Position numbers and translations under genes: made by a program
Source: Takakia lepidozioides
Lineage: Eukaryota > Plantae > Bryophyta
Assembly (NCBI GenBank): GCA_030704615.1
Contig: CM060734.1
Location: 16,430,001 to 16,494,000, forward strand
DNA length: 64,000 nucleotides
Direction of reading: 5' to 3'
The notes under the pieces: model-generated
The model's database searches: none
What the model saw: the letters and a program-made list of their open reading frames with translations, nothing else
Told to the model about the DNA's origin: nothing
Shown: positions 1 to 64,000 of the stretch, piece after piece
How the letters are laid out: the number at the start of each line of letters is the position of its first letter
Position numbering within the stretch: position 1 is the stretch's first letter

Positions 1-1567
1 TCCGGCTTAGCTAGCTCAGGAATCCGATTGCAAAAACTTGTGTTGTACAAATTTTGTTTATAAATGAAATGGGTTCCAAATATTGTGCTTCCTATTTTGT
101 TTGGAATGGTGATGCATGGTATGGTTGGCTAGTGTGTAGAATGCATGCTAGCTTACAAGAGTGGGAGAGGTAAATTGGATTAATCGTGTGTTTGCGCAGC
201 GCCGAAATCGGGTGACTCCCATCCAAGGGGCAAGGAAACTTGCGTCTTCTTTGGGAGTTCACGTGCTAGTGCGCACATGGCGCGTGCGCGTACTATAACT
301 GCGCTACCGAAGGGGTTGCCTTGTAGTGCGGGCTAATGTGGAAGCTACATGCTTCCGTTCACGTACTATAATCGTGTAGCCTCGGGACGAAGTCGTAGTG
401 CGGCTTCGGCGTGTTCCCATACCTCAGCCAGCATTCCAAGGCGGACCCAATTGTAGTGATTGGGGCACACGGTTGGTTCAAGGTTATCTTCATAGTCAAA
501 AAAGAATTCAAGGTGAACCCTTGCTCAAGGTGATGCCAAAAACCGGCATCATGAGCGGTCACAAGCAATGTTGTTGCAGTAAGGCGATTCGATCCTCTGG
601 GAGGATCGTTCCTTGGCCTTGAAGTGGGCCAAGAAGAGTACACTGGGTGGAGCTTGACAGGCTCCACCCTTGGCCGGGACTGGGAGGAAGTCGGCCGAAC
701 TAGCTAGTGGAGAGTAGAGTCAAGTGGGGGTTTGGTTCTTTGCCATGGGACGCCATGGTACGGAAACAAACTCCTTGATGTGGGACGCCACAACTTGGAT
801 GTTAGTTTCCACAAAAAAAGACAAGTCGATGAGGACATCGACTCCTCGTTGGTAGGGGTGTGTGTCGCGGCCCTTTACCTTGAGGGCGGGGGGTCAGGAC
901 ACAAAAGGGGCTGCCCTTGTGGTGGGGGCAGTGGCAGCGAATAGGAAAGGGGGCTGCAGCACCCTTGAGTGCCGAAGGCACTCAAGGAGGCGGAGGCGCT
1001 CACTAGGTGAAGCCCCGAGTTGCGGTGGTGAGGGCTCCACGAGGGGTGGTGATAGCGTAGGGAGTCGTAGTGGGGGTCGCATAGGACTCACCATGAGGCT
1101 GATGCCTTGTGGTGGGAGTCGTGGGGAGTCTTGGGACTCGCCGCGGTCCATTGGGGCCGTGGTGGGTGGGCCAAGACTCACCGCGACTTACCACGGAAGG
1201 TTGAGGGTCTAGGTGGTGGTGCACCAGATTTGGACTTGGCTAGTTGTGAAACCCTCATGGACACCTACAGAAGTATATATAGGGAGAACGGTGCAAGCCC
1301 GTTGGTGACCAAAAACTAGTGAGTAAGTGTGCGAGCCGGAAAGCGACCAAGGTGTGGGGAGCTATTCCGGACTGCCATCTACCAAAGGGAATTTCCACTA
1401 GGCCCAAAGTGGTGGAGGGTCTTTTGGAGGCGCAAGGGGGACCGTTATGCCCCGCTGAGCAGCCGAAGCTCCGAGTTGGCCCGGCGGCCAGTTTGAGAGT
1501 TAGGCGCGCGCATCAAAGCGAGTAACTATGACTTGAAGGGGAGTTTACCGAAATGAGGTGCACGACA
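1..1567 (+). mobile_element. 3' end of a Ty3/gypsy chromovirus copy (3' UTR 1-862, 3' LTR 863-1567), same family as 32841-39810
   Basis: 1-862 aligns by eye to about 38223-39081. The LTR starts TGTCGCGG at 863 after the purine-rich GGTAGGGGTGTG and ends CACGACA at 1567, matching LTRs 32841-33566 and 39082-39810. Confidence 0.9.
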
Positions 1568-3602
1568 TTGAGTACCTAGCTTCTAGGCGCAGCACCCAGG
1601 CTCCTCCCGGGCTACTCACGGCTATGGGGCAGCTGCTATCAAGCAAATTTAGCCCGCCCAAACCCCAAAACAAAAAAAATAACAACTCCCCCCTCCCCTA
1701 GGCCTCCACGGCTTGCTTGGGGGGGACAAATTAGTATATAACGGGCGTGATGGTGGCCTAAAATCCCAGATCCAGCCTGTTGTCATCTTTTCTAGAGTAG
1801 ACTATATTCCAAATTAGTAACAAATCACCAGACTATTTCTTCAATGACTTCAAATATAAGCTTCAAAAGCTCTCAATTCAAATGGACTTATGGGACCAAC
1901 CCCTTGTAAATCATATATTTGAAATAGTGGAACTCCACAATGCATGCTCCTCCTTTAGAGGGCTTAAATCAGATTTTCAACTTCAAGCTTTTGCTTGGAA
2001 AACAAATGAATCAAATAGATAAATGGTGAATGGTAAGATAGGGTCAACCTTCCAATGTGTGAGTGCTTGGGATGCTCTATCGACTCGTGTAATGGTACTC
2101 TACGCGGTCCACTTTTGGGTACTCGTCTCTAGGTCCATACCGGCCCTCCCTACTCGTCCTCAAGTCGCCTTCTTCCACATGAACTTGCCCTTCTTCCTTC
2201 ACAAATGAAAATGGCTCAAAGGCCTACAAAGCTAGGACTTCTCAAATGAATTCCTAACTAGGGAGCTTCAAGCTTCACTCCCTAGGACCTAGGCTTCCTC
2301 AAGCCACAAACTAGCAAGCATCTAAACAACAAAGCAAGAGGAAACTATACAAATGAACTAGGTGAAGAACAAGGAAGGCCTTGCTCTTCTTTTATACTGT
2401 TTTTGAGCCTAATAAACTAATGAGAAATATTCATTAAACTATTATATCCTTGAAGGATCTATAGTTTAATATTCAAAATGGATGGAAAATCTTAGAGGCT
2501 AATGAAAACTGGTTTTTCATCCATCCTCATGGATGACCAGTTGGCAAAAGTTATCATTTCATCCATCCAGCTCCTCAGGGCGAATTTAGGATTTTTCATC
2601 CATCCATGAAGCAAAAATTCAATTAATTGGCTCCCGTGAGTGTCGTTGACTTGATAATTTGGTGCCATCATTAATCTCCTCCATAAATCACCAAACTTGG
2701 TGAAAAATTATAAATAAACACCTTGTAGATGCCTGTAAAATCCCAGGGTGATCGGGGATAAAGAGATTTTTCTATCGCCGGTTTTTCGCCGTTTCGCCGT
2801 TTCGAAAGTTGTTCCTTCTTAGAAAATAAATACTACTGGTGGCCCTAGGGGTCTTTGGCCCTGCCACTGGGTTCTAACCTTCCCAAAGTCTTCTCCTACA
2901 TGCTCCGCACCATTGGGGAGTCATATCTTCACCGTGAAGCTTCCCGCTCCGCCGTTTGCTTCGATGCAGCATCTTACTTTGTCGCGATATTTCATCGCTA
3001 TACAGTGTTCCTACCAATTGCCAAGTATGTCCTCCTGTGAGTCTACTGGACTGGAGAGAATGGAGAATAGAGGGATTGCAATCCGTATCCAAACGCTTGC
3101 CTTGCAATGTTCGAACTGGGTCGATTTGTCGCTCCTGGTATTGATCGGTTTACCTAACCTGTTGTCGATGCAGCTTCCTACAGTCCTCTTGACGCCTAGA
3201 ATCTCTTGTCTCGATAGAAGAAAAATGCGGAATAACCACTCTGGTAACCACTCATTTTGAGTGGAAAAAGACACTCAACCACTCTGGCCCCAGAGTGGTC
3301 TAGACCCAGTGGATCTTGACTCAGCAGTGGTTACATGACGTGTCCGTAGTGGTTAAAGACAGTGGTTACAATCACTTGCCTCCGAGTCCAGCTGTTTGCT
3401 TACGTGTCATAGTGGTAAACTAACATGCCACTTCCACCGTATGCGACGTGGACGCCACAAATCCGTTGATCATACTTAGTAATCGACGGACACGTGTCCA
3501 TATTCACACGGACACGTGGCCGAATCCAGTTAGACGATTATGTTGTCCATTATCTGGACACGTAGCCATATTACAAATGCGGGTCTAATAGTATTGATGT
3601 AG

Positions 3603-3727
3603 ACCACCCTGTTGGTTGTTACAAAGGTGTCCACCTTCCTACCGGAAGGCAGTAGCCCTTCTGGGTCAAGTGACACCATAAGTTACGCTTGCTTCGGCAA
3701 CGCGTCCACCTTTTTTTTTTTTTTTTT
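3603..3727 (+). repeat. Structured ~110-bp repeat ending in a T-run (copy 1; copy 2 at 61778-61890)
   Basis: Near-identical to 61778-61890. Contains GGTGTC/GACACC and CCTTCC/GGAAGG stems and a TTGC-TTCG-GCAA hairpin, followed by T17. Confidence 0.8.
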
Positions 3728-3936
3728 GATATAGTGGTTTGGTTGTGTGCTAAAACCACTTACTGAGTGGTTCTACCAGTATCAATGTAGTGGTTAGGTT
3801 GTGTGCTAAAACCACTGACGGAGTGGTTCTACCAGTATTGATGTAGTGGTTAGGTTGTGTGCTAAAACCACTCACGGAGTGGTTCTACCAGTATTGATGT
3901 AGTGGTTAGGTTGTGTGCTAAAACCACTGACTGAGT
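3728..3936. repeat. 56-bp tandem repeat, about 3.6 copies
   Basis: TAGTGGTTWGGTTGTGTGCTAAAACCACT recurs at 3732, 3788, 3844 and 3900. Confidence 0.9.
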
Positions 3937-4000
3937 CATCCAGTGTGTCCCACCAAGTATGAACCATCTATTTGAATTATTACTACCAGAGTGGTATGTA

Positions 4001-6677
4001 CTATTTATTGGCTTAAAATTAATTTAAATTCAATTACATTATGGAATGGCTTGGTGTTGATGGTGAGGCAAATGATTTATTCATTGATTTTGTTTTTGGC
4101 TCCATTTTGCTTTCGGCTTCAAGCATCCCACTGCCACTCCCCCGCCAAAATTTGGATCAATAAAAAATGCCCCCCAAAAAAAAAGTTCTCTTCGCTCACT
4201 ATTGCAGAACTCTCTATGAAGAGTGCATGAAGTAGAGCACAAATCAAGTTTGGAGTGCAAAACGGGCAAGAAACTGTGGTTTTGGGTCCAAATGAATTTT
4301 GATCGCTCCCAAATTCGGCACGCACGTTGCATATGCAGTCGTTATACGCCCCATTCATAAACGGAATGAAAAAAAAAAGCATGAGCACGCAAAACGCAGT
4401 CCAACAGGTCCCTTGAAGTAATAGCAGATCCAACAGAATACATTCAATGGGTGAACGGATGGTTGCCCATCCAAATCATTTTTGTTTGCTTCCAAACTTT
4501 GCCAGTACGTTTGAGACACCCTCTCACAGGTCCCGGACTAATATCAAATCAATCAAAATTCATTCGATGGCTCACGAATGGTTGGCCATCGAAATGATTT
4601 TGGTTCGCTTTGAGACTTGGCCAGTATGTTCAATGTACCACGGAAGAGGCCCCAGAGTAAATATGAGATCAATCGAAATTCGTTCAATGGGCCAGCGGAT
4701 GGTTGCCCATCCAAATGATTTTCGTTCGCTTTGAGACTTGGCCAGTGTGTTCAATGTACCCTCTGATAGGTCCCAGTGTAATATGATATCAATCGAAACT
4801 CGTTCGATGGGCCAATGAGGCGTTCATTTGTCATCTGGTTTTTGTTCATTGCGAAAAAGAAATCCTGCAATGCGTGCACGGCTATTGCACCCATTGAACG
4901 GATGTGGTTGAAGCCCCTCTTTTGCCCGCATGTGCTTGAACATGTGCGGAGACACAACAGATGAATAAATCATTTGCCTCCCCATCGACACCAAGCCATT
5001 CCATAATGTAATTGAATTTAAATTAATTTTAAGCCAATAAATAGGTTTGCACTGCTTTTCATTGATTTTGTTTTGCGGCTTCAAGCATCCCACTGCCACT
5101 CCCCCGCCAAAATTTGGATCAATAAAAAATGCCCCCCAAAAAAAAAGTTCTCTTCGCTCACTATTGCAGAACTCTCTATGAAGAGTGCATGAAGTAGAGC
5201 ACAAATCAAGTTTGGAGTGCAAAACGGCCAAGAAACTGTGGTTTTGGGTCCAAATGAATTTTGATCGCTCCCAAATTTGGCACGCACGTTGCATATGCAG
5301 TCGTTATACGCCCCATTCATAAACGGAATGAAAAAAAAAAGCATGAGCACGCAAAACGCAGTCCAACAGGTCCCTTGAAGTAATAGCAGATCCAACAGAA
5401 TACATTCAATGGGTGAACGGATGGTTGCCCATCCAAATCATTTTTGTTTGCTTCCAAACTTTGCCAGTACGTTTGAGACACCCTCTCACAGGTCCCGGAC
5501 TAATATCAAATCAATCAAAATTCATTCGATGGCTCACGAATGGTTGGCCATCGAAATGATTTTGGTTCGCTTTGAGACTTGGCCAGTATGTTCAATGTAC
5601 CACGGAAGAGGCCCCAGAGTAAATATGAGATCAATCGAAATTCGTTCAATGGGCCAGCGGATGGTTGCCCATCCAAATGATTTTTGTTCGCTTTGAGACT
5701 TGGCCAGTGTGTTCAATGTACCCTCTCAATTGGCTTAAAATTAATTTAAATTCAATTACATTATGGAATGGCTTGGTGTCGATGGGGAGGCAAATGATTT
5801 ATTCATCTGTTGTGTCTCCGCACATGTGTCGCACACGTGTTCAAGCACATGCGGGCAAAAGAGGGGCTTCAACCACATCCGTTCAATGGGTGCGATAGCC
5901 GTGCACGCATTGCAGGATTTCTTTTTCGCAATGAACAAAAACCAGATGACAAATGAACGCCTCATTGGCCCATCGAACGAGTTTCGATTGATATCATATT
6001 ACACCGGGACCTATCAGAGGGTACATTGAACACACTGGCCAAGTCTCAAAGCGAACGAAAATCATTTGGATGGGCAACCATCCGCTGGCCCATTGAACGA
6101 ATTTCGATTGATCTCATATTTACTCTGGGGCCTCTTCCGTGGTACATTGAACATACTGGCCAAGTCTCAAAGCGAACCAAAATCATTTCGATGGCCAACC
6201 ATTCGTGAGCCATCGAATGAATTTCGATTGATCTGATATTAGTCCGGGACCTGTGAGAGGGTGTCTCAAACGTACTGGCAAAGTTTGGAAGCAAACAAAA
6301 ATGATTTGGATGGGCAACCATCCGTTCACCCATTGAATGTATTCTGTTGGATCTGCTATTACGTCAAGGGACCTGTTGGACTGCGTTTTGCGTGCTCATG
6401 TTTTTTTTTTCAATTCCGTTTTTGAATGGGGCGTGTAATGACTCCATATGCAACGTGCGTGCCAAATTTGGGAGCGATCAAAATTCATTTGGACCCAAAA
6501 CCACAGTTTCTTGCCCGTTTTGCACTCCAAACTTGATTTGTGCTCTACTTCATGCACTCTTCATAGAGAGTTCTGCAATAGTGAGCGAAGAGAACTTTTT
6601 TTTTGGGGGGCATTTTTTATTGATCCAAATTTTGGCGGGGGAGTGGCAGTGGGATGCTTGAAGCCGCAAAACAAAAT
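4001..6677. repeat. Foldback/MITE-like complex: ~1.04-kb unit with ~84-bp TIRs, plus a partial direct copy and an inverted copy
   Basis: TIRs at 4001-4084 and 4961-5044. About 5060-5725 repeats about 4100-4763 (offset 962). 5729-6677 is the reverse complement of about 4105-5037. The triplicated spurious ORFs in the track reflect this. Confidence 0.85.
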
Positions 6678-8721
6678 TGAGTCAAAAACAAAATCGATAC
6701 GTGCCAGAAACCCATATCGATATGATTGACCTGGAATCCCACCCTCCCACCCTGTTTTTTCAGAGACCCTGAAATGTAATGGGGTATTCAAATGAGATTG
6801 TAAACATGAAAGGGAATGTTAGATGGTGCCCTGTAAAGGGCTGTTTTGTCTTTCAATGACAATGACCTTAGCGGTCTTGTCCATGTCTTGACATGACATG
6901 TATATCTTCCCTGCCCTAACCCTCTGCATGACGATCGTGCTCAAGGGATGGCTGGAGCTGAGAGATGGTGGCGGGGGGCGCATGGAGCTCGATTCAGGCG
7001 CCCTTGAATGCTACGGAGCTGCACCATTAAGGCATTTAGGTGTTCTGGCAAGATTCAATACCTTCTTCCCCTCTTGGGGTACGCAATGGCGGCAGTACCT
7101 GCAATTTCCCTGTGGCGGTTGTCTCTAATGCTTGGCGGGCGATCTACCTGTGTTGTGGTTGCTTGTTGTGACCTTCATTGATCATTAAGATACAAGCGGC
7201 GATCTTAAGGCCTCAGGGAAGTGTCTGAACTCTTTAAGTTTGGGCGATTCACTTTCTTTGTGCATGCTTTGTACATTTTTGTTGTGCATTTTTGTTTGTT
7301 GGTCTTGAGAGCTATGGCGCAGGCCTCTCTTCCACAAGCCATCAAGGTATTGGCTTGCATATGCTCTGTTTCCTTTCTGCCTCTGCTTTGTATTGCATGT
7401 TGTACAACGATAACAAGCGTGAGACCTGCGATTCACCTGGGGTTCCACATCGTCTCTAACTTAACTGTTTCTGATTGCGTGTGATGGGACCAGGTGAGGG
7501 TCCTCACTTAACATGGATTTTAAAGCTTGAAGTTGATTGGAATCGAGTTGAAGAAGCGACGCCATCTGTATCTTTGGGGGAGAACGATCCTTTCTTCCTC
7601 TTTCCTTTGATCTTGATGGCTCCTATGTTTAACCTAGTATGGTGGACAATCAATCATTAGGGCGACTATCTCTTGTTCCCTATGGCATACTGATGTGACG
7701 ATGGAGCAATGATATGACAAGCTGATGGCTTTAAAGAGATCTGGTAACATGCTACAATGTAGGGCAGACCTGTTTACATGACCAGACAGTGTTCTTGAAT
7801 GTACAAGCATTGGAAACTTAGCCTCTTTTAGAAGCTTGTTACTTTAGGACACTTGATACCATGCCAAACTGATATGGATGGATCTTTTGTGGCCAAATCT
7901 GGTCCTTGGTTATATGCCCTTGAATGTTTACCTATTTTCCAAAATGGTAAGACATTGGTAGATGTGAAGAGAATGATTCAGGCATTGTATTCAAGTTGCT
8001 TTAGGATTAAATAATACCAAAGTAACCTGCAGGCCTGATGGGATGAGCAATTCAGATTCTTTGTGTTTCCTATGGATGATTGCATGGCAAGTAAATCTGA
8101 TTACAGCCTCTTATGGTAATGATTTCCCTACCCCAGACATAGAACTTGGTCTTGGGACATGGAATAAGAGGTGGGAATATTACTCTACCCTGTCATTGAA
8201 ATTACACACCAGCCCCAGATCTAAAACAGATCATGGGGCAAAAAACATGGTGTCAATAAGTGACTTGATGTGCAAAATAGGGCAGCTGATTATACCCTGT
8301 TGTATAAGCTGCCAAATATCAGTCTTGTAACCCTGCTTTGGTGATGTTCTTTATGTAAAGAAATGCTCTTATTTTGTTCTTAAGCCTTCTATGATCATAA
8401 ATGGCTTCTTTAAGACAAACAGACATTTCCAGCCATGAACAGTGATCAATGGATCCTTATTTGGACATGGATACTTACTGCTCAGTCACTTTGGTATGTC
8501 CAATGATACAAAGAACCCAAAACTATACTAGTTTTTGGGCCAACAATAAATTAGGATGGTTGGTTATGCCTTGGTATGTAAGCTGACCAAAAAATACAGA
8601 CTGAATGACATGGCATGTCATGAATGACACTTTTTAGCATGCTGAACAATGGTTTCCTGCTATGAACAGTGGTAATTGAGTCTCTAATTTTTCCCACCCC
8701 CCCCACCCAGAGATTTCATCT

Positions 8722-11586
8722 ATGGAGTTGCTCAAAGCTGGATTGGTCAAGTTGTCAGGCGGGGAGTATGCCTCGGCAACGGTGATGCCAGCTAAGAAAG
8801 ATATCTATGGCAATTGGACAGAAAGAAGGATGTGTGGGGACTATCGTCCTGTGAACCGTCAGACTAAGTCCGATAGATATGCCACGCCAACTCCAGAGGA
8901 GATCTTTGATGCCATTGGGCATGCAAAGGTGTTTAGCACATTGGACTTGCGATCCGGTTACCACCAGTTGCCAATCAAAGAGGCTGACAAGCAAAAGACG
9001 ACATTCTGGGGGATTGACCAACATGGGAATGATTGTTTGTACCAATGGCGGTTCTTACCGTTTGGGTTGAAGAATGCTCCTGCAGAGTTTCAGAGGGTCA
9101 TGGATAGGATTCTCGCGGGGCTAGACTTTGCCCGGTGCTACATTGATGACATCATCGTCTTTAGTGCTACGGTTGAGGAGCATGAGAGACACCTTCAGGT
9201 GGTGTTTGAACGCTTGAGAGTGCACGGGTTGAAACTGCATCCCGGAAAGTGCAAGTTCTTCCACAATCAGATTGAATATCTGGGCCACATGACATACCCT
9301 GGAGGATTGGGTGTTCAACAGACAAAGGTGGAGGCCATTGCATGCATTCCACGCCCCATGGATGTGAGCAGAGTTCGTGCTTTCATGGGATTGACAAACT
9401 ACTATTGACGGTTTGTCAAGGGATTTAGCAGCATTGCAAAGGCTCTTACCAAATTGACCAAGGTGGGTCAGTTGTGGCAGTGGGAGGAGGAGCAGGAGGA
9501 AGCCTTTAAGGAACTCAAGGCTCGATTGACTTCTGCACCTATTCTGAGGCGACCTATTCGGGGGCGGTCTTTCCAGCTACATACGGATTGGAGTATGCTG
9601 GGGATTGGAGCAGTGCTCACACATGAGGGTGATGAGGGAAGAGAGTTCGTAGTGGCATATGCTAGCCGCTCGAACAATGATGCCGAGGCAAAGTATAGTT
9701 CCTATGAAGGGGAGTGTCTAGTTGCGGTATGGGCAGTGACACATTTCAGATGCTACCTCTATGGCAATCTCTTCACCCTTGTCACGGATCACCAACCATT
9801 GAAGTGGTTGATGGAGTCAGACAAGCTTACAGGGAAGCTTGCACGGTGGGCACTTATGCTTCAAGAGTACGACTTCCAAGTGGTGCATCGAGCCGGTATT
9901 GTCAATCGGGATGCAGATGGATTGAGTCGTAATCCATGCACGAGCGAGCATGATGATACTGGAGCTCGGTGGCATGGTGAGACGGACGAGGAGATGGTGT
10001 GAGGATGACATGCATCGGTTTTTTTGTGCATTCTAGCAATGGGAGCTCAAGCTGGTTCATCCCATGCGATTGGTCATGTAGATAGCGTGCATGACGATCC
10101 AGAGACTAGTGAGGAGTTTGGTGGTGCTAAGGATGTGCATGAAGATGCAGCAATGTTGGCATACCTTCGTACCGGAGAGACAGCAGCCAGTGTGACTGCT
10201 AAGGAGAGGGATCGGGTCCTACAACGAACCAAGAGGTTCAAGTGGGAGGGGACTCACCTACTCCGGGTATGGGAGGATGGACGAGTGAGGATTGTGCTTC
10301 ATCCAACAAAACGAGCGCGATTGGTACGCCATGCCCATGAAGAGTTGGGACATTTTGGGGTGCGGCGCACTCATAGTTTGCTGCAAGGGCAGTATTGGTG
10401 GCGGGGCATGCACACGGATGTGCAACAGTTAGTGGCAAGGTGCATGGTGTGTGATAGAGTGCGGGCTTCTTTCAACGCCCCTACTCCACAATTGCATCCT
10501 TTACTAATTATGGGTTTGGGCTATCGTTGGAGTCTTGACTTCGCAGGCCCATTGCCATTGACGATTCGTCATATCAAGTATGTGCTGGTAATGGTGGAAC
10601 ACTTCTCCAAATGGATTGAACTGGTGGCATTGCCTGACAAGGCAAGTGAGGGGGCTGCGTATGCATTCTTAGATCGAATGCTTAGCCATTTTGGTGCTCC
10701 AGCCGAGGTACTCACAGACTAGGGGAGAGAGTTCTTGGGGGAGTTTTAGGCTTTGTGTGAGCAAACCTTGATAGATCGCCGCACTACTTCTCGGGATTAT
10801 CCCGAGGCTGATGGCTTGGTGAAGAGAGTTGTTCAGACAGTCAAGAGAGGTTTGCGTAAGTACGGTTTGCAGAAAAGACACCTAGGAGATTGGGACCTTC
10901 AACTGCCTTGGCTAGCTATGGGCTATAGGTTCAGCAAACAAGCTTCACTTGCCTCCTTCTCACCTTACTTTCTTCCCTTCGGCCGAGAGCCGGATTTGCC
11001 TGCATCTATTCGCAGGGAGGCTGCAATAGTTCTCAACCTTGATGATCCAGATGTGTGGACACAAGCATGCAGTGCCCAGCGGGCAGAGTTGTTCAAGAGA
11101 GTCATGCCTATGGCTTTTGAGAACCTTGCTATTGCCCAACACCGAGACACATTGAGATACGCCACTATACGTGGAGGGGGATATCGGCCAAATGTTCGGC
11201 GTTTCCACCCTGGGGACTATGTGTATTTGTAGCAGACAACGCCTACGACCTTGGATGTCACAGCAGGACGTGTGATTCTAAGGGTCAGGGAGGTGTTGCT
11301 TTCAGGAGTATTGATTCTGGAGGGTCAAGATGGCATGGTATGGAAGGACCATGTGCGCAATTGTGCGCCATGTCACCTTCCACATGTGGATGGGAATATA
11401 GATCCTAATCTTGCAGTGGTACCTGCAGGGTTGCGTTGCATGCTATGTGGGCATGCTGGTGGCGCCGCAACCATGTTGGTGTGTGACAAATGTTCAAGGG
11501 GGTGGCACATGGGATGCTTGACACCGCCACTTGAGGAGGTTCCTATCGGAGAATGGTTGTGTCCACGATACCTTGGACAGAGGTAG
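8722..11586 (+). pseudogene. Ty3/gypsy pol (RT-RNaseH-integrase-PHD finger), 5'-truncated, with in-frame stops
   Basis: RT motifs [31 protein letters not shown]. RNaseH LHTDWS...YEGECL...TDHQPL. Integrase HEELGHFG..CMVC, SLDFAGP, VLTD. C-terminal PHD CMLC..CDKC..WHMGCLTPPL..W.CP. The ORFs are collinear in one frame, separated by single stops. Confidence 0.93.
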
Positions 11587-11828
11587 TGGGCATGACAACG
11601 GTGAGGCGGACAAGTGATCCAAGGTCTAACTAGTGGGGCTTCAATGCCATCGATACTCAACTGAAGATCATGGATTGCATGAAGGCGACTAACGATGGGG
11701 CTACGTTTGCACCCGGCCTCTTGATCTATCGACTTCAGGTGTTGGGACTTGTGCGATTGAAGACCAAGCGATGATCTTATTGGGGTGGATACTTGCAAGC
11801 TATCTGGTGTTAGAGGGACCTAATCACC

Positions 11829-12060
11829 AGCTAGGGGGGCGATTGTGGCATGGCTTTCTAGGACTATATGTTAGGAAGTGTGGTTGGACAGCGATGTATG
11901 TTGTGGCACGATGCTTAGGTGCACGACAACTGTCATGGTTTTGTTTGTGATTAGTTAGAAATAGTTATTTCTAACTAATTATGACATTATACATTTATAT
12001 TTGTATTTTGTTGGCATTGGGACTTCAGTTGTTGAATTAGTGAAGGTTTTCTTGGTGGGG
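11829..12060 (+). mobile_element. Polypurine tract (11829-11843) and truncated 3' terminal repeat of the PHD-gypsy copy
   Basis: AGCTAGGGGGGCGAT followed by TGTGG at 11844. Internal GCACGACA-AC-TGTCA junction at 11921-11935. Homologous to the minus-strand end at about 32560-32320. Right boundary approximate. Confidence 0.7.
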
Positions 12061-12071
12061 TTGACAACAGA

Positions 12072-13404
12072 ATGAAAGACACGGTGACCACACCAGCAGA
12101 GCTCGGATTCCGATTATCTGGAATGCAGGTCCTTTGTTCCACCTCCTTTTGCAACTGTTGGAGTTTGGTTGCATATAATGGCTCTATCAAGACTCTTATC
12201 TATTGGAAAAGGGTGCATTAACTCCTTTAACATGCATCCTACATTAAAACTACTTGTATGCATTTATCCCTATATGAGTTGCTGATGTTAAATATAAAGA
12301 AAAAGATGATCAGAGAAGCAGACTGCCACAAAATTCAAGAAAGGGGTTGTTGGGTATGTGCCCTCAATCATCCACCTCCTCCCCTTCTCTTGTGCAACAC
12401 TTGATGTACTAAGTTTCTTGTTTTCTTCTAACTTGTGCTATGGGTCTCTGTGGGTGTTTCTTCCGCTCCCTCTTCAAAATCAGGCTGAGTATTTTGCTAA
12501 GGCTACCAGAGAGCAGAGTTTGCTGCAGTCGCATCACCATTTCATGTCATTCCATTTCATTCCCTTCAACTTCCAGAGACTTACAAAATGGGAAGGAGAA
12601 GAGAAGTGATGTCTGTATTGTGGGGTTGGGACCTAAAAGCAGTCATGTATTTGTTTAGGTGTATGAGGCAGCTAGTGGAACAACATGGAAAGCTGATCGT
12701 GACTGGTATAGAGATCTAACCAATGACTCAACAGCTGTTGCAATGAAGCGTTTCGTCTCATCAAATTCATCCAATGAGACCAACTTTGATGCTGCACTGG
12801 CACCTGCTATCTATTGTGGGCCTCAGGGGGCTCTTGCACAGTTTCAACTGCTCAAAGAATGGTAGAAATGTCTTCAATCTTCCTTACCATAATTTCGTTA
12901 TTTTGGCTGCTTGACTAAGTTTTGTTTTCTTTTCATTGTCTCACCTCAACCAATTCGTGGCTCAGGCATCTTCCAACACAGTACTACCACACTTGAGGGA
13001 CATGGACAAAGAGGGCCTCCCAGACCCACACCTGTTTTGATTCCCGGTTCACCATAGTAAGCTTATCCACCTTTAGCTCCTCATGGCAGGAAGAACAAAA
13101 CAAAGTATTAATGGGTTGACTGCGGGTTGTGTTTGACAGGATTGAGAAGCAAACATTCTATCATTTCTACTCTGCCTCAATTCTGATAATCTACGAGGGG
13201 GAGCCTTCAACTCCAGCTACTGATGAAGGCAGCCCAGCCACTCGAGTGCATCCTCTAAGACGTGTATCTGTCAAAATGGTGGATTTTGCCCATGTACTGC
13301 GCGAGCAAAACTCAGTTGATGAAAATCTGTTGGAAGGTCTGAACTCATTGGAACTTTACCTTGCGGACATTGTTAATGATGTTCCTGAGGCAGATGTGTG
13401 TTGA
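12072..13404 (+). pseudogene. IPK2: Inositol polyphosphate multikinase (IPK2-like), last three exons (~12072-12128, 12659-12861, 13140-13404); 5' part not found
   Basis: Spliced translation across GT-AG introns in compatible phase: KDTVTTPAELGFRLSGMQ|VYEA...KRFVSSN...LLKEW|IEKQTFYHFYSASILIIYE...VKMVDFAHV...DENLLEGL. These match the IPK SLL and IDF/VDFAH motifs. The PxxxDxKxG motif was not seen upstream. Confidence 0.85.
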
Positions 13405-13683
13405 AGCCTCTTGTAGCTGATGAGGATACTTGTCTATCACCCGTGTAACTTTAGTTCATAGACTCCAGACTTTCCTCAGCTTGCAGTCAGTGCAGGACAG
13501 AGTTTGGCGAGAGATGACAATGAGACCTGCAAGACATGAGTGGCTTCCAACGTGTTAGCTCAATCTAGGATCCAAATCTATCTGACCCCACCTTCACAGT
13601 CTTCATTTTTGACCGTCCTGTTTGATCAAATTTGACCAATGCAAGACTTCCTTTGACAATCAGTGGTTAGCTTAACTAGACCG

Positions 13684-14056
13684 GTTACAAAGACTCTGGA
13701 TCTGACAACCATTTTGAATAGATGGCTCTTAAGCGGCTCCTCATATTGTTGGTGACATTGTGGTGTACTGGAGTGACGGTGGCCCACTTGAATGCCCAGT
13801 CTATTATCAATATCTGGAACCCAGTTGCTTTTGATGCCTGTGATCTTGAAAGCAATTCTGCAGAAACCCAGTTACAAAGACTCTGGATTTGACAACCATT
13901 TTGAATAGATGGCTCTTAAGCGGCTCTTCATATTGTTGGTGACATTGTGGTGTACTGGAGTAACGGTGGCCCACTTGAATGCCCAGTCTATTATCAATAT
14001 CTGGAACCCAGTTGCTTTTGATGCCTGTGATCTTGAAAGCAATTCTGCAGAAACTC
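13684..14056. repeat. 187-bp tandem duplication
   Basis: GTTACAAAGACTCTGGAT...TCTGCAGAAAC starts at 13684 and 13871, nearly identical. Confidence 0.9.
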
Positions 14057-15667
14057 CTCAAGTCATGGATAGCAGTGAGCAAATCAACCAGAACATCCTT
14101 CTGTTACCAATTGTCCCCAAATTGACCATACAACAAACAATCTATGTTGTTCGAAGTCTTGATGAATCAGTTAGAGTACTACAAACCGATCCATCTTTTA
14201 GAGTGGCTTACACTCCATAAAAACTTTGGTCCATTCCAGCTTCTTGCTAGAAACAACCAAAGTGCAAACAACCCCTCAATAAATTTGGTCTTGCCTTTTC
14301 CAAAAAACAAGCAAATAAATAAATAAATAAATAGCTAGTGCAGTGACCAACAGGCTCATATTCTTGCATGTTTTGAAAAGTTACCATGAAAATTACAAAG
14401 TTGTAATATACAAAGCCAAAGCATGCATATACCATATACTAGTTAATAATAACCTAGCACCTCTCCACTGTCCTTGACCTCCCTCTGAGGAAGTGATGGT
14501 GGCGGCCTTGGGACACCCGGAGCGTCAAAGGAGAGTAGTAGAGACTAGAGACTGGGGCTTGCATCCTTCGTCAACTCTAAGGAGACTTGAGGTTTGTGAA
14601 GATGTGCACCCTCCACTATCTAGATTTGTAGAATTCAGAGTATGACCGTGTTTGATCAGAAGTTGCACCCTAAACAATCGCTTTAGAAAGTAGGCTACCG
14701 GAGGACGACCCTCTCTCTCTCACAGACGCGCAGTTTCTCTGGCTCTTGGGCTTCCGTGGGCGTCGCAAAGTTCCTTTTTCCAACGATGGCTATGGCAAAC
14801 GCAGACTTTCACATCTTTTTCTCATTATCATCTCTGTCTAAAATTTTCATAAGAACTCCGAGCGCGTTGGGGATTTGACTTTGCCAGGATGCACTCTCCC
14901 GTCGGTCTGGTTACGGCACCGGAGTTTCGTCAGCTTTGTTCGATTTGTTCGATTGAGGGCCTTCCTAAATTGAGATTGTTATTGTACGTGGCAGCTGAGT
15001 TTTCTTTGCAAAGAATTTGTTGTCTATGTGACCGGTTTTGCTGGAAAGCTGGAGGAGTTCTATGGGTCAGAGAGATTCGAGATCCTATCCTTCCACTTTA
15101 TCAGTAGTGTAGTGCAAGCATGTTCAAAACAACTTTGACATTGCCAGTGTGAATGCGCTCGGGGTTTTTGTTCCATTGACATCTGGATTGCCACGCGATG
15201 CGGGTGGTGATTCCCTTGAAACACCAGGAGCCTATGGCGAGTTTGATGAAGACCATGGAGCTCTTGTATGCAATTCCATTACATTTAACAATACATATTG
15301 CAGGCATGGGTTTTCGGTTTATGGTTTTCCATGGGGGTTTGAAATTTGGGTTGCGGGATCAGTGTTTGTAGTTACGGTTTCCCCGTGTTTCCCCGGGTAT
15401 AGAATTTGTCGTCAATGCCGTGTTTGCCGTACAATCAATTTCATTTCAGTCCATGAATCCTCCACTCTTCAGGACTCACGTTCATCCCACATTCATCCAT
15501 GCCTCTTTCGTCCGTCCGTTTTTTATGACATATTCATCCCACATTGCATGCATGGAGCACGACATGGAATGGTCCCTGACTGCCTACATGAATTTGCATT
15601 CAGAATAGTTTACATCCACGGCAATATGCCATGTATTACCTCGGCTGTAGGCTCTGCTTCCCTAATC

Positions 15668-15743
15668 TGCTCACGCTTAAAGAATTTTGCTCACGCTTAA
15701 GGGATTATGCTCACGCTTAAGGGATTATGCTCACACTTAAGGG
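15668..15743. repeat. 20-bp tandem repeat x4 containing TGCTCAC (DNA-transposon subterminal-type motif)
   Basis: TGCTCACGCTTAAGGGATTA units. The TGCTCAC motif also clusters at 29170-29206, 41959-41981, 48105-48111 and 52520-52539. Confidence 0.65.
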
Positions 15744-16256
15744 TCTCGGGATCATCATGAGGCCGATGGCTTAGCAGAGAGAGTTGTTCAGACGGTGAAG
15801 AGGGGTTTGCGCAAGTATAGCATGCAGAATGGACACCTAGGAGATTGGGATCTTCAGGTTCCTTGGTTAGCCATGGGCTATAGGTTCAGCAAACAAGCAT
15901 CACTTGCCTCCGTCTCACCATATTTCCTTCTCTTTGGCCGAGAGCCGGATTTGCCTGCAGCCATTCGTAGGGACACTGCTCAAGTCCTTAACCTTGACGA
16001 TCCGGACGTGTGGGTACGTGCATGTGATCAGCGTGCAGAGTTGTTCAAGAAAGTCATGCCCATGGCTTTTGAGAACCTTGCCATTGCACAACACCGTGAT
16101 ACGTTGAGGTATGCCACTATACATGGTGGAGGATATCGTCTTGGGGTTCGGAGGTTTAGCCCTGGTGACTATGTTTATTTGTAGCAGACTGCTCCTATGA
16201 CTCTAGATGTTACTGCAGGGCGTGTTATTCTGAGGGTTCGAGAGGTGTTGCCCTCA
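15744..16256 (+). mobile_element. Isolated integrase C-terminal fragment of the DNMT/PHD-gypsy family (piece B)
   Basis: Translates SRDHHEADGLAERVVQTVKRGLRKY...GDYVYL*QT...REVLPS, homologous to about 10788-11304. Confidence 0.9.
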
Positions 16257-19200
16257 CACACATGCTCATGATACAATTTTATTTTCATGCTCGGATACGT
16301 CGGTGACAGGGATCAAGCATGGGTTCCCCTATGTTTTAGTTCTTTCATGCAAACAAACACTACAGTGCGGCAAGCAGCAAACTACCGGCACTGATCTCTT
16401 TTTCCCAGGAGGGCATTTCCACTTTTTAGTATGAATTCAATTCAAGGAGCTTCCAAGGAGTCTTGGTCTCCTACAAAAAATCTTGAAGAGGTTTTATCCA
16501 GCGGTAACGGCCGATTGGGATTTTGCTATGTTAAGTACCTTCAGGGAACAGGACGAAACCGGAATTCAGCGCTGTTTGGGGAGGGTTTTTTAATGTGTGG
16601 TTGAAAGTGAGACAAGATGATGTGGAAGGAATTTCAGCCCCAAGCGTCGATCTGTTCACAACCCAAAAAATATGCTACGCGTTGAAAACGGTGTTTTCAC
16701 GGCGTTTTAGCGTTTGTTGAGTTTCCATGGTTGATGGTGCAACCACATGGACTTGAAGTTTGGTGGGTGTTTCAAGAATACCACAAGGAAATTTGTGGCC
16801 AAGTTTCAACAATTCACTATTTTTGAAGTTTTCGGGCGCCGGTGGCCACAACACATTCATTTGAAGGGGAGTTTTGGGCCACAAATATCTAGCACCGTCC
16901 CCAACCAACTGGTTGGATGAAATGTGCCACCTACCAACCAAAAAGTGGTTGATAGCCTTTTCCATCCAAAGATTTTGGATGTCATCCATTCTTTTTTTAT
17001 AGTTTTTTCTAGTATAAGTAGGTTAGGAGGTGCGCTTGCTCACCACTTCACTCTTGTTTTTTTGCTTGTAGTTGCTTGTTTCTGAGTTGCTTAGAGATCT
17101 AGCTTGAGAGCTTGCTTAGTCTTTGCATCTTGCTTGTGAAGTCCTAGTTGCTTGTTGGCTTAAAGCTTAGCCTAGTTGTTTTAGGCAAGCTTGGAGGAAG
17201 CAACTAGAGGTGCTAGGAAGACTAGGGAGACCCTAGGTGCCTAGTTTGTAAGGCCAAGAGCCATATTGAAGTGAAAAATGAGATAAACTTTTCCAAAAAG
17301 CAAAGTGTTTGTCATTTGAGAGTGTGGTGAGCCCTTGGAGTGTGTGAAGATGAGGTAGGAGCAACAAACCCTATAGGAGAGGTGAGCACTACCCCTTCCC
17401 CTTAAGTTTTGGTAGCCCACTTAGCCAGGTGAAGCATTTTGAGTGGAAAGAAGAAGTTCTTAGCCCTTTGTCTATTCTTGTCTGTTGAAGACCTTTTAAA
17501 CTAACCCTAGCTTGGTCCTACTAACCAAGGAATGGTGGGAGCTTGGGAAAGAGGTGTTGCTATGTGTGTTGCTAGGTGCTATGTGTACAGCTCTCGCTAC
17601 CCTGTTTTTGCTGGGTCCCCTTTGTGAGTCATAAGAACAAAGTGTGGTACTCTGGAATCTCTAGGAACGACGACCCAGCTCGCAGCGCTGGCAGTTCTTT
17701 CACCCCTCCCCGTTGTACCAGGAAAGGATCTCCAATGATACGGGCTTACGTGCATCAGTTCCCCATTCTCACCGATTTGCACCAACCACTAAAGTCACTA
17801 GGAACAAGCTCGAGTGGCCCTCAAGACACCCATTCAATGAAGGTAACCCGATGGCTATCTCTCTATGCAGAGTTCACACTACTCTACGCTACCTGCATGT
17901 GCCTGGAATGCCAGGGTATCACGATGTTATCCGTTATCGTAAGGAGGTTTCTACGCACTTATCTCGCTGCGAAACCCACTGGCCCATCCATGTTCAAGCC
18001 GCGGCTTCTCTCTGGAGCCACACAGGCCTGGCATCCATGATGCCCCCCTACTTTTGGAACCATGGTGCCCTCCCTAATTTTTGCAAGACAAGTGCCCGGG
18101 GCACCCGCTGCACGACGTCATACAGCCGATCTGGGAAGCTTAGTCTGAACCTTGGGAACCTCAGAGGATGTGGGAAGGGGGGAGCAGGGCTCCCAGCCCA
18201 CTGCGCAATGTTCACGATGACACCCCCCCACACCAGCTAATCGCCAGTCCGATATCTCTGCCTCGACCCAGTCACAACTTCACTAGGTGCAATTATTCCT
18301 CACCCACTCGTTTCTTACCCAAATGCTTACAAGGTACTTTGACCCCCTGCTACCATTATTTTCCGCTTCACTATCTTATGATTACTAATCTTCCCCCCCC
18401 CCCAAATCAACTCCCGTACTCTCGCAATGTACTCTCACTTCCACTACCATCTCAGAAGTCTACCAAGATGTCGCCTGCACTCCCGTGCAACCTCACTAAT
18501 CCCAACCAAAACCCACACTTACAGAGATCTCAACGTACAGTTGCCTCTTCCAATTATTATGCCATGTTGCGTTTGCCACATACTCTTCACTGCATTACTA
18601 TAAACTCTGTAAGTTCTACCTCCAGCCTTTCTGCTTTTCTCTATAACCACCCCTGGACTACAGTAAACATCACCTGCACCAAACAGACAACCCCAAATTA
18701 CTACGAAGGCACACCCTCAAGGGAAGTCACTCACCTACATGTTAAATTTCTTCTTCACTCTACATCCCACCTCTACTCCCAGCTTTGTCTACATGCCTAA
18801 GCCCCTTCTAATTCAGCCCTTGGCACTGTTTTGTTTTTCTATGACCATGTTATCGGCTTTAATACCATGTCTCAAGAGTGCATCTCTGGACTAGCGTAGA
18901 CAGGCTCAGACCTGCTTGCCTCGTAAACTGGAATGTTGGGCTGATTCCCAACCACCTCCTCCACTGGCTGCTCACCAAGTCAGCTGCCTTTCATCTCATA
19001 ACATCATTACACAATTTCCCTCACTTACTTCCCGTTGCAGGTCGGAGAGCTATCCGCATACCACCATGTACTTGTCCCTCACCACCATCACTGGCGCTCC
19101 AAAACCCACTCAGCAACTCTGCAATGACAGCTTACAATTATGCTAGTATGATGCCTTCACCCCGGGCTGCTTATCTGAGGGCTCCTGGAGCAATGAGTCT

Positions 19201-19960
19201 GGGCAGATATGCGTAGTGGCACGCCATGTTGCTGCAATGAACAGCGATATGAGTGGTGACTGTGTTATCAAAATCTGCTGCCACATTCGAGAACCTCTCT
19301 CTCTCATGCAACGCAGCCTTGTGGGAGACACCATATTCAGCACATGGCCTCTCACCCACTCTAGTTCATTCAACCCCGTGATCAAGTACTCAAGGCTATA
19401 ACGCGGTAGCACCTCAACATGACCAGTGGAAGCTGTCCATCACCCACACCACTTCGGGCCACGATAGTAGCTCGAATGTCTATGAGACTAAGACAAGCAC
19501 ACACAGCGTGGCTGCCCCCTGGCGGTCAGAGACGGAGTTACAACAGGTCTCAGCGTTCAACCAAACTGCTCACACCCTCCTCCTAGTGGTGAGGATCGAG
19601 AGCCCGCCTCAGATCTATGCGAAAAGGTTGCCACTGCAATGCCCTCAATGGCATCCCTTCACAAACCGCGTCACCCATAGACAAGACACCATCCCAGATG
19701 TGCACGGATAATTGGATTTGGCAGAAAACTCCACTCACCATACGCCAACTGATCCAGACTTGCCTGCATGGGGGGCCTTGTTTGGTGCCCGCAGAATTCA
19801 TGACAATGTAAAGGTTGAGCAGCAGGTCCTGGTGGACTTCAAGGAGAAGAAGAACATAGGCTTATTGGATATGCTACACAATCAGCCAACTGCTAGAGAG
19901 TTAACAATATCTCAACCAGCTCAATCATCAGAAGCACAATGGCACAAAAGCTACTCTCAC

Positions 19961-20035
19961 AGGAGCTTGAATGATGCGCGCCCAGTGTTTGATGTTGTGA
20001 TCTCATGGAATACAATGATAGCCAGATTTGCCCAC
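19961..20035 (+). pseudogene. PPR (PLS-type) motif fragment
   Basis: RSLNDARPVFDVVISWNTMIARFAH resembles the xSLxDARxVFD...VISWNxMIAG PPR consensus. Confidence 0.55.
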
Positions 20036-20913
20036 ATAGAAAGATCCCCGAGAGGGACTCACCACTACTGCAGCATGCTCACTTGGGATGTCTCTCTGGG
20101 AAAAGCTCTTGGATGGGTTTGTCGCAGGCTCTACTGGAGCCGATCACCAGATTACTACAAGGTTCAGACACGCCGTGGACAAGACCTCATGTTCAGCGGG
20201 AGTGGTGGTGCCTGCACATCACCTCAACTCTTTTACACCTCTGGGCCCCTGCTGGATTTCAGGCTCTTTGCAAAGATGGCCTTCAATTCCACCAAGGAGG
20301 CGGACTTCTGGTGCACCCATGCAGCAACACAACTCTGGAAAACAGATAACTACTACCCTCACCCTGTGCTTTGTTCTTTCCATGTCCACCCCTCACTACT
20401 GGTCACTATGTTCCCGCTTGCCCTACATGATGTACAGAGTCAAAGTCATGATCAACCAGATTTATGCTGCCCCCATGTAACACATTGCAGATTTATGTCA
20501 CGCTCGAATTCTTATGCCGAGATAATCTCCAACTTTACCTTTGCATACGTAACAGTCAGAGCTCAATACCATGATCAAAATCCCTTGTTGTTGGACGATG
20601 CTTTCCCTTTCTAAGCATAATCTGCTAGAAAAGAGCTCCACGGAGCGCACCCAGCAGGGGCTCTCTAATTTTATCCACCTCTGTGTTCATTCTCCTGGCT
20701 TCAATTACGTAACATGCACATGTATGGCTGGTCTTGTTGGGTGCCTTACAGGTCTGAGCAATGGCAGTGTATAACTTCTCCACCACACTGCACGAACCCC
20801 CGCCTCAGTTTCACCTTGGTGGCTGGTCCTATTAATGACCATGACAACATGTAGCAAGACTCTATTTACAATGATCTCCACTCTCCATATTACACTCCTC
20901 TTTCACAAGTTTA

Positions 20914-21283
20914 TTTGATCTACTGGCTCCCTGAGCCATACTCAATCTCACATCCATATTTCTCTCCCCAAGTCATGATTTTACATAGTGACCCACGCAA
21001 TTTCTCCCCAACACATAATACATATAACATTCGTATCTGTTTGATCTACTGGCTCCCTGAGCCATACTCAATTTCACATTCATATTTCTCTCCTCAAGTC
21101 ATGATTTTACACACCAATTTCTCTCCAGCTCATAATACGTGTGGCATACGTATCTGTTTGATCTACTGGCTCCCTGAGCCATACTCAATTTCACATTCAT
21201 ATTTCTCCCCCCAAGTCATGATTTTACACAACGACCCACACACTTTCTCTCCAGCTCATAATACGTATGACATACGTATCTGT
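20914..21283. repeat. ~120-bp tandem repeat x3
   Basis: TTTGATCTACTGGCTCCCTGAGCCATACTCAAT recurs at about 20914, 21040 and 21157. Confidence 0.9.
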
Positions 21284-21372
21284 TTTTACTCACCGGTGCA
21301 CTCCCCACGAAATAACCACCCACAATACGTCGACCCACTCTCCAGTTCATAATGCATAGTACACGAATATAC

Positions 21373-22108
21373 CAGTGTTGTACTGGTATGTGCCAGTAGG
21401 CCGGGGTATGTGCACTGGTATGAGTAAGGGTATTGTAGAACATACCAGTTGGGTATGTCTTGGGGCATATACCCCGGCTATACCATGGACCCGGGTTTTG
21501 AACACTGGACCTACCCCCCTACCTACCATACCAGTCTAAGTATGAACTACTTTCATACTCCGCTTGAGACCTGTATTGAGGATTGATGAACCCAAGCTAG
21601 CATGGGTATGTGTAATGATACAATCGGGGTAGAAGGTATGGCATACAATGATTAGCATACAAGGTACAATATGCACAATTTCTTCAGTTTTTGTCATGGC
21701 ATCTAGCTTTTTTCCCATTTGTTACAATCCAGCCTTACAATACAAAGACCTTCACTAATTTATGAGTTGCAATACAAATTAGTTTGCATGGGCATGTATG
21801 ATTGCAATTTTTTTTTACCTTTTGTATGTTGCTCTCAATCTGGTTTTAATTTCAGCTTTGAATACAGTATGATGACTGTTAGGGTATACCATACCATTGC
21901 ACATGACCCCCCCATATGTCATTTGAATTTTTGCCATACCCATGCCTGGGACCAGGGTATCTCAAAATTGGAAATACCCATACCCATCCTATAACCTACC
22001 CTGGCCAGTCCTAATCTACCCCGGGCCCTACCAGTTGGACCCAAGAGCCAAGTTGGACCTACCCGTACCAGTCTGGTATGTCAAAATGGACATACCAGTA
22101 CAACACTG
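21373..22108. mobile_element. Non-autonomous hAT-type element (736 bp)
   Basis: 19-bp perfect TIR CAGTGTTGTACTGGTATGT / ACATACCAGTACAACACTG. 8-bp TSD GAATATAC at 21365-21372 and 22109-22116. Confidence 0.92.
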
Positions 22109-23163
22109 GAATATACCACCCAGATATACCTCTCATGCACACCACTCAAATACACTACTTGGACATACTATTCATTTGTACTCTTCAGCCTTGATGCTAT
22201 CCCCAAACACATTTTCCACTTCCCATACCACCTTAATATTGGCAAACAATTCTTATGCTACTTACACCTCGATGCTACGTCTTACAAACAATTCTTATAT
22301 AGTCTATACCTCCATACTACTTACAAATAATTATTACCTTGTTCAAATATTACTCTCCACTTGTAGCTATACCGCACCCAAAGTTTCTGCCTCTACCAAT
22401 CTACCCAACTACAACTCCCATACCACTTATACCCTAACCCCGCCAAAACTCAAACATAGTACGGGTATCATACCAAGCACCCCCTTAATTTCTACCTATA
22501 CCAATCTACCCAGCAATAATTCCACCAACAACACCATAACCCCGCCAAATTATAAATATACCACGGTTATCATACCAAGTACTATATTAGTATACTTATA
22601 TACGACCCCCATGTCCACATCAGATGAGCGCTACATCCACTACCTATTCATAAAAATACCCGCCACCCACATTAACCCTTCCAACATTATTATTGCACCG
22701 TACATACCGACATCCCCCCCACCTAGTGTTTATACCCAAATAAACCCCATACCATATGTACATTATCCCCACCACATACCCATGAAATTAACCCCACCCT
22801 CCATCAATCCCTACCACAATCATAGGGGAACCGGTCGTCCAGGATTGGCTCTCACCTAGGGTCTCTACCCCCTCACAACTGCTACAATACATCCATCGGG
22901 ATATCAACGCCACATCAGGCACTCCCCCCCTCCATTTATCATTACACCAACCCCCTCACTCCCTGCACACTAGCTCCACACTCACCTCTGAGACCACACC
23001 ACACCGCATAAATGGACCACATCACGCCCACTTCTACCCTCCCACACGACCTAATAAGATACTCAAAATATACCACCCCATTACCCATTGCCCTCATGGG
23101 CGATATCGTTTTATCCCCTTAGCATCCAAACATCACCTTCACCATCCTCCCTCGCCTGACACC

Positions 23164-23427
23164 ATGTACTGCAACCTTTGTATCACTCTTACCTTGCTCA
23201 GATGCAGGGACATCCATCCCAACCCAGGTCCTACCTCTATAGATGACATCACCAGTCAACTGCTAGCTAACCAACAGGATCGATATGCACTATACTTTTG
23301 CCCAAACAGCATATCCTTTGTTCACACCTATCGTCACCTATATGACCACTTCGCCCCTTTCCTTCCCACACTGGCCACCAACAACCAACTCCCCAAACAG
23401 AGGGGGCTGCTACTTCATGAGCCATGA
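23164..23427 (+). pseudogene. Degenerate non-LTR retrotransposon-like ORF remnant with a 2A-like motif
   Basis: LLRCRDIHPNPGP at 23194-23232, in a C/A-rich decayed stretch. Confidence 0.45.
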
Positions 23428-24280
23428 GCAGACTCGTAACTGTCGAAAAAATCACGAGCAAGATTTTTTTTCAGAAATGATTGTCCACGGAAATAGGGTG
23501 TAGGGTCTCACGCTCATAGGGGGACAAGGACCTCACAATGAAGGAGGTTGGGCAATGTTTTTTTAAATTAAATATTGAAACTCCAAAGTTTAAATTCATT
23601 GTCATGCTTCCGGATACAACGGATGTCGACATCTCAGCCGACATCTATACATGCACATTGTACACACTGAAACTCAAATAGTGACCGTATTGTAGAGAAA
23701 CATGCTGAAGCTTAATGAATTCTGTGACGCTGACTAGGTATTCACGGTAACCATCCCGTCCTCACAATATTCCTCCAGCAACCTCGTGAAAACATAGTGC
23801 ACTTGGTGGCGGTTTTGATCAAAGTGCACCACCACCTCGTCTTCCTCCGACTCTTCAACATTGCAACACGCCATCTATCCGGGTCCTCAAAAAGCGGGAA
23901 GTCTTTGTCCCCGATCCGCATGTTCCAGAGTCGCCAACTACCACTACGCAGCTGGTCTCCCCACCTGTCCAACAGATCCCAAGTCCACTCGTGGACAAGT
24001 ATGGACACTTGGTGTTCAGGTGGCTCATCGCTGAAAAGTGGACCTGGACATAGCAAGACGGCAATGTCGCCAACCCGGGCAGAATAACCTCTGTCCTGTT
24101 GAAGCCCAGGGCAACCTTCTTGACCACACGCCATAGAAACAACGAAAGGGATTAACAAATAAACGACGGAAGGGCAAATGGGGATTGTGAAGAAAAGCCG
24201 CATGTTAACCGCTGGTTTATGACTTAGACAAAACAGGCTCTCAGCACTACTACCCATTTCCCAAGACATGCAATAGAGGT

Positions 24281-25062
24281 TGTCCGACGGTATGCTTTCA
24301 GAAATGATTACAAAGTAATCGTTTTATGGATAGCTAAACCATGGCCGTCGTATGAATCAATATCTCTGTAGGTTACTTAATCCTATTGATTAAGCCCAAC
24401 CTATAGTCTCAGTAGCCTAAAAGATCTTAGTCGGAAAGGCTGAAGCCTCTTTGTTCATATAGTCAGATGGTAGTCAAGACAAAACAAGAGCTATTCTGAG
24501 ATGCTACACATTCTCACCATCTCACGTTCACTCTACACAGATATACTTGGAATAGCATGGCTTTACTTTAGAGTTCATCACATCATAGCATAAGTACACA
24601 TCGAATCACGTCTCTGAGTCCACTGAATACACACTGATCACTGATACCTTCTAAGTCACGTGTAGCCCTTTTATACTATGCTCAAAAGAGCCGTTACAGC
24701 CTGAAGTCGTTAATGACCGTTGCCTAACTGCCTACGCAACCTAAAGGGTTTGCTAAAAAAATGGCTCGTTGTAGTGGTCGTGTGCCATAGTGGTACACGG
24801 TCCACGGTCCTTCACTACTTTCTCTATTAGTAAAAACCGATGCTAACGTGGCCGTGTGATATCGTGGTTCACGGCCGACGGTTGCTATACTACCCACTAC
24901 TGCTCCCGTGGTAATGTGCCCTTGTTCCGCCGTTTGCTAAGTGCCGCATACTTAGCCTTTTCTGCCCGTGGTGTAAACCAATCACCATCCGGTATGTCCC
25001 ATCGTGACCCTCGTTGTCTGGCCCTCGTATCTTAGCCATTATCATTTATCCCCCCCCCCTCT
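24281..25062 (-). mobile_element. Probable 3' LTR (25044 to ~24281) with PPT of another gypsy element
   Basis: Minus strand reads AGAGGGGGGGGGGATAAA followed by TGATAATGG. Candidate end ...CGGACA at 24281. No second LTR is present to confirm. Confidence 0.5.
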
Positions 25063-27367
25063 GTTGAAATTGTGTCCGCACAATTTCGTCAGTTCCTGTG
25101 TTTGCTGTATCTCTAGGGGATGTAGGGTGGTGGCATGCCTGTCTGCTGGTTAGGAAGTGCGTCCCAGGATTGTCGTGGTGGCAGCTTCTTGTTTCTGTCA
25201 TCACTGTCTGGTTGCTCCTGTGGTTCGTGAGTGGGGCAACTTTCGTTATCAGGGTGTTTTGTTATTCCGTCCCCACGTATCATGTCGATTTTGGTGGTCA
25301 GGGTTTAGGTTTGCAGCTCCTCCTTGGTCCAGGGTATAATGTTTTTAGTTGCCCTGCTGCCCATTAACCAGTTAACAACTTGCGTCCCTGTTTCTCTGAA
25401 AGGGTGGTCTCTGTCCAAGACCAATGGTGAAAAGTGGTCTTTCGTCTGGCGCCATGCTTCAGCATATAGTGGTCTGTTCATATATGTTGAAGTGCATGCG
25501 ACTCTCTCTGGTGGCTGGAATTTGGGTAATTCCCAGTGAGTATCTTTTTCAAAACTCTCATAGCGCTGCCAGCTTCCCCTCATTGTCACAAACATCCGGT
25601 ACAAGTAACTGCCAATATAAAAACTTGGACAACCCATTACAACGTCTACTGCCGGGGTAGGATTAATCTTCAATTGCCCCACTGCCCACATGTAAGCTTT
25701 CTGTGGTGGCTGTGAACAGTCTACTTTCAACATTTTCCCTTTCCTTCAGCAGTACAGTGTTGCATGAGAGACACTTACTTCCCTAGTCTTTGGCAGTCTT
25801 CAGTTGCCCCTTGAGTATATCTACCTGCTCCTTAAGTGTCTGCACTTGTCCTGTGATAGGTAGTTGCTGGATTTATTGTGGTTTCTTCCTGATGTTTACA
25901 AGGTTATTGGGAGAGTCAGCTTGGTCTTAGCAGGCAGGGTTTCAATCTCTGGGAGGCATGGTCAACTGCAAACAGCAGTGGCAGCAGCACAATTGATAGA
26001 ACAAGGCACTGCTAATCAAGGTAACTTCTTCAACGCATTTCAGCCTGTTTTTCCATGGCTGTCATTGGGATTGCAGCCCTAGCAGCTGATTCTGTGTCTA
26101 AGTAGCACGGACAAGGTAGTCGAATAGAATCTTGCCAATGTGGATAGTGGGAGGGCAGAGGAGGTAGCTGACACTGTTATGGACTTGTGGGCCTGGTGTG
26201 GCGTACCTTACTACGTAGGGGCCCAGGGGTATGTGGCGTACTACATGGGCAACAAAAGAAACGCCGGTCGCAGAGGCACTGGAGTGGTCAGGCCAGACGA
26301 GGGAAGTAGGACAGTAGCAGCGAGATGTGATGAAGAGCAAAGTAGAAAGGCTGAACAAGCGAAGCATAGGCGTGATTCAAGGGTTTCCAAAGCTGCAAGG
26401 GACGTTGAAGTGGTTGTTCATGAACGCGATATGGAGTGTTGTGAAGAGAGGGACGAACGAGCAGTGGGTAATTGCTTGAATAGCATTGTGCATGTCATTG
26501 AAGATGAATTGACTCAAAGAATGGATTAGACTCAAAGAAAATTGTGATGGGGAAGGTTCTCTATCACCCACAGCTTGCACCCTTTATGCCTTCTAACTTA
26601 TTGCTTGATGCAAAAGAAGCTAGAGCAAACCAAATTGCCTTGCATAGTATTAGAGAATGGCAGAGCAAAGTAAAAGGGAGACAGAGAAAATATATTGCTA
26701 GAGCCAAGAGCATTGTTTGTAGTGTGGCAACTTCCAGCCACACTGAGAATGTAAGATTGACTGTGAAGGTCCTTAGCGTAGATTGCAGGCTGCTTTCAAA
26801 AGGTATGAATAGACGAAGGCTTCTTGATGAGGCCGGGCAACCGTTGTGGCAATTGGAGAGTAAGCGAGCTGATGCGTTGACTAAAGAAGTTCAGACACTA
26901 ATAACAGAGTGGTGGACAACAGAAACCACGGTGTCACCAAACAAAAAGGAAGTTACTCGACGTCGCAGGGGGCCAAAAGATTATGAGACACGTGCCACAC
27001 ACTATCTTCAAGAGTCTCAGGTTTCTCCTCTCTACACTTGTTGTTTTTCTGTGTTCAATTGCATGTCCATCTTCTCAGCAACCTATATAGATCCTGAACA
27101 GTTTGCTTTCAACATGTTAGACTGACCATAATTCTCCTTCTTTAAGGATCTTACTTTTTTAGGAGTTTGTACATTGTTAGAGTACTTACTTACTAGGTAG
27201 GACAAGACCTCTGAAGTTTTCAGGATCAGGTATATATGTTGTTACAGTATATATATACTATGGCCTGGTTTGTATAAGTGTTAGTTGCACTCACTAGGGC
27301 TACTACATCATAAAGCCCTTGTTCTGTAGGAGTTAGTGCAGTACTGCAGTATCCTAATGATAGCTAT

Positions 27368-27531
27368 TAGTACCACTAGTAGAGTAAGTAATTGCGCATG
27401 AATCAGTTTAGGGTGTAGAGTAAGTAACTGCTAAAGGCAAGAATCAGTACCACTAGTAGAGTAAGTAATTGCTAAAGGCAGGATTCAGTACCACTAGTAT
27501 AATAAATAATTACTAAAGGCAGGATTCAGTA
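27368..27531. repeat. ~41-bp degenerate tandem repeat, about 4 copies
   Basis: AGTACCACTAGTAGAGTAAGTAATTGCTAAAGGCAGGATTC-like units. Confidence 0.75.
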
Positions 27532-27868
27532 GCAATAATCAATCAGTAACTATATACTACTAAAGCTACTGATTCCTGCATCCATGATATAACTCCTCTA
27601 GTAACTCCTCCAGCCATTTATTCCTACACTCATCTACTGAAGGCAGGACTCATTAGCAACAATAAAGTAATTATGCAAATGTCATAGTAGTTACACCTTA
27701 GGGTAAGAGCAGGAGTTAGTATCAAAGTAGTCATGTGACCCATTAAGATAGGAGTCAGTTGCATATGTACATAATTATAACCTAGCACAATATGCATCAT
27801 GGAGTGATTGACATGTTGTGTGATTGATATTGCAGCTTCACTTTTACACGCGCTTCCAAACAGCACCA

Positions 27869-27934
27869 ATGGCTGAACGAGATCTGGTGTCGTGGAGTGC
27901 GATGCTTGCAGGGTATGCACAGCAGGGGCGTGGG
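27869..27934 (+). pseudogene. Single PPR motif fragment (66 bp)
   Basis: Translates MAERDLVSWSAMLAGYAQQGRG, a typical PLS-class PPR motif, in a different frame from the flanking transposase-like ORF. Confidence 0.75.
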
Positions 27935-28439
27935 ATGCGTGGGTCTGATGGTTGGGCTAAGATCATTTGAGTATCTAAAGCCTTGGTACGTGCATCGTCT
28001 TACTGAAAGGAACACTTGTTGTTGCAAATATCACACAGAGATGCAGGAATTGAAGCAAGGGTGGAACAACATGAGATCGGCGATAAAAGGCATCCATGGT
28101 GACTCGTGTACATGTCATTGTTCTGAGGTATGAAACCCTAACCACAAACACTGATCCCGCAACCCAAACTCCAAACCCCCAAGGCAAACCATAAGCCTAA
28201 AACCCAAGCCCGCACTGATAAACCCCAAACCCCAAAGAATAAACGGAAACCACAAACCCATAACGGTAACCCTAATTCATGAAAGTGTACCTTACAGAAT
28301 AAACCCCAACCAGCGACAATTTAGAAGAGGTGGAGAACCGAAGTGAAAGGAGGCTTAAATTTAGAAAAATAGGTGGAAAAAATTAAAGTGTCATAAAGAA
28401 GCTCAACGGAAATTGTATGTGTTGTTGAGTTTAAATAAG

Positions 28440-29221
28440 TGTATTTTAATTTGGCAGAAGCTTAATTCCAGCCCAGAAGACCAGCCAGATTAAGCTGGCG
28501 TCAACGCCACCTTACTCTGGCACATTCGGGGGGGGGGGGGGGGGGGGGGGCAAAAACGGATTTTTATTTATTTTTTGGTTGCTGCTTTTCTGTTTTTCAA
28601 TATCCTTCTGCTTAGAGGGGTGGAGATTAAGCTGGCATCAACGCCATCTTAATCTAGACCCAGACAGACAGACAGGTAGACAAACAGACAGGGTTCTTGA
28701 GTGGTTTATGTTTTTCTGTTTGTCAATTTATTTGTGCTTAGAAGGGTGGAGATTAAGCTGGCGTCAACGCCATCTTAATCAAGACCCAAATAGACAGGTA
28801 CACAAACAGACAGACAGACAGAGACACAAACAGATGGTAGGACTTCAATGGTTGCTTCTTTTCTGTTTTTCAATTTCCTTGAGCTTAGAGGGGTGGAGAT
28901 TAAGCTGGCGTCAACGCCATCTTAATCCAGACCTGGATAGTTAGCCATTCAGACATACCACTCTACTTTCATCCAGATTTTTATCATATCACATTCATCC
29001 ATCATTTATCCACTCACCAATCTTATTGCCAAGCCTTAGTCACACTCCGGGAATACTAAGCTCTCATTTTCGGCGGTTAAGCCCCGCGGCAATAGGGCTT
29101 CTAGGAGTTGACGGACCGCGGTAATAGGCCCAACCCAAAATTATAATTTCGAGGAATGTGAGCAGAATTTTGCTCACAGTATTTTCTGCTCACGTGAGCT
29201 GCTCACAATCTAGCACGCCCC
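28440..29221. mobile_element. DNA transposon terminal region with palindromic subterminal repeats
   Basis: GATTAAGCTGGCGTCAACGCCATCTTAATC-like motif x4. Ends TGCTCACAATCTAGCACGCCC, identical to the ends at 41995 and, inverted, at 48091. Confidence 0.75.
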
Positions 29222-29622
29222 GTGCTGGCCATTGTGGCTGCTGAGACATTCCTATCCAGGGTTCCTTTGCCTGAGCGTGGGATGCTGCTACCGCATACGG
29301 AGGCAGGTCGTAGTTTTTTATCCGGAGTCTGTAGCGCAACAATTTGTTCCTGCACTTTGAGCCTCTTCTCCCTTGCAACGTCCTCCCTCCCAAAATACGT
29401 TGAACACCGTGGAATCCCGCTGATGGCCTTAGCGAGATGCTTCGTAAAATGCAAGGGCGGTTCGTAACTGCAATAAGGACAAAACATATTAGATCATGGC
29501 AGGCGAGAAGCCTCAGATGGGACACCTATGCTAGCTATGCTAACAATCAATAGACTACTTAGAAGTTCAACTTACTCACTCTAGCAATTGTACGTGGATC
29601 TACAACCCATCCCGGTCGTCGT

Positions 29623-30905
29623 TCAACCAATCGTTGTCGGCAAGTGTGTCAGTGTGATTGTTGGCCCTGGTGCTGCCTGCTGCAATCCTCCAAGCCTCTC
29701 TTGTAGGAGCTCTTCATCCCCTTCCAGCGCGAGCAGATGCCTTCCGCAAACACTTACAGCCACCATGGAGGACCCGCATCCCGCTAGTGTCAGATCGACT
29801 ACTGTTCCCCCTTCTGGTGAACACATCTCCATAAAGGTTTGGATAAACCTCGGGCTTTTCTCGCGAGCCCCACGGAGGAAGGTATCATCTTGCCGTTTGT
29901 GGACTCTATGCTCTCTCACCATGTTCCTCACCACATCTTCAGTGATGGCGTTGTGGTCGGTGTCCAGCTTCCCAGCAATCTCCCGGAAATTGAAATTACC
30001 CTCCAAGCCTTTCAAAAGGCATAATGCATAAAAAAATGACAGTCTGCAAGTTCCAATGACAGTAAGAATCCCATGAGCTCCATGTTACATAATGCAAGAC
30101 CTCTCATAGTTGCTACAGGTTGTGATTCCAGACAGACAATGCAAACATTGGAAGGTGCTCACAAGTACCAATACTCCTTACTACTAAACCCCTCTGAAGT
30201 AGTCGTTACCGACTACAACTCCCAAACAACCCACCCCTATGTTATAGTCGGTACCGACTATGACTCCGTAAGATCCCATTGCCGTGTCATAGTCGGTGCC
30301 GATTATGATTCCCAAGTACCCCAGGCTGCCCTATCCACTAATGCTTATTGACTATGACTGCCGAATACCGCAGCCCCGTCCGATAATCATTTCCTACTAT
30401 GACTCCCCAAGACCACATCCCCCTGTCATAGTTGGTGCCAACTATGACTCCTACGCAGGCCCCCGTCCAATAGTCGGTACCGACTATGTCTCTGCAGAAT
30501 ATGACTACCGACTGCGACTGTATCCGCAGACTATTACATGCATTTGCCAGTACATTCCCAAGAAGCTGCAGTCGTCTGTAACGACTACTACACAATAACC
30601 CGAAATGACTCTAATACAGACTGGACACTGTGGTGCAAAAGACGTGAGAACCAACAGGCACATAAAAAAGAGCCACATTACATAAGTGAGCAGGTTGAAC
30701 TTACCTGTGGCTGCCCCACTTCTCCAGATTGGAGGGGAATTCAATTGATGCAAGTCCATTTTTTCTTGATAACTTTGAAGGGCCCCAATGGGCCCACACA
30801 TCTCCAAATTTCAACCTCTGTTTTAGCATCGCCCTTGCAGAAAATCACAAGGCAACCCTGGTCTTTTAGCAAGGATGATACCAGTGCCAGTGCATGCGGG
30901 ATAGT
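29623..30905 (-). pseudogene. Beta-class N4-cytosine/N6-adenine DNA methyltransferase-like gene, C-terminal exons (~30905-30714 and ~30042-29630)
   Basis: EKSPRFIQTFMEMCSPEGGTVVDLTLAGCGSSMVAVSVCGRHLLALEGD matches the N6_N4_Mtase C-terminus (KP..L...S..G..VLDPFxGSGT..A...GR...G.E). The upstream exon LVSSLLKDQGCLVIF matches the LKxxGxxxI region. The catalytic (D/S)PPY motif was not found. Confidence 0.7.
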
Positions 30906-31116
30906 ATCCTTTGTCTTTGCATTAGTAATAGTCGGATATGATTATAGGTCAGGGCAGGGGTACTTGCCAGTCATTGTCAGTAAGGAAAACCACATAGGGC
31001 AGCTGGTAGTTTGCAGTCATAGTCGGCACCGACCATGACACGGGGTTGGGGTCATAGTCGGTGGTGACTATTGGGCAGGGGTGTGATTTTTTAGAGTAGT
31101 AGTCGGTAACGACTAC
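30198..31116. repeat. Dispersed palindromic repeats ATAGTCGGTACCGACTAT and variants
   Basis: More than 10 copies at 30200-30590 and 30928-31116. Also at 61907-62001, 63165, 63310 and 63469. Confidence 0.85.
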
Positions 31117-31215
31117 TTCACGGGGGTTTAATAGTCAGAAACGCCTGAGTAGTTGTGTGCTATTGCCAATATTGTTCATGTCCATCCGGAATCATACTTC
31201 CATGCACTTTTGCAG

Positions 31216-31821
31216 GTACCTAAATTTTTATTTGCTTGCCAACAAACATATCAAGTGTATGCTGACCATGGTCACACAGTGGGCTAGCTCGCGGGCTGAC
31301 TGCACAATGTACAACGGAAGGCAATTAGCCGAGTATATCAAAATCACTCATTTGCCATGCTACTGGTGGTTGGACTTGCCACCGAATGTCATTCCTGACG
31401 TGGAGGTGGAAGTGTACAATAAGTACACGAAGAACGAGCTGCAGGCACCCATATACATGGAGCCACTGACGGAGAAAGGTGCCGAGGAGGTCGCCGAGGT
31501 TGCTGCAACCCACCTTCAACAAGCAAATACTGCTCTGCAAGCTGCGGTAGCCACCAAAAAACAGAGAAAAATGAAACAAAAACCCAAAAAGACAGCCACC
31601 ACAGAGCAAGACACCCCCCCCCCCTAGGCAGAAGGCGTGCAGGCAACACCGGTTTGGATGTTGTCGATGAAACAGATGGTGCTGACAGGGAGGACAACCC
31701 AGAGGCAGGACATTTTACCCAGGCCCTACAAAATTTCCTGATTGAGCGAAGGAGTCAATCTGCTTGGAACGTATGGGCAAGCACAAGTGAGGGCAGGGTC
31801 ATGCAGCTTGCATCGATCCTA
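31216..31821 (+). pseudogene. Exon of unknown protein, truncated by the gypsy terminus
   Basis: TTTTGCAG acceptor at 31215, then open frame YLNFYLLANKH...; flanked by the same palindromic repeats as the MTase-like gene. Confidence 0.4.
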
Positions 31822-32528
31822 TGTCATGCGCATACATATCGCTACACAACTACATCGTTGCCCAAAACCACACAACACATGTGCACACCACACACTAATA
31901 TACCACTAGTCCACCACTAGTCCAGCCACTAGTCTAACCACTAGGCTACAACTAGTCAGTCACTAGGCTGCCACTATGCTGCCCACTATGGCAGTCACTA
32001 GTCCACACAATAGATAACGAAGAAGAATACAAGCACAAGCTCATGCGAGCTCACAAAGCTGAAGCATAAACTCATGCATATATAACCTCATCACTCAAAT
32101 ACAAGTCAAGCCAAGTGCACCCCACGCCATGGGGAATCCACACTACGGCGCCATAGCTAGGCGCGGTGAGGCTCCACTCGAGAAAGATGAGCCTCCCGCA
32201 CTTGCCGTGAAGACAACCACTCCAGGGCCTAAATCTGCCTTGACCCCTGGATTGACACTTGGGCCAATCCCAAATGTCAATATGTAAAAGCTAGCTATTT
32301 CCTAGCTAGTTTCACACTAGTGGTAAAATAACTTGACAGCTGTCGTGCGCATACATATCGCTACACAACTACATCGCTATCCAAAACCACACAACACTTG
32401 TGCACACCACACACTAGTATACCACTAGTCCACCACTAGTCCAGCCACTAGTCTAACCACTAGGCTACAACTAGTCAGTCACTAGGCTGCCACTATGCTG
32501 CCCACTATGGCAGTCACTAGTCCACACA
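31822..32528 (-). repeat. Split terminal repeats of the DNMT/PHD-gypsy element: Y1 (32528-32341), X2 (32338-32013), Y2 (32009-31822)
   Basis: Y1 and Y2 are 188-bp near-identical direct repeats. X2 matches 61139-61450. PPT AGCTAGGGGGGTGAT immediately precedes Y1 on the minus strand. Confidence 0.9.
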
Positions 32529-32840
32529 ATCACCCCCCTAGCTAGTGCTTAGGTCCCTCTAAGTCCAGGTAGCCACAAGATGTGATAGTGACCATAGCCT
32601 CACTAAGTCCTCCACCATTATCCCTACTACACTCAAACTCGATAGATCAAGAGGCCGGGTGCAAGAGTTACCCCATCGTTAGTCGCCGTCTTGCAACCTG
32701 TGAACTTGAGCTTGGGATCTCATGTATTGACTCCTATGAGCTTGGCCTCCCATGTCTTGTTAGCTGCCTCCAGTCATGTCCACTGCCACTATCCCAAGCA
32801 GTGTGGACACAACCAATCTCCGTCAGGAACCTTCTCAAGA
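32529..32840 (-). mobile_element. End of PHD finger, 3' UTR and PPT of the DNMT/PHD-gypsy (piece C, distal part)
   Basis: Minus strand LEKVPDGDWLCPHCLG* (32840-32789). The UTR is homologous to 11590-11843. Confidence 0.9.
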
Positions 32841-33566
32841 TGTCGCGGCCCTTTGCCTTGAGGGCAGGGGGTCGGGACACATGAGGGGCTGCCCCTCTGG
32901 TGGGGGCAGCGGCAGCGATAGGTATGGGGGGGCTGAAGCACCCTTGAGTGCCCAAGGCACTCAAGGAGGCGGAGGCGCTTACTAGGTGGAGTCCCGCACA
33001 CCGGGTTGCGGTGGGGGTGGCTCCACAAGGGGTGGTGGTAGCTTAGCGGGACTTAGTGGGGGTGGCATAGGACTCACCATGGGGGCGGAGACCTCGTGGT
33101 GGGAGTCGTGGGGAGTCTTGGGACTCATCACGGTCCAGAGGGGCCGTGGTGAGTGGGCCAAGACTCACCGCGACTCATCACCGGGAGTCGAGGGTTTTCG
33201 TGGTGGTTCGCCATAAAATGGCATGGCTGGTTGTGAAACCCCGCGGACAGCTACAGAAGTGTATATAAGGGGAGTAGTGACCCCGAGAACGGTGCAAGCC
33301 CGTTGGTGACCAAAAACTAGTGAGTAAGCGAGCGAGCCGGAAAGCGACCAAAGAGTGGGGAGCTGTTCCGGACTGCCATCTACCAAAGGGAATTCTCCTA
33401 GGCCAAATAGGTGGAGGGTTTAGTGGGAATCGAAGGGGGACCGTTATGTCCCGGTGAGCAGCCGAAGCTCCAAGTTGGCCCGGCGGCCAGGTTGGGAGTC
33501 AGGCGCGCGCATCAAAGCGAGTAACTATGACTTGAAGGGGAGCTTACCGAAGTGAGGTGCGCGACA
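32841..33566 (+). repeat. 5' LTR of chromovirus
   Basis: About 98% identical to 39082-39810 by manual comparison. Confidence 0.95.
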
Positions 33567-33568
33567 CT

Positions 33569-33580
33569 TGGTATCAGAGC
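33569..33580 (+). promoter_or_regulatory. Primer binding site, tRNA-iMet
   Basis: TGGTATCAGAGC, 2 nt after the LTR end. Confidence 0.93.
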
Positions 33581-33621
33581 TTAGAGTTCAGTACGCGATC
33601 GTCCTTGGGATTGGCCTCATC

Positions 33622-36600
33622 ATGGGGTCAGGCAAGCCAAAGCGAAAGCGGAACGGCCCAAAAGATGATGATCCTGGTGAGCCCGATGGGGGCGACGTGT
33701 CACCGAAGCGGCCGTTTGAGGAAGCGACGCAGGTTTTTGAAAGCGAGGCCGCTCAAGAGCGGGAGGAATCTGAGGAGTCGGAGCCCGAGGAATCCGTGAG
33801 AGCTCCGACCGACCAACAGATGCCTCCCATGCCGGCAGCCTTTTGGGAAGGGTTGTTGGCGCAGTTTGGCGGGACGTTGAAAGACGTGTTGAAGGCGGCT
33901 AATGCCACTTCCACTAAGGCAAAGTTTAAGTGAAGCCTAAGGAACCCGGCACCTTCGAGGGCGTCCGAAATCGGAAGGCACTCAACACCTGGCTCTTGGA
34001 GCTAGAGCAGTACTTCCAGGCGGCCAAGTTGAGTGACGAGGATCGGGTGGAAGTGGCTCCCACCTATTTGAGGGGCTATGCTCAACAATGGTGGCAGAAA
34101 CGCCTTCACGACCGAGGCCAAGCCCGGAAACCTTGAACTGGAGTGGGTTCAAGGAATTGATGAAGAGACAGTTTGTGCCCCTCAACGCGTCCTGGCTTGC
34201 CCGGGACAAGATGAGGAATTTGAAGCAAACAGATGACATTCGGGGGTATGTCCAGGCTTTCAATGTGCTGTTGCTCGAAGTCGCGGACATGGCAGAACCA
34301 GAAATGGTCTTCAACTTTGTGGCGGGACTGGCCCCATGGGCCAGGCGGAAGTTGGAGGAGAAGCCACCCAAGACTTTGAACGAGGCAATTGAGAGGGCTG
34401 AATGTTTCTCGGATGTCCCTAGGGGTGAGAGACAAGGCCGTACGGAGCTGAACCACAAGAAGACCCGGCGGGAAGGTGACTCCTTCCGACCGGAAAAGAA
34501 GTGGGATAGGCCACGCGGCGACAATGGCACGTGGAAATCGAAGGGAGGGCCTTCACACGTCAAGGCGGCACCCGGTGCTTCGAAAGGAAAAGCGGGTGGA
34601 GCGGCTTATGGCGGACAGAAGGCACCTTTGATGGAGTGTGTTTCAATTGCGGGGAGCCCGGGCACATGGCCAAGAAGTGCACAAAACCTCGACAATTGAA
34701 CATGACTCGGGCACCACGGAGCTGTCGGAAGATACCATCAGTCGCTTGGTGGAAGCGGTGGTCGCCAGGACTTGCAAGGTAGGCAACTATTCTTGTGAGT
34801 TGTATCAGGAAACTGGCGCCCTGCGTAAAGGGAGTCAGTTATTGTTCGTGGATGGGATAATATCCGGAACTAACGTGTCGTTGTTGGTGGACACAGGAGC
34901 GTCGCACTCCTTCATGACGCCGGTGGCGGCGCGAAAGTTGGGACTCCCGACAAGTGACGTGGGGGCCTCTATTGAGGTGCGCTCTGCCAAAGGAGAACCT
35001 CAGTTGGCGACAAGGTTGGCGTTTGATGTTCCTCTTCAACTGGGGAGTTGGGAGGGACGTGAGAACTTCACCATCTGCGAGATCGATGGAGTGGATCTCA
35101 TTTTGGGGATGACCTTTTTGAGCAAATCCGGAGCGGTCATAGATGGCCGCAAGAGAGTAGTCACGCTGCCATGTGGGAATGGTGGCGAGGTTTACGAGTG
35201 TCGAAACGCCCAAATCCGTGGGAGGGCGAATAAACCTTCTGTCAGCAAAGGAGTGGGCCGTGGAGGAGGCACACGAGCCCCAATTTTTGCTTTACATTAG
35301 AGAAGTGAAAGGAGAAGGCGATGGGGAGCCGAGCCCAGATTGGATCAAGGGGATTTTGGAGAAATACCAGGATGTGATGCCGGAGGATTTACCAAGCGGC
35401 TTGCCACCGCGAAGAGGAGTTGACCACAAGATTGAGGTGATACCGGGATCGGAACCGCCTGCCAAGGCGCCCTACCGGTTGAGCCACAGAGAGTTGGTCG
35501 AGCTGAAGACTCAGCTCAAGGATCTAATGTCAAAGGGGTACATCCGGCCGAGTAAGTCACCTTACGGAGCCCCGGTGCTATTTGCAGACAAGAAGGATGG
35601 GACGCTGCGGATGTGTGTCGATTACAGGGCTCTGAATAAGGTGACTATCAAAAACCGGTACCCTTTGCCAAGGATCGACGACCTCTTCGATCGGTTGGCA
35701 GGAGCAAGTATTTCAGCCGGATCGACTTGCGCTCCGGCTATCACCAAATTCGGGTGGCGGAAGGAGATGAGGAGAAGACCGCGTGCAGGACAAGGTATGG
35801 TTCATATGAGTTCTTGGTGATGCCTTTTGGGCTCACCAATGCACCAGCGACATTTAGCACGCTGATGAACAGCCTTTTCCAGGAGTGGTTGGATGACTTT
35901 GTGATCGTGTACATCGACGACATCTTGGTGTACTCGAAAACAAAGGAGGAGCACCTGGAGCACCTGAAAAGGGTGTTCCAAAAATTGCGGGAAGGGAAGC
36001 TGTATGCCAAAGCTTCAAAGTGCGAATTCGGGGTCACAAAAGTGGAGTTCTTGGGCATGTGATTACACAGGATGGGATCAAAATGGATGACAGAAAGGTG
36101 AGGGCGATCTTGGACTGGGAGCTTCTGACTTCGGTCTCGGGAGTGCGATCCTTCCTAGGACTCGCCTCCTATTACCGGAAGTATGTGAGAAATTTCGCCA
36201 AGATTGCGGGGCCGCTGTCAGACCTTCTGTGTAAATCTAAAGTCTGGGCATGGAACACCTTTTGTGGCCAAGCTTTTGCTGAATTGAAGCAGCGGATGGC
36301 GGAAGCTCCAGTCTTGAAAATCCCGGAGTTCGATCGTCCGTTCGAGATACACACAGATGCGTCGGACTTCGCGATTGGGGGTGTACTGATGCAAGATGGA
36401 CGCCCAGTGGCTTACAAAAGTAAGAAACTGAATGAAGTGGAGCGACGGTGGCCGACGCACGAGAAAAGAGATGAAGGCGGTGGTGCACTGTCTTGAGCTT
36501 TGGCGCCACTATGTTGGTTCCAACCCAGTGAAGGTGTTCACGGACAATGTCACGGTGAAGTATTTTGCCACGCAGCCCAAGTTGTCCCCAAAACAACTTA

Positions 36601-38177
36601 GGTGGCAAGATACTTTGGCGGTGTTCGACGTGGATATCCAGTACAAACCGGGACGAGACAACGTGGTGGCCGATGCTTTAAGTAGAAAGCAGCAGCTCTT
36701 GTTGGTGTACAAGAGCGAGACGACGCTCCAAAGGAAGATCCGGAAGGCTTGTCGGAAGGATGAGCTGGCGAAGTCCGTGATGCAGGACTTGAGGATGGGG
36801 GTTAAATCGCAGTTCCACTTGCAAAATGGACTGCTCCGGTATAAGCAAAAGCGTCTCTACGTACCGAATGGAGGGATCAGAGATAGCCTCTTGAGAGAAT
36901 GCCATGATAGCCCGCTTGTGGGCCACGGCGGAGCCAAGCGCACTGCGGCACTCTTGAAGAAAGAGTATTTCTGGCCCAAACTGAGGGAGGAGGCAGAGGA
37001 GTATGTCAAGACATGCACCACATGCCAACAAAACCGGAGCGAGTACAAAAAGCAAGCGGGGCTGTTACAACCTTTGCCGATTCCAGAGGGGACTTGGGAG
37101 AGCGTCTCGATGGATTTCATGACTGCTATACCGCTGTCAAAAGGATTCGATGCAATCATGGTGGTGGTGGATAGGTTCAGTAAAATGGGCCATTTCATCC
37201 CCACCAAGGAGACGGCAACGGCGCAGGAGACAGGGCGACTTTACTTCGCCCACGTCTTAAAGCATCATGGAGTCCCGAAGGATATTGTCTCGGACCGCGA
37301 TCCAAAGTTTACGAGTAAATTTTGGAGGGCACTTTGGAAGAAGATGGGGACGAGGCTGAAGATGAGCACCGCCTTCCGACCTACGACCGACGGCCAAACA
37401 GAAAGAGTGAATTCCGTAGTGAAGCAGTTCTTGCGGAATTACGTGTCGGCAGACCAAACAGACTGGGTGGAACACTTAGACGCGGCAGAGTTCTGTTATA
37501 ATAACACAGAACACTCCGCAACGGGAGTTTCCCCTTTCGTATTGGTCTATGGAAAAGCACCTTTGGTGCCGACAAGTTGGGCCGCCCAGGACGTTGAGGA
37601 ACCGGCAGTAGCGGTGGTACTGGAAGAACGCGAGCGTTTGTTGAAGCTCGCAAAGTACAACATTGCCAAAGCTAGGAAACGGTATGAAAGGCAGGCGAAT
37701 CGAAAGCGGAGGGAAGTGAAGTTTGAGGCAGGCACAGAGGTCTGGATGAACATCAAGAATTTCCGACTACCTCCGGAAGTGAGTCCAAAGTTCGTACCTC
37801 CGTATGCGGGACCCTTTTGCATTCAGAAGGTTATGAATGAGGATGTGTATGAATTGGAGCTGCCGGCAAACAGCAAGGTGCACCCAGTATTCCATGTCTC
37901 CCTTTTGAAGCCTTACTTCAAGGATGAAGCGCGTCCGAATCGGCATCAAGTGTTGCGTCCGCCACCTATGCTGTTGGATCATGAAAATGAACCTGAGTAC
38001 GAGGTGGAGGCAATACTTAAGTCGAGGAGGTTCAAGAACCGAGAAACGGAGTATCTCGTCAAATGGAAGGGCTATCATCATGTGGAGGCATCTTGGGTGC
38101 GTGCCTCAGAAATGGGAAACGCATCCAAGGCGGTCGCAGCTTTCGAAGGGCGACCTCAAAAGCGGAAGAAGCGTTGA
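33622..38177 (+). pseudogene. Chromovirus gag-pol polyprotein, broken by several frameshifts
   Basis: CCHC knuckle CFNCGEPGHMAKKC, protease [22 protein letters not shown], RNaseH HTDASD, integrase SMDF/SDRD/TERVN, chromodomain EYEVEAILK..YLVKWKGY...SW. Start codon approximate. Confidence 0.93.
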
Positions 38178-39081
38178 TGGGGACATCAACCTTGGAGCAT
38201 GGGGGAGGAAATGCATGCTTAGCCCGGCTTAGCTAGCTTAGGGATCCGATTGCAAAAACTTGTATTGTACAAAACGTGCTATAAATGAAATGGATTCCAA
38301 ATGTTGTGCGTCCTATTTTGTTTGGAATGGTGATGCATGGTATGGTTGGCTAGTGTGTAGAATGCATGCTAGCTTATAAGAGTGGGAGAGGTAAATTGGG
38401 TTAATCGTATGTTTGCGTAGTGCCGAAATCGGGTGACTCCTATCCGAGGGGCAAGGAAACTTGCGCCTTCTTTGGGAGTTCACATGCTAGTGCGTACCTG
38501 GCGCGTGTGCGTACTATAACTGCGCTACCGAGGGGGTTGCCTTGTAGTGCGGGCTAACACGGAAGCTACGTGCTTCCGTTCACGTACTATAATCATGTAG
38601 CCTCGGGATGAAGTCGTAGTGCGGCTTCGGCGTGTTCCCGTACCTCAGGCCAGCATTCCAAGGCGGACCCAATTGTAGTGATTGGGGCGCACGGTTGGTT
38701 CAAGGTTATCTTCCTAGTCAAAGAGGGTTCCAGGGAACCCTTGCTCAAGGTGATGCCAAAAGCGGCATCATGAGCGATCGCAAGCAATGTTGTTGCAGTA
38801 AGGCGATTCGATCCTCGGGGAGGATCGTTCCTTGGCCTTGAAGTAGGCCAAGAATAGTGCACTGGGAAGAGCTGGAGAGGCTCCACCCTTGGCCGGGACT
38901 TGGAAGAAGTCGGCCGAACTAGCTAGTGGAGAGTAGAGTCAAGTGTGGGGTTTGGTTCTTTGCCATGGGACGCCATGGTACGGAAACAAACTCCTTGATG
39001 TGGGACGCCACAACTTGGATGTTCGTTTCTACAAAATGGACAAGTCGATGAGGACATCGACTCCCTGTTGGTAGGGGTGTG

Positions 39082-39810
39082 TGTCGCGGCCCTTTGCCTT
39101 GAGGGCAGGGGGTCGGGACACATGAGGGGCTGCCCCTCTGGTGGGGGCAGCGGCAGCGATAGGTATGGGGGGGCTGAAGCACCCTTGAGTGCCCAAGGCA
39201 CTCAAGGAGGCGGAGGCGCTCACTAGGTGGAGTCCCGCACACCGGGTTGCGGTGGGGGTGGCTCCACAAGAGGTGGTGGTAGCTTAGCGGGACTTAGTGG
39301 GGGTGGCATAGGACTCACCATGGGGGTGGAGACCTCGTGGTGGGAGTCGTGGGGAGTCTTGGGACTCATCACGGTCCAGAGGGCCGTGGTGAGTGGGCCA
39401 AGACTCACCGCGACTCATCACCGGGAGTCGAGGGTTTTCGTGGTGGTTCGCCATAAAATGGCATGGCTGGTTGTGAAACCCCCGCGGACAGCTACAGAAG
39501 TATATATAAGGGGAGTAGTGGCCCCGAGAACGGTGCAAGCCCGTTGGTGACCAAAAACTAGTGAGTAAGCGAGCGAGCCGGAAAGCGACCAAAGAGTGGG
39601 GAGCTGTTCCGGACTGCCATCTACCAAAGGGAATTCTCCTAGGCCCAAATAGGTGGAGGGTTTAGTGGGAATCGAAGGGGGGGCCGTTATGTCCCGGTGA
39701 GCAGCCGAAGCTCCAAGTTGGCCCGGGCGGCCAGGTTGGGAGTCAGGCGCGCGCATCGGAGCGAGTAACTATGACTTGAAGGGGAGCTTACCGAAGTGAG
39801 GTGCGCGACA
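39082..39810 (+). repeat. 3' LTR of chromovirus
   Basis: Preceded by PPT GGTAGGGGTGTG and followed by TSD CAAGA. Confidence 0.95.
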
Positions 39811-40031
39811 CAAGAGGTGGTGTCAAGCATCCCATATGCCAACCCCTTGAGCATCGATCACACACCAGCATGGTGGCTGCCCCTTTGGCAGACCTACAGA
39901 GCATGCACCTCAAACCTGCAGGTACCACTGCCAAGTTTGGGTCAACTCTGCCATCGACATTGGGAAGGTGACATGGCGCACAATTACGCACATGGTCCTT
40001 CCAAGTCATGCCATCCTGACCCTCCAAGATC
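39811..40031 (-). mobile_element. N-terminal part of the PHD finger of the DNMT/PHD-gypsy (piece C, proximal part)
   Basis: ILEGQDGMTWKDHVRNCAPCH...CMLC..CDRCSRGWHMGCLTPPL, which joins 32840 in frame across the TSD. Confidence 0.92.
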
Positions 40032-41419
40032 CATCGTCCTCATGAAACTGCATTGGAGCAACGTGAAAATCTACACTTGTACATTGCGAGACCATTGTCA
40101 ACCGTATCGTTTAAAGCACAGCCTCATCGGACGTTTTCTTCTTAAGGCCAAGCATCCTTGCTTGCCTCTGTTTTTGAATAGCGATCGGACGTTGAGGTGA
40201 GGAACATGCGGACTGTTGCCTGCAGTCATTTAGTCAGCCTCTAGATGTTCGAACGGACGACTGGAATCGCACGCCTTCAACTGTTGCTCCTTGTAGGTAC
40301 CCTAGTCGTATATACTCCTGAGCGCTTTGGCTTCATGGACGTCGCAGACTCTTCCATTTGCGGGCCATACTAATAGCTGTGTCGATGTTTCGCCATTTCT
40401 GATACAAATGGTCATTGTTCTTCACTATCTGTGTGCAATTCGGCTCTCATGGCTCAAAAACACTCAAAAAACAATTCGCGCATTTTTTAATGCACCTACA
40501 TATATGGCGACCAATGGGGAACACTCGTCCCGAGGGTGAAAAAACCCTGAATCACTGGTTTGACAACTCTTTAAATAGGTACACACATTACTAAAACATG
40601 ATTGGCTTTACCATTGACCTAGACCTTTTATTTGGCTCAAACTGGAAGCTAGCAAAAACTATAACTCTGAACCTGCATACTTTCTACTCATGGGGGGTTC
40701 TTCTCTCTGGTCTTGCAGTTTGTCTTGTTATGACAATATCCTGGTGATCCCTTCGAATTCACTCTTCTCTTTTGTGCTTTCTCATTCATCAAGAAGATAA
40801 CTATGACCGAGTTTTGTTCAAGAATTAATGAGCTTCACCGCGGTGTGCTTCGCCCTGGTGGCCATGTGTTCGATTTTAAACATGCTCCCGTCTTCCCCTG
40901 TCCGTGTGGTACATTCTCCGAGTTTGACTTCCAAACTATCCTTCCACTTGACGGCCACTTTTCTGACGTTAACCCGCGTCCACCTGTCACTGACTCTATG
41001 GACTGTGCAACCCGCGTAGGCTGTGTTGGGCTGTGACAGGCTGTGTAATGATGTGATGGGCTGTGATGACTGTGTGATGCTGTGATGGGCTGTGATGATT
41101 GTGTGAACACCTGTGTTCTACGCTCAAGCCATACACATTCGGCTTAACGATAAGTACTTCATGCTCCGTTGGTGTTATTGGTGTAGGTTGTGATGGCATC
41201 TGTGTTACCCTGACACCAACAACTCTGATCATATGACATAAGGTCCTAGCTATTGCTAGAACGAAAAATTTTGGCGTCATTATAGGAGTCAATATGCCCC
41301 TCGCCTGATAATATAAAAAATTTGAAAACCCATTCCTCTTCGGAGAGAGTTCGAGTCCCAGATAGTTTTTTTTCAAAACCGCCATTCTCCCCCACCGGAC
41401 TGGGTGTGAATTCCCAAGA

Positions 41420-41995
41420 TTGAGTAGGTGGCATCAACGCCACGTTAATCTGGCACATTCGTCTCCTCTCATCTCCCCCTCATGTGGTCCGTGACAGAGG
41501 TGGTTTTGTGCAGAACAGGGCTAATATCTTTATAGACAATTCTGCATCAGTTTTGGGCTCAAAATCAGATAGCAATGGAAGTGCTTTTTCGGAATGACTC
41601 ATTTGTTTTTAAGACAGACATTTATGAAGCACCAGTTTCCCTGCCTTGCATGTTTGAAGATGTGTTTTCGAGCTTCCTTTAGCGGTCCCCGGTCTGAATT
41701 CGTCGTTTTCATTCATCCACTCTCTTTCTCATCCATCTTTTCTCATCGCACATTCATCCATCGTTCATCCACTCCTTTCATCCAACTTCTTTTCAAAACA
41801 CACTCAAACATCAATCAACCACTCCACAATGTTGTTGCTAACCCGCAGGCTCACTCTTTAAAAAAAATGCTCTCTTTTCGACGCGTGAAGCCCACAGTAA
41901 TAGGGCTTCCAGCAGGTACAGGTCCGCGGTAATAGGGCGAAAACTGAGAGCAAAATCCTGCTCACAATTTTTTCTGCTCACAATCTAGCACGCCC
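41420..41995. mobile_element. DNA transposon terminal region (same family as 28440-29221)
   Basis: Shares the GGTGGCATCAACGCCAC palindrome, CCGCGGTAATAGG and the terminal CAATCTAGCACGCCC. Confidence 0.75.
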
Positions 41996-42841
41996 GAGTT
42001 CTCAAAACCTGACTTCAAAGTCAACCACCTCTTCAGTAGGTGCTTGGCGAATTCTAGCCAAAGCCATTAAGACACTTGTAAATTGATGCATAGCGCGGAA
42101 TCGATTCATGAACGCATCGCGAATTTGGTCCCAAGCAATGAAAGATCCGTTGGGCTGTTGTCAATACCAGGTCAACGCCTTGCCCTTTAAAGTGGTGGGA
42201 AATCAAATAAGCCAATAAGCATTATCCACTGCCTGATTTGAACAACATATCTGAATGAAGTTCTGAATGTGGCCTCCAGGGTTCTTTTGGGATTCTCCAA
42301 AAAAATATGGTAAACTGGAAGGAATCTACAAGGGTCTCAATCCAATAGGCACCACAATAGGCACCTCAACGACTGGACGCATAGGCAGTTGGGATGACAC
42401 TATTGTGGCCATCACTGAAGACGGACTAGAGATATTAGCACTACTAGATGGTGCCTCTTCAAATGACCGGACCATGCAGGTTCTCTAGTAGTTCGGTCTT
42501 CTCTGTCCAATGAGCTTCGTATACATAACCATCCAATTTCTATCACGTCAATTTCCATGATGCAATGAGCGTTTAGTCTTCTCGCACCCTATAACAACAA
42601 AAAATTGCTTGAAAGCATTAACAACAACCTAGACAACCATCTAGGTCTATCCTTGAAAAGCAAAATAATCTTATTTGATAGGGCAAGACCCTATTTATTG
42701 ATATGCACGTTAATACAAAGAAAAACTAGGTTCAGGGCGTACCTTTTCAAACCTCAGCAATCCATGTTGGTGCGAAAAACTCAACAACAAACCAACCGTT
42801 AGTAGCAACTTACCAAACTCCCGGCAGACGCACCACTAATA
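41996..42841 (-). mobile_element. Truncated gypsy 5' internal region: PBS-like site and retrotransposon gag fragment
   Basis: Minus strand FPTTLKGKALTWY*QQPNGSFIAWDQIRDAFMNRF (Retrotrans_gag-like). TGGTGCGTCTGCCGGGAGT (42835-42817) resembles a tRNA-Asp PBS. Confidence 0.65.
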
Positions 42842-43721
42842 TGACGAGCCTCGCCGCGCGCGCAATTGCGAAGGGGAAAAATGCGACGTCGATCCGGGGC
42901 TTGGAGTTCGGCGACGAGGTGGGTTGGGCTCAAGAACCGCCCACCCGTGAGATGTGTCGCTAAGCTTGGCCGAGGGTCAGCGGTCGACGGAGGGAACTCC
43001 TCCCGCTATCCTAACTACCAGCCAGCACAAGGTCCAACTCCTATGCTTGCGAGGCAAAATTCGTTTGTGTGACCTACGGAATCTACTCCTAATTAATTGC
43101 CTTCCAAGACTTCTTTATTAGCGTTAATACAGCTTCACCCCGGAGCTATCAGTGCCCCTGGCAGGTCCTCTTCGCCTAGAGTGACAGTGGCCAAGAGGCC
43201 CATGGAGTTGTTTTTTGTTTTCCTTGTCTTGAAGTACTAAGAAGGGAAGGGGCTAACCCTTGAACACTAACCATGCAGTGGGAGGTTCTAATGGGGATGG
43301 GTGTTCCTTTTCCTTGGCCACTAGGCATTCTTCACGTGTGAAGCTAACCAAAAAAAACAAGAAAAGCTAGCCAACTAACCCTTGGATAGATGCTTGTTAG
43401 TCGGTGGGAACCCTTCATAGCATTTTTATTTTTCTTTGTTTTCTTTTGTAACAAGTGAATGAGGCCGTGTGCCATTCAAGCTTGCATTATTCTCCAAACA
43501 TTACCTTGGTAGTTGAGTACTAACCCCCCCCCCCCTTTCGGAGAAGGAATGGGGGAAGGCTAACCCTTGGTTATGTTTATTTTTTGCTTTATAAGGTTGC
43601 TGGGAATTTATTTTTGCACTAAAAATTAATTTCCAGGCTTATTTTCCTAGTCCTAGAAGGCCTCCAAGCATATAAGAGCTTGGAAGACCTTACTAACATG
43701 GGTAGTTAGGTGAGCTAACCC

Positions 43722-44519
43722 TTGGGGTTAAGCCATGATCATTCAACCTCACCATGTACACCATCAAGGACAGTTAAAGCAAGTGCAGGGATGGCTACAG
43801 AGGGGCAGTATGGTGCGCCACATTTTATGGCGGGGCAGACCTCAATGCAGCAGACGTCACAGATCCCTTTGGACGGGAGGGAAGGTTTACACGACACATT
43901 ATTGCAGGGTTCAAGCACCAGTCCTGGAGGGACACCGGATCAATTGACGGGCGGAGATCGCCAGAATGCATTACGGAGGGATAGGAGAGTGGTAAAAAAA
44001 GAACTCAAACAGCAGGCTGCTACCAATGTGGCTGCAGGGAAGCGCAAATTTGTCATTGATTGCAATAGTGATGGTGCCCCACAAGGCCCTGCACGCAGCC
44101 AATGGATGACTGCATTACAAGGCCAGTCCATGCGACTGCTGGACTGGAGTGTAAAAGGTGAAGATCAGCCAGTAGAGGCGCTTAAGAAGATCATGGACGT
44201 ATTAGCGCAGGACTGGGAATATGGAACTCCTGGGATTGAATTGAAGGAACTTACAAAGATCATTTGTAGACAGTTGAAATACCAACGACGCAAACTGTTT
44301 AAAAACCATTACTGTGCGGGGTCGCCCAAACCTGAATATGTTCCAGACAAAACATGGGCACAGTTGCTATCAACGTGGGCATCAGAAGGCTTCAAAAAAC
44401 AATCTACCAATGGTACAAAGGCACGGGGGCGTGTGAAAAAGTTGTTCCGATGTGGAGTGAGTGGTATGAGTGGAGTGGCAACAAGACTGGTAAAATCTAT
44501 GCCTCTACAGCCTATATGA
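43722..44519 (+). CDS. CACTA/En-Spm TnpA-like (Transposase_24-like) ORF fragment
   Basis: KPEYVPDKTWAQLLSTWASEGFKKQSTNGTKARGRVKKLFRCG matches the P..V....W..L...W.S..F...S.....R pattern. Confidence 0.6.
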   Translation: MGLSHDHSTSPCTPSRTVKASAGMATEGQYGAPHFMAGQTSMQQTSQIPLDGREGLHDTLLQGSSTSPGGTPDQLTGGDRQNALRRDRRVVKKELKQQAATNVAAGKRKFVIDCNSDGAPQGPARSQWMTALQGQSMRLLDWSVKGEDQPVEALKKIMDVLAQDWEYGTPGIELKELTKIICRQLKYQRRKLFKNHYCAGSPKPEYVPDKTWAQLLSTWASEGFKKQSTNGTKARGRVKKLFRCGVSGMSGVATRLVKSMPLQPI

Positions 44520-45579
44520 AAATGCGTGAATATTGTCCAATAGGGTTCAGCTTGCTTTCAGAAACAGCTGTCTTCAGGTTTTAGGTAGTATGGAGCATAC
44601 GACCTCAGCAAGAAGTCCTGGCGGTTGCTGCCAAATTGTGTTCTTCTGTCAGGCTTGCCTTCTTTGAATGGATGGTATGGATGTCGCTTTCAGCCACAGG
44701 GTGGAGATTTTTGCATAGTGGTTGCTGCAATTGTTTGTGGTCTTGTCAGCTGCACATGCAATATTTAGAATCCTTTCTTGGGAGGCTTCGGAGTTCTGTG
44801 ATGAAGCCGTTTTTGTATTACCTGGAAGCACCTCTAATTGTTTTGCAGACTGCATTAGCTAGATCTTTTTCTTTGGCTTGACGCAATAGTCTTGTCAGAA
44901 TAGTGGTAGCTGTCATTAAGATGTTCGGCCTCTGGACCATGCTATCCTCAGCTGGAGTTCTCCATATTAATCTATTTTGTGTCTTTCTCAAAATTGGTCA
45001 TTCGACTCTCTATCATATAATCTCTCTTATGTTGATTCTCCGCTTTATATTTGGAATAGAAACAACTATATATCAAATACACCCATGCTCACATGCTACC
45101 CAACCTCCCTCATCTTCAATGTGCAGATTTGGCTTGGCCTATGGACAGGGGCATGGCTTTGGGTTTTTATTTTTCATTTTTATTTTTCATTTTTTTTAAA
45201 GGAAATACCCTGGGAACGACTGCTCACAAATCAGGCCCCTTAATTATAGTGAGAGGAGAAAATAACCTCTTTCTGATAACCTCGTCATGAGGCGCCAAGT
45301 ATGAGGCTCAAGGGACATTGCCGAAGGGCAACACATAAGCCGACATCAGATGTAAAGGCCATAGACCCCAGTCCAAGGTTCTAGTTATGCAGCTGCCAAT
45401 AAAGCACCTTTCTACTATCTCTGCGCCACCAAAGCTCCTAGTGTGCGGCTTATCACAGATTCTTACTCCTGCAATTGAACACAACCCGTGCCCTCCTAAC
45501 CGACCAGATTGTGTTTCCATACATATGAGAAAAGCCTACGTCCCCAGAGAAAGATAAACATGATTTCACAGCCGTATAC

Positions 45580-48089
45580 AATTTTTATTTTATTTTTAAT
45601 AATAAAAGTGGGGAGGGAGGGGAACCAGATTCTTCTTTTTCTTTTTCTTTTTCTTTTCCCAAAGGGCGTTCGCCATTTAGTTTATTGGAGGGGAAAAACT
45701 AAACCGCATTGATGCCATAAGGCAAGGAACACATCAATTGGATGAGGGACGAGCCCAGACGAATGCAAAAGAGACCGCCTTAATGGCGAATGCCTGGAAT
45801 GTTACCTGGATAGCTGATAAGCCATAGAGGCCTTGGGAGAGGAGGATGGACGACCATTGTCGTCCAGACCGCCACTCCACCTAATGATGCAAGAATGTAT
45901 GAATGCGAGTGCTTGACGTACTCCGAGAAAAGCAAAGGACCAAATAACGTAATTGCCTGCCTACTGTAGCCTAGAGGATGCATGCAAGCAAGTTTAATTT
46001 TGGAGGAACATGATGCAGTCGTTTGCCGAAATTCAGCTTCACCAATCGTTTCCCTTTGAGGTGCCTCCAATTGATATCTCGGTCGTAGTATGGAGAATCA
46101 GGGCAGAAGCGTGGAGCGGTTTCCCCAACACTGAGGAATTGAGCTCCAGATGCAGATGGTTGGTGGAGGGCTTGAGCATATAATTCCCTGTTTAGCCCAT
46201 GATTCGTTGAAGGCCTCGTGAAGCTGATGTTGAGCCTCTGGATGCTTTGCCGATGTCTGCAGTCATTTTAATCCATGTCTTTCGTCCTTCAGTTTGAATG
46301 TCAAAGAAAACCATAACAAGCAACAAAGAAACCATAGAATTTGAGGTGCCTAAGGTCCAAGCGCATCTGGTTTTCCAAATGTGCCAAAGCCTAGCAGCTC
46401 TAATCGTGTCAAAAGATACAACCTGTTTGGTTACTGGGTCATAGTTCAGCAGCAAGTTGATTGAAGTGAGTGGGGTGAGGTGCCAAGTTTGAAGAACCGT
46501 GTTGAGGAGTGGCCAAACCTTAGAAGGGATATAACATTGAAAGAGGCAGTGCTCGAGGGACTCAACGATCCCCAACAAACAGCGTATGCAGAGCAAAGCG
46601 TTCGAGAATTGGAGCCAGCAGCCCACTTTGAGGATTCTATTGGCCACCTGCCAGAGGAAAGCCCCGATTTTCGTAGGTCTAGTTTTCACCCAAATTCGTT
46701 TCCCTCTTGACCATAAACCAATTGAAATGGTGTAAATCCGGTTGTAACCTTAAAGGCAGTGCGATAGGCCCATAATGCAGAAAATAACTTCGTGTCCCAA
46801 TCACTACCAGTGCCAGAAATGGTTTTCGTCAAAATACCACATAAAAGCCCATTGGTCTTTTCTGTCTGCCCATTAGCGCGGGGATGGTATGGCGTAGTCT
46901 TTCGATGTTTATTCATGTACTTAGTCGTGAGTTGCTCAATAGTAGAATTCAAGAAATGGGTACCACGATCGCTCACCAATTCCCGGGGACAACCAAAGCG
47001 GGAAATAATATTCTCATATAAAAATTGAGCAACCACTTTTGCGGTATCAGTACGAGTAGCCATTGCTTCAGCCCATTGAGTAACGTACTCCGTAGCAACA
47101 AGAATATAACGCTTTTGACCATTATTGTTGCCAACATTCACCTTGAAATCCATAGGCTCCCCATTTGGCATCCCATTTTGAGGTGGGAATGGTTGTCGAG
47201 CTAAGGCATTTACAAGCTTTTTTTTGCTGTGTACTGAAAGAGTGAGGGTTTTCCATCCAGCGCCCACGACCATTCATTTGGATCCAATTGCAAGGCCATG
47301 AGAGGCTTGTGTCCAATCCAGACGAATGTGTTTCCGCATCGCCAGCATATGATATCTGACCCTGGGGGCCTCATAGGGTTCATGTTTGCAATGGATAACC
47401 ACTGGCAGATTCTAACCGGGGAGTATCCCCCCCCCCCCCCCACGTATATCAGCTGCATTTGAGCAGGCTGCAGGATTTTCGTTTGTGGGCAGCAGTCCAA
47501 AGCATGCCCAATGATGTTGATGTGGTTGCTTTCCAGAATGTAAATCACCTGCAGTGGCCTTGTTGAGCATGTGATCTAGGAATCCGGAAGGGGAGGTAGC
47601 GGCCCCCATTGGAGGATGTTTATCCATGGGACTGGAATGGATTGGATGATTTTTGCATAACCCGCGTTTCCCCTTGTGGATCCCACAATCTGGTTAATTC
47701 GATATTCTTGGCTCTAGAAGACATTGCCTGACCAGATGTTCCCTAATTGCGAGATACCAAGGTTGTCCCAGGCAGACCATCGTTTTGCAGAACCACGATC
47801 CTCCAGGCTGTGGACGTTCAAGTTAAGAAAGAGGTGTTGACGGATTATTTCTTCATATGTGGTAGGTTCCTCTTTAATGAGGTAAGGTCTTACTCTGCCC
47901 CAGGCTTTCCAAATAGATTTCCATAGAGGAGATCTTGGTTGCTTGTGCTTGAAACCATTGATGATCCAACGCTCGGAGCTTGACCATTGTGCAGACTTGA
48001 GGGGGGAGCTTTGAACAATGTGTCTTAGCACTAGGGGCCTCCACCAAGAAGTATGGGGACCGAGTAGTCTCAAAATCCATTTTCCAAGC
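45580..48089 (-). mobile_element. L1/Tx1-type LINE, C-terminal part (post-RT region, zf-RVT, 3' UTR with A-rich tail)
   Basis: LGKWILRLL...SPLWKSIWKAW, and zf-RVT KIGAFLWQVANRILKVG...CIRC...ESLEHCLFQC...WHIWKTRC. A-rich end near 45580-45600. Confidence 0.85.
46709..47124 (-). mobile_element. Isolated gypsy integrase-core fragment inserted in the LINE
   Basis: YILVATEYVTQWAEA...SRFGCPRELVSDRGTHF...YHPRANGQTE...TPFQLVYGQE, with no LTR. The LINE frame resumes on both sides. Confidence 0.85.
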
Positions 48090-48560
48090 GGGGCGTGCTA
48101 GATTGTGAGCAGCTCAAGGCTTTTATTTTGTTTTTTTTGTTTTTTGTTTTTGGGGTGAATTGTCATGTTCCAAGAGGGGCTGGGAATTAAGGTGTCGTTG
48201 ACGACACCTTAATCTGGCACATTCGATTTTCGATTTCGATTTCCCGAATGTGCCAAATTAAGGTGTCGTCAACGACACCTTGATTCCCAGCCCCTCTTGG
48301 AACATGACAATTCACCTGCCACCTTAATCTGGTTGGTCTTCTGGGCTGGAATTAAGCTCTAACAGGGGCTAGGAATTAAGGTGGCGTTGACGCCACCGTA
48401 ATGCCGAGTCTGTTTCCCTCTACGAACATGGCTCCTCGCCAAGGCTTTTATTTCATTTTTATTTTTATTTTTGGTTTTTGGGGTGAATTGTCATGTTCCT
48501 TGTGAGGGCTGCGAATGACGCCACCTTAATGCCGAGTCTGTTTCAATGGTAGAACATGGC
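48090..48560. mobile_element. DNA transposon terminus with a 72-bp-arm hairpin
   Basis: Starts GGGGCGTGCTAGATTGTGAGCAG. Inverted arms at 48154-48225 and 48245-48316. Confidence 0.75.
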
Positions 48561-48778
48561 TATTCGCTACGTCTAAATGGATGCAATGGATAGATACAAT
48601 GGATGTAACACATCCAGTCTACATTCCCTTGAAAGGGCTGATCAACCCGCGGTAATAGGTGACACCCGCGGAAATAGGCCCTGTATGCATGCTGACGTGG
48701 CGTGAGCCTGTGCTGGGCTCACGGGCTCCTGGGCTCACAGGCTCACGCCTCCGGGCTCACGGAATAGCACCCCCCTCT

Positions 48779-48977
48779 CACTACTACGTTTCGGGGGGGT
48801 TAGCGATGCCCAACCCCCCGTGCCCCATTTCCCATGCGGTTTCTGCGATGCTGAAAATTCTTGCGACGCCTCAGGCATCGCAAGGCGGCCGAGGGACTGC
48901 CAATTTGGCCAAGTCCCTATTTGCGACGCCCCGGGCGTCGCAGGTTCAAGTTGTGACGCCTTAGCAACCCCGAAAAA

Positions 48978-49008
<31 letters not shown>

Positions 49009-49645
49009 CATTGTTTTTTTAATGCGACGCCCTGGGGGTCGCTGTTTGGGAGCGGCGCCCTGGGCGTCGCTTACATTTGAGCGACGTGAGGAATGTTGCT
49101 TTGAGGTCCCAACGAGCAACTATGCATGAACTACCTTATGTATAATTAAATCATGAGTTTGTGTGTAAGTTTTGTAACTGATATGTTCGTTAGTGTGAAG
49201 TGTCTTACTATGTATATAATGTAGAGGTCTTGAGCTCAAATTTCCCTAACAACACGTTGAATGATTTAGGAACTCGATATGTGTCGGCTACTTGCAAACA
49301 CATGCTCATGGGTTAAGTTTGACACTACGTGGCAAGTGTGTGTCCTGCCATTTTTTGAATCGTGTGGGTCTTGCCATTTTTCAAAATTCAAAATTCAAAA
49401 AAACCTCAATAAGCGACCCCGAGGGCGTCGCTCCAATACAACGACTCCCAGGGCGTCGCTTTAGAAAAACAACATATTTATTTATTTATCCCTCATGTAT
49501 GGCTATAGCGACGCCCGGGACGACCCGACCCGCTTGGGGCGACGCCTCCGCGATTTCCGCGGGCCCAAAAATAGGCGAATAGGCGTCGTTCGAGCGTCGC
49601 TAAACCCCCCAACCCAACCCCCCCCCCCCCCCGAACGGTGTAGTG
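48779..49645. mobile_element. Non-autonomous CACTA element (867 bp)
   Basis: Termini CACTAC...GTAGTG with G-rich TIR extension. 3-bp TSD TCT on both sides. Many GCGACGCC subterminal repeats. Confidence 0.92.
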
Positions 49646-50664
49646 TCTGGCCCTATTGTGATAACTAACTTGACATATAAGGACACCGTATTTTTCTCCA
49701 AGCAGTGTTCTAGCTGGTAATGGTTGTGTCAGTAGGTTAAGTCAATGTCATTGATGGTGAGGTCTTGATTGGGTGTGATAGGTGGACGATCCAAGATTGA
49801 CATTCCAATATACTAGTAGTAGGGCATTGACATGGGTGTGCAATGTACACGGTAGCAACTAGCAACCATGATGGGTAGTATATAGGTGTGTCAATGCAGA
49901 GCCCGACTATGCCCAAATATACTACTAGTGATAGGACTCTCCATCTCAATACCACCCCAACAATGCCTAATCAAACATCACATCTATTACATCAAATTTA
50001 TCTACTGTCACGATATATATCCACAACAAGCAAAACTCTCACAACAGGGAAAAATATGCTCCATTAATCCTAGCCCTTCAACAACATGGATGGAAAGTTG
50101 GACCCCGTAACACTCATCACTGCTAGTGTCTTTGGCAACATTCAGAGTAACTCTCTCATTAACAACCTTTTATTGCCCTACCCCTCAGTCACCTCTCGTC
50201 TAAAAATATACATGCCATTCGATCCTCGGTAAGAAGATGAAGTGGCTTTTGAGTTAGGCCGGCTATGGTTGGAATCATCTCTCTCTATCTTATAGGTACC
50301 AATATTTATGAGTGAAAACCATGGTTTTTAAGTCCTACATAAGGAGCTCATATAGAGGTGTTGTCTGATTATATGTAGTCCATATGGATGATACAGAGAG
50401 GACATTGGCTCAAACAGTGGGCCGTGTGTCTCATGCAAGGGGTTGGATGTGCAAAGTCGATACTTAGGTGACCGGTATAGTTGTGGCCAACAAATGTTTT
50501 TGCGCTGATTGCCCTTATATATATAGCATAGCGGAAGCGGAGGCCAAATCTGAGCGTCACTGAAGGCTGCTTTGGAGATCGAAAATGTATAGAAACTTTA
50601 CGGGCTAAGGTGCTTGATTACAATCACAAGAATAGTGACACCAAGTCTCAGACTCACCTAAATT

Positions 50665-52504
50665 TTGAACGACTCAGGCAAAATCGTTGATTCTTGTGAA
50701 GATTTGAGTAGTTTTTCTCTATTTTCATTGCTCTGGATTAATTGGAAAGGTTATTTTTCCTTGGCTTCTAATTCAAATCTGGTGAAGATCCTTGAAAGTG
50801 ACCAAACTGATCCTCTAATCTTCCTAACATACCTGGAAGCAAGAGCAAACCTGGACAGCCATGAGAAACAGGTGGAAACCAAGCTCAAAATCCAGGCGGG
50901 GATAAATTGGTGAAAAGATGTCAAAATATTTCTTTGACAAGGTCCAGGTTCATTTGGCAAGACAAGAAATCCCAGAGCTCAATGATGTCCATTCAGAGGG
51001 TCACACATTCTGACCCCAAAAATAATCACAGACATTGCACGGCGACACTTCTCCGAGCTTTTCAAACAAAGAGATCAGTCGATTCCCATTGACCAGGCCA
51101 TAGAAAAATGCATTCAATCTCACCTTGTTAAAATCAGCCCCCTGGAAGCAACGTCCTTGGATGGGATGTTTACTGCATTGGAACTGTTTAGGGCTTTGGA
51201 GTCCATGTCAAACCTCAAGGCCCCGGGGGAGGACAGAAATATGCCCGTAAAATTTTACAAGATGATGTGGCAGTATATCTCATCCGATTTTTGCAATATG
51301 GCCAATGCCATCAAGGCATCACAGGACATGCCCAAGGAAATGGCTCAGGGAGTCATTGTTCTTCTGTTCAAAAAGGGAGACAGGAAATCCATAGCCAACT
51401 ACAAGCCCATCACCCTCCTCAATGCCTCCTATAAAGTCATTGCAAAAACCTTGGCCTTGCACCTCCAACCGCTGCTACCCTCACTCATCAGACCTAGCCA
51501 AACAGGCTTTATCAAAGGCACATTCATCCTAGACAACATTCTGCTCCCTCATGAGACTCAATCGTTTGCAAAAGACTCTAACCTTGCAATTGCTATGCTA
51601 CTTCTTGATTTTGAGAAGGCCTTTGACAAGGTAGAATGGCCAGTCTTAATGCCTACTATGCGAAAGGTAGGTCTGTCCTCAGGCTTTTGCAACTGGGTCT
51701 CAATCCTTCTCAAGAATGCCACCAACAAAGTGCTTACAAATGGATTCTTATCCTCCCCATTCCAGCTACAGCGTTTGGTTCGCCATGGATGCCCATTTGC
51801 ACCCTTCCTCTTCTTGATTGTGGTTGACTCGTTGGGGCATTTGCTGGAAAGTAATGCAAACATCACACGCCTTACTATCCCGCACCAGCATCCCAATGAC
51901 TTCACATCAAATCCTCAATGTTTGTTGATGACACAGTTCTATATCTGAAGGCTACAAGCCCAGACAACCTGGCCCAAGCCATTTCTATCTTAAATGTCTT
52001 CTACTTGGCCTTTGGCTTCAATGTAAACTGGGACAAGACGGTGGCATTGCTGGTTGGGGACAGATCTGAATCTGAAATTGAGGACTCCCCTACCTGGGGC
52101 CAAGAACTAGGGCTTAAATGGCTTAAGGATGGCGAAAGTACCAAGCTCCTTGGTTTCCCCTTTGGTATTAACCTAACTGAGGATCAGCGAATAGGGCCCA
52201 TCATTGAAAAATTGAAACGCAAGCTCGTCTTCTGGGGTTCCAGGCACCTCACTCTCACAGGCAGAGGCCTGGTGGCCAATCAAATACTTATGGCCAGTAT
52301 TTGGTATTTTGCCTCTGTATAGAGTCCAAACCCATCCCACTTAAGAGAAATCAAGAGAATCATTCGCAACTTTGTCTGGGGAGCCAGCTCTAATTCTCAA
52401 TTCATCAGGATAGCGATCTCATGGGCCCAAATATGCCGCCCCCGAAAGCATAGGGGCCTCGGGATCCTGGATCCCTGCAGTCAGATAGACGCTCTGTTTG
52501 GAAA
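50665..52504 (+). pseudogene. L1/Tx1-type LINE ORF2 reverse transcriptase region, frameshifted
   Basis: KAPGED, NYKPITLLNASYKVIAK, QTGFIKG, LLDFEKAFDKV, VRHGCP, FVDD, NWDKT, GGLGILDP. Left boundary approximate. Confidence 0.92.
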
Positions 52505-52551
52505 GAGGGTAGCTACCGTGTGAGCAGCTCACGTGAGCACACTAATCGTGA

Positions 52552-53535
52552 GGTGCGGTGGTCTATCAAGGCTTTATCACACAAAGTCTGAAACTCCCCC
52601 AAAAACTCTCTCCCTTGGTCCGTGAGTACCTCAGCTGGAGCACCAAATCGGCTAAGCACACGATCCAAGAATGCATACGCAGCCCCCTCACTAGCCTTGT
52701 CAGGCAATGGAACCAACTCAATCCACTTGGAGAAGTGCTCCACCATCACCAATACATATCTGTGGTGGCGCATAGTCAGTGGCAACGGTCCTGCGAAGTC
52801 AAGACTCCACCTGTAGCCCAATCCCATGATTGGTAAATGATGCAACTGTGGTGTAAGGGTGTTGAATGAAGCACGCACCCTGTCACACACCATGCACCTA
52901 GCCACAAACTGTTGCACCTCTGTATGCATACCACGCCACCAATACTGCCCTTGCAGTAAACTGTGAGTGCGTCGCACTCCAAAATGCCCCAACTCCTCAT
53001 GGGCATGCCGCACTAACCGTGCACGCTGTGTGAGGTGAGGCACAATCCTCACCCGACCATCCTCCCATACTCAAAGCAGGTGTATCCCCTCCCACTTGAA
53101 CCTCTTGGCTCATTGTAGGATCCGATCCCTCTCCTTGGCAGTCACACTAGCTGCCATGTCTCCAGTGTGGAGGTAGTCCAACACAACCGAATCCTCATGT
53201 ATATCTCTGGCACCACCTGGCTCATCACTAGCCTCAGGGTCCTCAGACACTCCGTCTACAGTCATCCATGTTGTAGGTCCAACCTGACATCCCGATGCCA
53301 AGATACACAAAAAGGCAGATGCATGCCATCCCGGCACCATCTCCTCGTCCGTTTCACCATGCCACCGAGCTCCAGTGTCATCCTGCTGGCTCGTGCATGG
53401 ATTGCGATTCAATCCATCCGCATCCCTATTGACCAACCCCGGTTGATGCACAACCTGAACATGTCTCTCATGCTCCTCCACCGTAGCACGAGAGGCAAAG
53501 CAATACCTATAAGCCTCAGGAACCGCCGTATACAT
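52552..53535 (-). pseudogene. Residual RT/RH junction and integrase (HHCC plus core N-half)
   Basis: ATVEEHERHVQVVHQPGLVNRDADGL...HEELGHFG...CMVC...SLDFAGP...VLTDQGREF...IDHRT. Confidence 0.9.
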
Positions 53536-53645
53536 CGTCTCTCTCCTCTAGTGACAATAGGTCCAATGTCAGGCTCCCAATTGCCCTTCGTAACTGCAAC
53601 CTTAAGTCCAGCAGACTTAGAGGTAGAGGACGCGTCCCGTGGTTG

Positions 53646-56600
53646 CTATGCCGCAACCTCTTGAGCAATACTCCCTACCTGCTCAGTCAATGATAAGGCC
53701 TCATTCTGCCCCATCATCTCATCCTTGAGGACCTCCTCAACCCGAGAAGAATCCCCAACCTCATCCATCACAGCCGCCTTGGCTGCCAACTCCCTTTGAA
53801 CCTCGAGCACCTCCCACGTGTGCCATGGATGCCTGCACCCCGTGGTCCTCACATGCTCGCCCCCACTCACTACCTGTACCGTCTCGGTAGGTAGAGAGAC
53901 CATCGAGGGAAGTGTATTCCGCACTCTGCGTTGCTCAGCCATAGCCAAGCTGATAATCCAGGTCAAGCAATTGAGATCCATTGCTTGCCCCAACACTTAA
54001 CGACGTGATGCCTCAGAAAGAGACGACACTGCCGTGGTACCAGTGGTAAAACCCATTGCCCGCTCACGCTCGTCAGCATTAGGCTCCACTAATTGCTGCA
54101 ACTGAGCATCCCACAGGAGGCCAGGTCCACTATCCCGGAAAGCATGCGATCCTGGGAAGCTCAGCAGTGTAGGTAATGCTGCTCGTGGTTGACCCACCTT
54201 GTTGACCACTGCCAAAGGCAAACGGTCATCGTGTCTCACACGCTGAGACTGCCTCCATGTGTCCAGAATGCTATCCACTGTGAGATGTGCTGGCCGCTGT
54301 ACCCCATCAAATGCACGCTTGAGCAGTGCGGGTGGCATCAAGTTAATCCACCATAGTCGTGGACGATGAGCCCGTGACCCCACTGTAGCTGCATCTAGCA
54401 ACACTGCTGACCCAAGCCACGACCGGACTTGATGCACACTGGCCATCACCCTGGCCCGAGAATCGCCCATCAGTGGCACATTCTCCAAGATGTATGCTGG
54501 AGATACAGCTTGATGAAGATACAAGTGGCGCAAAACCTGCACCATCTCCCAAAATGGATCCGACCTCGAGTCTCGCAATCCATTGCCATGCCCAGCTGAT
54601 GAATGCCCTTGGCAGGGCCAACCTGCCACTACCAGATCAATAGAGCCAACCCGCTCCAAATCCTGCGCCCCCAGCAACGAAATGTCTACTGGCAAGGCCT
54701 GCTGATATCCACGAATTGCAGACACCGACAACAACTCAGGGTACCGCTGCACCAACTGAGCAACATGGGAAAGTGAAACGCGTCGTGCAGTCTCATCCCT
54801 CTCCACATACAGGTAATGCCGAACACGTACACCTGCCTGTAACACAGCAGCCAATCCGGTGTTGATCCCGCCAAACAAGTCCAGAAGACAAATGCCTTCA
54901 TCCGGATACTGCCACACAATAGGTGTGGTGTCCAATGGAGACAACTGAGGTGGTCCTGGTGCAATCCCTGCACTCTCCTCCTCTCCTGACGGTACAAAAG
55001 CCCCCACCCAGGCTTGTTGTACCCGTCGATCAGCATCCCGCTGCAAATCCTTGCTCGTGCCCCACAATGGAGTCTGAGCAACCATGGTAGGCAACTCCGC
55101 CATACCATACATGTCATCCTGCTCTCCCGGAGGTGGCACATCCTCTGAATGAGCGTTGCCCTCAAGCAACTCTATAGGCCAACTCATTGCCGCTGTGAAT
55201 GCTGCTAGTGTCGGCATCTTGCCTCGTTGGGCAACCGCAACTCCTCCTATGAACGTCACAGGGAGCTGCACACGCCGGCCCTCCCCTGACTGCCATGCAG
55301 GCCTATAGGAAGCTGACTCCTCCCAAAAATCCAGGGTGAAGCCCATGGGGTACAACACTGCCCCACCAACCAGGACATCGTATGAGACCGCGTCTGTCAC
55401 AATGGCCTTGGCTCGCATCACTGAGCCATCTGTAGGGTGATCCGGCCGTAGTCTGATAGCCAACTCATGCCGTGTCATTCCCCAAGCCTGCTCCGATCCT
55501 CCTAGAGACGTCCGTATCTGGAAAGGACAAGGCTCCATATCCGCCTCCGTGAGGCCCAAGCCTGCAATAGCAGCTCTGCCCAGCATCAATGGCTGAGCTC
55601 CCGAGTCCAACAAGGCCCGCAGTGGCTGGTACCTCTTGCCTGCCGGTCCACTCAAACAGAAAATGCCATCCTGGTTGTCTAACATGACAACTCCAGGTGT
55701 CACCATGGCGCGCTCAATGGCTGGCCTAGCTGGCAGCTCCATCAACCTGGCAGCTGCAGCTTGCCATGGCGCCGCCGTGGCAATCTTGACCCTCAAATCC
55801 GAGGATCCCTCCGGCACTACACCTCCCACTATCTCCGCAGAAGATGAAGTAACCTCCCCACTCTCACAGAGTGTAGCTGCCAGCCTGAACATCTCAGCTG
55901 GTCTTACCCCCGGCGTCGCAATCATGGTAGCCGAGAACAATGGAGTCTGGCACACAGATGTGGCCGCTCCTAGCAGCACACTAGCTGCCGTAGCCTTGGC
56001 AACACTAGGTAGTAGTGCTACCCGTGTAGCTCTCCCCAATGGCATAGTAACCTCCGCCTCGGTAATAGTCGGGCGAGAACTAGGTGCCATGGATGGCGTC
56101 GACACTGTCTCCGCCAATGTGAATGATTGAGGAAGCCTAGCCTGACGGCTTGCCTCCCCACGCTGTGGATCCAACTCCACCTCTGCACCTCGTGGCTCAG
56201 GAACTCGTCCTGCTCCTCGAGTCACGGCTGCAGCAGACTCCACCTGCACTAGTGGTAGTGCTGCTCCACACATGAATCCCATGCCTCCCATATCTCCTCC
56301 CTCAGGAGCAGGAGGTGGACCATCCGGCCTTAAAGCCGGTACCACCTGAGCTGTAGCCATGGCAGCGAGCCTCTGCTCTAGCTGCTGAAGCCGGTTGGCC
56401 ATGCGTTGGTCAACACCCTGACCTCCGCGTCCTTGGCCATGTTGAGCTTGCCCTTGGCCTGCACCTCGTGGCTGGCCACCTCGTCCTCTCTGGGCTGCTC
56501 CACCTCGCCCCCGGCCACCATTGTTCCCTTGGAACTGGCCTGGGCGTAACTCAGGATGCAAACCATAACACTGGGCCTCTCCATGCCCGTGCTTGCCACA

Positions 56601-56996
56601 ATGCCCACACTGCAACTGTGCAGGCTGTGCATGTGCCGGCCCTTTGCCTCCCTCTGGGCAATCCTTCTTGATATGGGGTCCTCCACATGTCCAGCACACC
56701 ACATCTGCCCGTTGTTGGCCAACAAATGAAGGGAGAGACCCCTGCATCTGAGGTCCTCTCTGCCCTTCCCTGAGCTTCACCTGAGCCCCTTTGTTGCCTT
56801 GAGCACGTTGAGGTAGTGGTTGGTTAGGAGCACCACTACCCCGTGCTGTCTCCTTAGCAAATCCCACCATGATCACTCGTTCCTCCACCATGTTGAGCTC
56901 TATCCGCTCTGCCAGCAAAAACACATTTGCTAAGGTGGGTTGGGCCGCTTGTAGGAGAGTTGCATCCCGCACCCTTCTCCTCAGCTCCTTGTCCAA
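53646..56996 (-). CDS. Gag C-terminus (2 CCHC knuckles) - aspartic protease - C5 cytosine DNA methyltransferase (DNMT3-like) fusion; one in-frame stop at 53997-53999
   Basis: Knuckles CWTCGGPHIKKDC and CGHCGKHGHGEAQC; protease LLDSGA. DNMT motifs: I LLDLFGGI, II VERD, IV LVVAGWPCQG, VI ILENV, VIII AHRPRLWWINL, IX ERERAMGF, X RR*VLGQAM. Confidence 0.93.
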
Positions 56997-57826
56997 TATC
57001 CCATATCAGAATTGGACTGCCTAAGGTCCGTAACCCCTTGGGTTACATTTATCAAGCGCCTCATGCAAGTGAAAGCCTCCATCAAGCTCTCGGTCGGCTT
57101 CCATTGGAACTCTTGCAAGCTTCGCAACTTCTCTGTCCTCACCCCTTGGTAGTTCCTCCTCAACTCTTTGAAGAACTCCACAACAGGGTTGAAGGCAGGC
57201 ACGGGTACTAGTGCCGGTGCGGTAGTGGCCTGGGTGGACGTCGTAGCTACTGTACCACCAGTCCCACTAGTCCCTCTGCTACTTTCTGAAGCTGCCGGTG
57301 CAGCGGCAGGTGTAGCCACTGCCCTTGTGGCTCTAGTGCCCCTAGTGATGGAGACATAGTCGGGTGACCGGTACATCCTCCACTCCTCGATCTCAACCTC
57401 ATGCCCTCGCCTGAACTCATGGTAATCATCCATAGGCGGCCCCTCAAGGTGCTGAAACAGCCCCTTCCATGCCATGAAAGGCGTTAATAGTTGTGGATTG
57501 CGCATTTGCTGCAAATCACACCAACTATCAAACTCTTGGATAAAATCATCCAACTCGATGGTGCCCACCGCCCCAGAGTACCTTCGTGGCCCCTTGGTAG
57601 CTCCATACATCTCCTCCATTGTGTCCCACAACAATGGCAAAGAAACAACTTGCACCGCCGATATGAATCCTCCTGATTCACAATCCAAATCAGAACCTTC
57701 CGTAGAAGACATAGGAGGTGAAGGTGGCCTAAACCGCACACCTCGTCTTGTGTACCCACTAGTATCGCTAGTGCTCGAACCGGCACTGTCCCCAACAACT
57801 AGTGGCACCTCCGTGTTGACACTCAA
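56981..57826 (-). CDS. Gag N-terminal region, frameshifted from the downstream gag-PR-DNMT ORF
   Basis: Capsid-like RRYSG..ELDDFIQEFDSWC...EKLRSLQEFQWKPTESLMEAF. The alternate frame AVQF*YGILDKELRR joins the 999-aa ORF near 57020. Confidence 0.75.
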   Translation of the reverse strand: MSVNTEVPLVVGDSAGSSTSDTSGYTRRGVRFRPPSPPMSSTEGSDLDCESGGFISAVQVVSLPLLWDTMEEMYGATKGPRRYSGAVGTIELDDFIQEFDSWCDLQQMRNPQLLTPFMAWKGLFQHLEGPPMDDYHEFRRGHEVEIEEWRMYRSPDYVSITRGTRATRAVATPAAAPAASESSRGTSGTGGTVATTSTQATTAPALVPVPAFNPVVEFFKELRRNYQGVRTEKLRSLQEFQWKPTESLMEAFTCMRRLINVTQGVTDLRQSNSDMGYWTRS

Positions 57827-58494
57827 CCGGTCATGAACATGTCCCTAACCCCCTCTCCACAAGGTAACCGGGTAGAGAACCTGTTGCGGCTTAGGGTTTG
57901 GAATACTAAGTTCCTAACATAGCCTACACTTGTACCTGCATCCACCGCAAACACTCTTATGGTTGGCTGGTCATCACCTCCAACCTCACCACAGGAGAAA
58001 CAATGATGGTCTGGCTGGTCATCACCCCAGCCTCACCATCGACAGCATGCTCTAGGACTGGCCGGTGATCAAATCCGGACCAATCACCTATAAAAACAAG
58101 CGCCCACACAAAACTAGCATGGCGCACAGTCAAGCCTGCAGGTATGGAGGGGATCCAAACACAAGAAATCAGAACGACAACTCCCCCACACCAAAAACAA
58201 CTCCACGGTGTTGCTCCTGCAAGGACACCCCAGCCCAAACCCGGACTGACTCTTGCCTCCACCTACGGAAAGGTCTTGGCCTAATGAGAAGGTGAAACTA
58301 TGAGGAAGAGAAGCTAAAGCAATGCCTAACCCCAGCATGCCCTCATCCCAACACTCTTCCTCTCCTCTCTTCCCTCACTTGCATGACCATGGGAATATCA
58401 TGAAGATACTCCTCAAACCGCCCTCCACGAGCTTCAAAATTCGGCCTTCGAGACCACATACCAATCCTTAGGCAGTCCACCAGTGCCTCCACAA

Positions 58495-59575
58495 GTCAGC
58501 ACAGGCCCACACAGCTCACAGGCCACAGCCTGTCACAGCCCTACACAGGTCACAGGGTCACAGCCCCACAGGCCGCAGCCTGTCACAACCCTACAAAGGT
58601 CACAGGGTCATAGCCCCAAAGGCCACAGCCTATCACAGCCCCTCATAGCCCCATAGGCCACAGGGCACAGCCTGTCACAGCCCGACACAGGTCACAGGGG
58701 TCACAGCCCCAAAGGCCACAGCCCGTCACAACCCCACAGGCCACTAGGCACAGCCTGTCACAGACCGTCACAGCCCCACAGGCCACAGGCCATAGCCTGT
58801 CACAGCCCCTCATAGCCCGTCACAGCCCCACAGGCCATAGGGCACAGCCTGTCAAGCCCCTCACAGCCCCTCACAGCCCCACAGGCCACTGGGCACAGCC
58901 TGTCACAGCCCCTCATAGCCCGTCACAGCTCGCCACAGCCTGTCACAGCCCATCACAGCCCCACAGGCCACAGGGCACAGCCTGTCACAGCCCGCCACAG
59001 CCCCACAGACCACAGCCTGTCATAGCCCCGCACAGCCCATCACAGCCCCACAGGCCACTGGGCACAGCCTGTCACAGCCCCTCACAGTTCGTCACAGCTC
59101 GCCATAGCCTGTCACAGCCCGTCACAGCCCCACAGGCCACAGGGCATAGCCTGTCACAGCCCCTTATAGCCCGTCACAGCCCCACAGGCCACGGGGCACA
59201 GCCTGTCAAGCCCCTCACAGCCCCACAGGCCACTAGGCACAGCCTATCACAGCCCCTCACAGCCCGTCACAGCTCGCCACAACCTGTCACAGCCCGTCAC
59301 AGCCCCACAGTCCACAGGGCATAGCCTGTCACAGCCCCTTATAGCCCATCACAGCCCCAAAGGCCAGGGGCGCAGCCCATCACAGCCCGTCACAGCCTCG
59401 AAGGCCACTGGCGCAGCCCGTGACAGCCCCAAAAGGCCACCGGCACAGCCCCTCACAGCCCATCACAGCCCCAAGGCCACCGGCGCAGCCCGTCACAGGC
59501 CCTCACAACCCGTCACAGCCCCGAAGGCCACCGGCACAGCCCCCAAGGCCACAGGGACAGCCCGTCACAGCCCCA
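58495..59575. repeat. CACAGCCC/GTCACAGCC minisatellite (~1.1 kb) in the element's 5' UTR
   Basis: Dozens of 10-11-bp CACAG-core units with higher-order structure. Confidence 0.92.
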
Positions 59576-61125
59576 TCCATGGCCGCTCTGGCAGTTTAGC
59601 CATTTCTCCAAGGGGTTTAGCCACGCCAAGCTAGGGTTTGTGTCTCTTGGACTCTAGGCTTCTTTCCACCGAGCTATGGCGGCTGTGAGGAAATCAGCAA
59701 GGTATTCTTGCTCTTTCGGCTCCCACACACCACCATAGTAGCCCTAAGCCATGAGGTGGTTGCCACAAACCAAGCCTTCTTTCTCACTTAGCCTCCCCAA
59801 ACACGCCACTAAACTCAATGGCAAACAACCAAGCCCTGCTGGTTCCCAGCCCTTGTGAGCACTCATTCAAGCACTCTCCTTGGCCATAGCATCTATCTTA
59901 GAGCCTATTCCATCCCCCTACACCTACTGCTTCAAGAGTTGCGCTCCCTTCAAGCTTGAAGTTGAAACCCCAACTCACATAGGCCCTACAAGTGCTTTTC
60001 TTTCACTCCAAGTGGAAACCAGCCCTAGACCTTCCATTCTAGCTCTCTAAAGCTTGAAAACAAGAGCCTCAATGGGCTGAAGGCATGCTCCACACATGCC
60101 CCACTCTCACCATAAGAGAATCAGCTCCTTTGCTTCATTTCTTGCACCCACAAACCTGAAAATACAAGCTTTAGCAGAGCATGCTCCACATGCCCTACAG
60201 GGAAACCAGCCCCTTCCTTCCTTTCTTGCACTCCCACACCTGAAAGTGCAAGCCTTCACCAGGCTAATAGCATGCTCCACACATACATTGCCCTCACATA
60301 AGGGAAGTCAGCCCTTCCCTCTTCCTTGCTTGCCCTCCAAGCTTGAAGATGGAAGCTTCAATGAGCTGAATACATGCTCCACACATGCAACCTCTTCACA
60401 CAAGAGATATCAGCCCCCTATCTTGGCTCCTTGGCTCCTTGATGCTCTCTAAGACAAGACTAAGCACTCCATAGCCCTTGCCAAGCTCCTGAAACCCTAA
60501 GGCTTACATTTCCAGCCACAAGACACTCCTCTTGTGGTGCAAGAACTTTTCTTCCAAGCTCTGAAACCCTAGGTGCACATTCCATGGCCTTGCCATACCT
60601 CTTAGCTCCTGTTCCAGCCTCGCTCTTGCCATGGCAAGAGCCCTCATACCGCTGGAGTTTCAGATTGAAACCCCCAACTCAACATAGCCACAGATGCATT
60701 GGCTTGCATACAAGAGAAATCAGCCATCTCTCTTCACTCATACCTCCTTATGAGCTTGAAGTTGGAGCTCCCGATAACTGTGACTTACATCTAACACCCT
60801 CGCAGCTCCACATTGCTGCAGCTCCTTAACTTGGCCTGCAGCTGAAGAAGACGACCACCAGTTCACCCACTCGAGACCAGCATCTCCCCCGCTTCGCACT
60901 AGAAGCCCAAACTTGGTTGCCATAGCATTGAGCTATGCAACGCCGCTCTTCAACATAGGCTACCCGCCTCTCTATCCATTGCAAACCTGCAACCTATTCG
61001 CCTTTGCACTCTATCCACTTTGGATAGGCTCATGCACGGATCCCTGCACTCTAGGCTGAACCGCTTCTCATGAAAACACAAGTGCTACAAAACAACTCGA
61101 ACCTGGCACTCACAGACTCGAGCTG

Positions 61126-61137
61126 ATCTTTCTCGAG
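61126..61137 (-). promoter_or_regulatory. Candidate self-priming primer-binding site CTCGAGAAAGAT
   Basis: Directly follows the ...TTATCA end of repeat X. Complementary to ATCTTTCTCGAG inside X. It does not start with TGG as a tRNA PBS would. Confidence 0.6.
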
Positions 61138-61450
61138 TGATAACGAAGAAGAATACAAGCACAAGCTCATGCGAGCTCACAAAGCTGAAGCATAAACTCA
61201 TGCATATATAACCTTATCACTCAAATACAAGTCAAGCCAAGTGCACCCCACGCCATGGGGAATCCACACTACGGCGCCATAGCTAGGCGCGGTGAGGCTC
61301 AACTCGAGAAAGATGAGCCTCCCACGTTTGCCGTGAAGATAACCACTCCAGGGCCTAAATCTGCCTTGACCCCTGGATTGACACTTGGGCCAATCCCAAA
61401 TGTCAATATGTAAAAGCTAGCTATTTCCTAGCTAGTTTCACACTAGTGGT
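61138..61450 (-). repeat. 5' terminal repeat X1 of the DNMT-gypsy
   Basis: Nearly identical to 32013-32324. Lacks the outermost 14 bp seen in X2. Confidence 0.9.
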
Positions 61451-61777
61451 TACGAGGCTATAGTTTTGCGAGAGGGGGTTCCAAACAGTGAAGTAGCTTG
61501 CCTAAACTGCGATTGGTTTCAGTTTGTCATCTGCATGCTAGCTTCAAAAGGAACAATGAATAGGTGGCGAGAGCCGAGGGGAGAGATTGACGCATTTTTG
61601 GAGAGGCACCACTCCACTGACCCTCTCCAACGTATGCCTAGGGGTGGTAGTGGATCAAAAGCAGGGGCAGACTTGGTTTTGGTGGATCTCCCTGATGGTC
61701 AGTTTGTGAGAGGGATTGGCCGAGACCATATTGTGTCGGGCTTAGCCCAAGTGTCTTACGAGTGGTTATGGGTTCAA

Positions 61778-61890
61778 ACCACCTTGTTGGTTGTTACAAA
61801 GGTGTCCACCTTCCTACCGGAAGGCAGTAGCCCTTCTCGGTCAAGTGACACCATAAGTTATGCTTGCTTCGGCAACGCGTCCACCTTTTT
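61778..61890 (+). repeat. Structured ~110-bp repeat (copy 2)
   Basis: Matches 3603-3715 with about 3 substitutions. Confidence 0.8.
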
Positions 61891-62060
61891 AGCCCAGATG
61901 CGTCCCATAGTTGGTGCCGACTATGAGGCCCAAGTAGGCCCACCGTCCCATAGTCGTTGCCGACCATGACTCCACCGACTACTACCGTGACTGCTGACTA
62001 TAACATTCATTTGGCAATACATGTTAGTGTCTGTAGTGTGCACTCTGTGCACTAACTACA

Positions 62061-64000
62061 TTACTTTTGCGAATACAGAAGTAGATGGCAATGTAAGTAA
62101 TGTGCAAACCTGTAAACGAGCCTCCGGGCCGGCAAAGACCCACCAGGCTGCTCGATAATTGGCCAGCTTTGGCCAGGCCCATCATTCATCTCGCACCAAA
62201 ACAATTCTTTCCAATACTTAAGGTGGTAGTCATCCACCCAATCTGAGAGGGACTTGAGAGTGTCGGTGCCTCTTCCGGGGTTGGTAGCTGCAAGAACCCT
62301 TTCTGAACCAGCCAGTCCAACTGGCGTTGCGCTTCCTCTTTTTGCTTCGAGTCCACGAAACATGTCACAATATAGGCTTACGACATAAACAGAAACTTAA
62401 AGCTAGAGCAAAGAATGCAAGCTCTTTACCTGGAACCACCATGTCATTTTGTTGCACCACAAGCCGAAGACCACATCTGTTGGAGCATGGGGAAATTTCC
62501 CTTCTTTCCTGGTGGTAGAGTCTGTATTCCAAAGCTTTAACCATGATTTCCTTCTCCGCAAGAGTGACCTCGCTGGTGGCCAGCATCTGCAACTTCTCCA
62601 AAGTCATTTCAGGCTTCCGATTGACGGCGAGTGACTTGTAATGAGTGGTTATCTCAAACAAAAAACCAGTTCCCAAAGCAGGATCGCAAATAGAAGAATA
62701 TTTAGCAATTTTGGTGTACCACTTCGTCCTGTGAACTTGGAAATTGCTCGCAAGCTTCTTCCTGATGAGCTCGGTGTTCTCGGCGGTGGCAGGCAAGTGC
62801 ACATGGGCATCCAAGCAGGCGTTTCTGATTCTACGGAATCCCTCCTGACCCATGTACTCTATGAGAGCGTCTTGCGGCATCGTCATCCAATTCCCGTTCC
62901 GCTTGTTCAAGCACTTCTCGTAGACGTCTAGTGGAATAGCTGTTTCATACTGCTCAACAGGTGTTGTTGCGCACTTCTGGAAGTAGAATAGCTTGTGTGG
63001 AAGTTCGAAGGATATATTTTCTCGATCTGTAACGCTGCAAAACGCACAGTAAAGGGCCTTTTAGTCGGCAACGACCTCATGGAAATTCGTCTGCTACCTT
63101 GAAGAACCTCCAAATAGTTTCTGGGTAAATAGCAAAGGTCCCGTATTCAATCTACGAAATTGCTATAGTCGTCTCCGACTATAACAACAGCCTCTACAAC
63201 CTGCAAACAATGAATGTGGCAGTTTTGTGCGACCTCCATCACTAAACCAAACTGTCGAGAACAAAAAAGGCCTATGAAGGTCAGTCAAGCTATACATCTG
63301 CTAACTGCTATAGTCGGCTCCGACTATATCAGTGGGAATACCTTCAACCTTAAACAAGACTGCTGGGAGTACAGCTGAATGGGGAACTTTAATAATCTAT
63401 TCAGAGTGTAATTGTTTTTCACTGTGCAGGGGATGCTACAGTGCACATCCTTTTATATGGAATTTGCCATAGTTGGTCCCGACTATGACAGTTTATCCTT
63501 GAGATTCTGTAACCGATTTTGATGCAGATTCCACAAATGCAACACTTGTATTCGGATATGAAACCCAAGCTCATGTGAGCAGAAGAGGGTATTGAAACTC
63601 ACACATTCATTGGATTCATTGCACATCAAATTAGCCCCATATCTGAACTCCTCACATCCATAATTTTTGCGTTCACCCGGTAGAGTTGCCCCCAGTTTCA
63701 GTCTCAAACTCTTGCAGGAACTGGGCTTCAGCTCGTGGAACCGGTTTTGTGGGAGACTACTCCGCCCTCCCTCTGATTGCCTTCTGCTTCTTACTCTTTG
63801 CAGGTGAAGTGACTGCTCCATTTGAATCTGCACTGCCCCCTTCTACTTCATTCTCTTTGGGGGGGGGGGAAGCGGATTGCTCCGGTTCGTTATTCTCTTC
63901 AAGCACGGGCTGCTTCTTCTTGCTCTTTACTGGAGAAGGGGATGACCCCTGCTGGCGATTGTCCATCAGCTTCAACCGTGCCTCTTTCTCTTGTGCTTTA
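62061..64000 (-). pseudogene. Degraded spliced gene of unknown function, associated with ATAGTCGGTACCGACTAT repeats
   Basis: Collinear minus-strand ORF pieces (63975-63483, 63113-62365, 62363-62110) with frameshifts. Shares its repeat family with the MTase-like gene at 29.6-30.9 kb. Confidence 0.45.

What the first reader, a model, noticed from the sequence alone, without database searches (positions are those of the whole stretch)
15744..52552. One retroelement apparently shattered into three pieces that tile almost to the base
Seen, relative to the reference copy at 8722-11586: piece A (minus) ends at ...IDHRT (52552). Piece B (plus, 15744-16256) starts at the next SRD and ends at EVLPS. 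Piece C (minus, 40031) starts at ILEGQDG. The gaps are only about 3-4 nt and about 8 nt, with no overlap. TGCTCAC-rich transposon-end motifs abut both sides of the A/B break (52505-52551, 15668-15743). Inference: local scrambling of a single insertion over 45 kb by alternative transposition or multi-break repair. Misassembly is also possible.
Basis: partly seen in the sequence, partly recalled or inferred. Interest (0 to 1): 0.7.

Follow-up and report, generated by a model that had tools for sequence, protein, structure and literature searches.

The report
Nested inversions splitting one plant retrotransposon
In repeat-rich DNA of what is likely a moss- or liverwort-like plant, four pieces of a dead jumping gene fit together almost to the base, likely because two nested chromosome flips cut through one copy; such flips are ordinary, but the gene belongs to a little-studied family with unusually arranged end repeats.

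Summary
A ends at 52552, B spans 15744-16256, C starts at 40031. Gaps are 3 and 8 nt against B-like copies in public runs. A fourth piece, D, is split from C by a nested chromovirus with a 5-bp TSD. End repeats upstream of A and downstream of D are 98% identical, so these are one insertion.

Two nested inversions (15744-52551; 16257-40031) likely explain the layout. The TGCTCAC arrays beside A and B are two halves of one Mutator-like end, cut 47 nt inside its tip with no TSD. That points to end-joining, not transposase cutting. A third inversion (48090-52504) splits a LINE and carries a 9-bp TSD (8/9).

Not shown: reads across the junctions, and the reciprocal join of the inner inversion.

The element has DNMT, DDE integrase and PHD, with split repeats (A...B-A-B). 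The 3' duplication recurs in 28 of 60 related loci (controls 0 of 91). This arrangement is printed once for Klebsormidium, and this scan found it twice before on other DNA.

The parts
61139..61450 (-). 5' end repeat A1 of the split element (first ~14 nt of the repeat missing)
   Evidence: 306/312 identical to 32013-32324
53997..57844 (-). gag-like, protease-like and C5 DNA methyltransferase coding region
   Evidence: PF00145 E 1.2e-09; tblastn to Klebsormidium protein P0064 residues 59-569; gag and protease read from motifs, no Pfam hit
52552..53457 (-). Piece A: end of RNase H linker and integrase N-terminal part; most of RT/RNase H deleted just upstream
   Evidence: 741/904 to reference copy; Integrase_H2C2 and rve
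52505..52551 (+). T2: outer 47 nt of a Mutator-like transposon end, terminus at 52505
   Evidence: 21/21 match to the end at 29187-29207; alignment score 48 vs shuffle max 30
15299..15743 (+). T1: inner part of the same kind of end, 20-nt TGCTCAC array at 15668-15743, no terminus
   Evidence: another copy runs from 15699 into an E2-type terminus (table 5c)
15744..16256 (+). Piece B: integrase core to C-terminal part
   Evidence: 420/513 to reference; loose ends of related copies match A's end and C's start
39811..40031 (-). Piece C: start of the PHD region
   Evidence: 174/216 to reference
32841..39810 (+). Nested chromovirus-type LTR element between C and D, 5-bp TSD
   Evidence: LTRs 718/726; Chromo, rve, gag, protease; TSD
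32531..32840 (-). Piece D: end of PHD, 3' non-coding part and polypurine tract
   Evidence: aligns to reference 11530-11847
31822..32530 (-). 3' end repeats B1 (32530-32341), GACA-nn-TGTCA joint, A2 (32338-32013), B2 (32011-31822)
   Evidence: B1/B2 184/190, A1/A2 306/312
15744..52551 (.). Inversion 1 (36.8 kb, inferred): joins T1-B and A-T2
   Evidence: both joins reciprocal; about 3 nt of the retroelement and about 6 nt of the transposon end lost
16257..40031 (.). Inversion 2 (23.8 kb, inferred), nested in inversion 1
   Evidence: B/C tiling with 8-nt gap; reciprocal flank join untested
48090..52504 (.). Segment of a third inversion that splits a LINE (limits as read under the reversed-ends model)
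   Evidence: LINE halves in opposite orientation, each bounded by a Mutator-like terminus, 9-bp TSD 8/9
50986..52504 (+). LINE half 1 (RT to post-RT motif)
   Evidence: RVT_1; translation
47210..48089 (-). LINE half 2, continuing half 1 in the opposite orientation
   Evidence: translation; zf-RVT further on at 46195-46749
48090..48775 (.). E4: small element with a Mutator-like terminus at each side and no TSD of its own
8722..11935 (+). Separate, truncated copy of the same family (RT-RH-INT-PHD, B1 and joint; no B2 or A1 found)

Best explanation
Four pieces (A, B, C, D) of a Ty3/Gypsy retroelement tile almost to the base; they likely come from one inserted copy that was likely cut by two nested inversions (about 37 kb and 24 kb) repaired by near-blunt end joining, while a nested retroelement separates C from D. 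Inversion 1 broke the element between A and B and broke a Mutator-like transposon end 47 nt inside its tip, then joined the four ends crosswise (T1-B, A-T2). Inversion 2 broke between B and C and somewhere in unrelated repeat DNA, returning C and D to A's strand and leaving B alone reversed. Shown: the pieces, gaps, subfamily match, end-repeat identity, both joins of inversion 1, the chromovirus TSD. Inferred: the inversions, the repair route, and that the flanks at 16257 and 40032 were once neighbours. Whether the two inversions were one event or two cannot be decided; breakpoints 513 nt and 47 nt apart mildly favour linked events.
For: Tiling: gaps 3 and 8 nt against copies close to B; pieces map in order on full-length relatives P0016 and P0017. 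Same subfamily: A's last 23 nt match the sequence that precedes B in related copies at 23/23 (run X2) and 22/23 (X3), the reference copy at 19/23; C's first 22 nt match what follows B at 21/22 (X1) and 20/22 (X4), the reference at 18/22 vs X1 (counted by hand). One insertion: repeat upstream of A vs repeat downstream of D 306/312. Reciprocity of inversion 1: T1 has the interior and no terminus, T2 the terminus and no interior; one 20-nt unit is completed if about 6 nt were lost; another genomic copy runs from the T1 array into such a terminus (table 5c). Junctions have 0-1 nt microhomology and no TSD. T2 is a real terminus: it carries a 9-bp TSD shared with the terminus at 48090, the only 9-mer pair within 1 mismatch among 66 pairs, 0.007 expected.
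Against: No displayed contig bridges 15743 or 16256; piece tables were cut (93,299 and 930 rows not shown), and 40031 and 52552 were never laid. The four runs are one sample and may be the assembly's source. The flank join predicted by inversion 2 has no support: no Pfam hit in 12 frames, no loose-end row at 16257. B is tied to A and C only by tiling and by about 22 nt on each side. T1's similarity to other ends is modest (score 68 vs shuffle max 62 for E2; 59 vs 69 for E3).
Confidence: 0.72

Rival explanations
1. Same single insertion and real junctions, but the B/C break is not a simple inversion: four breaks were repaired at once with loss of DNA, so the flanks at 16257 and 40032 were never neighbours.
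For: Breakpoints cluster (513 nt between A/B and B/C; 47 nt between 52504 and 52552). No evidence was found that the two flanks belong together.
Against: Fragment order and orientation are exactly those of two nested inversions, and the three measurable ends lost only 3-8 nt.
Confidence: 0.15
2. Alternative transposition by the TGCTCAC element made the A/B and B/C breaks.
For: Transposon-end motifs touch both sides of A/B. A TSD-bearing inversion at the tip of the same end, 47 nt away, fits the reversed-ends pattern described for maize Ac.
Against: Reversed-ends inversions have TSDs precisely at the termini (PMC8225341, passages). Here A/B lies 47 nt inside the end and shows a 3-nt gap; B/C has no transposon end on either side.
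Confidence: 0.06
3. Assembly artefact: pieces of a high-copy repeat were misjoined.
For: The family is very abundant (summed depth over B in the hundreds of thousands vs about 50-80 for single-copy pieces). No bridging contig was displayed.
Against: Joins are blunt, reciprocal and lose a few bases on both partners, which overlap-based misjoins are not expected to do (established knowledge). No N in the window. The neighbouring inversion has a diverged TSD. Four runs hold 72-78% of sampled words of 12000-21500.
Confidence: 0.05
4. A, B and C are fragments of different copies that tile by chance or at break hotspots.
For: High-copy family; a second copy lies in the same window.
Against: Both ends of B fall within 3 and 8 nt of its neighbours' ends in an element about 10 kb long (roughly 1e-6 per fragment, my estimate). 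Related copies read straight through both positions. End repeats tie the A side to the D side.
Confidence: 0.02

Closest known systems
KnitGypsy-Dnmt3 of Klebsormidium nitens (de Mendoza et al. 2018, PMC5890265; passages and section 9 read, figure not visible)
   Same: C5 DNMT inside the polyprotein of a Gypsy element; legend of Fig. 4c says the repeats are arranged as in DIRS while the domains are Gypsy. The window's element has the same A...B-A-B layout and aligns to K. nitens protein P0064 over protease-DNMT and integrase.
   Different: Here in what is likely a land plant and at high copy number; this copy lacks most of RT/RNase H, has stops, and is cut in four. Dnmt3 clade membership was not tested.
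Reversed-ends transposition inversions of maize Ac/fAc (PMC8225341, PMC9910405; passages) and VANDAL21 rearrangements in Arabidopsis (PMC12312487; passages)
   Same: The LINE-splitting inversion has a transposon terminus at each breakpoint and a matching TSD.
   Different: The A/B and B/C breaks have no terminus at the cut and no TSD. For the LINE inversion, one insertion followed by a later inversion inside the transposon fits equally well.
Inversions from mis-repaired double-strand breaks, e.g. Chlamydomonas CC-503 (PMC9940879; passages)
   Same: Shared or clustered breaks, small deletions at joins, inversion nested in a larger rearrangement.
   Different: Tens of kb in repeat DNA, apparently old, no gene shown to be hit.
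Split-direct-repeat tyrosine-recombinase elements (PAT, TOC1, Ngaro: recalled; SymbioDIRS-Dnmt3: PMC5890265 passage)
   Same: A-coding-B-A-B repeat layout.
   Different: This element has a DDE integrase (rve, H2C2) and a PHD finger; no tyrosine recombinase hit.

Membership tests
Ty3/Gypsy LTR retrotransposon | RT-RNase H-integrase order with DDE integrase | tested here: met
   Reference copy: RVT_1, RT_RNaseH, Integrase_H2C2, rve in order. The split copy keeps integrase but has lost most of RT/RNase H.
Ty3/Gypsy LTR retrotransposon | Two complete, colinear LTRs at the ends | tested here: not met
   5' end has A only; 3' end has B-A-B.
Ty3/Gypsy LTR retrotransposon | Polypurine tract just before the 3' repeat | tested here: met
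   G-run directly before B1 in the window and in most related loci.
Ty3/Gypsy LTR retrotransposon | 4-6 bp target-site duplication | tested here: inconclusive
   The window copy lacks its first ~14 nt; no held locus had both ends.
KnitGypsy-Dnmt3-like elements | C5 DNMT in the polyprotein ahead of RT | tested here: met
   PF00145 E 1.2e-09; colinear with P0064.
KnitGypsy-Dnmt3-like elements | DIRS-like A...B-A-B repeats | tested here: met
   Window; 3' duplication in 28 of 60 related loci, controls 0 of 41 and 0 of 50; 5' ends without B in L058-L060 and L061.
KnitGypsy-Dnmt3-like elements | DNMT falls in the Dnmt3-derived clade; RT tree groups with KnitGypsy | not tested
   No tree was built.
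DIRS/PAT/Ngaro (tyrosine recombinase) | Tyrosine recombinase gene | tested here: not met
   No such Pfam hit in the 33 ORFs scanned; short ORFs in the leader 57957-60829 were not among them.
Reversed-ends transposition, A/B and B/C breaks | Transposon terminus exactly at each breakpoint | tested here: not met
   Cut is 47 nt inside the end at A/B; no end at B/C.
Reversed-ends transposition, A/B and B/C breaks | Matching TSD at the breakpoints | tested here: not met
   Gaps of 3 and 8 nt.
Reversed-ends transposition, LINE break | Termini at both breakpoints with matching TSD | tested here: met
   52505 and 48090; 9-bp TSD 8/9.
Reversed-ends transposition, LINE break | The two termini belong to two separate elements | tested here: inconclusive
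   E4 has an end on both sides, but T1 and E4 interiors also map in order on the element at 28132-29221.
Mutator-like elements (MULE) | 9-bp TSD | tested here: met
   9 bp for a MULE in PMC4334395 (abstract).
Mutator-like elements (MULE) | MULE transposase | tested here: inconclusive
   Candidate ORF 26508-27122 has no Pfam hit and only unnamed Atlas clusters; its link to these ends is unproven.

The most novel reading that the evidence does not exclude
The cut element belongs to a DNMT-bearing Gypsy family, widespread in non-seed land plants, that has a DDE integrase yet always ends up circularly permuted (A...B-A-B): the reverse-transcribed ends are joined into a two-LTR circle and the integrase opens it at an internal GACA-nn-TGTCA palindrome. 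In addition, the three inversions here would record one transposase-triggered multi-break event around a Mutator-like end (that part alone about 0.2).
Probability: 0.5. Interest if true: 0.7.

Novelty: new member of a known kind. Interest (0 to 1): 0.38.

Why it matters
The rearrangement is one local event in repeat DNA, of known kinds; it shows that old transposon copies can serve as base-level markers of inversions without a second genome. The wider interest is the element family. If a DDE integrase routinely inserts a circular intermediate through an internal palindrome, that departs from the standard route in which linear cDNA ends are joined. It would also mean that LTR finders that require two colinear LTRs (as in PMC6317226, passages) miss an abundant, DNMT-carrying family in bryophyte-like genomes.

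Tried and rejected
No own genome is held, so no genome-wide copy set or tree. Laying four runs on 14200-33700 and one on 15590-16420 showed no bridging piece because the tables were cut; this is no evidence against the junctions. Flanks of inversion 2: no Pfam family in 12 frames. Flanks of the whole insertion (31821 and 61451): I first read them as one continuous frame, but that depends on a 0-2 nt overlap choice and no homologue backs it (none; one weak hit, P0121, which gave no tblastn hit on the window); dropped. LINE continuity by homologue: none at E 1e-15, none in solved structures, no hit for half 2 in held loci; it rests on the TSD and a recalled L1 motif. I first took the B-A-B end for a one-off two-LTR-circle insertion; rejected once it recurred in related loci. 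The records behind the metagenome loci are not held, and a viral scan gave one weak locus, so no TSD could be read for the family. Literature searches for the family and its repeats; only PMC5890265 was found to mention the arrangement. Supplements, Repbase and theses were not seen and may describe it.
Full report
Setting. The window is repeat-dense eukaryotic DNA without N; no whole genome is held. The closest named relatives of piece B are Marchantia polymorpha and Calypogeia fissa proteins at 76-79% identity, so the host is likely a bryophyte-like plant (inference).

1. The observation. Against the copy at 8722-11935, A (53457 to 52552, minus), B (15744-16256, plus) and C (from 40031, minus) align at 741/904, 420/513 and 174/216 and cover consecutive parts of full-length relatives P0016 and P0017. 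Contigs of related copies laid on B continue upstream of 15744 and downstream of 16256. This fixes the gaps at 3 nt and 8 nt. It also gives a subfamily test, counted by hand. A's last 23 nt match the upstream continuation at 23/23 (X2) and 22/23 (X3); the reference copy matches X2 at 19/23. C's first 22 nt match the downstream continuation at 21/22 (X1) and 20/22 (X4); the reference matches X1 at 18/22. The test is short but points one way.

2. More pieces. C is cut at 39811 by a complete chromovirus-type element (32841-39810; LTRs 718/726; 5-bp TSD; Chromo and rve). Piece D resumes at 32840. Upstream of A lie gag-like and protease-like sequence and a C5 DNA methyltransferase (PF00145, E 1.2e-09); most of RT/RNase H is deleted. 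A repeat at 61450-61139, upstream of A, is 306/312 identical to 32324-32013, downstream of D. The A side and the C/D side are therefore one insertion. Its repeats differ at 12 of 502 sites (2.4%), the chromovirus LTRs at 8 of 726 (1.1%), consistent with the nesting order; with a recalled plant rate near 1e-8 that is roughly one million years.

3. What the TGCTCAC motifs are. Five similar transposon termini occur (29221, 41996, 48090, 48775, 52505; picked by eye from 12 loose pattern hits). The 47 nt after A are a terminus without interior; the array before B is an interior without terminus. The 20-nt unit of the array is completed across the two if about 6 nt were lost. A contig from another copy runs from 15699 into a terminus of this type (table 5c). 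So the two arrays are best read as halves of one end. The joins T1-B (plus) and A-T2 (minus) are then the two reciprocal joins of one inversion, 15744-52551. The cut is inside the end, with 0-1 nt microhomology and no TSD. Reversed-ends inversions in maize carry TSDs precisely at the termini (PMC8225341, passages), so this break does not fit that route. T1's likeness to the other ends is only modest.

4. The B/C break. A second inversion, 16257-40031, nested in the first, accounts for C and D lying on A's strand with B alone reversed. It predicts that the flanks at 16257 and 40032 were neighbours. I could not test this: no protein family in 12 frames and no loose-end row at 16257 among those displayed. 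The flank at 16257 is itself multicopy, so the test is easy with the genome.

5. A third inversion. The terminus at 52505 abuts a LINE half on the plus strand; the terminus at 48090 abuts the next LINE half on the minus strand (continuity rests on a recalled L1 motif). Their flanks form a 9-bp TSD with 8 of 9 matches, the only such pair among 66, 0.007 expected. This fits reversed-ends transposition by Mutator-like ends, proposed for VANDAL21 in Arabidopsis (PMC12312487, passages). It fits about equally well one insertion followed by an inversion inside the transposon, since T1 and E4 interiors map in order on the element at 28132-29221. Breakpoints 47 nt and 513 nt apart hint that the events are linked; this is not shown.

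6. Artefact? Four runs of one sample hold 72-78% of sampled words of 12000-21500 and give long exact pieces elsewhere in the stretch. The case against misassembly is therefore indirect: blunt reciprocal joins with small losses, and TSDs at neighbouring events.

7. The element family. The 3' end reads polypurine tract, B1, GACA-nn-TGTCA, A2, B2, ending in GACA; the 5' end has A only. In 80 metagenome loci of relatives, 60 had enough downstream DNA. Of these, 28 show the B1/B2 duplication, against 0 of 41 downstream and 0 of 50 upstream control windows. They collapse to 19 groups by flank, of which L068 is doubtful. B2 ends in GACA in 16 of the 28, in a one-letter variant in 10, and otherwise in 2 (read by eye). 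The other 32 loci show no duplication; those examined are truncated after B1. Two 5' ends (L058-L060, L061) begin at TGTCA with no B before. In the host's own runs the A-end/B-start joint lies in contigs far above single-copy depth (table 4, position 32012). De Mendoza et al. 2018 state this arrangement for KnitGypsy-Dnmt3 in one figure legend (PMC5890265, section 9 read). My searches found no other paper on it; supplements and repeat databases were not seen. This scan noted the same layout twice in other genomes; one note reports a 4-bp TSD, which I could not test. The likely mechanism (inferred): reverse transcription makes B-A repeats at both ends, the ends join into a circle, and integrase opens it at the internal palindrome.

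8. Verdict. Observation confirmed; one insertion; most likely two nested inversions by end joining, with a third, TSD-marked inversion next door. The rearrangement is a local instance of known processes. The host element is a new member of a briefly described family whose integration route is unexplained. Papers seen: PMC5890265 (passages, section 9), PMC6317226, PMC9940879, PMC8225341, PMC9910405, PMC12312487 (passages), PMC4334395 (abstract and outline); others as search listings only.

Noticed in passing
window 4001-6698: A recent-looking block of direct and inverted duplications (970 nt inverted at 96.8%, 662 nt direct at 99.2%), a further local rearrangement.
   Followed up: no
window 2-1567: 88.5% copy of the 3' end of the chromovirus at 38224-39810.
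   Followed up: no
window 53449-53489: The split copy jumps from a 41-nt RT remnant to the RNase H/integrase linker (reference 9204 to 9877), with short microhomology seen by eye.
   Followed up: partly
window 61122-61138 and within 61139-61450: The 17 nt after A1 are complementary (16/17, by eye) to a stretch inside repeat A; no tRNA-type primer site is evident. Self-priming is possible but the position is not at an obvious transcript start.
   Followed up: no
window 27862-27937: Short, very high-depth piece that reads like a PPR repeat (motif recalled, not tested).
   Followed up: no
window 29626-30084 (-) and 61451-61855 (+): ORFs on both flanks of the insertion with motifs recalling N4/N6 methyltransferases (recalled); no Pfam hit at E 0.01, no clear homologue. 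Both flanks carry related short repeats (71%).
   Followed up: partly
window 43719-44519 (+): ORF resembling CACTA TnpA-type proteins (recalled); no Pfam hit.
   Followed up: no
window 46689-47200 (-): A lone integrase fragment of another Gypsy family sits inside the LINE (rve E 1.7e-11).
   Followed up: no
window 3603-3715 and 61778-61890; 13681-14054: A 113-nt piece duplicated at 97% across 58 kb, and a 187-nt tandem duplication at 97.9%.
   Followed up: no
window 26508-28133 (+): Transposase-like ORFs next to the end at 29221; no Pfam family, Atlas clusters unnamed, from rotifers and streptophytes.
   Followed up: partly

Follow-up and report, generated by a model that had tools for sequence, protein, structure and literature searches.

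On balance, we read the gene fragments in the 64,000-nucleotide stretch of Takakia lepidozioides DNA analysed here (the window) as a dead copy of a multi-copy plant gene that is likely transposon cargo and whose product likely binds DNA without methylating it. The copy itself is a rearranged pseudogene. The gene comprises about seven exons: those at 29.6–30.9 kb form its 3' part, and the 5' exons lie at 62–64 kb. Several lines of comparison support homology of the gene's C-terminal domain to the bacterial beta-class DNA amino-methyltransferases (MTases), and the domain is apparently of bacterial origin.

Gene structure of the window copy

The window is TE-dense eukaryotic DNA with Ty3/Gypsy and LINE domains. 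Exon A (63677–64000, minus strand) is a tentative 5' exon of low-complexity, basic/acidic sequence, with an in-frame TAG (63759–63757) and a GT donor at 63676, and extends past the window edge; its membership is tentative because it has no protein match. Intron A–B below it (63035–63676, minus strand) bears three copies of an interrupted palindrome (63165, 63310, and 63469). Exon B (62430–63034, minus strand) encodes an N-terminal domain of unknown fold and is split by a frameshift near 62546–62549, the two halves matching residues 19–108 of the Ceratodon protein P0015 (0/500 shuffles for each). A tblastn search with a Ceratodon protein also matched 62703–62430 (E = 2e-5), where the introns bear the same palindromes. 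Exon C (62110–62355, minus strand; acceptor position approximate) carries a frameshift near 62255 and ends in ...RRLVY(R) with a phase-2 donor, collinear with ...YRLLYR of P0015, a match that is weak on its own (z 1–3).

The 5' half of intron C–D (61891–62109, minus strand), with two palindromes, is followed by a short, very high-copy and apparently SINE-like insertion (61760–61890) that has a 97% copy at 3603–3715 and is frequent also in probable RNA runs, and then by a nested LTR pile of ~29 kb (32012–61450, minus strand), the outer element of which is Gypsy-like. An extra 190-bp LTR piece (31822–32011, minus strand; 97% to 32341–32530) lies at a rearrangement breakpoint. Exon D (31216–31821; YLNFYLL...), which is multi-copy and has a frameshift in a C-run near 31615–31625, and the 3' half of intron C–D (30924–31215), with three palindromes, are inverted and lie on the plus strand, opposite to the remaining exons. 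The phase-2 acceptor of exon D (YLNFYL) fits the phase-2 donor of exon C, the moss equivalent being YRLLYR-YLRNEL. Alone, neither exon C nor exon D is significant against P0015 (z 1.0 and 0.0); the joined B–C–D series aligns collinearly with P0015 residues 19–248, the exon D part corresponding to residues 187–248.

The exon E remnant (30705–30923, minus strand) encodes the beta-MTase strands after motif IV, matches three Ceratodon proteins (z 5.5–5.9), and is cut at its 5' end at junction 30923/4. It holds the peptide LLKDQGCLVIF (minus strand, ~30870) that a preliminary description, made from the letters of the region at 29623–30905, had assigned to an upstream exon; the GT donor given there near 30713 is present but lies at 30704, the exon ending at 30705. 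The intron proposed between the two exons was borne out (donor 30704, acceptor 30043, both phase 0). In the contig of another copy, both exon ends around intron E–F (30044–30704, minus strand) are kept, with 596 other letters between them. Exon F (29576–30043, minus strand) encodes a linker, RGAREKSP, motif I, and motifs II–III, and the earlier quoted peptides EKSP...SPEGGTVVDLTLAGCGSS...GRHLLALEGD were found on the minus strand in the open reading frame 30084–29623. Intron F–G (29468–29575, minus strand; GTAAGT...TTGCAG) separates it from exon G (29222–29467, minus strand), a tail or 3' untranslated region truncated at 29222, where an element has inserted.

The order of P0015 is preserved along this series, with the exon B halves, exon E, and exon F matching in turn (z 8.9, 8.0, 5.5, and 25). 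Intron positions and phases agree with those of the moss relatives, including an in-frame intron after PHQK in P0033, and the alternative annotation after LLYR in P0003 versus P0015 also agrees with the placement of the window intron. Judged from sequence, the separated exons B–F belong to one gene.

The palindrome ATAGTCGGTACCGACTAT occurs exactly at 30244 and 30470. At ≤4 mismatches, there are 13 copies in the 64 kb, whereas 30 block shuffles gave 0.23 on average and never more than 1, and all 13 fall within introns of the MTase-like gene: five in intron E–F, which had rightly been described as packed with palindromes, three at 31019–31116, and five at 61907–63486. Their consensus, RTAGTCGG-N2-CCGACTAY, is interrupted, the seven outer pairs holding in 11–13 of the 13 copies and the central pair in 4/13. 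That these intronic repeats are binding sites for an element protein is speculation.

Lesions and rearrangement

The exon E remnant contains a stop codon (TGA, 30743–30741). Exon F carries an extra T in the run 30036–30030 and a second frameshift near 29666, and its motif I is lengthened by a 3-nt insertion. The preliminary description had overlooked all of these, together with the inversion and the existence of 5' exons at a distance of 30 kb. The frameshifts at 30036, near 29666, and near 62546–62549, the last of these being an extra base in exon B, are missing from some other copies, and most other coverage lacks the motif I insertion (880/1019 depth in run X2). The 3' end of the gene is cut at 29222, the base at which contigs of other copies depart from the window sequence in runs X1, X2, and X5; a search of the window for what follows this base in another copy gave no match (best, 10 mismatches in 30).

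The intron part before exon D aligns over ~290 nt with intron E–F, each read in the direction of its exon, and the window has inverted repeats here because the 3' half of intron C–D resembles intron E–F. The inversion junction, 30923/4, is bridged without mismatches by a 912-nt contig in X1 and X2, runs of one sample that is possibly the assembly's own source. The simplest reading is an inversion accompanied by loss of the sequence from exon D to mid-exon E, which would have held motif IV; a second copy placed head to head would be a less simple account. In the inferred order of events, retrotransposons would have entered intron C–D before exon D was flipped and the exon bearing motif IV disappeared. 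The lack of motif IV, already noticed in the preliminary description, was confirmed for the window copy by a six-frame search with an HMM built from four Ceratodon relatives, which matched nothing for that region.

Copies in Takakia and relatives in Ceratodon

The family is multi-copy. In X2, contigs identical to the window have a depth of ~50–90, most exon bins sum to ~450–2900 (parts of exons C, D, and F are lower, at 210–370), and palindrome-intron bins sum to ~55–320, read depth not being equal to copy number. At several single exon sites, 7–11 distinct contigs differ, representing diverged copies in the same organism. The family is probably expressed. A 345-nt contig from X6, a probable RNA run, joins 29576 to 29467, the exact removal of the GT...AG intron F–G; it comes from another copy, since 48 of its letters differ from the window. 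No RNA datasets were listed for the exact window stretch.

A phmmer search with exon F returned 13 matches at E ≤ 0.001, 11 of which are true relatives; we discarded P0001 (an LRR protein) and P0010 (a Cys-rich repeat protein) as chance matches caused by repeats. The only true relatives bearing a species name are proteins of Ceratodon purpureus (KAG0605740.1, KAG0624017.1, KAG0632178.1, KAG0614198.1, and KAG0561977.1), and a Ceratodon entry in UniRef (A0A8T0GTT4) is automatically named "DNA methylase N-4/N-6 domain-containing protein." A search with the P0003 domain found three proteins, all from Ceratodon, and a profile search found four, with the best 7990 candidates scored. A word-index protein search with exon F gave no relatives among 623 candidates, and two metagenome scans found no loci of the family. 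An Atlas search with exon B pointed to gag-like clusters (0.87), for which both the shared counts and the recognition were low; we treat this as a lead only.

The Ceratodon proteins come from at least four loci, tagged to chromosomes 1, 3, 6, and 9 (1G310400, 3G218200, 6G158200, and 9G084500). The 3G and 9G proteins are identical across 758 aligned residues, and protein clusters of 12 and 36 near-identical members were also found. Like the window copy, the Ceratodon proteins have the N-terminal domain and the MTase-like domain in the same order, with matching intron positions; they differ in their ~39% identity in the best block, in reading REKDP where the window has REKSP, in falling in a different subgroup, and in being annotated as intact where the window copy is broken. 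In a tree, all proteins with known motif IV fall in one subgroup and the window copy outside it (UFBoot 92, from only 58 columns). Among Ceratodon copies, the MTase domain is ~90% identical, compared with 79%–84% for whole proteins, a conservation that at the sequence level shows selection, not its target.

Homology of the C-terminal domain

Homology to beta-class amino-MTases, as first proposed from a few peptides, is supported by family-profile searches of the PDB, profile–profile comparison, Atlas, and Foldseek. In the PDB, the family profile found M1.HpyAVI (E = 8.4e-6), and beta-class DNA MTases made up 9 of the top 11 rows; a shorter profile (A4) reached only E = 0.03, and single-sequence searches of the PDB gave no MTase match. 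Against plasmid MTases, hhalign gave a probability of 97% (E = 1.8e-11), with the bacterial alignment still including a 25-aa stub from a phage match (L007). This stub was removed for the tree and for a test of the N-terminal half, and a long sequence of the DPPY type (L001) was left out of the alignment. The N-terminal half alone placed DMIFADAPEG on DMILCDLPYG with a score of 22, above all 60 column shuffles (maximum 18.8), a modest match at E = 0.011. In Atlas, the third match (0.94) has PF01555 in 39% of its members, and a tblastn search of plasmids with the relative P0032 gave, among 25 of 37 records listed, 21 named "site-specific DNA-methyltransferase" (best E = 7e-4). Foldseek ranked CcrM and M1.HpyAVI at the top (E ~1e-5) for a domain model with a pLDDT of 45.7 and TM values of 0.2–0.3; the full-length fold model had a pLDDT of 34.6. 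The PF01555 profile, proposed earlier as a check, matched the window exon weakly (E = 0.25, 11.7 bits, profile positions 164–216; gathering cut-off 26.7 bits). No family member reaches this cut-off, the best relative scoring 18.3 bits (E = 0.0024).

Catalytic motifs and predicted activity

At motif IV, all five Ceratodon proteins read DAPEG, and four members of a second cluster read DAPED, DAPED, DAPED, and DVPED. The consensus (D/S/N)-x-P-(Y/F/W) thus occurs in 0/9 relatives read, and motif IV is deleted in the window copy. No relative read has S at this position, as the SPPY/TSPPY motif of eukaryotic N4C MTases would have. The proposal that the region encodes an N4C/N6A enzyme is not supported: every full-length relative read has D-A-P-E or D-V-P-E, and the window copy is a pseudogene. 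The preliminary description had proposed reading the SPPY or DPPY motif from intact paralogues; the intact moss relatives read D-A-P-E there.

Five plasmid MTases, chosen by their C-terminal match, carry D-L/I-P-Y-G at motif IV. Methylation by the moss relatives appears doubtful, because the intact moss sequences have D-A-P-E where the nearest bacterial enzymes have D-L/I-P-Y. In N4CMT, the motif IV tyrosine has been modelled as stacking on the target base (PMC10406627), and changing SPPY to APPA abolishes activity (PMC8885841). Replacement by glutamate of the tyrosine that would stack on the flipped base is thus predicted to have cost the family its catalysis. The fold has probably been retained without methyl transfer, since motif IV has Glu and the first motif I glycine is lost (absent in 6/6 of the moss subgroup), yet the domain is ~90% conserved. 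The protein would then be a non-methylating accessory factor that binds DNA, most likely for a mobile element, rather than a writer of 4mC or 6mA.

The window's own branch may still be active, because the motif I glycine is often kept there and the copy lies outside the moss subgroup. We regard it as unlikely that the Takakia branch is an active, transposon-borne amino-MTase writing 4mC or 6mA on the DNA of its own element, for example at the intronic palindromes, with catalysis lost or altered in the moss subgroup alone. Of the remaining near relatives, 4/8 retain the first glycine of motif I, as do other Takakia copies with the 3-nt insertion set aside; the window copy reads DLTLAGCG with this copy-specific insertion, which the other copies lack. 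Diverged copies are also present in two probable RNA runs, spliced in one of them, and N4C enzymes have been co-opted in rotifers and Marchantia. Against such activity, all nine sequences read at motif IV, all from the moss subgroup, have E for Y, and the other four of the eight relatives outside that subgroup also lack the motif I glycine. A broader conjecture, which we consider improbable, is that an undescribed family of DNA transposons in seed-free land plants carries an intron-bearing, bacterially derived amino-MTase, of which one still active branch marks the element's palindromes with 4mC or 6mA, the moss branch being a pseudo-enzyme or using a new D-x-P-E chemistry.

Mobility and neighbouring elements

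Whatever its activity, the family is likely the cargo of a DNA transposon, as suggested by copy number and dispersal: multiple dispersed copies are seen in the Takakia contigs, the Ceratodon loci, and the protein clusters. The earlier proposal of a transposon-borne family thus stands as to its many copies but not as to a visible carrier, the adjoining TIR and LTR elements being insertions into the gene. No transposase in the window could be linked to the gene, which extends past the edge at 64000 and is truncated at 29222, and neither a pair of terminal repeats nor a target-site duplication is tied to it there. A host gene family that was acquired horizontally long ago, grew by duplication or passive capture, and is represented here by a copy that decayed in a TE-rich region would agree with the many introns at positions shared with moss and with flanking elements that are secondary insertions rather than a carrier. 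We think this rather improbable, since identical proteins under the tags of two Ceratodon chromosomes fit mobile DNA better, and the size of the near-identical clusters, the abundance of pseudogene lesions, and the introns filled with palindromes likewise favour mobile DNA. Transposon cargo thus remains the preferred reading.

The element that cuts the gene is a high-copy, DNA-transposon-like insertion (26128–29221, plus strand) with transposase-like exons and the terminus ...CTAGCACGCCCC at 29221. This TIR-ended element is an insertion, not a carrier, because other copies leave the window sequence at 29222; we rejected it as the gene's carrier, since they diverge exactly at its end. Its exon peptides (WWTTET...SPNKKEVT and FEYLKPWYV...TCCCKYH) matched no transposase family in profile searches; by their motifs, they appear Sola2-like. 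Sola2 transposons have paired GRG...CYC ends; the only partner end for the terminus at 29221 is a loose candidate at 23402, without a matching duplication. The element is interrupted by a short PPR-like fragment (~27870–27960) and has palindromic repeats in its intron (27354–27673) and near its end (28487–28928). Its terminus recurs at 41975–41996 and 48090–48111, within two further ends belonging to this terminal-repeat family (41400–41996 and 48090–48560) that have similar subterminal palindromes. These ends face each other, with an open reading frame (43719–44519; 266 aa, no Pfam match) and LINE/integrase fragments between them, and could delimit a single element.

The preliminary description had counted the gene as a second, independent methyltransferase-carrying element in the window. 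The other methyltransferase, of C5 type and independent origin, does lie in a Gypsy-like element, but this element sits within the gene's own intron. Its open reading frame (57005–53997, minus strand) has a gag-like region, a zinc knuckle, a protease-like motif, and a C5 methyltransferase (WPCQG; PF00145, E = 1.2e-9), and its LTR parts (32013–32324 and 61139–61450) are 98% alike. The one-ORF layout is similar to that of KnitGypsy-Dnmt3 of Klebsormidium (PMC5890265), whereas the window element is apparently in a land plant. Most of the reverse transcriptase (RT) is missing from this element (32012–61450); a related copy (82%) at 8680–11850 has RT, integrase, and a PHD finger. A chromodomain Ty3 element (32841–39810), with 98% identical LTRs, a CAAGA target-site duplication, and interrupted frames, is inserted in its integrase end, and a tandem array of 10-nt-based units (CACAGCCC-like) lies inside it at 58480–59570, with a related inverted patch at 41019–41106. 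Elsewhere, a ~960-bp unit occurs at 4086–6695 in three copies, direct and inverted (97%–99%), with ~120-bp subrepeats.

Comparison with known bacterial and eukaryotic systems

The bacterial and plasmid D-L/I-P-Y-G MTases (PF01555; WP_194358222.1 and WP_069723432.1), the solved relatives of which include M1.HpyAVI, CcrM, M.RsrI, and TTHA0409, have the same motif order as the plant family, with IV before I. Both groups have K-P/S before a helix, a D-x-x-x-(G)-x-G motif I region, and a hydrophobic-G-x-E motif II. The plant members differ in having Glu for the motif IV Tyr in all sequences read, RG[AS]REK[SD]P in place of HPTQKP, a large N-terminal extension, and spliceosomal introns, and are ~20% identical to the bacterial group. 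It is very improbable that the domain has only a generic SAM-binding fold with RNA, protein, or a small molecule as substrate: PF01555 matches fall below the cut-off and VIA-align of the low-confidence domain model gave generic folds only (best Z 7.1, rmsd 2.8, 74 aligned; no beta-class MTase among the 50 rows for the pLDDT 45.7 model), but the motif order in intact relatives is the beta permutation (motif IV equivalent at P0003 437–446, before motif I at 616), and the best sequence, profile, Atlas, and Foldseek matches are beta-class DNA MTases.

Among eukaryotes, N4CMT of Adineta vaga, which has introns (PMC8885841), and MpDN4MT1 of Marchantia are likewise genes of beta-class amino-MTase type. 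N4CMT was among the PDB matches of the family profile (E = 0.1) and the Foldseek matches of the pLDDT 45.7 model (2e-3); MpDN4MT1 was not among the protein-search matches and is likened to the plant family by description only. Both are low-copy host genes with SPPY/TSPPY and demonstrated 4mC activity (10.1101/2021.02.12.428880, PMC8885841). N4CMT has a chromodomain, whereas the plant family has many copies, no SPPY, and no chromodomain match. A precedent for an inactive amino-MTase domain carried by a transposon is offered by the N6A-MTase domains of DIRS1 elements, judged inactive from catalytic substitutions (Iyer et al., PMC4738411). The DIRS1 domain, however, is of the PCIF1-like group 2 and part of a retroelement polyprotein, whereas the plant domain is of the permuted beta class and encoded by a gene with several exons. 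Section 8 of that work names no land-plant clade of the plant-family type, and literature searches at the level of listings found no description of the family.

The window thus holds a real homologue of beta-class amino-MTases, belonging to a little-described multi-copy plant family. The literature surveyed contains two eukaryotic 4mC writers of bacterial type, both host genes, and a multi-copy, probably mobile beta-class MTase-like family in mosses and Takakia would widen that picture and offer a source for any 4mC or 6mA signals in such genomes. The change from Tyr to Glu at motif IV in a domain that is ~90% conserved poses the question of whether its members are pseudo-enzymes or have an altered chemistry, which the window locus, as a pseudogene, cannot answer. 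If an active transposon-borne branch does exist, amino-methylation would have been gained in eukaryotes once more, apart from the cases in rotifers and Marchantia and this time by the genomic parasite.

Follow-up and report, generated by a model that had tools for sequence, protein, structure and literature searches.

The window, a 64,000-nucleotide (nt) stretch of the Takakia lepidozioides genome (contig CM060734.1), contains a broken copy of a Gypsy long terminal repeat (LTR) retrotransposon that carries a DNMT3-like methyltransferase (Table 1). Most of the reverse transcriptase (RT) and RNase H is gone from this copy, and the gene for its integrase is fragmented. The open reading frame (ORF) at 54000-57005 matches ORF1 of the relative L008 at 39%, and the top PDB matches of its methyltransferase domain are DNMT3A/3B (E value of 4e-6). 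An earlier note on this DNA had missed both this domain and the self-priming primer-binding site (PBS). As measured on a diverged copy of a sister family in the same window, the displaced integrase piece at 15744-16256 begins 4 bp past the end of the 52553 piece and ends where the 40040 piece begins, and it likely derives from the same copy as the rest of the element. The diverged copy and L008 both display the domain order gag-PR-RT-RNase H-IN that defines Ty3/gypsy elements. The window also holds an ordinary chromovirus nested in the element, which served as an internal control and has LTRs at 32841-33566 and 39082-39810, a 5-bp target site duplication (TSD) CAAGA, a D(35)E integrase, and a chromodomain.

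Table 1. Features of the element and its neighbors in the 64,000-nt window
Feature	Positions	Strand	Basis or remark
Diverged sister-family copy: RT, RNase H, integrase, PHD, PPT (11833-11839), Y', palindrome	8680-11934	+	
Displaced, inverted middle piece of integrase gene with catalytic Glu	15744-16256	+	measured on diverged copy
Y2 (repeat B2), 3' terminus GACA	31822-32011	-	self-BLAST, alignment
X2/Y2 joint, LTR end to LTR start, extra base 32012	32005-32020	-	alignment; other contigs
X2 (repeat A2), rest of U3 + R + U5	32013-32338	-	self-BLAST, alignment
Palindrome GACA-GC-TGTC, genomic terminus site of the family	32335-32344	.	loose ends; spacer in relatives
Y1 (repeat B1), 5' part of U3, ending GACA	32341-32530	-	self-BLAST, alignment
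Polypurine tract (PPT) AGGGGGG	32533-32539	-	sequence; position kept in relatives
PHD end and 3' untranslated region	32540-32835	-	69% to diverged copy 11530-11847
Nested ordinary chromovirus, separate from the element	32841-39810	+	internal control
Integrase C-terminus up to PHD finger	39811-40040	-	
RT/RNase H deletion junction (at about 53450) followed by zinc finger and first two catalytic Asp of integrase	52553-53489	-	
ORF: zinc knuckle, protease-like region, C5 DNA methyltransferase (about 54000-54950)	54000-57005	-	PF00145, E 1.2e-9
gag-like ORF	56984-57844	-	weak tblastn to ORF1 of L008; no Pfam match
Self-priming PBS, directly after LTR end TTATCA	61126-61137	-	
X1 (repeat A1), 5' terminal repeat	61139-61450	-	98.1% to X2
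Predicted transcript 5' end/self-primer in X1, about 150 nt into X	61301-61314	-	

The split-repeat architecture X...Y-X-Y, which the earlier note had proposed, was borne out by self-BLAST and alignments: X1 differs from the corresponding part of X2 (32013-32324) at 6 positions, and Y1 is 96.8% identical to Y2, also with 6 differences. Y1 and Y2 share a T (31935/32454) at a position where 99.6% of the aligned contig depth has a C. Similarly, X1 and X2 share a C (61144/32018) where 98% of the depth has an A, and this shared base, together with the displaced piece that fills the integrase gap, supports the earlier reconstruction in which the two ends belong to one element. The PPT and the self-priming PBS delimit the LTR, supporting its proposed composition of Y+X. 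The palindrome, GACAGCTGTC, is located at 32335-32344, and the similarity of Y2 ends exactly at its GACA (31822). The outer 14 bp of X1, including its TGTC terminus, are missing and no TSD is readable at the two ends of the window copy, as previously cautioned. The four bases beyond the Y2 terminus, TAGG, constitute the expected TSD copy; if so, the 5' flank retains two of its four letters, too few to count.

The X2/Y2 junction is indeed a joint between an LTR end and an LTR start, but the suggestion that it keeps an AT from the PPT side is ambiguous in the window copy, because the joint TTATC-T-ATTGTG is one base longer than the form in other copies (base 32012 is absent in 15, 2, 1, and 1 contigs of four runs). 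The same site also occurs in the diverged copy, as GACAACTGTC on the plus strand at 11925-11934, 85 bp past the G run; neither a 5' repeat (X') nor a second Y' of this copy scored above shuffled sequences. The palindromic 10-mer matches three times in the 64 kb against 1.14 expected, and 9 of 100 shuffles reach three. By itself, the 10-mer is within what chance allows; the weight is carried by its position and its conservation across families.

Both a PBS after the 5' repeat and a PPT before the 3' repeat are present, as required of a Ty3/gypsy element. The complement of the PBS is found at 14/14 positions in X2 and 13/14 in X1, the self-primer folds onto the PBS (z of -6.6), and no tRNA gene was found in the window. 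Complementarity of at least 11 nt between the PBS and the predicted 5' end occurs in 12 of 15 repeats, with sequences that differ among four families. This covariation suggests that transcription would begin about 150 nt into X1 and that the RNA 5' end would pair with the PBS and prime itself; by established LTR logic, reverse transcription would then yield a linear Y-X-body-Y-X molecule.

In other copies of the window's family, among the loose ends listed, diverse flanking sequences abut the element solely at the GACA-GC-TGTC within the LTR. We analyzed loose contig ends from four runs that represent at most three samples (the runs labeled X1 and X4 come from a single sample, possibly the source of the window); the listing covered 24 of 306 loose-end rows, and contig depths were not taken as copy numbers. 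Among the rows listed, ends with low agreement were located at 32341 (40 contigs with agreement of 0.35, 30 with 0.38, and 1) and at 32338 (22 contigs, 0.40, all from one run), and run X6 had none at the palindrome site. Also among these rows, loose ends at the Y start run on into the X end (9 contigs, agreement of 0.91), and those at the X end lead solely into the PBS (8 contigs, 0.97). Ends at 32525 (20, 16, 2, and 1 contigs; agreement of 0.57-1.0) might have been conventional flanks of the LTR start, but we rejected this reading because of their position on the Y side of the PPT and their resemblance to the Y of the sister family.

We classed 54 of 80 related loci by visual inspection and dropped 7 of these as the same insertion; the other 26 had no downstream sequence, were damaged, or failed to match the repeat references. 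All 10 independent full-length relatives ended at the halves of the palindrome, with TGTC...GACA-like termini, and had a 4-bp TSD, perfect in six and matching at three of four bases in four (chance of 0.009 and 0.074 each), and TSD lengths of 3, 5, and 6 fit worse. Thus, the TG...CA termini with a 4- to 6-bp TSD typical of Ty3/gypsy elements are present, but whole LTRs at both ends with the TSD abutting RT-defined ends are not. All 21 relatives compared had a palindrome spacer of 2 bp, always GC or its transition products, and a palindrome 60-110 bp past the G run was found even in the distant loci L053 and L071. In contrast, the natural LTR ends display no TG..CA signature conserved across families.

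Five of the 10 complete relatives are X-body-Y-X-Y (long) and five are X-body-Y (short); the A-body-B-A-B order of split-repeat elements is therefore present in the window copy and in half of these relatives. A wider count gave 26 short and 17 long forms, making the short form as common or commoner. The layout TSD-TGTC[X]...PPT-Y-X-Y[GACA]-TSD that had been predicted for most copies thus exists, but not in most of them. In five of five short forms the TSD was perfect, compared with one of five long forms (Fisher p of 0.048). Assembly collapse was rejected as an explanation of the short forms, as the mutation load of their Y is similar to that in long forms (9.1 versus 10.1-10.6 rare alleles, p of 0.19). 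Y1 and Y2 of long forms differ by 11%. At least 302 related protein clusters were found, and two scans of viral_contigs yielded no relatives.

Among 12 5' ends, none had Y upstream of X, and the conventional Y+X at both ends, which the earlier note had set against its own model, was therefore not encountered. These results confirmed that termini at the internal palindrome are a family trait and not a one-off duplication. A conventional Gypsy element with a truncated 5' LTR and a one-off tandem Y in the 3' LTR, or a known tandem LTR structure, would suit the heavily rearranged window copy with its truncated X1, and PMC11899658 reportedly describes such tandem structures as frequent among plants. 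Nevertheless, the same-site termini across the window's family and in all 10 TSD-flanked relatives, as well as the 12 unconventional 5' ends, render this explanation exceedingly improbable.

The integrase gave rve and H2C2 matches, has an intact DDE triad, and finds its best PDB matches in the PFV and Ty3 integrases. D(34)E spacing was found in 104 of 120 relatives (13 gave no motif match and 3 another spacing), compared with 35 in the window's chromovirus. The protease and DDE integrase are both present, unlike in split-repeat tyrosine-recombinase retroelements, which are not known to carry either. In agreement with the earlier note, no tyrosine recombinase was matched by Pfam in 25 ORFs of the window and 41 further ORFs, including all 9 of L008 (at least 120 amino acids) and 12 of 14 of L053. 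A further possibility is that circles are integrated at the site not by the DDE integrase but, as in PAT/TOC/Ngaro, by a tyrosine recombinase that is encoded elsewhere or escaped recognition. It draws on the A-body-B-A-B order and the internal copy of joined termini, which match split-repeat elements as defined in the Fig. 1e legend of PMC5890265. A 794-residue ORF of L053 gave no Pfam match and could encode an unrecognised recombinase in that locus. We consider this possibility very unlikely given the clean 4-bp TSDs of unrelated sequences, the CA/TG ends, the DDE integrase conserved in those 104 relatives, and the nine L008 ORFs lacking a match. Retroviral integrases, in turn, are able to cleave palindromic LTR-LTR junctions (PMC1905944 and PMC4372172).

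The X/Y joint is ragged, with nine sequence types that fall into six length classes across 16 elements of a single family, and that of L009 contains a locally templated 22-nt filler. The Y1-Y2 distance was 0.114 within elements and 0.139-0.140 between them (1/20,000 permutations). Rare-allele sharing was weaker than this distance test (37 versus a shuffled mean of 20, with a maximum of 44 in 200), and the own Y2 of L066 ranked last of 14. The ragged joint and the tracking of Y1 by Y2 look as if the joint were remade in each cycle.

Copies thus end at a conserved GACA-NN-TGTC within the LTR and carry a 4-bp TSD, and on balance we favor the explanation that the DDE integrase cuts this site after imprecise end-joining, probably in a 2-LTR circle. 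That the integrase uses the internal palindrome appears highly probable from the sequences, while the chances that end-joining of the cDNA comes first, as a circle, seem about even. The natural cDNA ends would be joined with small gains or losses, giving the X/Y joint. The integrase would then nick 3' of CA on both palindrome strands, producing two CA-3' ends and 2-nt 5' overhangs, as in ordinary 3' processing, and the cut ends would be inserted with the 4-bp TSD that is seen as the outcome. A single cut at the 5'-LTR site would generate X-body-Y-X-Y, and no other form is predicted to retrotranspose further. The short X-body-Y, a predicted dead-end template, would arise if both sites were used, if the circle had a single LTR (1-LTR circle), or if the two Y repeats recombined afterwards.

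If a plain 2-LTR circle could be cut at either of its palindromes, the mirror form X-Y-X-body-Y should arise as often as the long form; however, there were none among the 12 5' ends compared with 6 of the long type (probability of about 0.016 under symmetry). The internal site could also be used without a circle, if linear cDNA were cut at the 5'-LTR palindrome, both halves were inserted together, and the host end-joined the natural ends in the chromosome. This would yield exactly the long form and ragged joints, and the unequal distances of the two sites to the DNA ends (110-190 bp for one and about 300 bp for the other) could account for the absence of the mirror form. However, it needs a chromosomal break at each long insertion, for which we found no precedent, and it is inseparable from the circle route on genomic copies; we judge it unlikely.

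Alternatively, RT itself could make the joint by jumping from the right to the left end or by producing head-to-tail multimers, with the integrase using two palindromes on a linear multimer. Such a scheme covers long and, without a jump, short forms, and it accounts for raggedness and small insertions at the joints; if the primer remnants left at the two ends differed, this could produce the one-sidedness, and the order PPT-Y-site-X-PBS in L008, which may be a collapsed assembly, a tandem, or a circle, fits a tandem. Against it, L008 is possibly an assembly collapse, the L009 filler resembles host end-joining, and end-to-end template jumping is known from non-LTR and plasmid RTs. We therefore regard joining by RT as rather improbable.

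PAT, TOC, Ngaro, and SymbioDIRS-Dnmt3 are tyrosine-recombinase retroelements with split direct repeats. They share with our element the A-body-B-A-B order and an internal B/A junction of joined termini, whereas here no tyrosine recombinase was found and a protease, DDE integrase, 4-bp TSD, PPT, and PBS are present. In bacterial IS3/IS30-type circle junctions, a DDE enzyme likewise acts on ends that abut one another across a short spacer of fixed length; these are DNA transposons whose junction is made by the transposase in each cycle, whereas here the palindrome is carried inside the LTR. The internal palindrome cut by HIV-1 and foamy virus integrases after CA in 2-LTR circles, giving integrable ends, is the LTR-LTR joint itself and serves as a back-up route restoring a normal provirus (PMC1905944, PMC4372172, and PMC1180852); in contrast, our site is a separate inherited sequence in U3 and apparently the sole terminus used. 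Tf1/sushi elements and plant Tcn1 chromoviruses share the Ty3/gypsy domain order, PPT, self-priming PBS, TG..CA termini, and short TSD, but have a complete LTR at each end and insert their RT-defined ends, whereas here the termini lie inside the LTR, a PHD finger replaces the chromodomain, and the spacing is D(34)E (PMC6317226).

The closest published description is that of KnitGypsy-Dnmt3 from Klebsormidium nitens (de Mendoza et al. 2018), which combines Gypsy domains and a DNMT3-like methyltransferase with repeats arranged as in a DIRS element according to the Fig. 4c legend of PMC5890265, where the Fig. 1e legend defines that layout as A-coding region-B-A-B. The A-body-B-A-B layout itself is therefore already in print, in one figure legend. 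The likeness is one of domain content and repeat layout, and no K. nitens-named protein was among the related-protein matches listed. The accessible text of PMC5890265 makes no mention of a palindrome, TSD, self-priming, ragged joint, short form, D(34)E, or mechanism. We found no description of a palindrome-based route in the literature searched, in which subscription papers and Repbase reports were sparsely covered, so a prior account is possible.

In the standard view, LTR elements and retroviruses integrate linear RT-made ends, LTR circles are by-products or back-up, and in well-studied LTR elements the palindrome route is at most a side path. Here, whole families bear the footprint of the opposite rule, and the 10-bp site makes direct in vitro testing feasible. 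The palindrome route would account for the unexplained layout of KnitGypsy-Dnmt3, and because these elements lack a pair of LTRs bordered by a TSD, standard LTR finders should miss or mis-bound them. Roughly half of the insertions are predicted to be dead-end templates, and the lack of a mirror form raises the question of how two identical sites are distinguished. The element's methylase is a candidate for this choice because most sites have a CpG beside the cut. Tentatively, and at slightly less than even chances, a widespread Gypsy clade of the green lineage (D,D(34)E, PHD, DNMT3-like) may have abandoned RT-made ends and may renew itself only by end-joining and a cut at the U3 palindrome, with a built-in preference for the 5'-LTR site although the 3'-LTR site is identical.

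Comparison of repeats within the window bore out the repeats, their coordinates and the palindrome that an earlier note had assigned to the minus-strand element. The 5′ repeat, X1, is 98.1% identical to X2 at the 3′ end and lacks its outer 14 bp, while Y1 and Y2 are 96.8% identical, the likeness stopping precisely at GACA. Circular permutation of Y-X-body-Y-X, with the opening where Y meets X at the palindrome GACA-GC-TGTC (hereafter the site), gives the arrangement X...PPT-Y-X-Y. By itself, this 10-mer does not exceed chance expectation in the 64 kb. The polypurine tract precedes Y1, and the 12-nt sequence directly after X1 complements a stretch approximately 150 nt into X, folding as a long-range stem (z −6.6). 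Complementarity of at least 11 nt with at most one mismatch was present in the repeats of 12 of 15 relatives, in one case away from the usual position, and the complementary sequences differ from family to family. With the sequence after X1 as primer-binding site (PBS), the pattern matches the self-priming described for Tf1/sushi and Tcn1 (PMC6317226). Together, the tract ahead of Y1 and the self-priming PBS after X1 indicate that the LTR set by reverse transcription is Y+X, as the earlier note had held.

X1 and X2 have a common base where 98% of the family contig depth reads otherwise, and so do Y1 and Y2 at a position where 99.6% reads otherwise, which supports the assignment of the two ends to one element. 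Measured on a diverged copy from a sister family in the window, the integrase gene breaks off at 52553, picks up 4 bp later in the inverted segment 15744-16256 and goes on at 40040. The gene is split into three parts that complement one another exactly, the central part lying 24 kb away in inverted orientation, and each part is 80 to 82% identical to its counterpart in the diverged copy. This order would be explained by two overlapping inversions, for which a DNA transposon may have been responsible.

Features of the window and of related loci
Feature	Position	Strand	Remarks
Main element	31822-61450	minus	
X1	61139-61450	minus	
Y1	32341-32530	minus	
Y2	31822-32011	minus	
Palindrome	32335-32344		
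Methyltransferase ORF	54000-57005	minus	C5 DNA methyltransferase
Integrase zinc-finger and core domains	52553-53457		downstream of methyltransferase ORF
Tandem-repeat region	58497-60417		long, degenerate; 5′ untranslated part of main element
GTGAGCA-containing short repeats	52520-52546, 15668-15743		at two integrase breakpoints
GTGAGCA-containing short repeats	29158-29206, 41959-41981, 48105		
LINE RT fragments and unrelated DDE integrase fragment	50986-52319, 46195-47273		between the element's two halves
Nested chromovirus	32841-39810		near-intact, self-contained; 98% LTR identity, tRNA-type PBS, 5-bp TSD
Older chromovirus copy	1-1567		88% copy of nested chromovirus
660-960 bp unit, three copies	4001-6698		internal 120-bp repeats; two direct, one inverted; 97-99% identical; foldback-like or recent local rearrangement
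187-bp tandem duplication	13681-14054		exact register, 98% identical
Locus L055 / locus L060	L055:2272-2660 / L060:1998-2386		one insertion; opens with tandem partial duplication of first 95 bp of repeat A (X); TSD outside first copy
Locus L053, 794-aa ORF	L053:11450-13831		between integrase and PPT; no Pfam match
Locus L008, open frames	L008:976-8226		1369 and 1047 aa, same frame, single stop between methylase and RT

To locate the ends of the window family, contigs of four public runs (at most three samples) were compared with 31985-32840. Among the loose ends listed (24 of 306), unrelated flanks begin on the two sides of the palindrome: at 32341, in 40, 30 and 1 contigs with an agreement of 0.35-0.38, and at 32338, in 22 contigs with an agreement of 0.40; contigs at the start of Y run on into the end of X (agreement 0.91), and those at the end of X into the PBS (0.97). 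Among relatives, 80 metagenome loci were found with the integrase, and in every one of the 10 independent insertions with both ends visible, the two termini coincide with palindrome halves. Each has a 4-bp target site duplication (TSD), perfect in six and with one transition in four (chance 0.009 and 0.074); five read A-body-B-A-B and five A-body-B, where A is X and B is Y. For the window's own copy, neither a TSD nor an empty site came to light. Neither B nor A-B lies upstream in any of 12 5′ ends, one of which has just 58 bp of flank. Given these termini, TSDs and 5′ ends, the conventional Y+X at both ends, which the earlier note had set against its own reading, was looked for and not found. 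When 54 loci were classed by eye, seven were repeats of one insertion; the others comprised 26 short forms (X-body-Y), 17 long forms (X-body-Y-X-Y), two ending inside A2, one unclear and one (L008) reading B-site-A-PBS.

The site has a 2-bp spacer in 21 of 21 cases, always GC, AC, GT or AT, and in the distant loci L053 and L071 it likewise lies shortly downstream of a G run. That the LTRs of the nested chromovirus also end in TGTC...GACA suggests that the site resembles two ordinary Gypsy ends joined together. The X/Y joint, where X2 meets Y2, is ragged: 16 elements of one family have nine sequences in six length classes, L009 carries a 22-nt filler, and each of the four runs contains a version of the window family's joint that is shorter by one base. 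Y1 and Y2 are closer within one element (distance 0.114) than between elements (0.139-0.140; 1 of 20,000 permutations), with L066 as an exception and a weaker result in the rare-allele version of the test, and Y2 copies form no lineage of their own. This kinship favours a cycle in which Y2 would be recopied from Y1 and the joint remade every time.

Termini, TSD, fixed spacer, ragged joint and a DDE integrase, with no tyrosine recombinase found, are established by sequence. The integrase would nick after CA on both palindrome strands, and so produce ends like those left by normal 3′ processing; PMC1905944 and PMC4372172 describe retroviral integrases able to nick LTR-LTR junctions in this manner. 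Less certainly, the cDNA ends may be joined beforehand as a 2-LTR circle; the earlier note, too, had proposed that the cDNA circularises. A cut at the palindrome of the other LTR, where the local sequence is the same, would then be expected to yield the mirror form X-Y-X-body-Y, and its absence (0 versus six long-type elements) argues against a simple circle. This one-sidedness could be accounted for if the integrase cuts linear cDNA and host repair follows, or if reverse transcriptase jumps end to end; genomic copies cannot separate the circle from these two routes. The short form is without a second R, and the prediction is that it would be a dead-end template; its origin may be direct or lie in Y-by-Y recombination.

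The top solved-structure matches of the element's methyltransferase are DNMT3A/3B, and its RT and RNase H are mostly deleted. In relatives, with named members from the green algae Hariotina and Volvox, the polyprotein is gag-PR-DNMT-RT-RH-IN-PHD; at L053 the methylase comes after RNase H and ahead of the integrase instead of before RT. The first two ORFs of L053, like the frames of L008, are parted by a single stop, a possible read-through site. Among the 120 relatives listed, 104 have their catalytic residues spaced as D(34)E, against a spacing of 35 in the nested chromovirus. The D(34)E spacing is clade-wide (P0045-P0164; L008, L053), one residue below the usual D(35)E, and may be connected with the 4-bp TSD or palindrome cleavage. 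A tyrosine recombinase was found neither among the 25 window ORFs nor among 41 further ORFs, in agreement with the earlier note.

KnitGypsy-Dnmt3 was described by de Mendoza et al. 2018 (PMC5890265), where a legend gives a DIRS-like repeat arrangement with Gypsy domains; the accessible part of a 2026 preprint (10.64898/2026.05.21.726589) names Gypsy-DNMT3 and nothing more. Our literature search did not find the internal palindrome, TSD or mechanism described. Of the Gypsy hallmarks, the window family lacks only a whole LTR at both ends; it works like the split-repeat circle-integrating elements but is a DDE-integrase Gypsy. The palindrome termini are real and extend through the whole family, which belongs to a Gypsy clade already known though scarcely described, and they point to an integration route for which our search found no published account.

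Follow-up and report, generated by a model that had tools for sequence, protein, structure and literature searches.

A decayed Ty3/Gypsy-like element of the KnitGypsy-Dnmt3 lineage in Takakia lepidozioides, with a putative DNMT3-like methyltransferase and split direct repeats

Copies of the element in the window

The window, 64,000 nucleotides of Takakia lepidozioides contig CM060734.1 (positions 16,430,001 to 16,494,000), carries three truncated copies of one retroelement family, and a host gene was recognised in none of the 29 window frames scanned. The copy at 52552-61450 is laid out as follows, listed from its 5′ end.

61138..61450, minus: repeat A1, 5′ end of the copy, 97.8% identical to A2 at 32012-32338; family read depth falls beyond it
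61303..61318, minus: A1 segment complementary to the primer-site position (15/16, controls at most 10), likely self-primer
61122..61137, minus: primer-binding-site position directly after A1, first bases not TGG
57845..61121, minus: long 5′ leader, including a block of tandem repeats at 58497-59575 (self-matches; high family depth)
56981..57844, minus: N-terminal part of Gag, cut off by the frameshift and similar to the N-termini of Gag-protease-DNMT proteins
54000..57005, minus: stop-to-stop frame of 1002 codons with two CCHC knuckles, aspartic protease and DNMT
53970..54908, minus: DNMT3-like C5 methyltransferase domain, interrupted by TAA at 53999-53997
53640..53648, minus: conserved in-frame stop TAG-CAA-CCA closing Gag-protease-DNMT, likely a read-through signal; RT is in the same frame
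53330..53645, minus: N-terminus and remnant of RT, then the end of RNase H, with two deletions and loose ends
52552..53160, minus: integrase (H2C2 and core; PF17921 and PF00665), stop-bearing

The element reaches to about 61450 on its 5′ side, where A1 lacks the first 14 nt, TG terminus included, that are present in A2 of copy 3; the leader gave no Pfam match in any of the six frames. The single frame described in the sequence-only reading lies where it was placed, at 1002 rather than 999 codons, with zinc knuckles at 56696-56658 and 56609-56568 and the protease motif LDSGA at 55610-55596 (DSG 55607-55599). A 1-base frameshift near 57025, an indel seen against other copies, severs the Gag N-terminus from this frame. 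Breaks near 53514, 53489 and 53459 mark two deletions that took about 1.25 kb of RT and most of RNase H, and a contig of run X12, whose RNA nature is only a guess and which served for structure rather than expression, has 1303 bases at the place where the window holds 54. Integrase does follow DNMT, as had been described, but with this loss between them, and it breaks off at a loose end at 52552, adjoining a LINE remnant, which is the 3′ limit of the copy. With its frameshift, its stop, the missing RT/RNase H sequence and a truncated integrase, this copy is dead.

The remaining features belong to copies 2 and 3.

8680..11940, plus: copy 2, with RT, RNase H, integrase, PHD, G-tract 11834-11839, B1 end at 11928 and A2 start at 11931
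39812..40040, minus: copy 3, end of the integrase, then the first PHD segment
32841..39810, plus: ordinary chromovirus inside the copy 3 PHD (5-bp duplication CAAGA; LTRs 98.9% identical)
32789..32840, minus: copy 3, end of the PHD
32341..32539, minus: copy 3, purine tract 32539-32533, then repeat B1 32530-32341 (GACA end)
32012..32340, minus: copy 3, GC spacer 32340-32339 and repeat A2 (TGTC start); the B1-A2 junction reads CA-GC-TG
31822..32011, minus: copy 3, repeat B2, the 3′ terminus of the element (GACA end), 96.7% identical to B1

Read depth drops more than 1000-fold past 31822. Copy 2 is a diverged subfamily (81.5% identity) whose PHD, at 11416-11570, no longer has the final Cys. The PHD finger that had been read in place of a chromodomain is real in these two copies (PF00628, E 1.8e-9 and 4.3e-7 in copies 2 and 3), whereas the copy at 52552-61450 ends within integrase and has none; with a PHD and not a chromodomain at the integrase C-terminus, the family falls outside the chromoviruses. 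The best PDB matches of the PHD are CHD4, KMT2D, DPF3 and KDM5A, and the position which we take to be that of the cage Trp is Gly in 137/145.

The DNMT3-like domain across the family

Motifs I to X of the methyltransferase are in non-permuted order, the catalytic PC and ENV among them, and those named from the letters alone were located: motif I at 54884-54864, PCQ at 54617-54609, ENV at 54485-54477, AHRPRLWWINL (motif VIII) at 54371-54339 and ERERAMGF (motif IX) at 54071-54048, with the TAA just before motif X, which it interrupts in this copy. The PF00145 profile matches at E 1.5e-9 (38 bits, cut-off 22), and against PDB sequences the domain is nearest to DNMT3A (E 7e-8), followed by DRM (1e-4 to 8e-3), M.HhaI (0.016) and DNMT2 (0.48); the Foldseek matches listed for its structure model, a weak one (pLDDT 56), are all DNMT3A/B/C.

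The catalytic Cys is kept in 77/77 loci and 127/128 proteins, and the ENV Glu and both motif VIII Arg residues in 127/128 proteins each, a conservation that argues for catalysis. Median dN/dS between window and loci is 0.10 for DNMT (from the 63 of 80 loci that could be used; dS approaches saturation, median 2.4), compared with 0.086 for integrase, 0.072 for RT and 0.33 for the linker. Stops occur in 60/64 copies, and the values of 0.59-0.69 in close pairs reflect the decay of copies. On these alignments the DNMT is under purifying selection and is a putative enzyme.

Since the copy at 52552-61450 is broken at several places, one might suppose that it captured a host DNMT3 fragment as a one-off event or that it is an assembly chimera. 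Against this stand 240 plus 73 homologues and 290 clusters at E<=1e-30, a read depth that in runs X1 and X7 is the same over DNMT as over gag and integrase (summed contig depth being a step only and not copy number), and two contigs of run X8 that span 53953-58262; they rule this explanation out, and its probability is practically nil. None of the outcomes that the sequence-only reading had named as fatal to itself (a single copy, neutral evolution, absence from copies with RT-INT-PHD) was found, the DNMT being followed by RT-RH-INT-PHD in 25/29 long loci and its dN/dS being about 0.10. At least one relative, P0456, has protease-RT-RNase H-integrase-PHD without DNMT, so the DNMT is dispensable in some lineages.

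A land-plant lineage had been proposed, and the nearest named relatives of the window DNMT are indeed land plants (68-73% identity to Marchantia and Calypogeia proteins). In FastTree trees the window groups with Klebsormidium, liverwort and moss proteins, with support 0.984 for DNMT (midpoint root) and 0.946 for integrase (one outgroup); these trees, which join the window to Klebsormidium, cover element proteins. The Ty3/Gypsy order protease-RT-RNase H-integrase and a Ty3-type RT are present, and the relative P0403 best matches Ty3 Gag-Pol (E 4e-97). In lineage, domain order and repeat layout the family belongs to KnitGypsy-Dnmt3, and Klebsormidium integrases likewise bear a PHD; the capture of the DNMT, implied earlier to be new, is therefore already published. 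The sets viral_contigs and genome_contigs yielded no relative with two short patterns, which is weak evidence, and a metagenome scan with a single protein query gave no match. P0021 carries a bacterial MAG label; it groups within plant-type element proteins and was taken for a likely contaminant.

Split ends, the stop codon and a proposed replication route

Canonical LTRs were looked for in the window and related loci, and no two identical core-flanking LTRs were found, so that "LTR retrotransposon" in its usual sense does not apply: the ends are split direct repeats, A-core-B-A-B, with TG...CA termini. The arrangement is complete in three related loci (L039, L059 and L065), and a 4-bp target duplication is exact in 8/9 related loci, from which, rather than from the copy at 52552-61450, the full termini are known. 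The B1-A2 spacer is 2 nt in 7/9 locus junctions listed and in both window copies; the A2-B2 junction is flush in five loci and has extra bases in two independent ones, and in one of these two (L048/L051, a rearranged copy) they include bases of the primer-site position. The form A-B-A-core-B was seen in none of the 23 loci that include a 5′ end, which represent 19 distinct flanks, and the A-core-B forms may have arisen by recombination or by collapse in assembly. A tyrosine recombinase family gave no match in 22 long relatives or leaders, and the rve integrase and target duplications depart from the DIRS order; the repeat layout is the DIRS type of KnitGypsy, as compared with the figure legend of PMC5890265 only. 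By its sequence organisation, the element works like Ty3 and yet is not a canonical LTR element.

Self-complementarity of at least 12/16 at the fixed site occurs in 12/18 loci, and in 11/18 this site is preceded, at a distance of about 26 nt, by a TATA box; a tRNA primer site was judged solely by the sequence following A1, which does not begin with TGG. The purine tract before B1 and the self-complementary site after A1 are conserved in two families, whose A repeats share self-complementarity though their alignment does not exceed shuffles. Read from these priming signals, the LTR is B-GC-A with the integrase site within it, which would imply integration from circles.

The stop-CAR-YYN context recurs in 54/62 loci, and 22/24 Gag-starting proteins terminate 67-162 aa past the DNMT. 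This conserved in-frame stop with CAA places the DNMT on the Gag side, a position that would favour action inside the particle.

Based on these findings, we propose, as a reading somewhat better than even, that this decayed Ty3/Gypsy-like element, built as Gag-protease-DNMT, stop, RT-RNase H-integrase-PHD with split repeats outside, likely methylated its own cDNA and likely inserted from a circle. Its parts differ in strength. First, and with good confidence, TAG-CAA would be read through rarely, so that DNMT is made at Gag levels and outnumbers RT and integrase among the proteins packed into the particle. Second, the RNA probably starts within A1 and primes its minus strand on the bases after A1, while the plus strand would begin at the purine tract before B1 to give a linear cDNA B-GC-A-core-B-GC-A. 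Third, and with a slight balance in favour, the cDNA ends would be joined, creating the A-B junction, and integrase would make a staggered cut in the internal palindrome CA-GC-TG to yield A-core-B-A-B; one-repeat circles or later recombination would yield A-core-B. With a free choice of cut in a two-repeat circle, A-B-A-core-B should also arise, and its absence from the 23 loci means that the circle model needs an asymmetry.

That single permutation is accounted for by a rival in which the same element rebuilds its ends by template switching, a mechanism put forward for split-repeat DIRS, with no circle: the RNA would extend into B2, A2 would restore the left end and B1 the right end, and the shared GC would be the 2-nt extension at each linear cDNA end for ordinary integrase processing. 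It likewise accounts for the mostly flush A2-B2 junctions (5/7 independent locus junctions); it leaves the purine tract and the self-complementary site unused, however, and does not predict the primer-site bases at L048/L051, and we consider it unlikely. Within the circle route, methylation could mask the second CAGCTG and so explain the single permutation, linking the DNMT to the integration route. This belongs to a broader and tentative reading of a green-lineage-wide Ty3-like clade with an integrase site in an LTR-internal palindrome, circle-only integration and a Gag-level DNMT3-like enzyme methylating the cDNA.

That the putative enzyme methylates cDNA before insertion is in itself an even bet. 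It may have been kept for another role, namely methylation or binding of target chromatin or RNA, silencing of new copies that limits harm to the host, or a function in the particle without catalysis, options of a kind raised in PMC5890265, where the Klebsormidium homologue gave no DNA methylation in yeast, a result that its authors call inconclusive. The variable place of the domain, ahead of RT in 37 and behind RNase H in 88 of 128 proteins, also fits such roles; at locus level L080 is the only one with DNMT after RNase H, and it shows no long direct repeat, its sequence perhaps stopping short of the ends. The near-invariant catalytic residues and the Gag-side position speak against these roles, which we hold to be doubtful.

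The PHD is predicted to bind H3 tails lacking K4 trimethylation and would, on a reading we moderately favour, steer insertion off promoters. The Gypsy polyprotein of REM1 in Chlamydomonas reportedly also has a PHD finger with a suggested targeting role.

Retroelement circles are usually regarded as a dead end; if the proposed route is true, this would be a retroelement with a circle as its normal integration substrate. In Marchantia polymorpha, a genetic model, the annotation lists uninterrupted Gag-protease-DNMT proteins as hypothetical genes, and these copies make it testable why such an element carries a DNMT. Annotation that relies on LTRs would not see elements with such split ends, so non-seed plant genomes may contain an overlooked share of them, and they may swell DNMT gene counts and host methylation.

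Comparison with known systems

Until now the sole plant example was KnitGypsy-Dnmt3, a low-copy algal element of Klebsormidium nitens whose Gypsy polyprotein contains a DNMT3-like domain (de Mendoza et al. 2018; PMC5890265), where the purpose of a retrotransposon-borne de novo methyltransferase is an open question. Like the window family, it has a non-permuted DNMT3-like domain under purifying selection and DIRS-type repeats (Fig. 4c legend), and the Klebsormidium protein KFL_009030040 (protease-DNMT-RT-RNase H-integrase) is 43% identical to the window and shares its clade in both the DNMT and the integrase tree. However, KnitGypsy-Dnmt3 has few copies in the alga, whereas the window family has very high read depth and liverwort and moss relatives, and the Klebsormidium gene model is continuous where the window family has its conserved stop. 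The text of PMC5890265 is silent on PHD, target duplications, self-priming, the internal CA-GC-TG and land plants.

The layout A1-internal-B1-A2-B2 is common to split-direct-repeat DIRS elements as described in PMC8969392, but DIRS use a tyrosine recombinase and make no target duplications, whereas the window family has a DDE-type integrase, TG...CA ends and 4-bp duplications. Gypsy-7a_cRei of Chlamydomonas similarly joins a Gypsy polyprotein to a PHD with a suggested targeting role, although it is flanked by a left and a right LTR, and PMC9940879 lists no DNMT among its domains. Tf1/Sushi and Tcn1, as presented in PMC6317226, also have no tRNA primer site and an LTR segment complementary to the primer-site position, but they are chromoviruses with ordinary LTRs. 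The REXdb survey (Phygy/Selgy) demanded two LTRs at least 95% alike, and split-repeat elements would therefore have been missed by it. The closest likeness to the proposed integration step is foamy-virus integrase, which cleaves a palindromic att-att in a circle (PMC1180852); there, by that account, the palindrome is the end-to-end 2-LTR junction, whereas in the window family the repeat itself contains it, and the ends join at a separate site.

The DNMT frame and the state of the window copies

The DNMT-carrying feature in the window is real. A 1002-codon stop-to-stop frame (57005-54000, minus strand) contains two CCHC knuckles, an LDSGA motif and a C5 methyltransferase that matches PF00145 (Pfam, E 1.5e-9, the stop replaced by X); the sequence-only reading had placed this Gag-protease-DNMT frame correctly, and its canonical, non-permuted motif order was borne out by inspection of the motifs. 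Among solved structures, the best relative of the domain is DNMT3A, followed by DNMT3B/C, DRM, M.HhaI and DNMT2, and DNMT3A/B were also the best matches of a structure model of low confidence (pLDDT 56). The element lies among the following features.

Features of the window
about 52552-61450, minus strand: copy 1, the decayed DNMT-carrying Ty3/Gypsy-like element under study
8680..11940, plus strand: copy 2, of a diverged subfamily
31822-40040, minus strand: copy 3, split by a chromovirus
32841-39810: young chromovirus that interrupts the copy 3 PHD, with a CAAGA duplication and 98.9% identity between its LTRs
2-1567: 3′ end of a second chromovirus copy, 88% identical to that at 32841-39810
50986-52510: low-copy LINE remnant with an RVT_1 match (E 2e-19), directly beside the truncated integrase of copy 1
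46192-46749: zf-RVT fragment, further on from the LINE remnant
61436-61969: open frame that borders the 5′ end of copy 1 and may have cut that end short
43719-44519, 26508-27125 and 62365-63060: frames that, like 61436-61969, have no Pfam or NCBIfam match; all four are probably fragments of other transposons
29623-30084, minus strand: frame ending in a stretch that by eye resembles the SAM-binding motif of N4/N6 methyltransferases, a reading without support in Pfam, NCBIfam or PDB
4083-6698: repeat of ~660 bp with internal 120-bp units, in three copies 97-99% identical, one of which is inverted

Comparison of contigs from four sequencing runs with window 50500-62000 revealed loose ends at 53514, 53489, 53459 and 52552 as well as a 1-base indel near 57025, which shifts the Gag N-terminus out of frame. 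Given the loose ends, and since the window has 54 bases where one contig carries 1303, copy 1 has lost RT and the greater part of RNase H, and the loose end at 52552 indicates that its integrase ends there, adjoining the LINE remnant. The stop ahead of motif X is common to only 4 of 66 related loci. The PHD finger that had been assigned to the family end is present in copies 2 and 3, but copy 1 itself has none; that of copy 2 has lost its last Cys, and that of copy 3 is split by the chromovirus. Summed contig depth is not a copy number; in run X1, perhaps the source sample itself, it steps from about 100 to 0.2-1.2 million across 52.4-61.6 kb and is equal for DNMT, gag and integrase, and run X7, from a different study, has the same step.

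Family relationships, selection and the conserved stop

The DNMT search returned 240 near-length and 73 longer proteins, and a profile search of 1.84 billion representatives gave 290 clusters at E<=1e-30. The closest named relatives are from Marchantia and Calypogeia (68-73%), followed by Sphagnum and Riccia, and the Klebsormidium member KFL_009030040 is 43% identical to the window DNMT. These relatives make a non-seed land plant the likely host. A DNMT tree was built from 128 rows, left after near-duplicates were removed from 155, without fragments and most rows that lacked context; it unites the 37 DNMT-before-RT rows with the window and every named streptophyte row (support 0.984). The integrase tree, rooted on one outgroup only, again placed the window with Klebsormidium and Calypogeia (support 0.946). 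RT, RNase H, integrase and PHD follow in this order in 25 of the 29 loci with downstream room (80 fetched, some being the same genomic site), and the DNMT is thus carried by copies with RT-INT-PHD rather than by one copy only.

The other group of the DNMT tree, a large sister group (proteins P0165-P0322; 88/128 rows), has its DNMT after RNase H, between it and the integrase. Its named members are chlorophytes (Monoraphidium, Scenedesmus, Pleodorina), Glu replaces Pro before the catalytic Cys in about half, and two members have a G-patch; no report of this type of group was found in the literature consulted.

Window-versus-loci medians of dN/dS, for all of which dS is near saturation, were 0.10 for the DNMT (63/80 loci usable), 0.086 for the integrase (36/38), 0.072 for the RT of copy 2 (12/56), 0.18 for the protease (15/57) and 0.33 for the linker (41/47); the DNMT value points to purifying selection. 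Close pairs gave 0.59-0.69 for the DNMT versus 0.92-1.18 for the linker, values that are raised because the copies decay, with stops in 60 of 64 near-complete locus DNMTs. The catalytic Cys is kept in 77/77 loci and in 127/128 proteins.

About 70-115 codons past the DNMT, an in-frame stop is followed by Gln-Pro, and the RT continues in the same frame. In 54 of 62 loci this stop has the context stop-CAR-YYN, chiefly TAGCAACCC (36 loci) or TAACAACCC (15 loci); the window version is TAGCAACCA. The context corresponds to the tobamovirus-type read-through signal UAG-CAR-YYA. Of 24 proteins that start with Gag, 22 end 67-162 residues past the DNMT, and some deeper relatives, the Klebsormidium model among them, are continuous without a stop. 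Judging from these sequences, the stop behind the Gag-side DNMT is likely leaky, and the DNMT would be produced at Gag levels. The Sphagnum fallax gene model P0164 equals the translation of locus L003 on both flanks of the stop and skips the stop itself; therefore, gene models conceal the conserved stop.

Split ends, a putative priming site and a proposed integration route

The 5′ end of copy 1 (61450-61138) is 97.8% identical to the block that separates two repeats, 96.7% identical to each other, in the 3′ terminal part of copy 3, and the family depth collapses directly past the second of them. With A and B denoting the split direct repeats, the same A-core-B-A-B layout occurs in the complete relatives L039, L059 and L065. 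The termini, decay allowed for, start with TGTC and end with GACA, and among nine loci with both ends, five of them A-core-B only, a 4-bp duplication is exact in eight. The purine tract is located ahead of B1. At the B1|A2 junction, the sequence is CA-GC-TG in copy 3, L003, L018 and L059, the 2-nt spacer is changed in four loci and copy 2, and L043/L044 are irregular. At the A2|B2 junction, the two repeats abut directly in five loci, and two independent loci carry 15-19 additional bases, which in L048/L051 include those found after A1. The 16 bases following A1 match the complement of a fixed site ~160 nt upstream, within A, at 15/16 positions in the window and at least 12/16 in 12 of 18 loci, while controls average 9 and reach 10-12. 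Since the A repeats of the two families give no alignment above shuffles, the pairing has been kept despite sequence change. A TATA box precedes the complementary site in 11 of 18 loci, and none was seen by eye in the A repeat of the window.

By the standard reverse-transcription scheme, these signals would define B-GC-A as the repeat and B-GC-A-core-B-GC-A as the linear cDNA. The inserted form starts at the TG after GC and ends with B joined behind A. Such a form requires that the cDNA ends be linked and that both strands of the palindrome be cleaved behind CA, a route towards which we slightly lean. The main rival, that template switching without a circle makes the split ends, gains from the absence of an A-B-A-core-B form: none was seen among the 23 loci that include a 5′ end, with 19 distinct flanks, which counts against end joining. 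Under the end-joining route that we prefer, site choice would therefore have to be biased or such products would have to collapse.

As to the PHD, the cage Trp is missing, with Gly at its position in 137 of 145 sequences. The finger resembles those of CHD4, KMT2D, DPF3 and KDM5A, from whose properties we infer that it could bind H3 tails without K4 trimethylation.

Comparison with published elements

By its sequence relationships, the element is a member of the lineage of KnitGypsy-Dnmt3, the published Klebsormidium nitens element, for which PMC5890265 reports purifying selection, repeats laid out in the DIRS manner and a lack of activity in yeast; therefore, the DNMT capture is not new, contrary to what had been implied. 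'Marchantia' and 'PHD' do not occur in the main text of PMC5890265, and PMC12344493 mentions streptophyte retrotransposon DNMT3s 'as previously reported', with supplements that may include land-plant sequences. PHDs in retrotransposons are already known (PMC6673714, PMC9940879, PMC8557442), the split-repeat layout is described in PMC8969392, self-priming is covered by a survey that demanded paired LTRs (PMC6317226), and palindrome cleavage in circles has a precedent (PMC1180852). The available portions of PMC12885004, PMC10952607 and PMC11982613 do not mention the DNMT-carrying family, and in the literature covered, mainly openly available papers, neither members from land plants nor the conserved stop nor the internal site were found to be described. 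Beyond what we found in print on this lineage, this work adds its reach into liverworts and mosses, a DNMT on the Gag side of a stop that is likely leaky, and a DDE-type integrase that probably produces the split ends.

Follow-up and report, generated by a model that had tools for sequence, protein, structure and literature searches.

The window (the whole 64,000-nt stretch of Takakia lepidozioides DNA that was analyzed) carries a decayed retrotransposon which, together with its relatives, very probably primes reverse transcription from its own RNA, without a tRNA. Compensatory changes in the primer and the primer-binding site (PBS) are kept across diverged families and thus support the tRNA-independent self-priming put forward in a preliminary description of this DNA. 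We further consider it probable that priming with about the first 12 nt of the element's own RNA is combined with a permuted repeat layout, A-coding-B-A-B, that is generated via end-joined cDNA reopened by integrase at an internal palindrome; internal cutting of such an end-joined intermediate appears reasonably likely from the termini and joints described below. For the wider lineage, a green-plant group of Ty3/gypsy elements reaching from charophytes to bryophytes, we slightly favor the reading that its members self-prime and normally integrate via an end-joined 2-LTR intermediate, the integrase bypassing the cDNA ends and cutting a dedicated U3 palindrome at only one of the two sides.

Domains and parts of the window element

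By its domains, the window element is a Ty3/gypsy retrotransposon with a methyltransferase and a PHD finger, present here in decayed form (Table 1). It is a non-chromovirus related to KnitGypsy-Dnmt3. Its pieces map onto two intact relatives, L016 and L097, both of which have the Ty3/gypsy domain order PR-RT-RH-IN with an rve integrase and consist of two long ORFs with one stop between them (PR-DNMT, then RT-RH-rve-PHD). The best PDB match for the RT is Ty3. A methyltransferase domain, assigned at the C5 level, is present in the window ORF (PF00145, E = 1.2e-9) as well as in L016 and L097. The PHD finger lies at the integrase C-terminus, both in the element (39811-40063 (-)) and in the separate diverged relative (11233-11583 (+)), where chromoviruses have a chromodomain; PHD finger and methyltransferase would give a single retrotransposon lineage a reader and a writer. 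Between ORF1 and ORF2 stands one TAG, with CAR-YYA behind it, in the window (53640-53648 (-)), L016 (5083-5091), and L097 (3489-3497). We take the TAG CAA CCA of the window to fit the UAG-CAR-YYA leaky-stop readthrough signal; the methyltransferase would be made at the Gag level, and RT-IN-PHD by readthrough only.

A quick RT tree was built from 134 rows (midpoint rooted, without bootstrap and without labeled Tf1, Tcn1, Phygy, or Selgy rows); in it, 82 rows, including all PHD/DNMT and split-repeat elements, formed a clade (SH-aLRT 99) apart from all 13 chromo/SH3_Tf2 rows. Relatives among named proteins belong to Calypogeia, Marchantia, Sphagnum, Klebsormidium, and Cymbomonas. A GTDB scan returned one relative (L097) and four bacterial methyltransferases, and viral-contig scans returned phage methyltransferases only, or nothing. 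L097 (1-9285) is a complete plant-type DNMT/PHD gypsy contig placed in a GTDB cyanobacterial bin, where it is probably a binning contaminant.

Table 1 Features of the element and its surroundings (positions in the window)
Feature	Position	Strand	Remarks
Repeat A1	61138..61450	-	Distal U3 part, R, and U5; first 14 nt (TGTCAAG...) absent relative to A2 and other copies
TATA-like TTATCTT, weak, putative promoter	61336..61342	-	28 nt upstream of primer
Hairpin GAGGCTC-N14-GAGCCTC	61294..61321	-	Straddles predicted start; predicted primer lock in read-through or 3' context
Predicted self-primer ATCTTTCTCGAG	61303..61314	-	Predicted first 12 nt of transcript
Primer-binding site CTCGAGAAAGAT	61126..61137	-	Adjoins A1
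5' leader, ~3.3 kb	57845..61125	-	Tandem-repeat array at about 58480-59540
Gag-like ORF	56981..57844	-	Frameshifted from next ORF; homologous region ahead of ORF1 in related loci
ORF with zinc knuckles, protease motif LLDSGA, and C5 cytosine methyltransferase	53997..57005	-	PF00145 at aa 774-885; premature stop at end
TAG CAA CCA at ORF1/ORF2 border	53640..53648	-	Single stop
RNase H end and integrase (H2C2, rve)	52513..53547	-	RT and most of RNase H deleted
Integrase C-terminus with PHD finger	39811..40063	-	Interrupted by chromovirus insertion
Inserted chromovirus	32841..39810	+	Ordinary LTRs; 5-bp duplication CAAGA; PBS starting TGGTATCAGAGC
Polypurine tract (PPT) CTAGCTAGGGGGG	32533..32545	-	Motif also ahead of B in relatives
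Repeat B1	32341..32532	-	PPT-proximal U3 part; ends CACGACA
Palindrome GACA-GC-TGTC at B1/A2 joint	32335..32344	.	Halves equal the outer termini; putative site of integrase attachment
Repeat A2	32013..32338	-	Complete; starts TGTCAAG; second primer copy 32177-32188
Repeat B2	31822..32011	-	Fused to A2's U5 end; ends ATGACA, the element's right end
Separate diverged relative	8680..11990	+	RT, RNase H, integrase, PHD, PPT, B-like stretch; without 5' end in window

The preliminary description had called the repeat at the element's 5' side an LTR. It does belong to the repeat system, but it is not a plain LTR: it is repeat A of A-coding-B-A-B, and the split layout and the internal site had been missed. 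A1 and A2 differ at 6 of 312 nt. Both carry an allele (61144/32018) that makes up only ~2% of depth, which makes it probable that the two ends stem from a single copy. The chromovirus inserted in the element is young (LTRs 98% identical), and a second copy of it, 88% identical, lies at 2-1567, ending at 1567. The leader array (58480-59540) is built of 10-nt units, and an inverted fragment of it is found at 41019-41095. Other repeats in the window are large nested direct and inverted repeats at 4001-6677 (836-nt arms, 98% complementary), which resemble a foldback element or rearranged tandem copies, and two clusters of MITE-like palindromic repeats with TTAAGGTGGCGTTGACGCCACC-type units (48115-48567 and 28459-28964).

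The primer-binding site and its complement in the repeat

The PBS CTCGAGAAAGAT (61137-61126 (-)) directly adjoins the repeat end GTTATCA at 61138 and lacks the TGG of a tRNA-type site, just as had been reported. Its complement ATCTTTCTCGAG occurs only twice in the 64-kb window, at 61314-61303 (177 nt upstream of the PBS, in A1) and at 32188-32177 (both (-)), each time enclosed by GAGGCTC-N14-GAGCCTC (61321-61294 and 32195-32168). Primer and PBS form 13 Watson-Crick pairs in a row, which none of 300 dinucleotide shuffles equaled (best run = 10). The chromovirus in the same window, taken as a control, has an ordinary TGG-type site (PBS start TGGTATCAGAGC).

The complement had also been described as precisely the 14-nt loop of the hairpin. 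Its location in the loop stands, but the precision does not: an alternative letter at 61125 accounts for 42-100% of depth in four runs (allele fractions being contig depth in public sequencing runs such as X1 and X7) and lets pairing grow 4 nt into the stem arm, so the match is not exactly the loop. The 14/14 match claimed for 32168-32195 hangs on a private base at 32175, where ~99.98% of depth in run X1 has the other letter; the match usually comprises 12 nt and, in addition, the final A of the LTR. An uncompensated PBS change occurs in one contig of run X7. The PBS itself can fold back on a second CTCGAG that lies 9 nt downstream (61114-61138 (-)), and such a hairpin would rival the primer.

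Retention of the complementarity in diverged copies had been named as a test of self-priming. A metagenome scan, from which the best 80 of at least 298 relatives were kept, yielded together with L097 five further families beside that of the window. Primer and PBS pair at 12 of 12 positions in the window (ATCTTTCTCGAG/CTCGAGAAAGAT), L097 (ATCTTTGTCAAG/CTTGACAAAGAT), L016 (ATTCTTGTCAAG/CTTGACAAGAAT, a pair identified from the 3' end of L016), L030 (TAGTTCTTTGAG/CTCAAAGAACTA), and L044 (GTTTTTCTAGAA/TTCTAGAAAAAC). Across these five families, two or three kinds of base pair are found at 9 of the 12 positions, and any two families differ at 2-8 positions, every one of which is still Watson-Crick. 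The representatives were hand-picked and changes are shared among kin, so these changes are not independent events. The sixth family, L064, has 10 of 12 pairs, a value not above chance (equaled by 38 of 300 shuffles). The complementarity is thus kept across diverged families with compensatory changes. When the primers and PBSs of four family representatives were combined, own-family pairing runs were 13-17 and cross-family runs 4-9; the own-family runs were reached by 0 of 300 shuffles in three families.

Within families, pairing was scored over 13 nt, two row pairs in families 2 and 3 being the same locus. Four of the 11 rows of family 2 could not be aligned (primer or PBS deleted or replaced) and seven score 10-13; in family 3 (15 rows), eight score 13 and seven score 10-12. 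One to three positions are unpaired or wobble in 12 of the 22 alignable rows. L069 has one double-sided change inside its family, and most other within-family mismatches look like uncompensated decay after insertion. When complements were sought de novo upstream of 14 other loci, none of the candidate primer/PBS pairs was convincing.

The PBS might instead bind a fragment of a host tRNA or some other small RNA, the match to the repeat then serving as a structural stem of the leader or having arisen as a side effect of copying. Half-tRNA primers do exist in plant copia lineages (PMC6317226; this and the other papers are cited for their accessible portions). Such a primer is nevertheless highly improbable here: no PBS among the six families starts with TGG, and each of the six would need its own fragment in addition to a match to its own repeat ~30 nt below a TATA box. 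ARAGORN found no tRNA genes in the window or in 42 related loci.

The position of the primer points to the 5' end of the RNA. A TATA-like box lies above it in all six families, at a distance of 29 (L030), 32 (L044), 29 (L064), 27 (L016, counted to a 14-nt primer), 29 (L097), and 28 nt (window). The box reads TATAAA or TATAAT in the relatives, TATAG in L097, and a weak TTATCTT in the window. TATA boxes lie ~30 nt from the transcription start, and the primer is therefore likely the RNA 5' end, as in Tf1. On this evidence, we hold with good confidence that the primer is the transcript 5' end rather than a loop primer. A downstream TATATATG (about 61208), stronger than the window TATA, was set aside as the promoter: it is not conserved in family 2, which has a TATA above the primer. 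Its use as promoter would leave only the 3' primer copy in the RNA.

The preliminary description had instead raised the possibility that loop and PBS form a pseudoknot and that cleavage then frees an internal primer, which we consider very unlikely. The 12-mer of the window does sit in a 14-nt loop. Of the five other families, four have a hairpin over the primer, which is strong in L016, L097, and L064 and weaker in L030, and the ViennaRNA folding covers nested structures only, so that a pseudoknot would escape it. In those four families, however, the primer lies in the stem, with a loop of only 3-5 nt, and L044 has no hairpin. In the window, the 5' arm of the stem is upstream of the TATA-predicted start, and the common 61125 allele carries the pairing into the arm; outer stem pairs are broken in a diverged subfamily. 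Moreover, a closed 14-nt loop cannot hold more than one helical turn unless the stem opens. When the RNAs were folded from the primer start (nested structures), mean primer-PBS pairing was 0.69, 0.98, 0.98, 0.77, 0.84, and 0.91 in the six families, the window being 0.69. Inclusion of the arm by adding 15 upstream bases lowered it to 0.00 in the window, 0.00 in L097, 0.01 in L064, and 0.13 in L016, and pairing was still 1.00 in L030 and 0.99 in L044. The hairpin is predicted from these folds to lock or hide the primer in upstream-started RNA or in the 3' copy in four of the six families. Three family-2 loci (L004, L008, and L026) carry different deletions over the hairpin and primer region inside A1, which suggests that the hairpin is a deletion hotspot.

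Split repeats, termini, and the proposed integration route

Both the window element and its relatives have the layout A-coding-B-A-B, and two complete terminal direct LTRs were not found. Among the best 80 of at least 298 relatives, the 3' end is B-A-B at nine distinct loci and B alone at eight, and 24 distinct 5' ends (26 rows) with unrelated flanks start with TGTCA (TGTTA in one). BLAST detected no B upstream of any of these 24 ends. The form A-B-A/internal/B, which is also to be expected from a free circle carrying two identical palindromes, was found at 0 of the 24; a simple symmetric circle model is therefore wrong or incomplete. The true ends of the element, TGTCA...GACA, are the two halves of the internal palindrome GACA-GC-TGTC. 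The B1/A2 joint reads GACA-NN-TGTCA, with NN mostly GC or its AC/GT decay forms.

Target duplications were scored on the relatives, the left end of the window copy having been lost. Six of nine two-ended loci (L030, L044, L054, L058, L061, and L026) among the same best 80 of at least 298 relatives have exact 4-bp duplications; of the others, L032 matches at three of four positions, L045 has no duplication, and L064 is ambiguous. L026 has the form A-internal-B, and copies of this form could be B1-B2 recombinants or 1-LTR-circle products. In the window species, positions 32338 and 32341 are the exact points at which contigs pass from the element into unrelated DNA (42 contigs at 32341, agreement 0.36). 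Assembly of repeats is difficult, and L016 and L097 are collapsed contigs with B-A-PBS in a row. It is hardly credible, however, that the split layout is an assembly artefact or results from tandem insertion or recombination of ordinary LTR elements, given that independent loci and families agree in layout, termini, and exact duplications, contigs of the window species and the Klebsormidium element as published agreeing as well.

The PPT is followed by C in 99% of depth, and the end that it sets is therefore no TG end. At the A2/B2 joint, the PBS-defined end is fused to the PPT-defined start within about 1 nt, and the A/B joint is near-invariant within families (3 of 3 family-2 loci, 3 of 4 family-3 loci). 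L014 (5538-5819) has A's end, 10 nt of the PBS, and B joined, as if the whole internal region had been lost. Changes private to one element and common to both its A or both its B copies occupy 16 (A) and 11 (B) columns in family 3, and 10 clear columns in A and 2 in B in family 2, where columns past the end of contig L001 were dropped from A. Position-fixed columns number 0 and 1 in family 3 and 0 and 0 in family 2, the single one vanishing once L058 is added. The sharing of private changes by both copies is consistent with the two repeats being made anew from a single template every cycle. Repeat distances are only slightly lower within elements (4.5-11%) than between elements (7-11%). Depth differences among A, B, and the two internal flanks do not equal copy numbers and were set aside.

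We propose the following cycle. Transcription would start at about 61314, inside A1. The 5' 12-mer would anneal to the PBS, a pairing indicated by the covariation, and RNase H, by analogy with Tf1, would cut the primer free for minus-strand synthesis. Ordinary strand transfers would then yield B-A/internal/B-A, with ends set by PPT and PBS. These two ends would be fused precisely, by ligation or a template jump, into the A/B joint that is seen in the elements. Finally, the DDE integrase would cut each strand of GACA-GC-TGTC behind its CA, would do so in the left repeat alone, and would insert A-internal-B-A-B, consistent with the observed termini and 4-bp duplications. As a speculation, the second palindrome may be shielded by the element's own cytosine methyltransferase; the site has CAG/CTG near the CG-rich repeat ends.

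Alternatively, the element could self-prime but copy A-coding-B-A-B directly from a transcript reading through A2 into B2, with no end-joining in each cycle. A read-through copying model of this kind has been proposed for the split-repeat elements PAT and Ngaro. It would account for the near-invariance of the A/B joint within families and for the one-sided layout without the protection of a second cutting site. Yet it predicts separate inheritance of A1 and B1 on the one hand and of A2's U5 and B2's 5' part on the other, whereas element-private changes are shared and position-fixed columns number 0-1, and a conserved PPT lies exactly at the start of B1. We therefore regard read-through copying as unlikely and prefer the end-joining cycle.

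Relationship to known systems

For plants, the accessible text of PMC6317226 lists self-priming only for Tcn1 chromoviruses and TAR copia, and SM-Tcn1 is described as having no primer site found (PMC2864245, accessible part). A 2026 preprint (10.64898/2026.05.21.726589) mentions streptophyte Gypsy-DNMT3, with nothing on self-priming or primer binding in its accessible part. For this lineage, no paper was found that treats its primer site, its termini, or its route of integration; most subscription literature and Repbase lay outside the search, which makes this weak evidence of novelty. Self-priming is a known mechanism, here apparently in a lineage for which no report of it was found, and the permuted integration route would be the more novel part. 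The present elements add an independent non-chromovirus plant lineage that very probably self-primes, with base-level covariation.

Circles with two LTRs are usually held to be dead ends, and whether they are integration substrates is a long-running question in retrovirology. If the proposed route is right, genomes record a lineage whose attachment site moved off the cDNA ends, and the question becomes testable with short DNA substrates. The route would also explain how a DIRS-like split-repeat layout arises with a DDE integrase, and the layout explains why LTR finders would mis-call such elements.

The closest published element is KnitGypsy-Dnmt3 of Klebsormidium nitens, which combines gypsy domains with a C5 methyltransferase in its polyprotein and has DIRS-type, A-coding-B-A-B repeats (PMC5890265). 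Klebsormidium RTs P0047, P0065, and P0074, which may not be the published copies, fall in the same SH-aLRT 99 clade. The comparison was made by RT proteins and by the published description, whose accessible portion gives no primer site, termini, duplication, PHD finger (the term PHD is absent from the main text of PMC5890265), or land-plant members, all of which are defined here.

Tf1/Tf2, Tj1, and the Tf1/sushi group including plant Tcn1 resemble the present elements in that the PBS adjoins the repeat and complements the 11-13 nt with which the RNA is predicted to begin (PMC7175516, PMC4600332, PMC6317226); in Tf1, bases 1-11 of the RNA anneal to the PBS, and RNase H cleavage follows base 11 (PMC7175516, PMC4600332). 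The present elements are not, however, members of the Tf1/sushi group, which the preliminary description had named as a precedent: they have no chromodomain and no SH3_Tf2-1, but a PHD finger and a methyltransferase, their RT lies in a separate clade, and their repeats are permuted. Tcn1 differs further by 5-bp duplications in 100% of its elements (PMC6317226), vs. 4 bp here. Phygy and Selgy are likewise non-chromoviruses of non-seed plants with 4-bp duplications but, compared by description, have tRNA-Trp or tRNA-Ala primer sites and no extra domain listed in the accessible text (PMC6317226).

The tyrosine-recombinase retrotransposons PAT, TOC1, and Ngaro also have split direct repeats, A1-B1-A2-B2 (PMC4157794), but the present elements have an rve integrase, TG..CA ends, 4-bp duplications, a PPT, and a PBS. 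A scan of eight ORFs, namely the two long ORFs of L016, the two of L097, and four short ones from these elements, detected rve but no tyrosine recombinase, and membership in DIRS/PAT/Ngaro was rejected on the finding of rve and of no recombinase family. Troyka was rejected as well, with CG...CG ends, a 3-bp duplication, and animal hosts (PMC12440569), vs. TGTCA...GACA and 4 bp here.

The palindromic CA-NN-TG joint that we propose to be cut into processed ends resembles the junctions of foamy viruses and of insertion sequences. Circle junctions of IS3, IS911, and IS30 have a palindromic joint that is cut by DDE enzymes. Foamy-virus integrase cuts the palindromic joint of 2-LTR circles (PMC1180852). 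In those systems the joint is formed from the cDNA or IS ends themselves, whereas here it would be a dedicated copy inside U3, and the real cDNA ends would be fused and kept.
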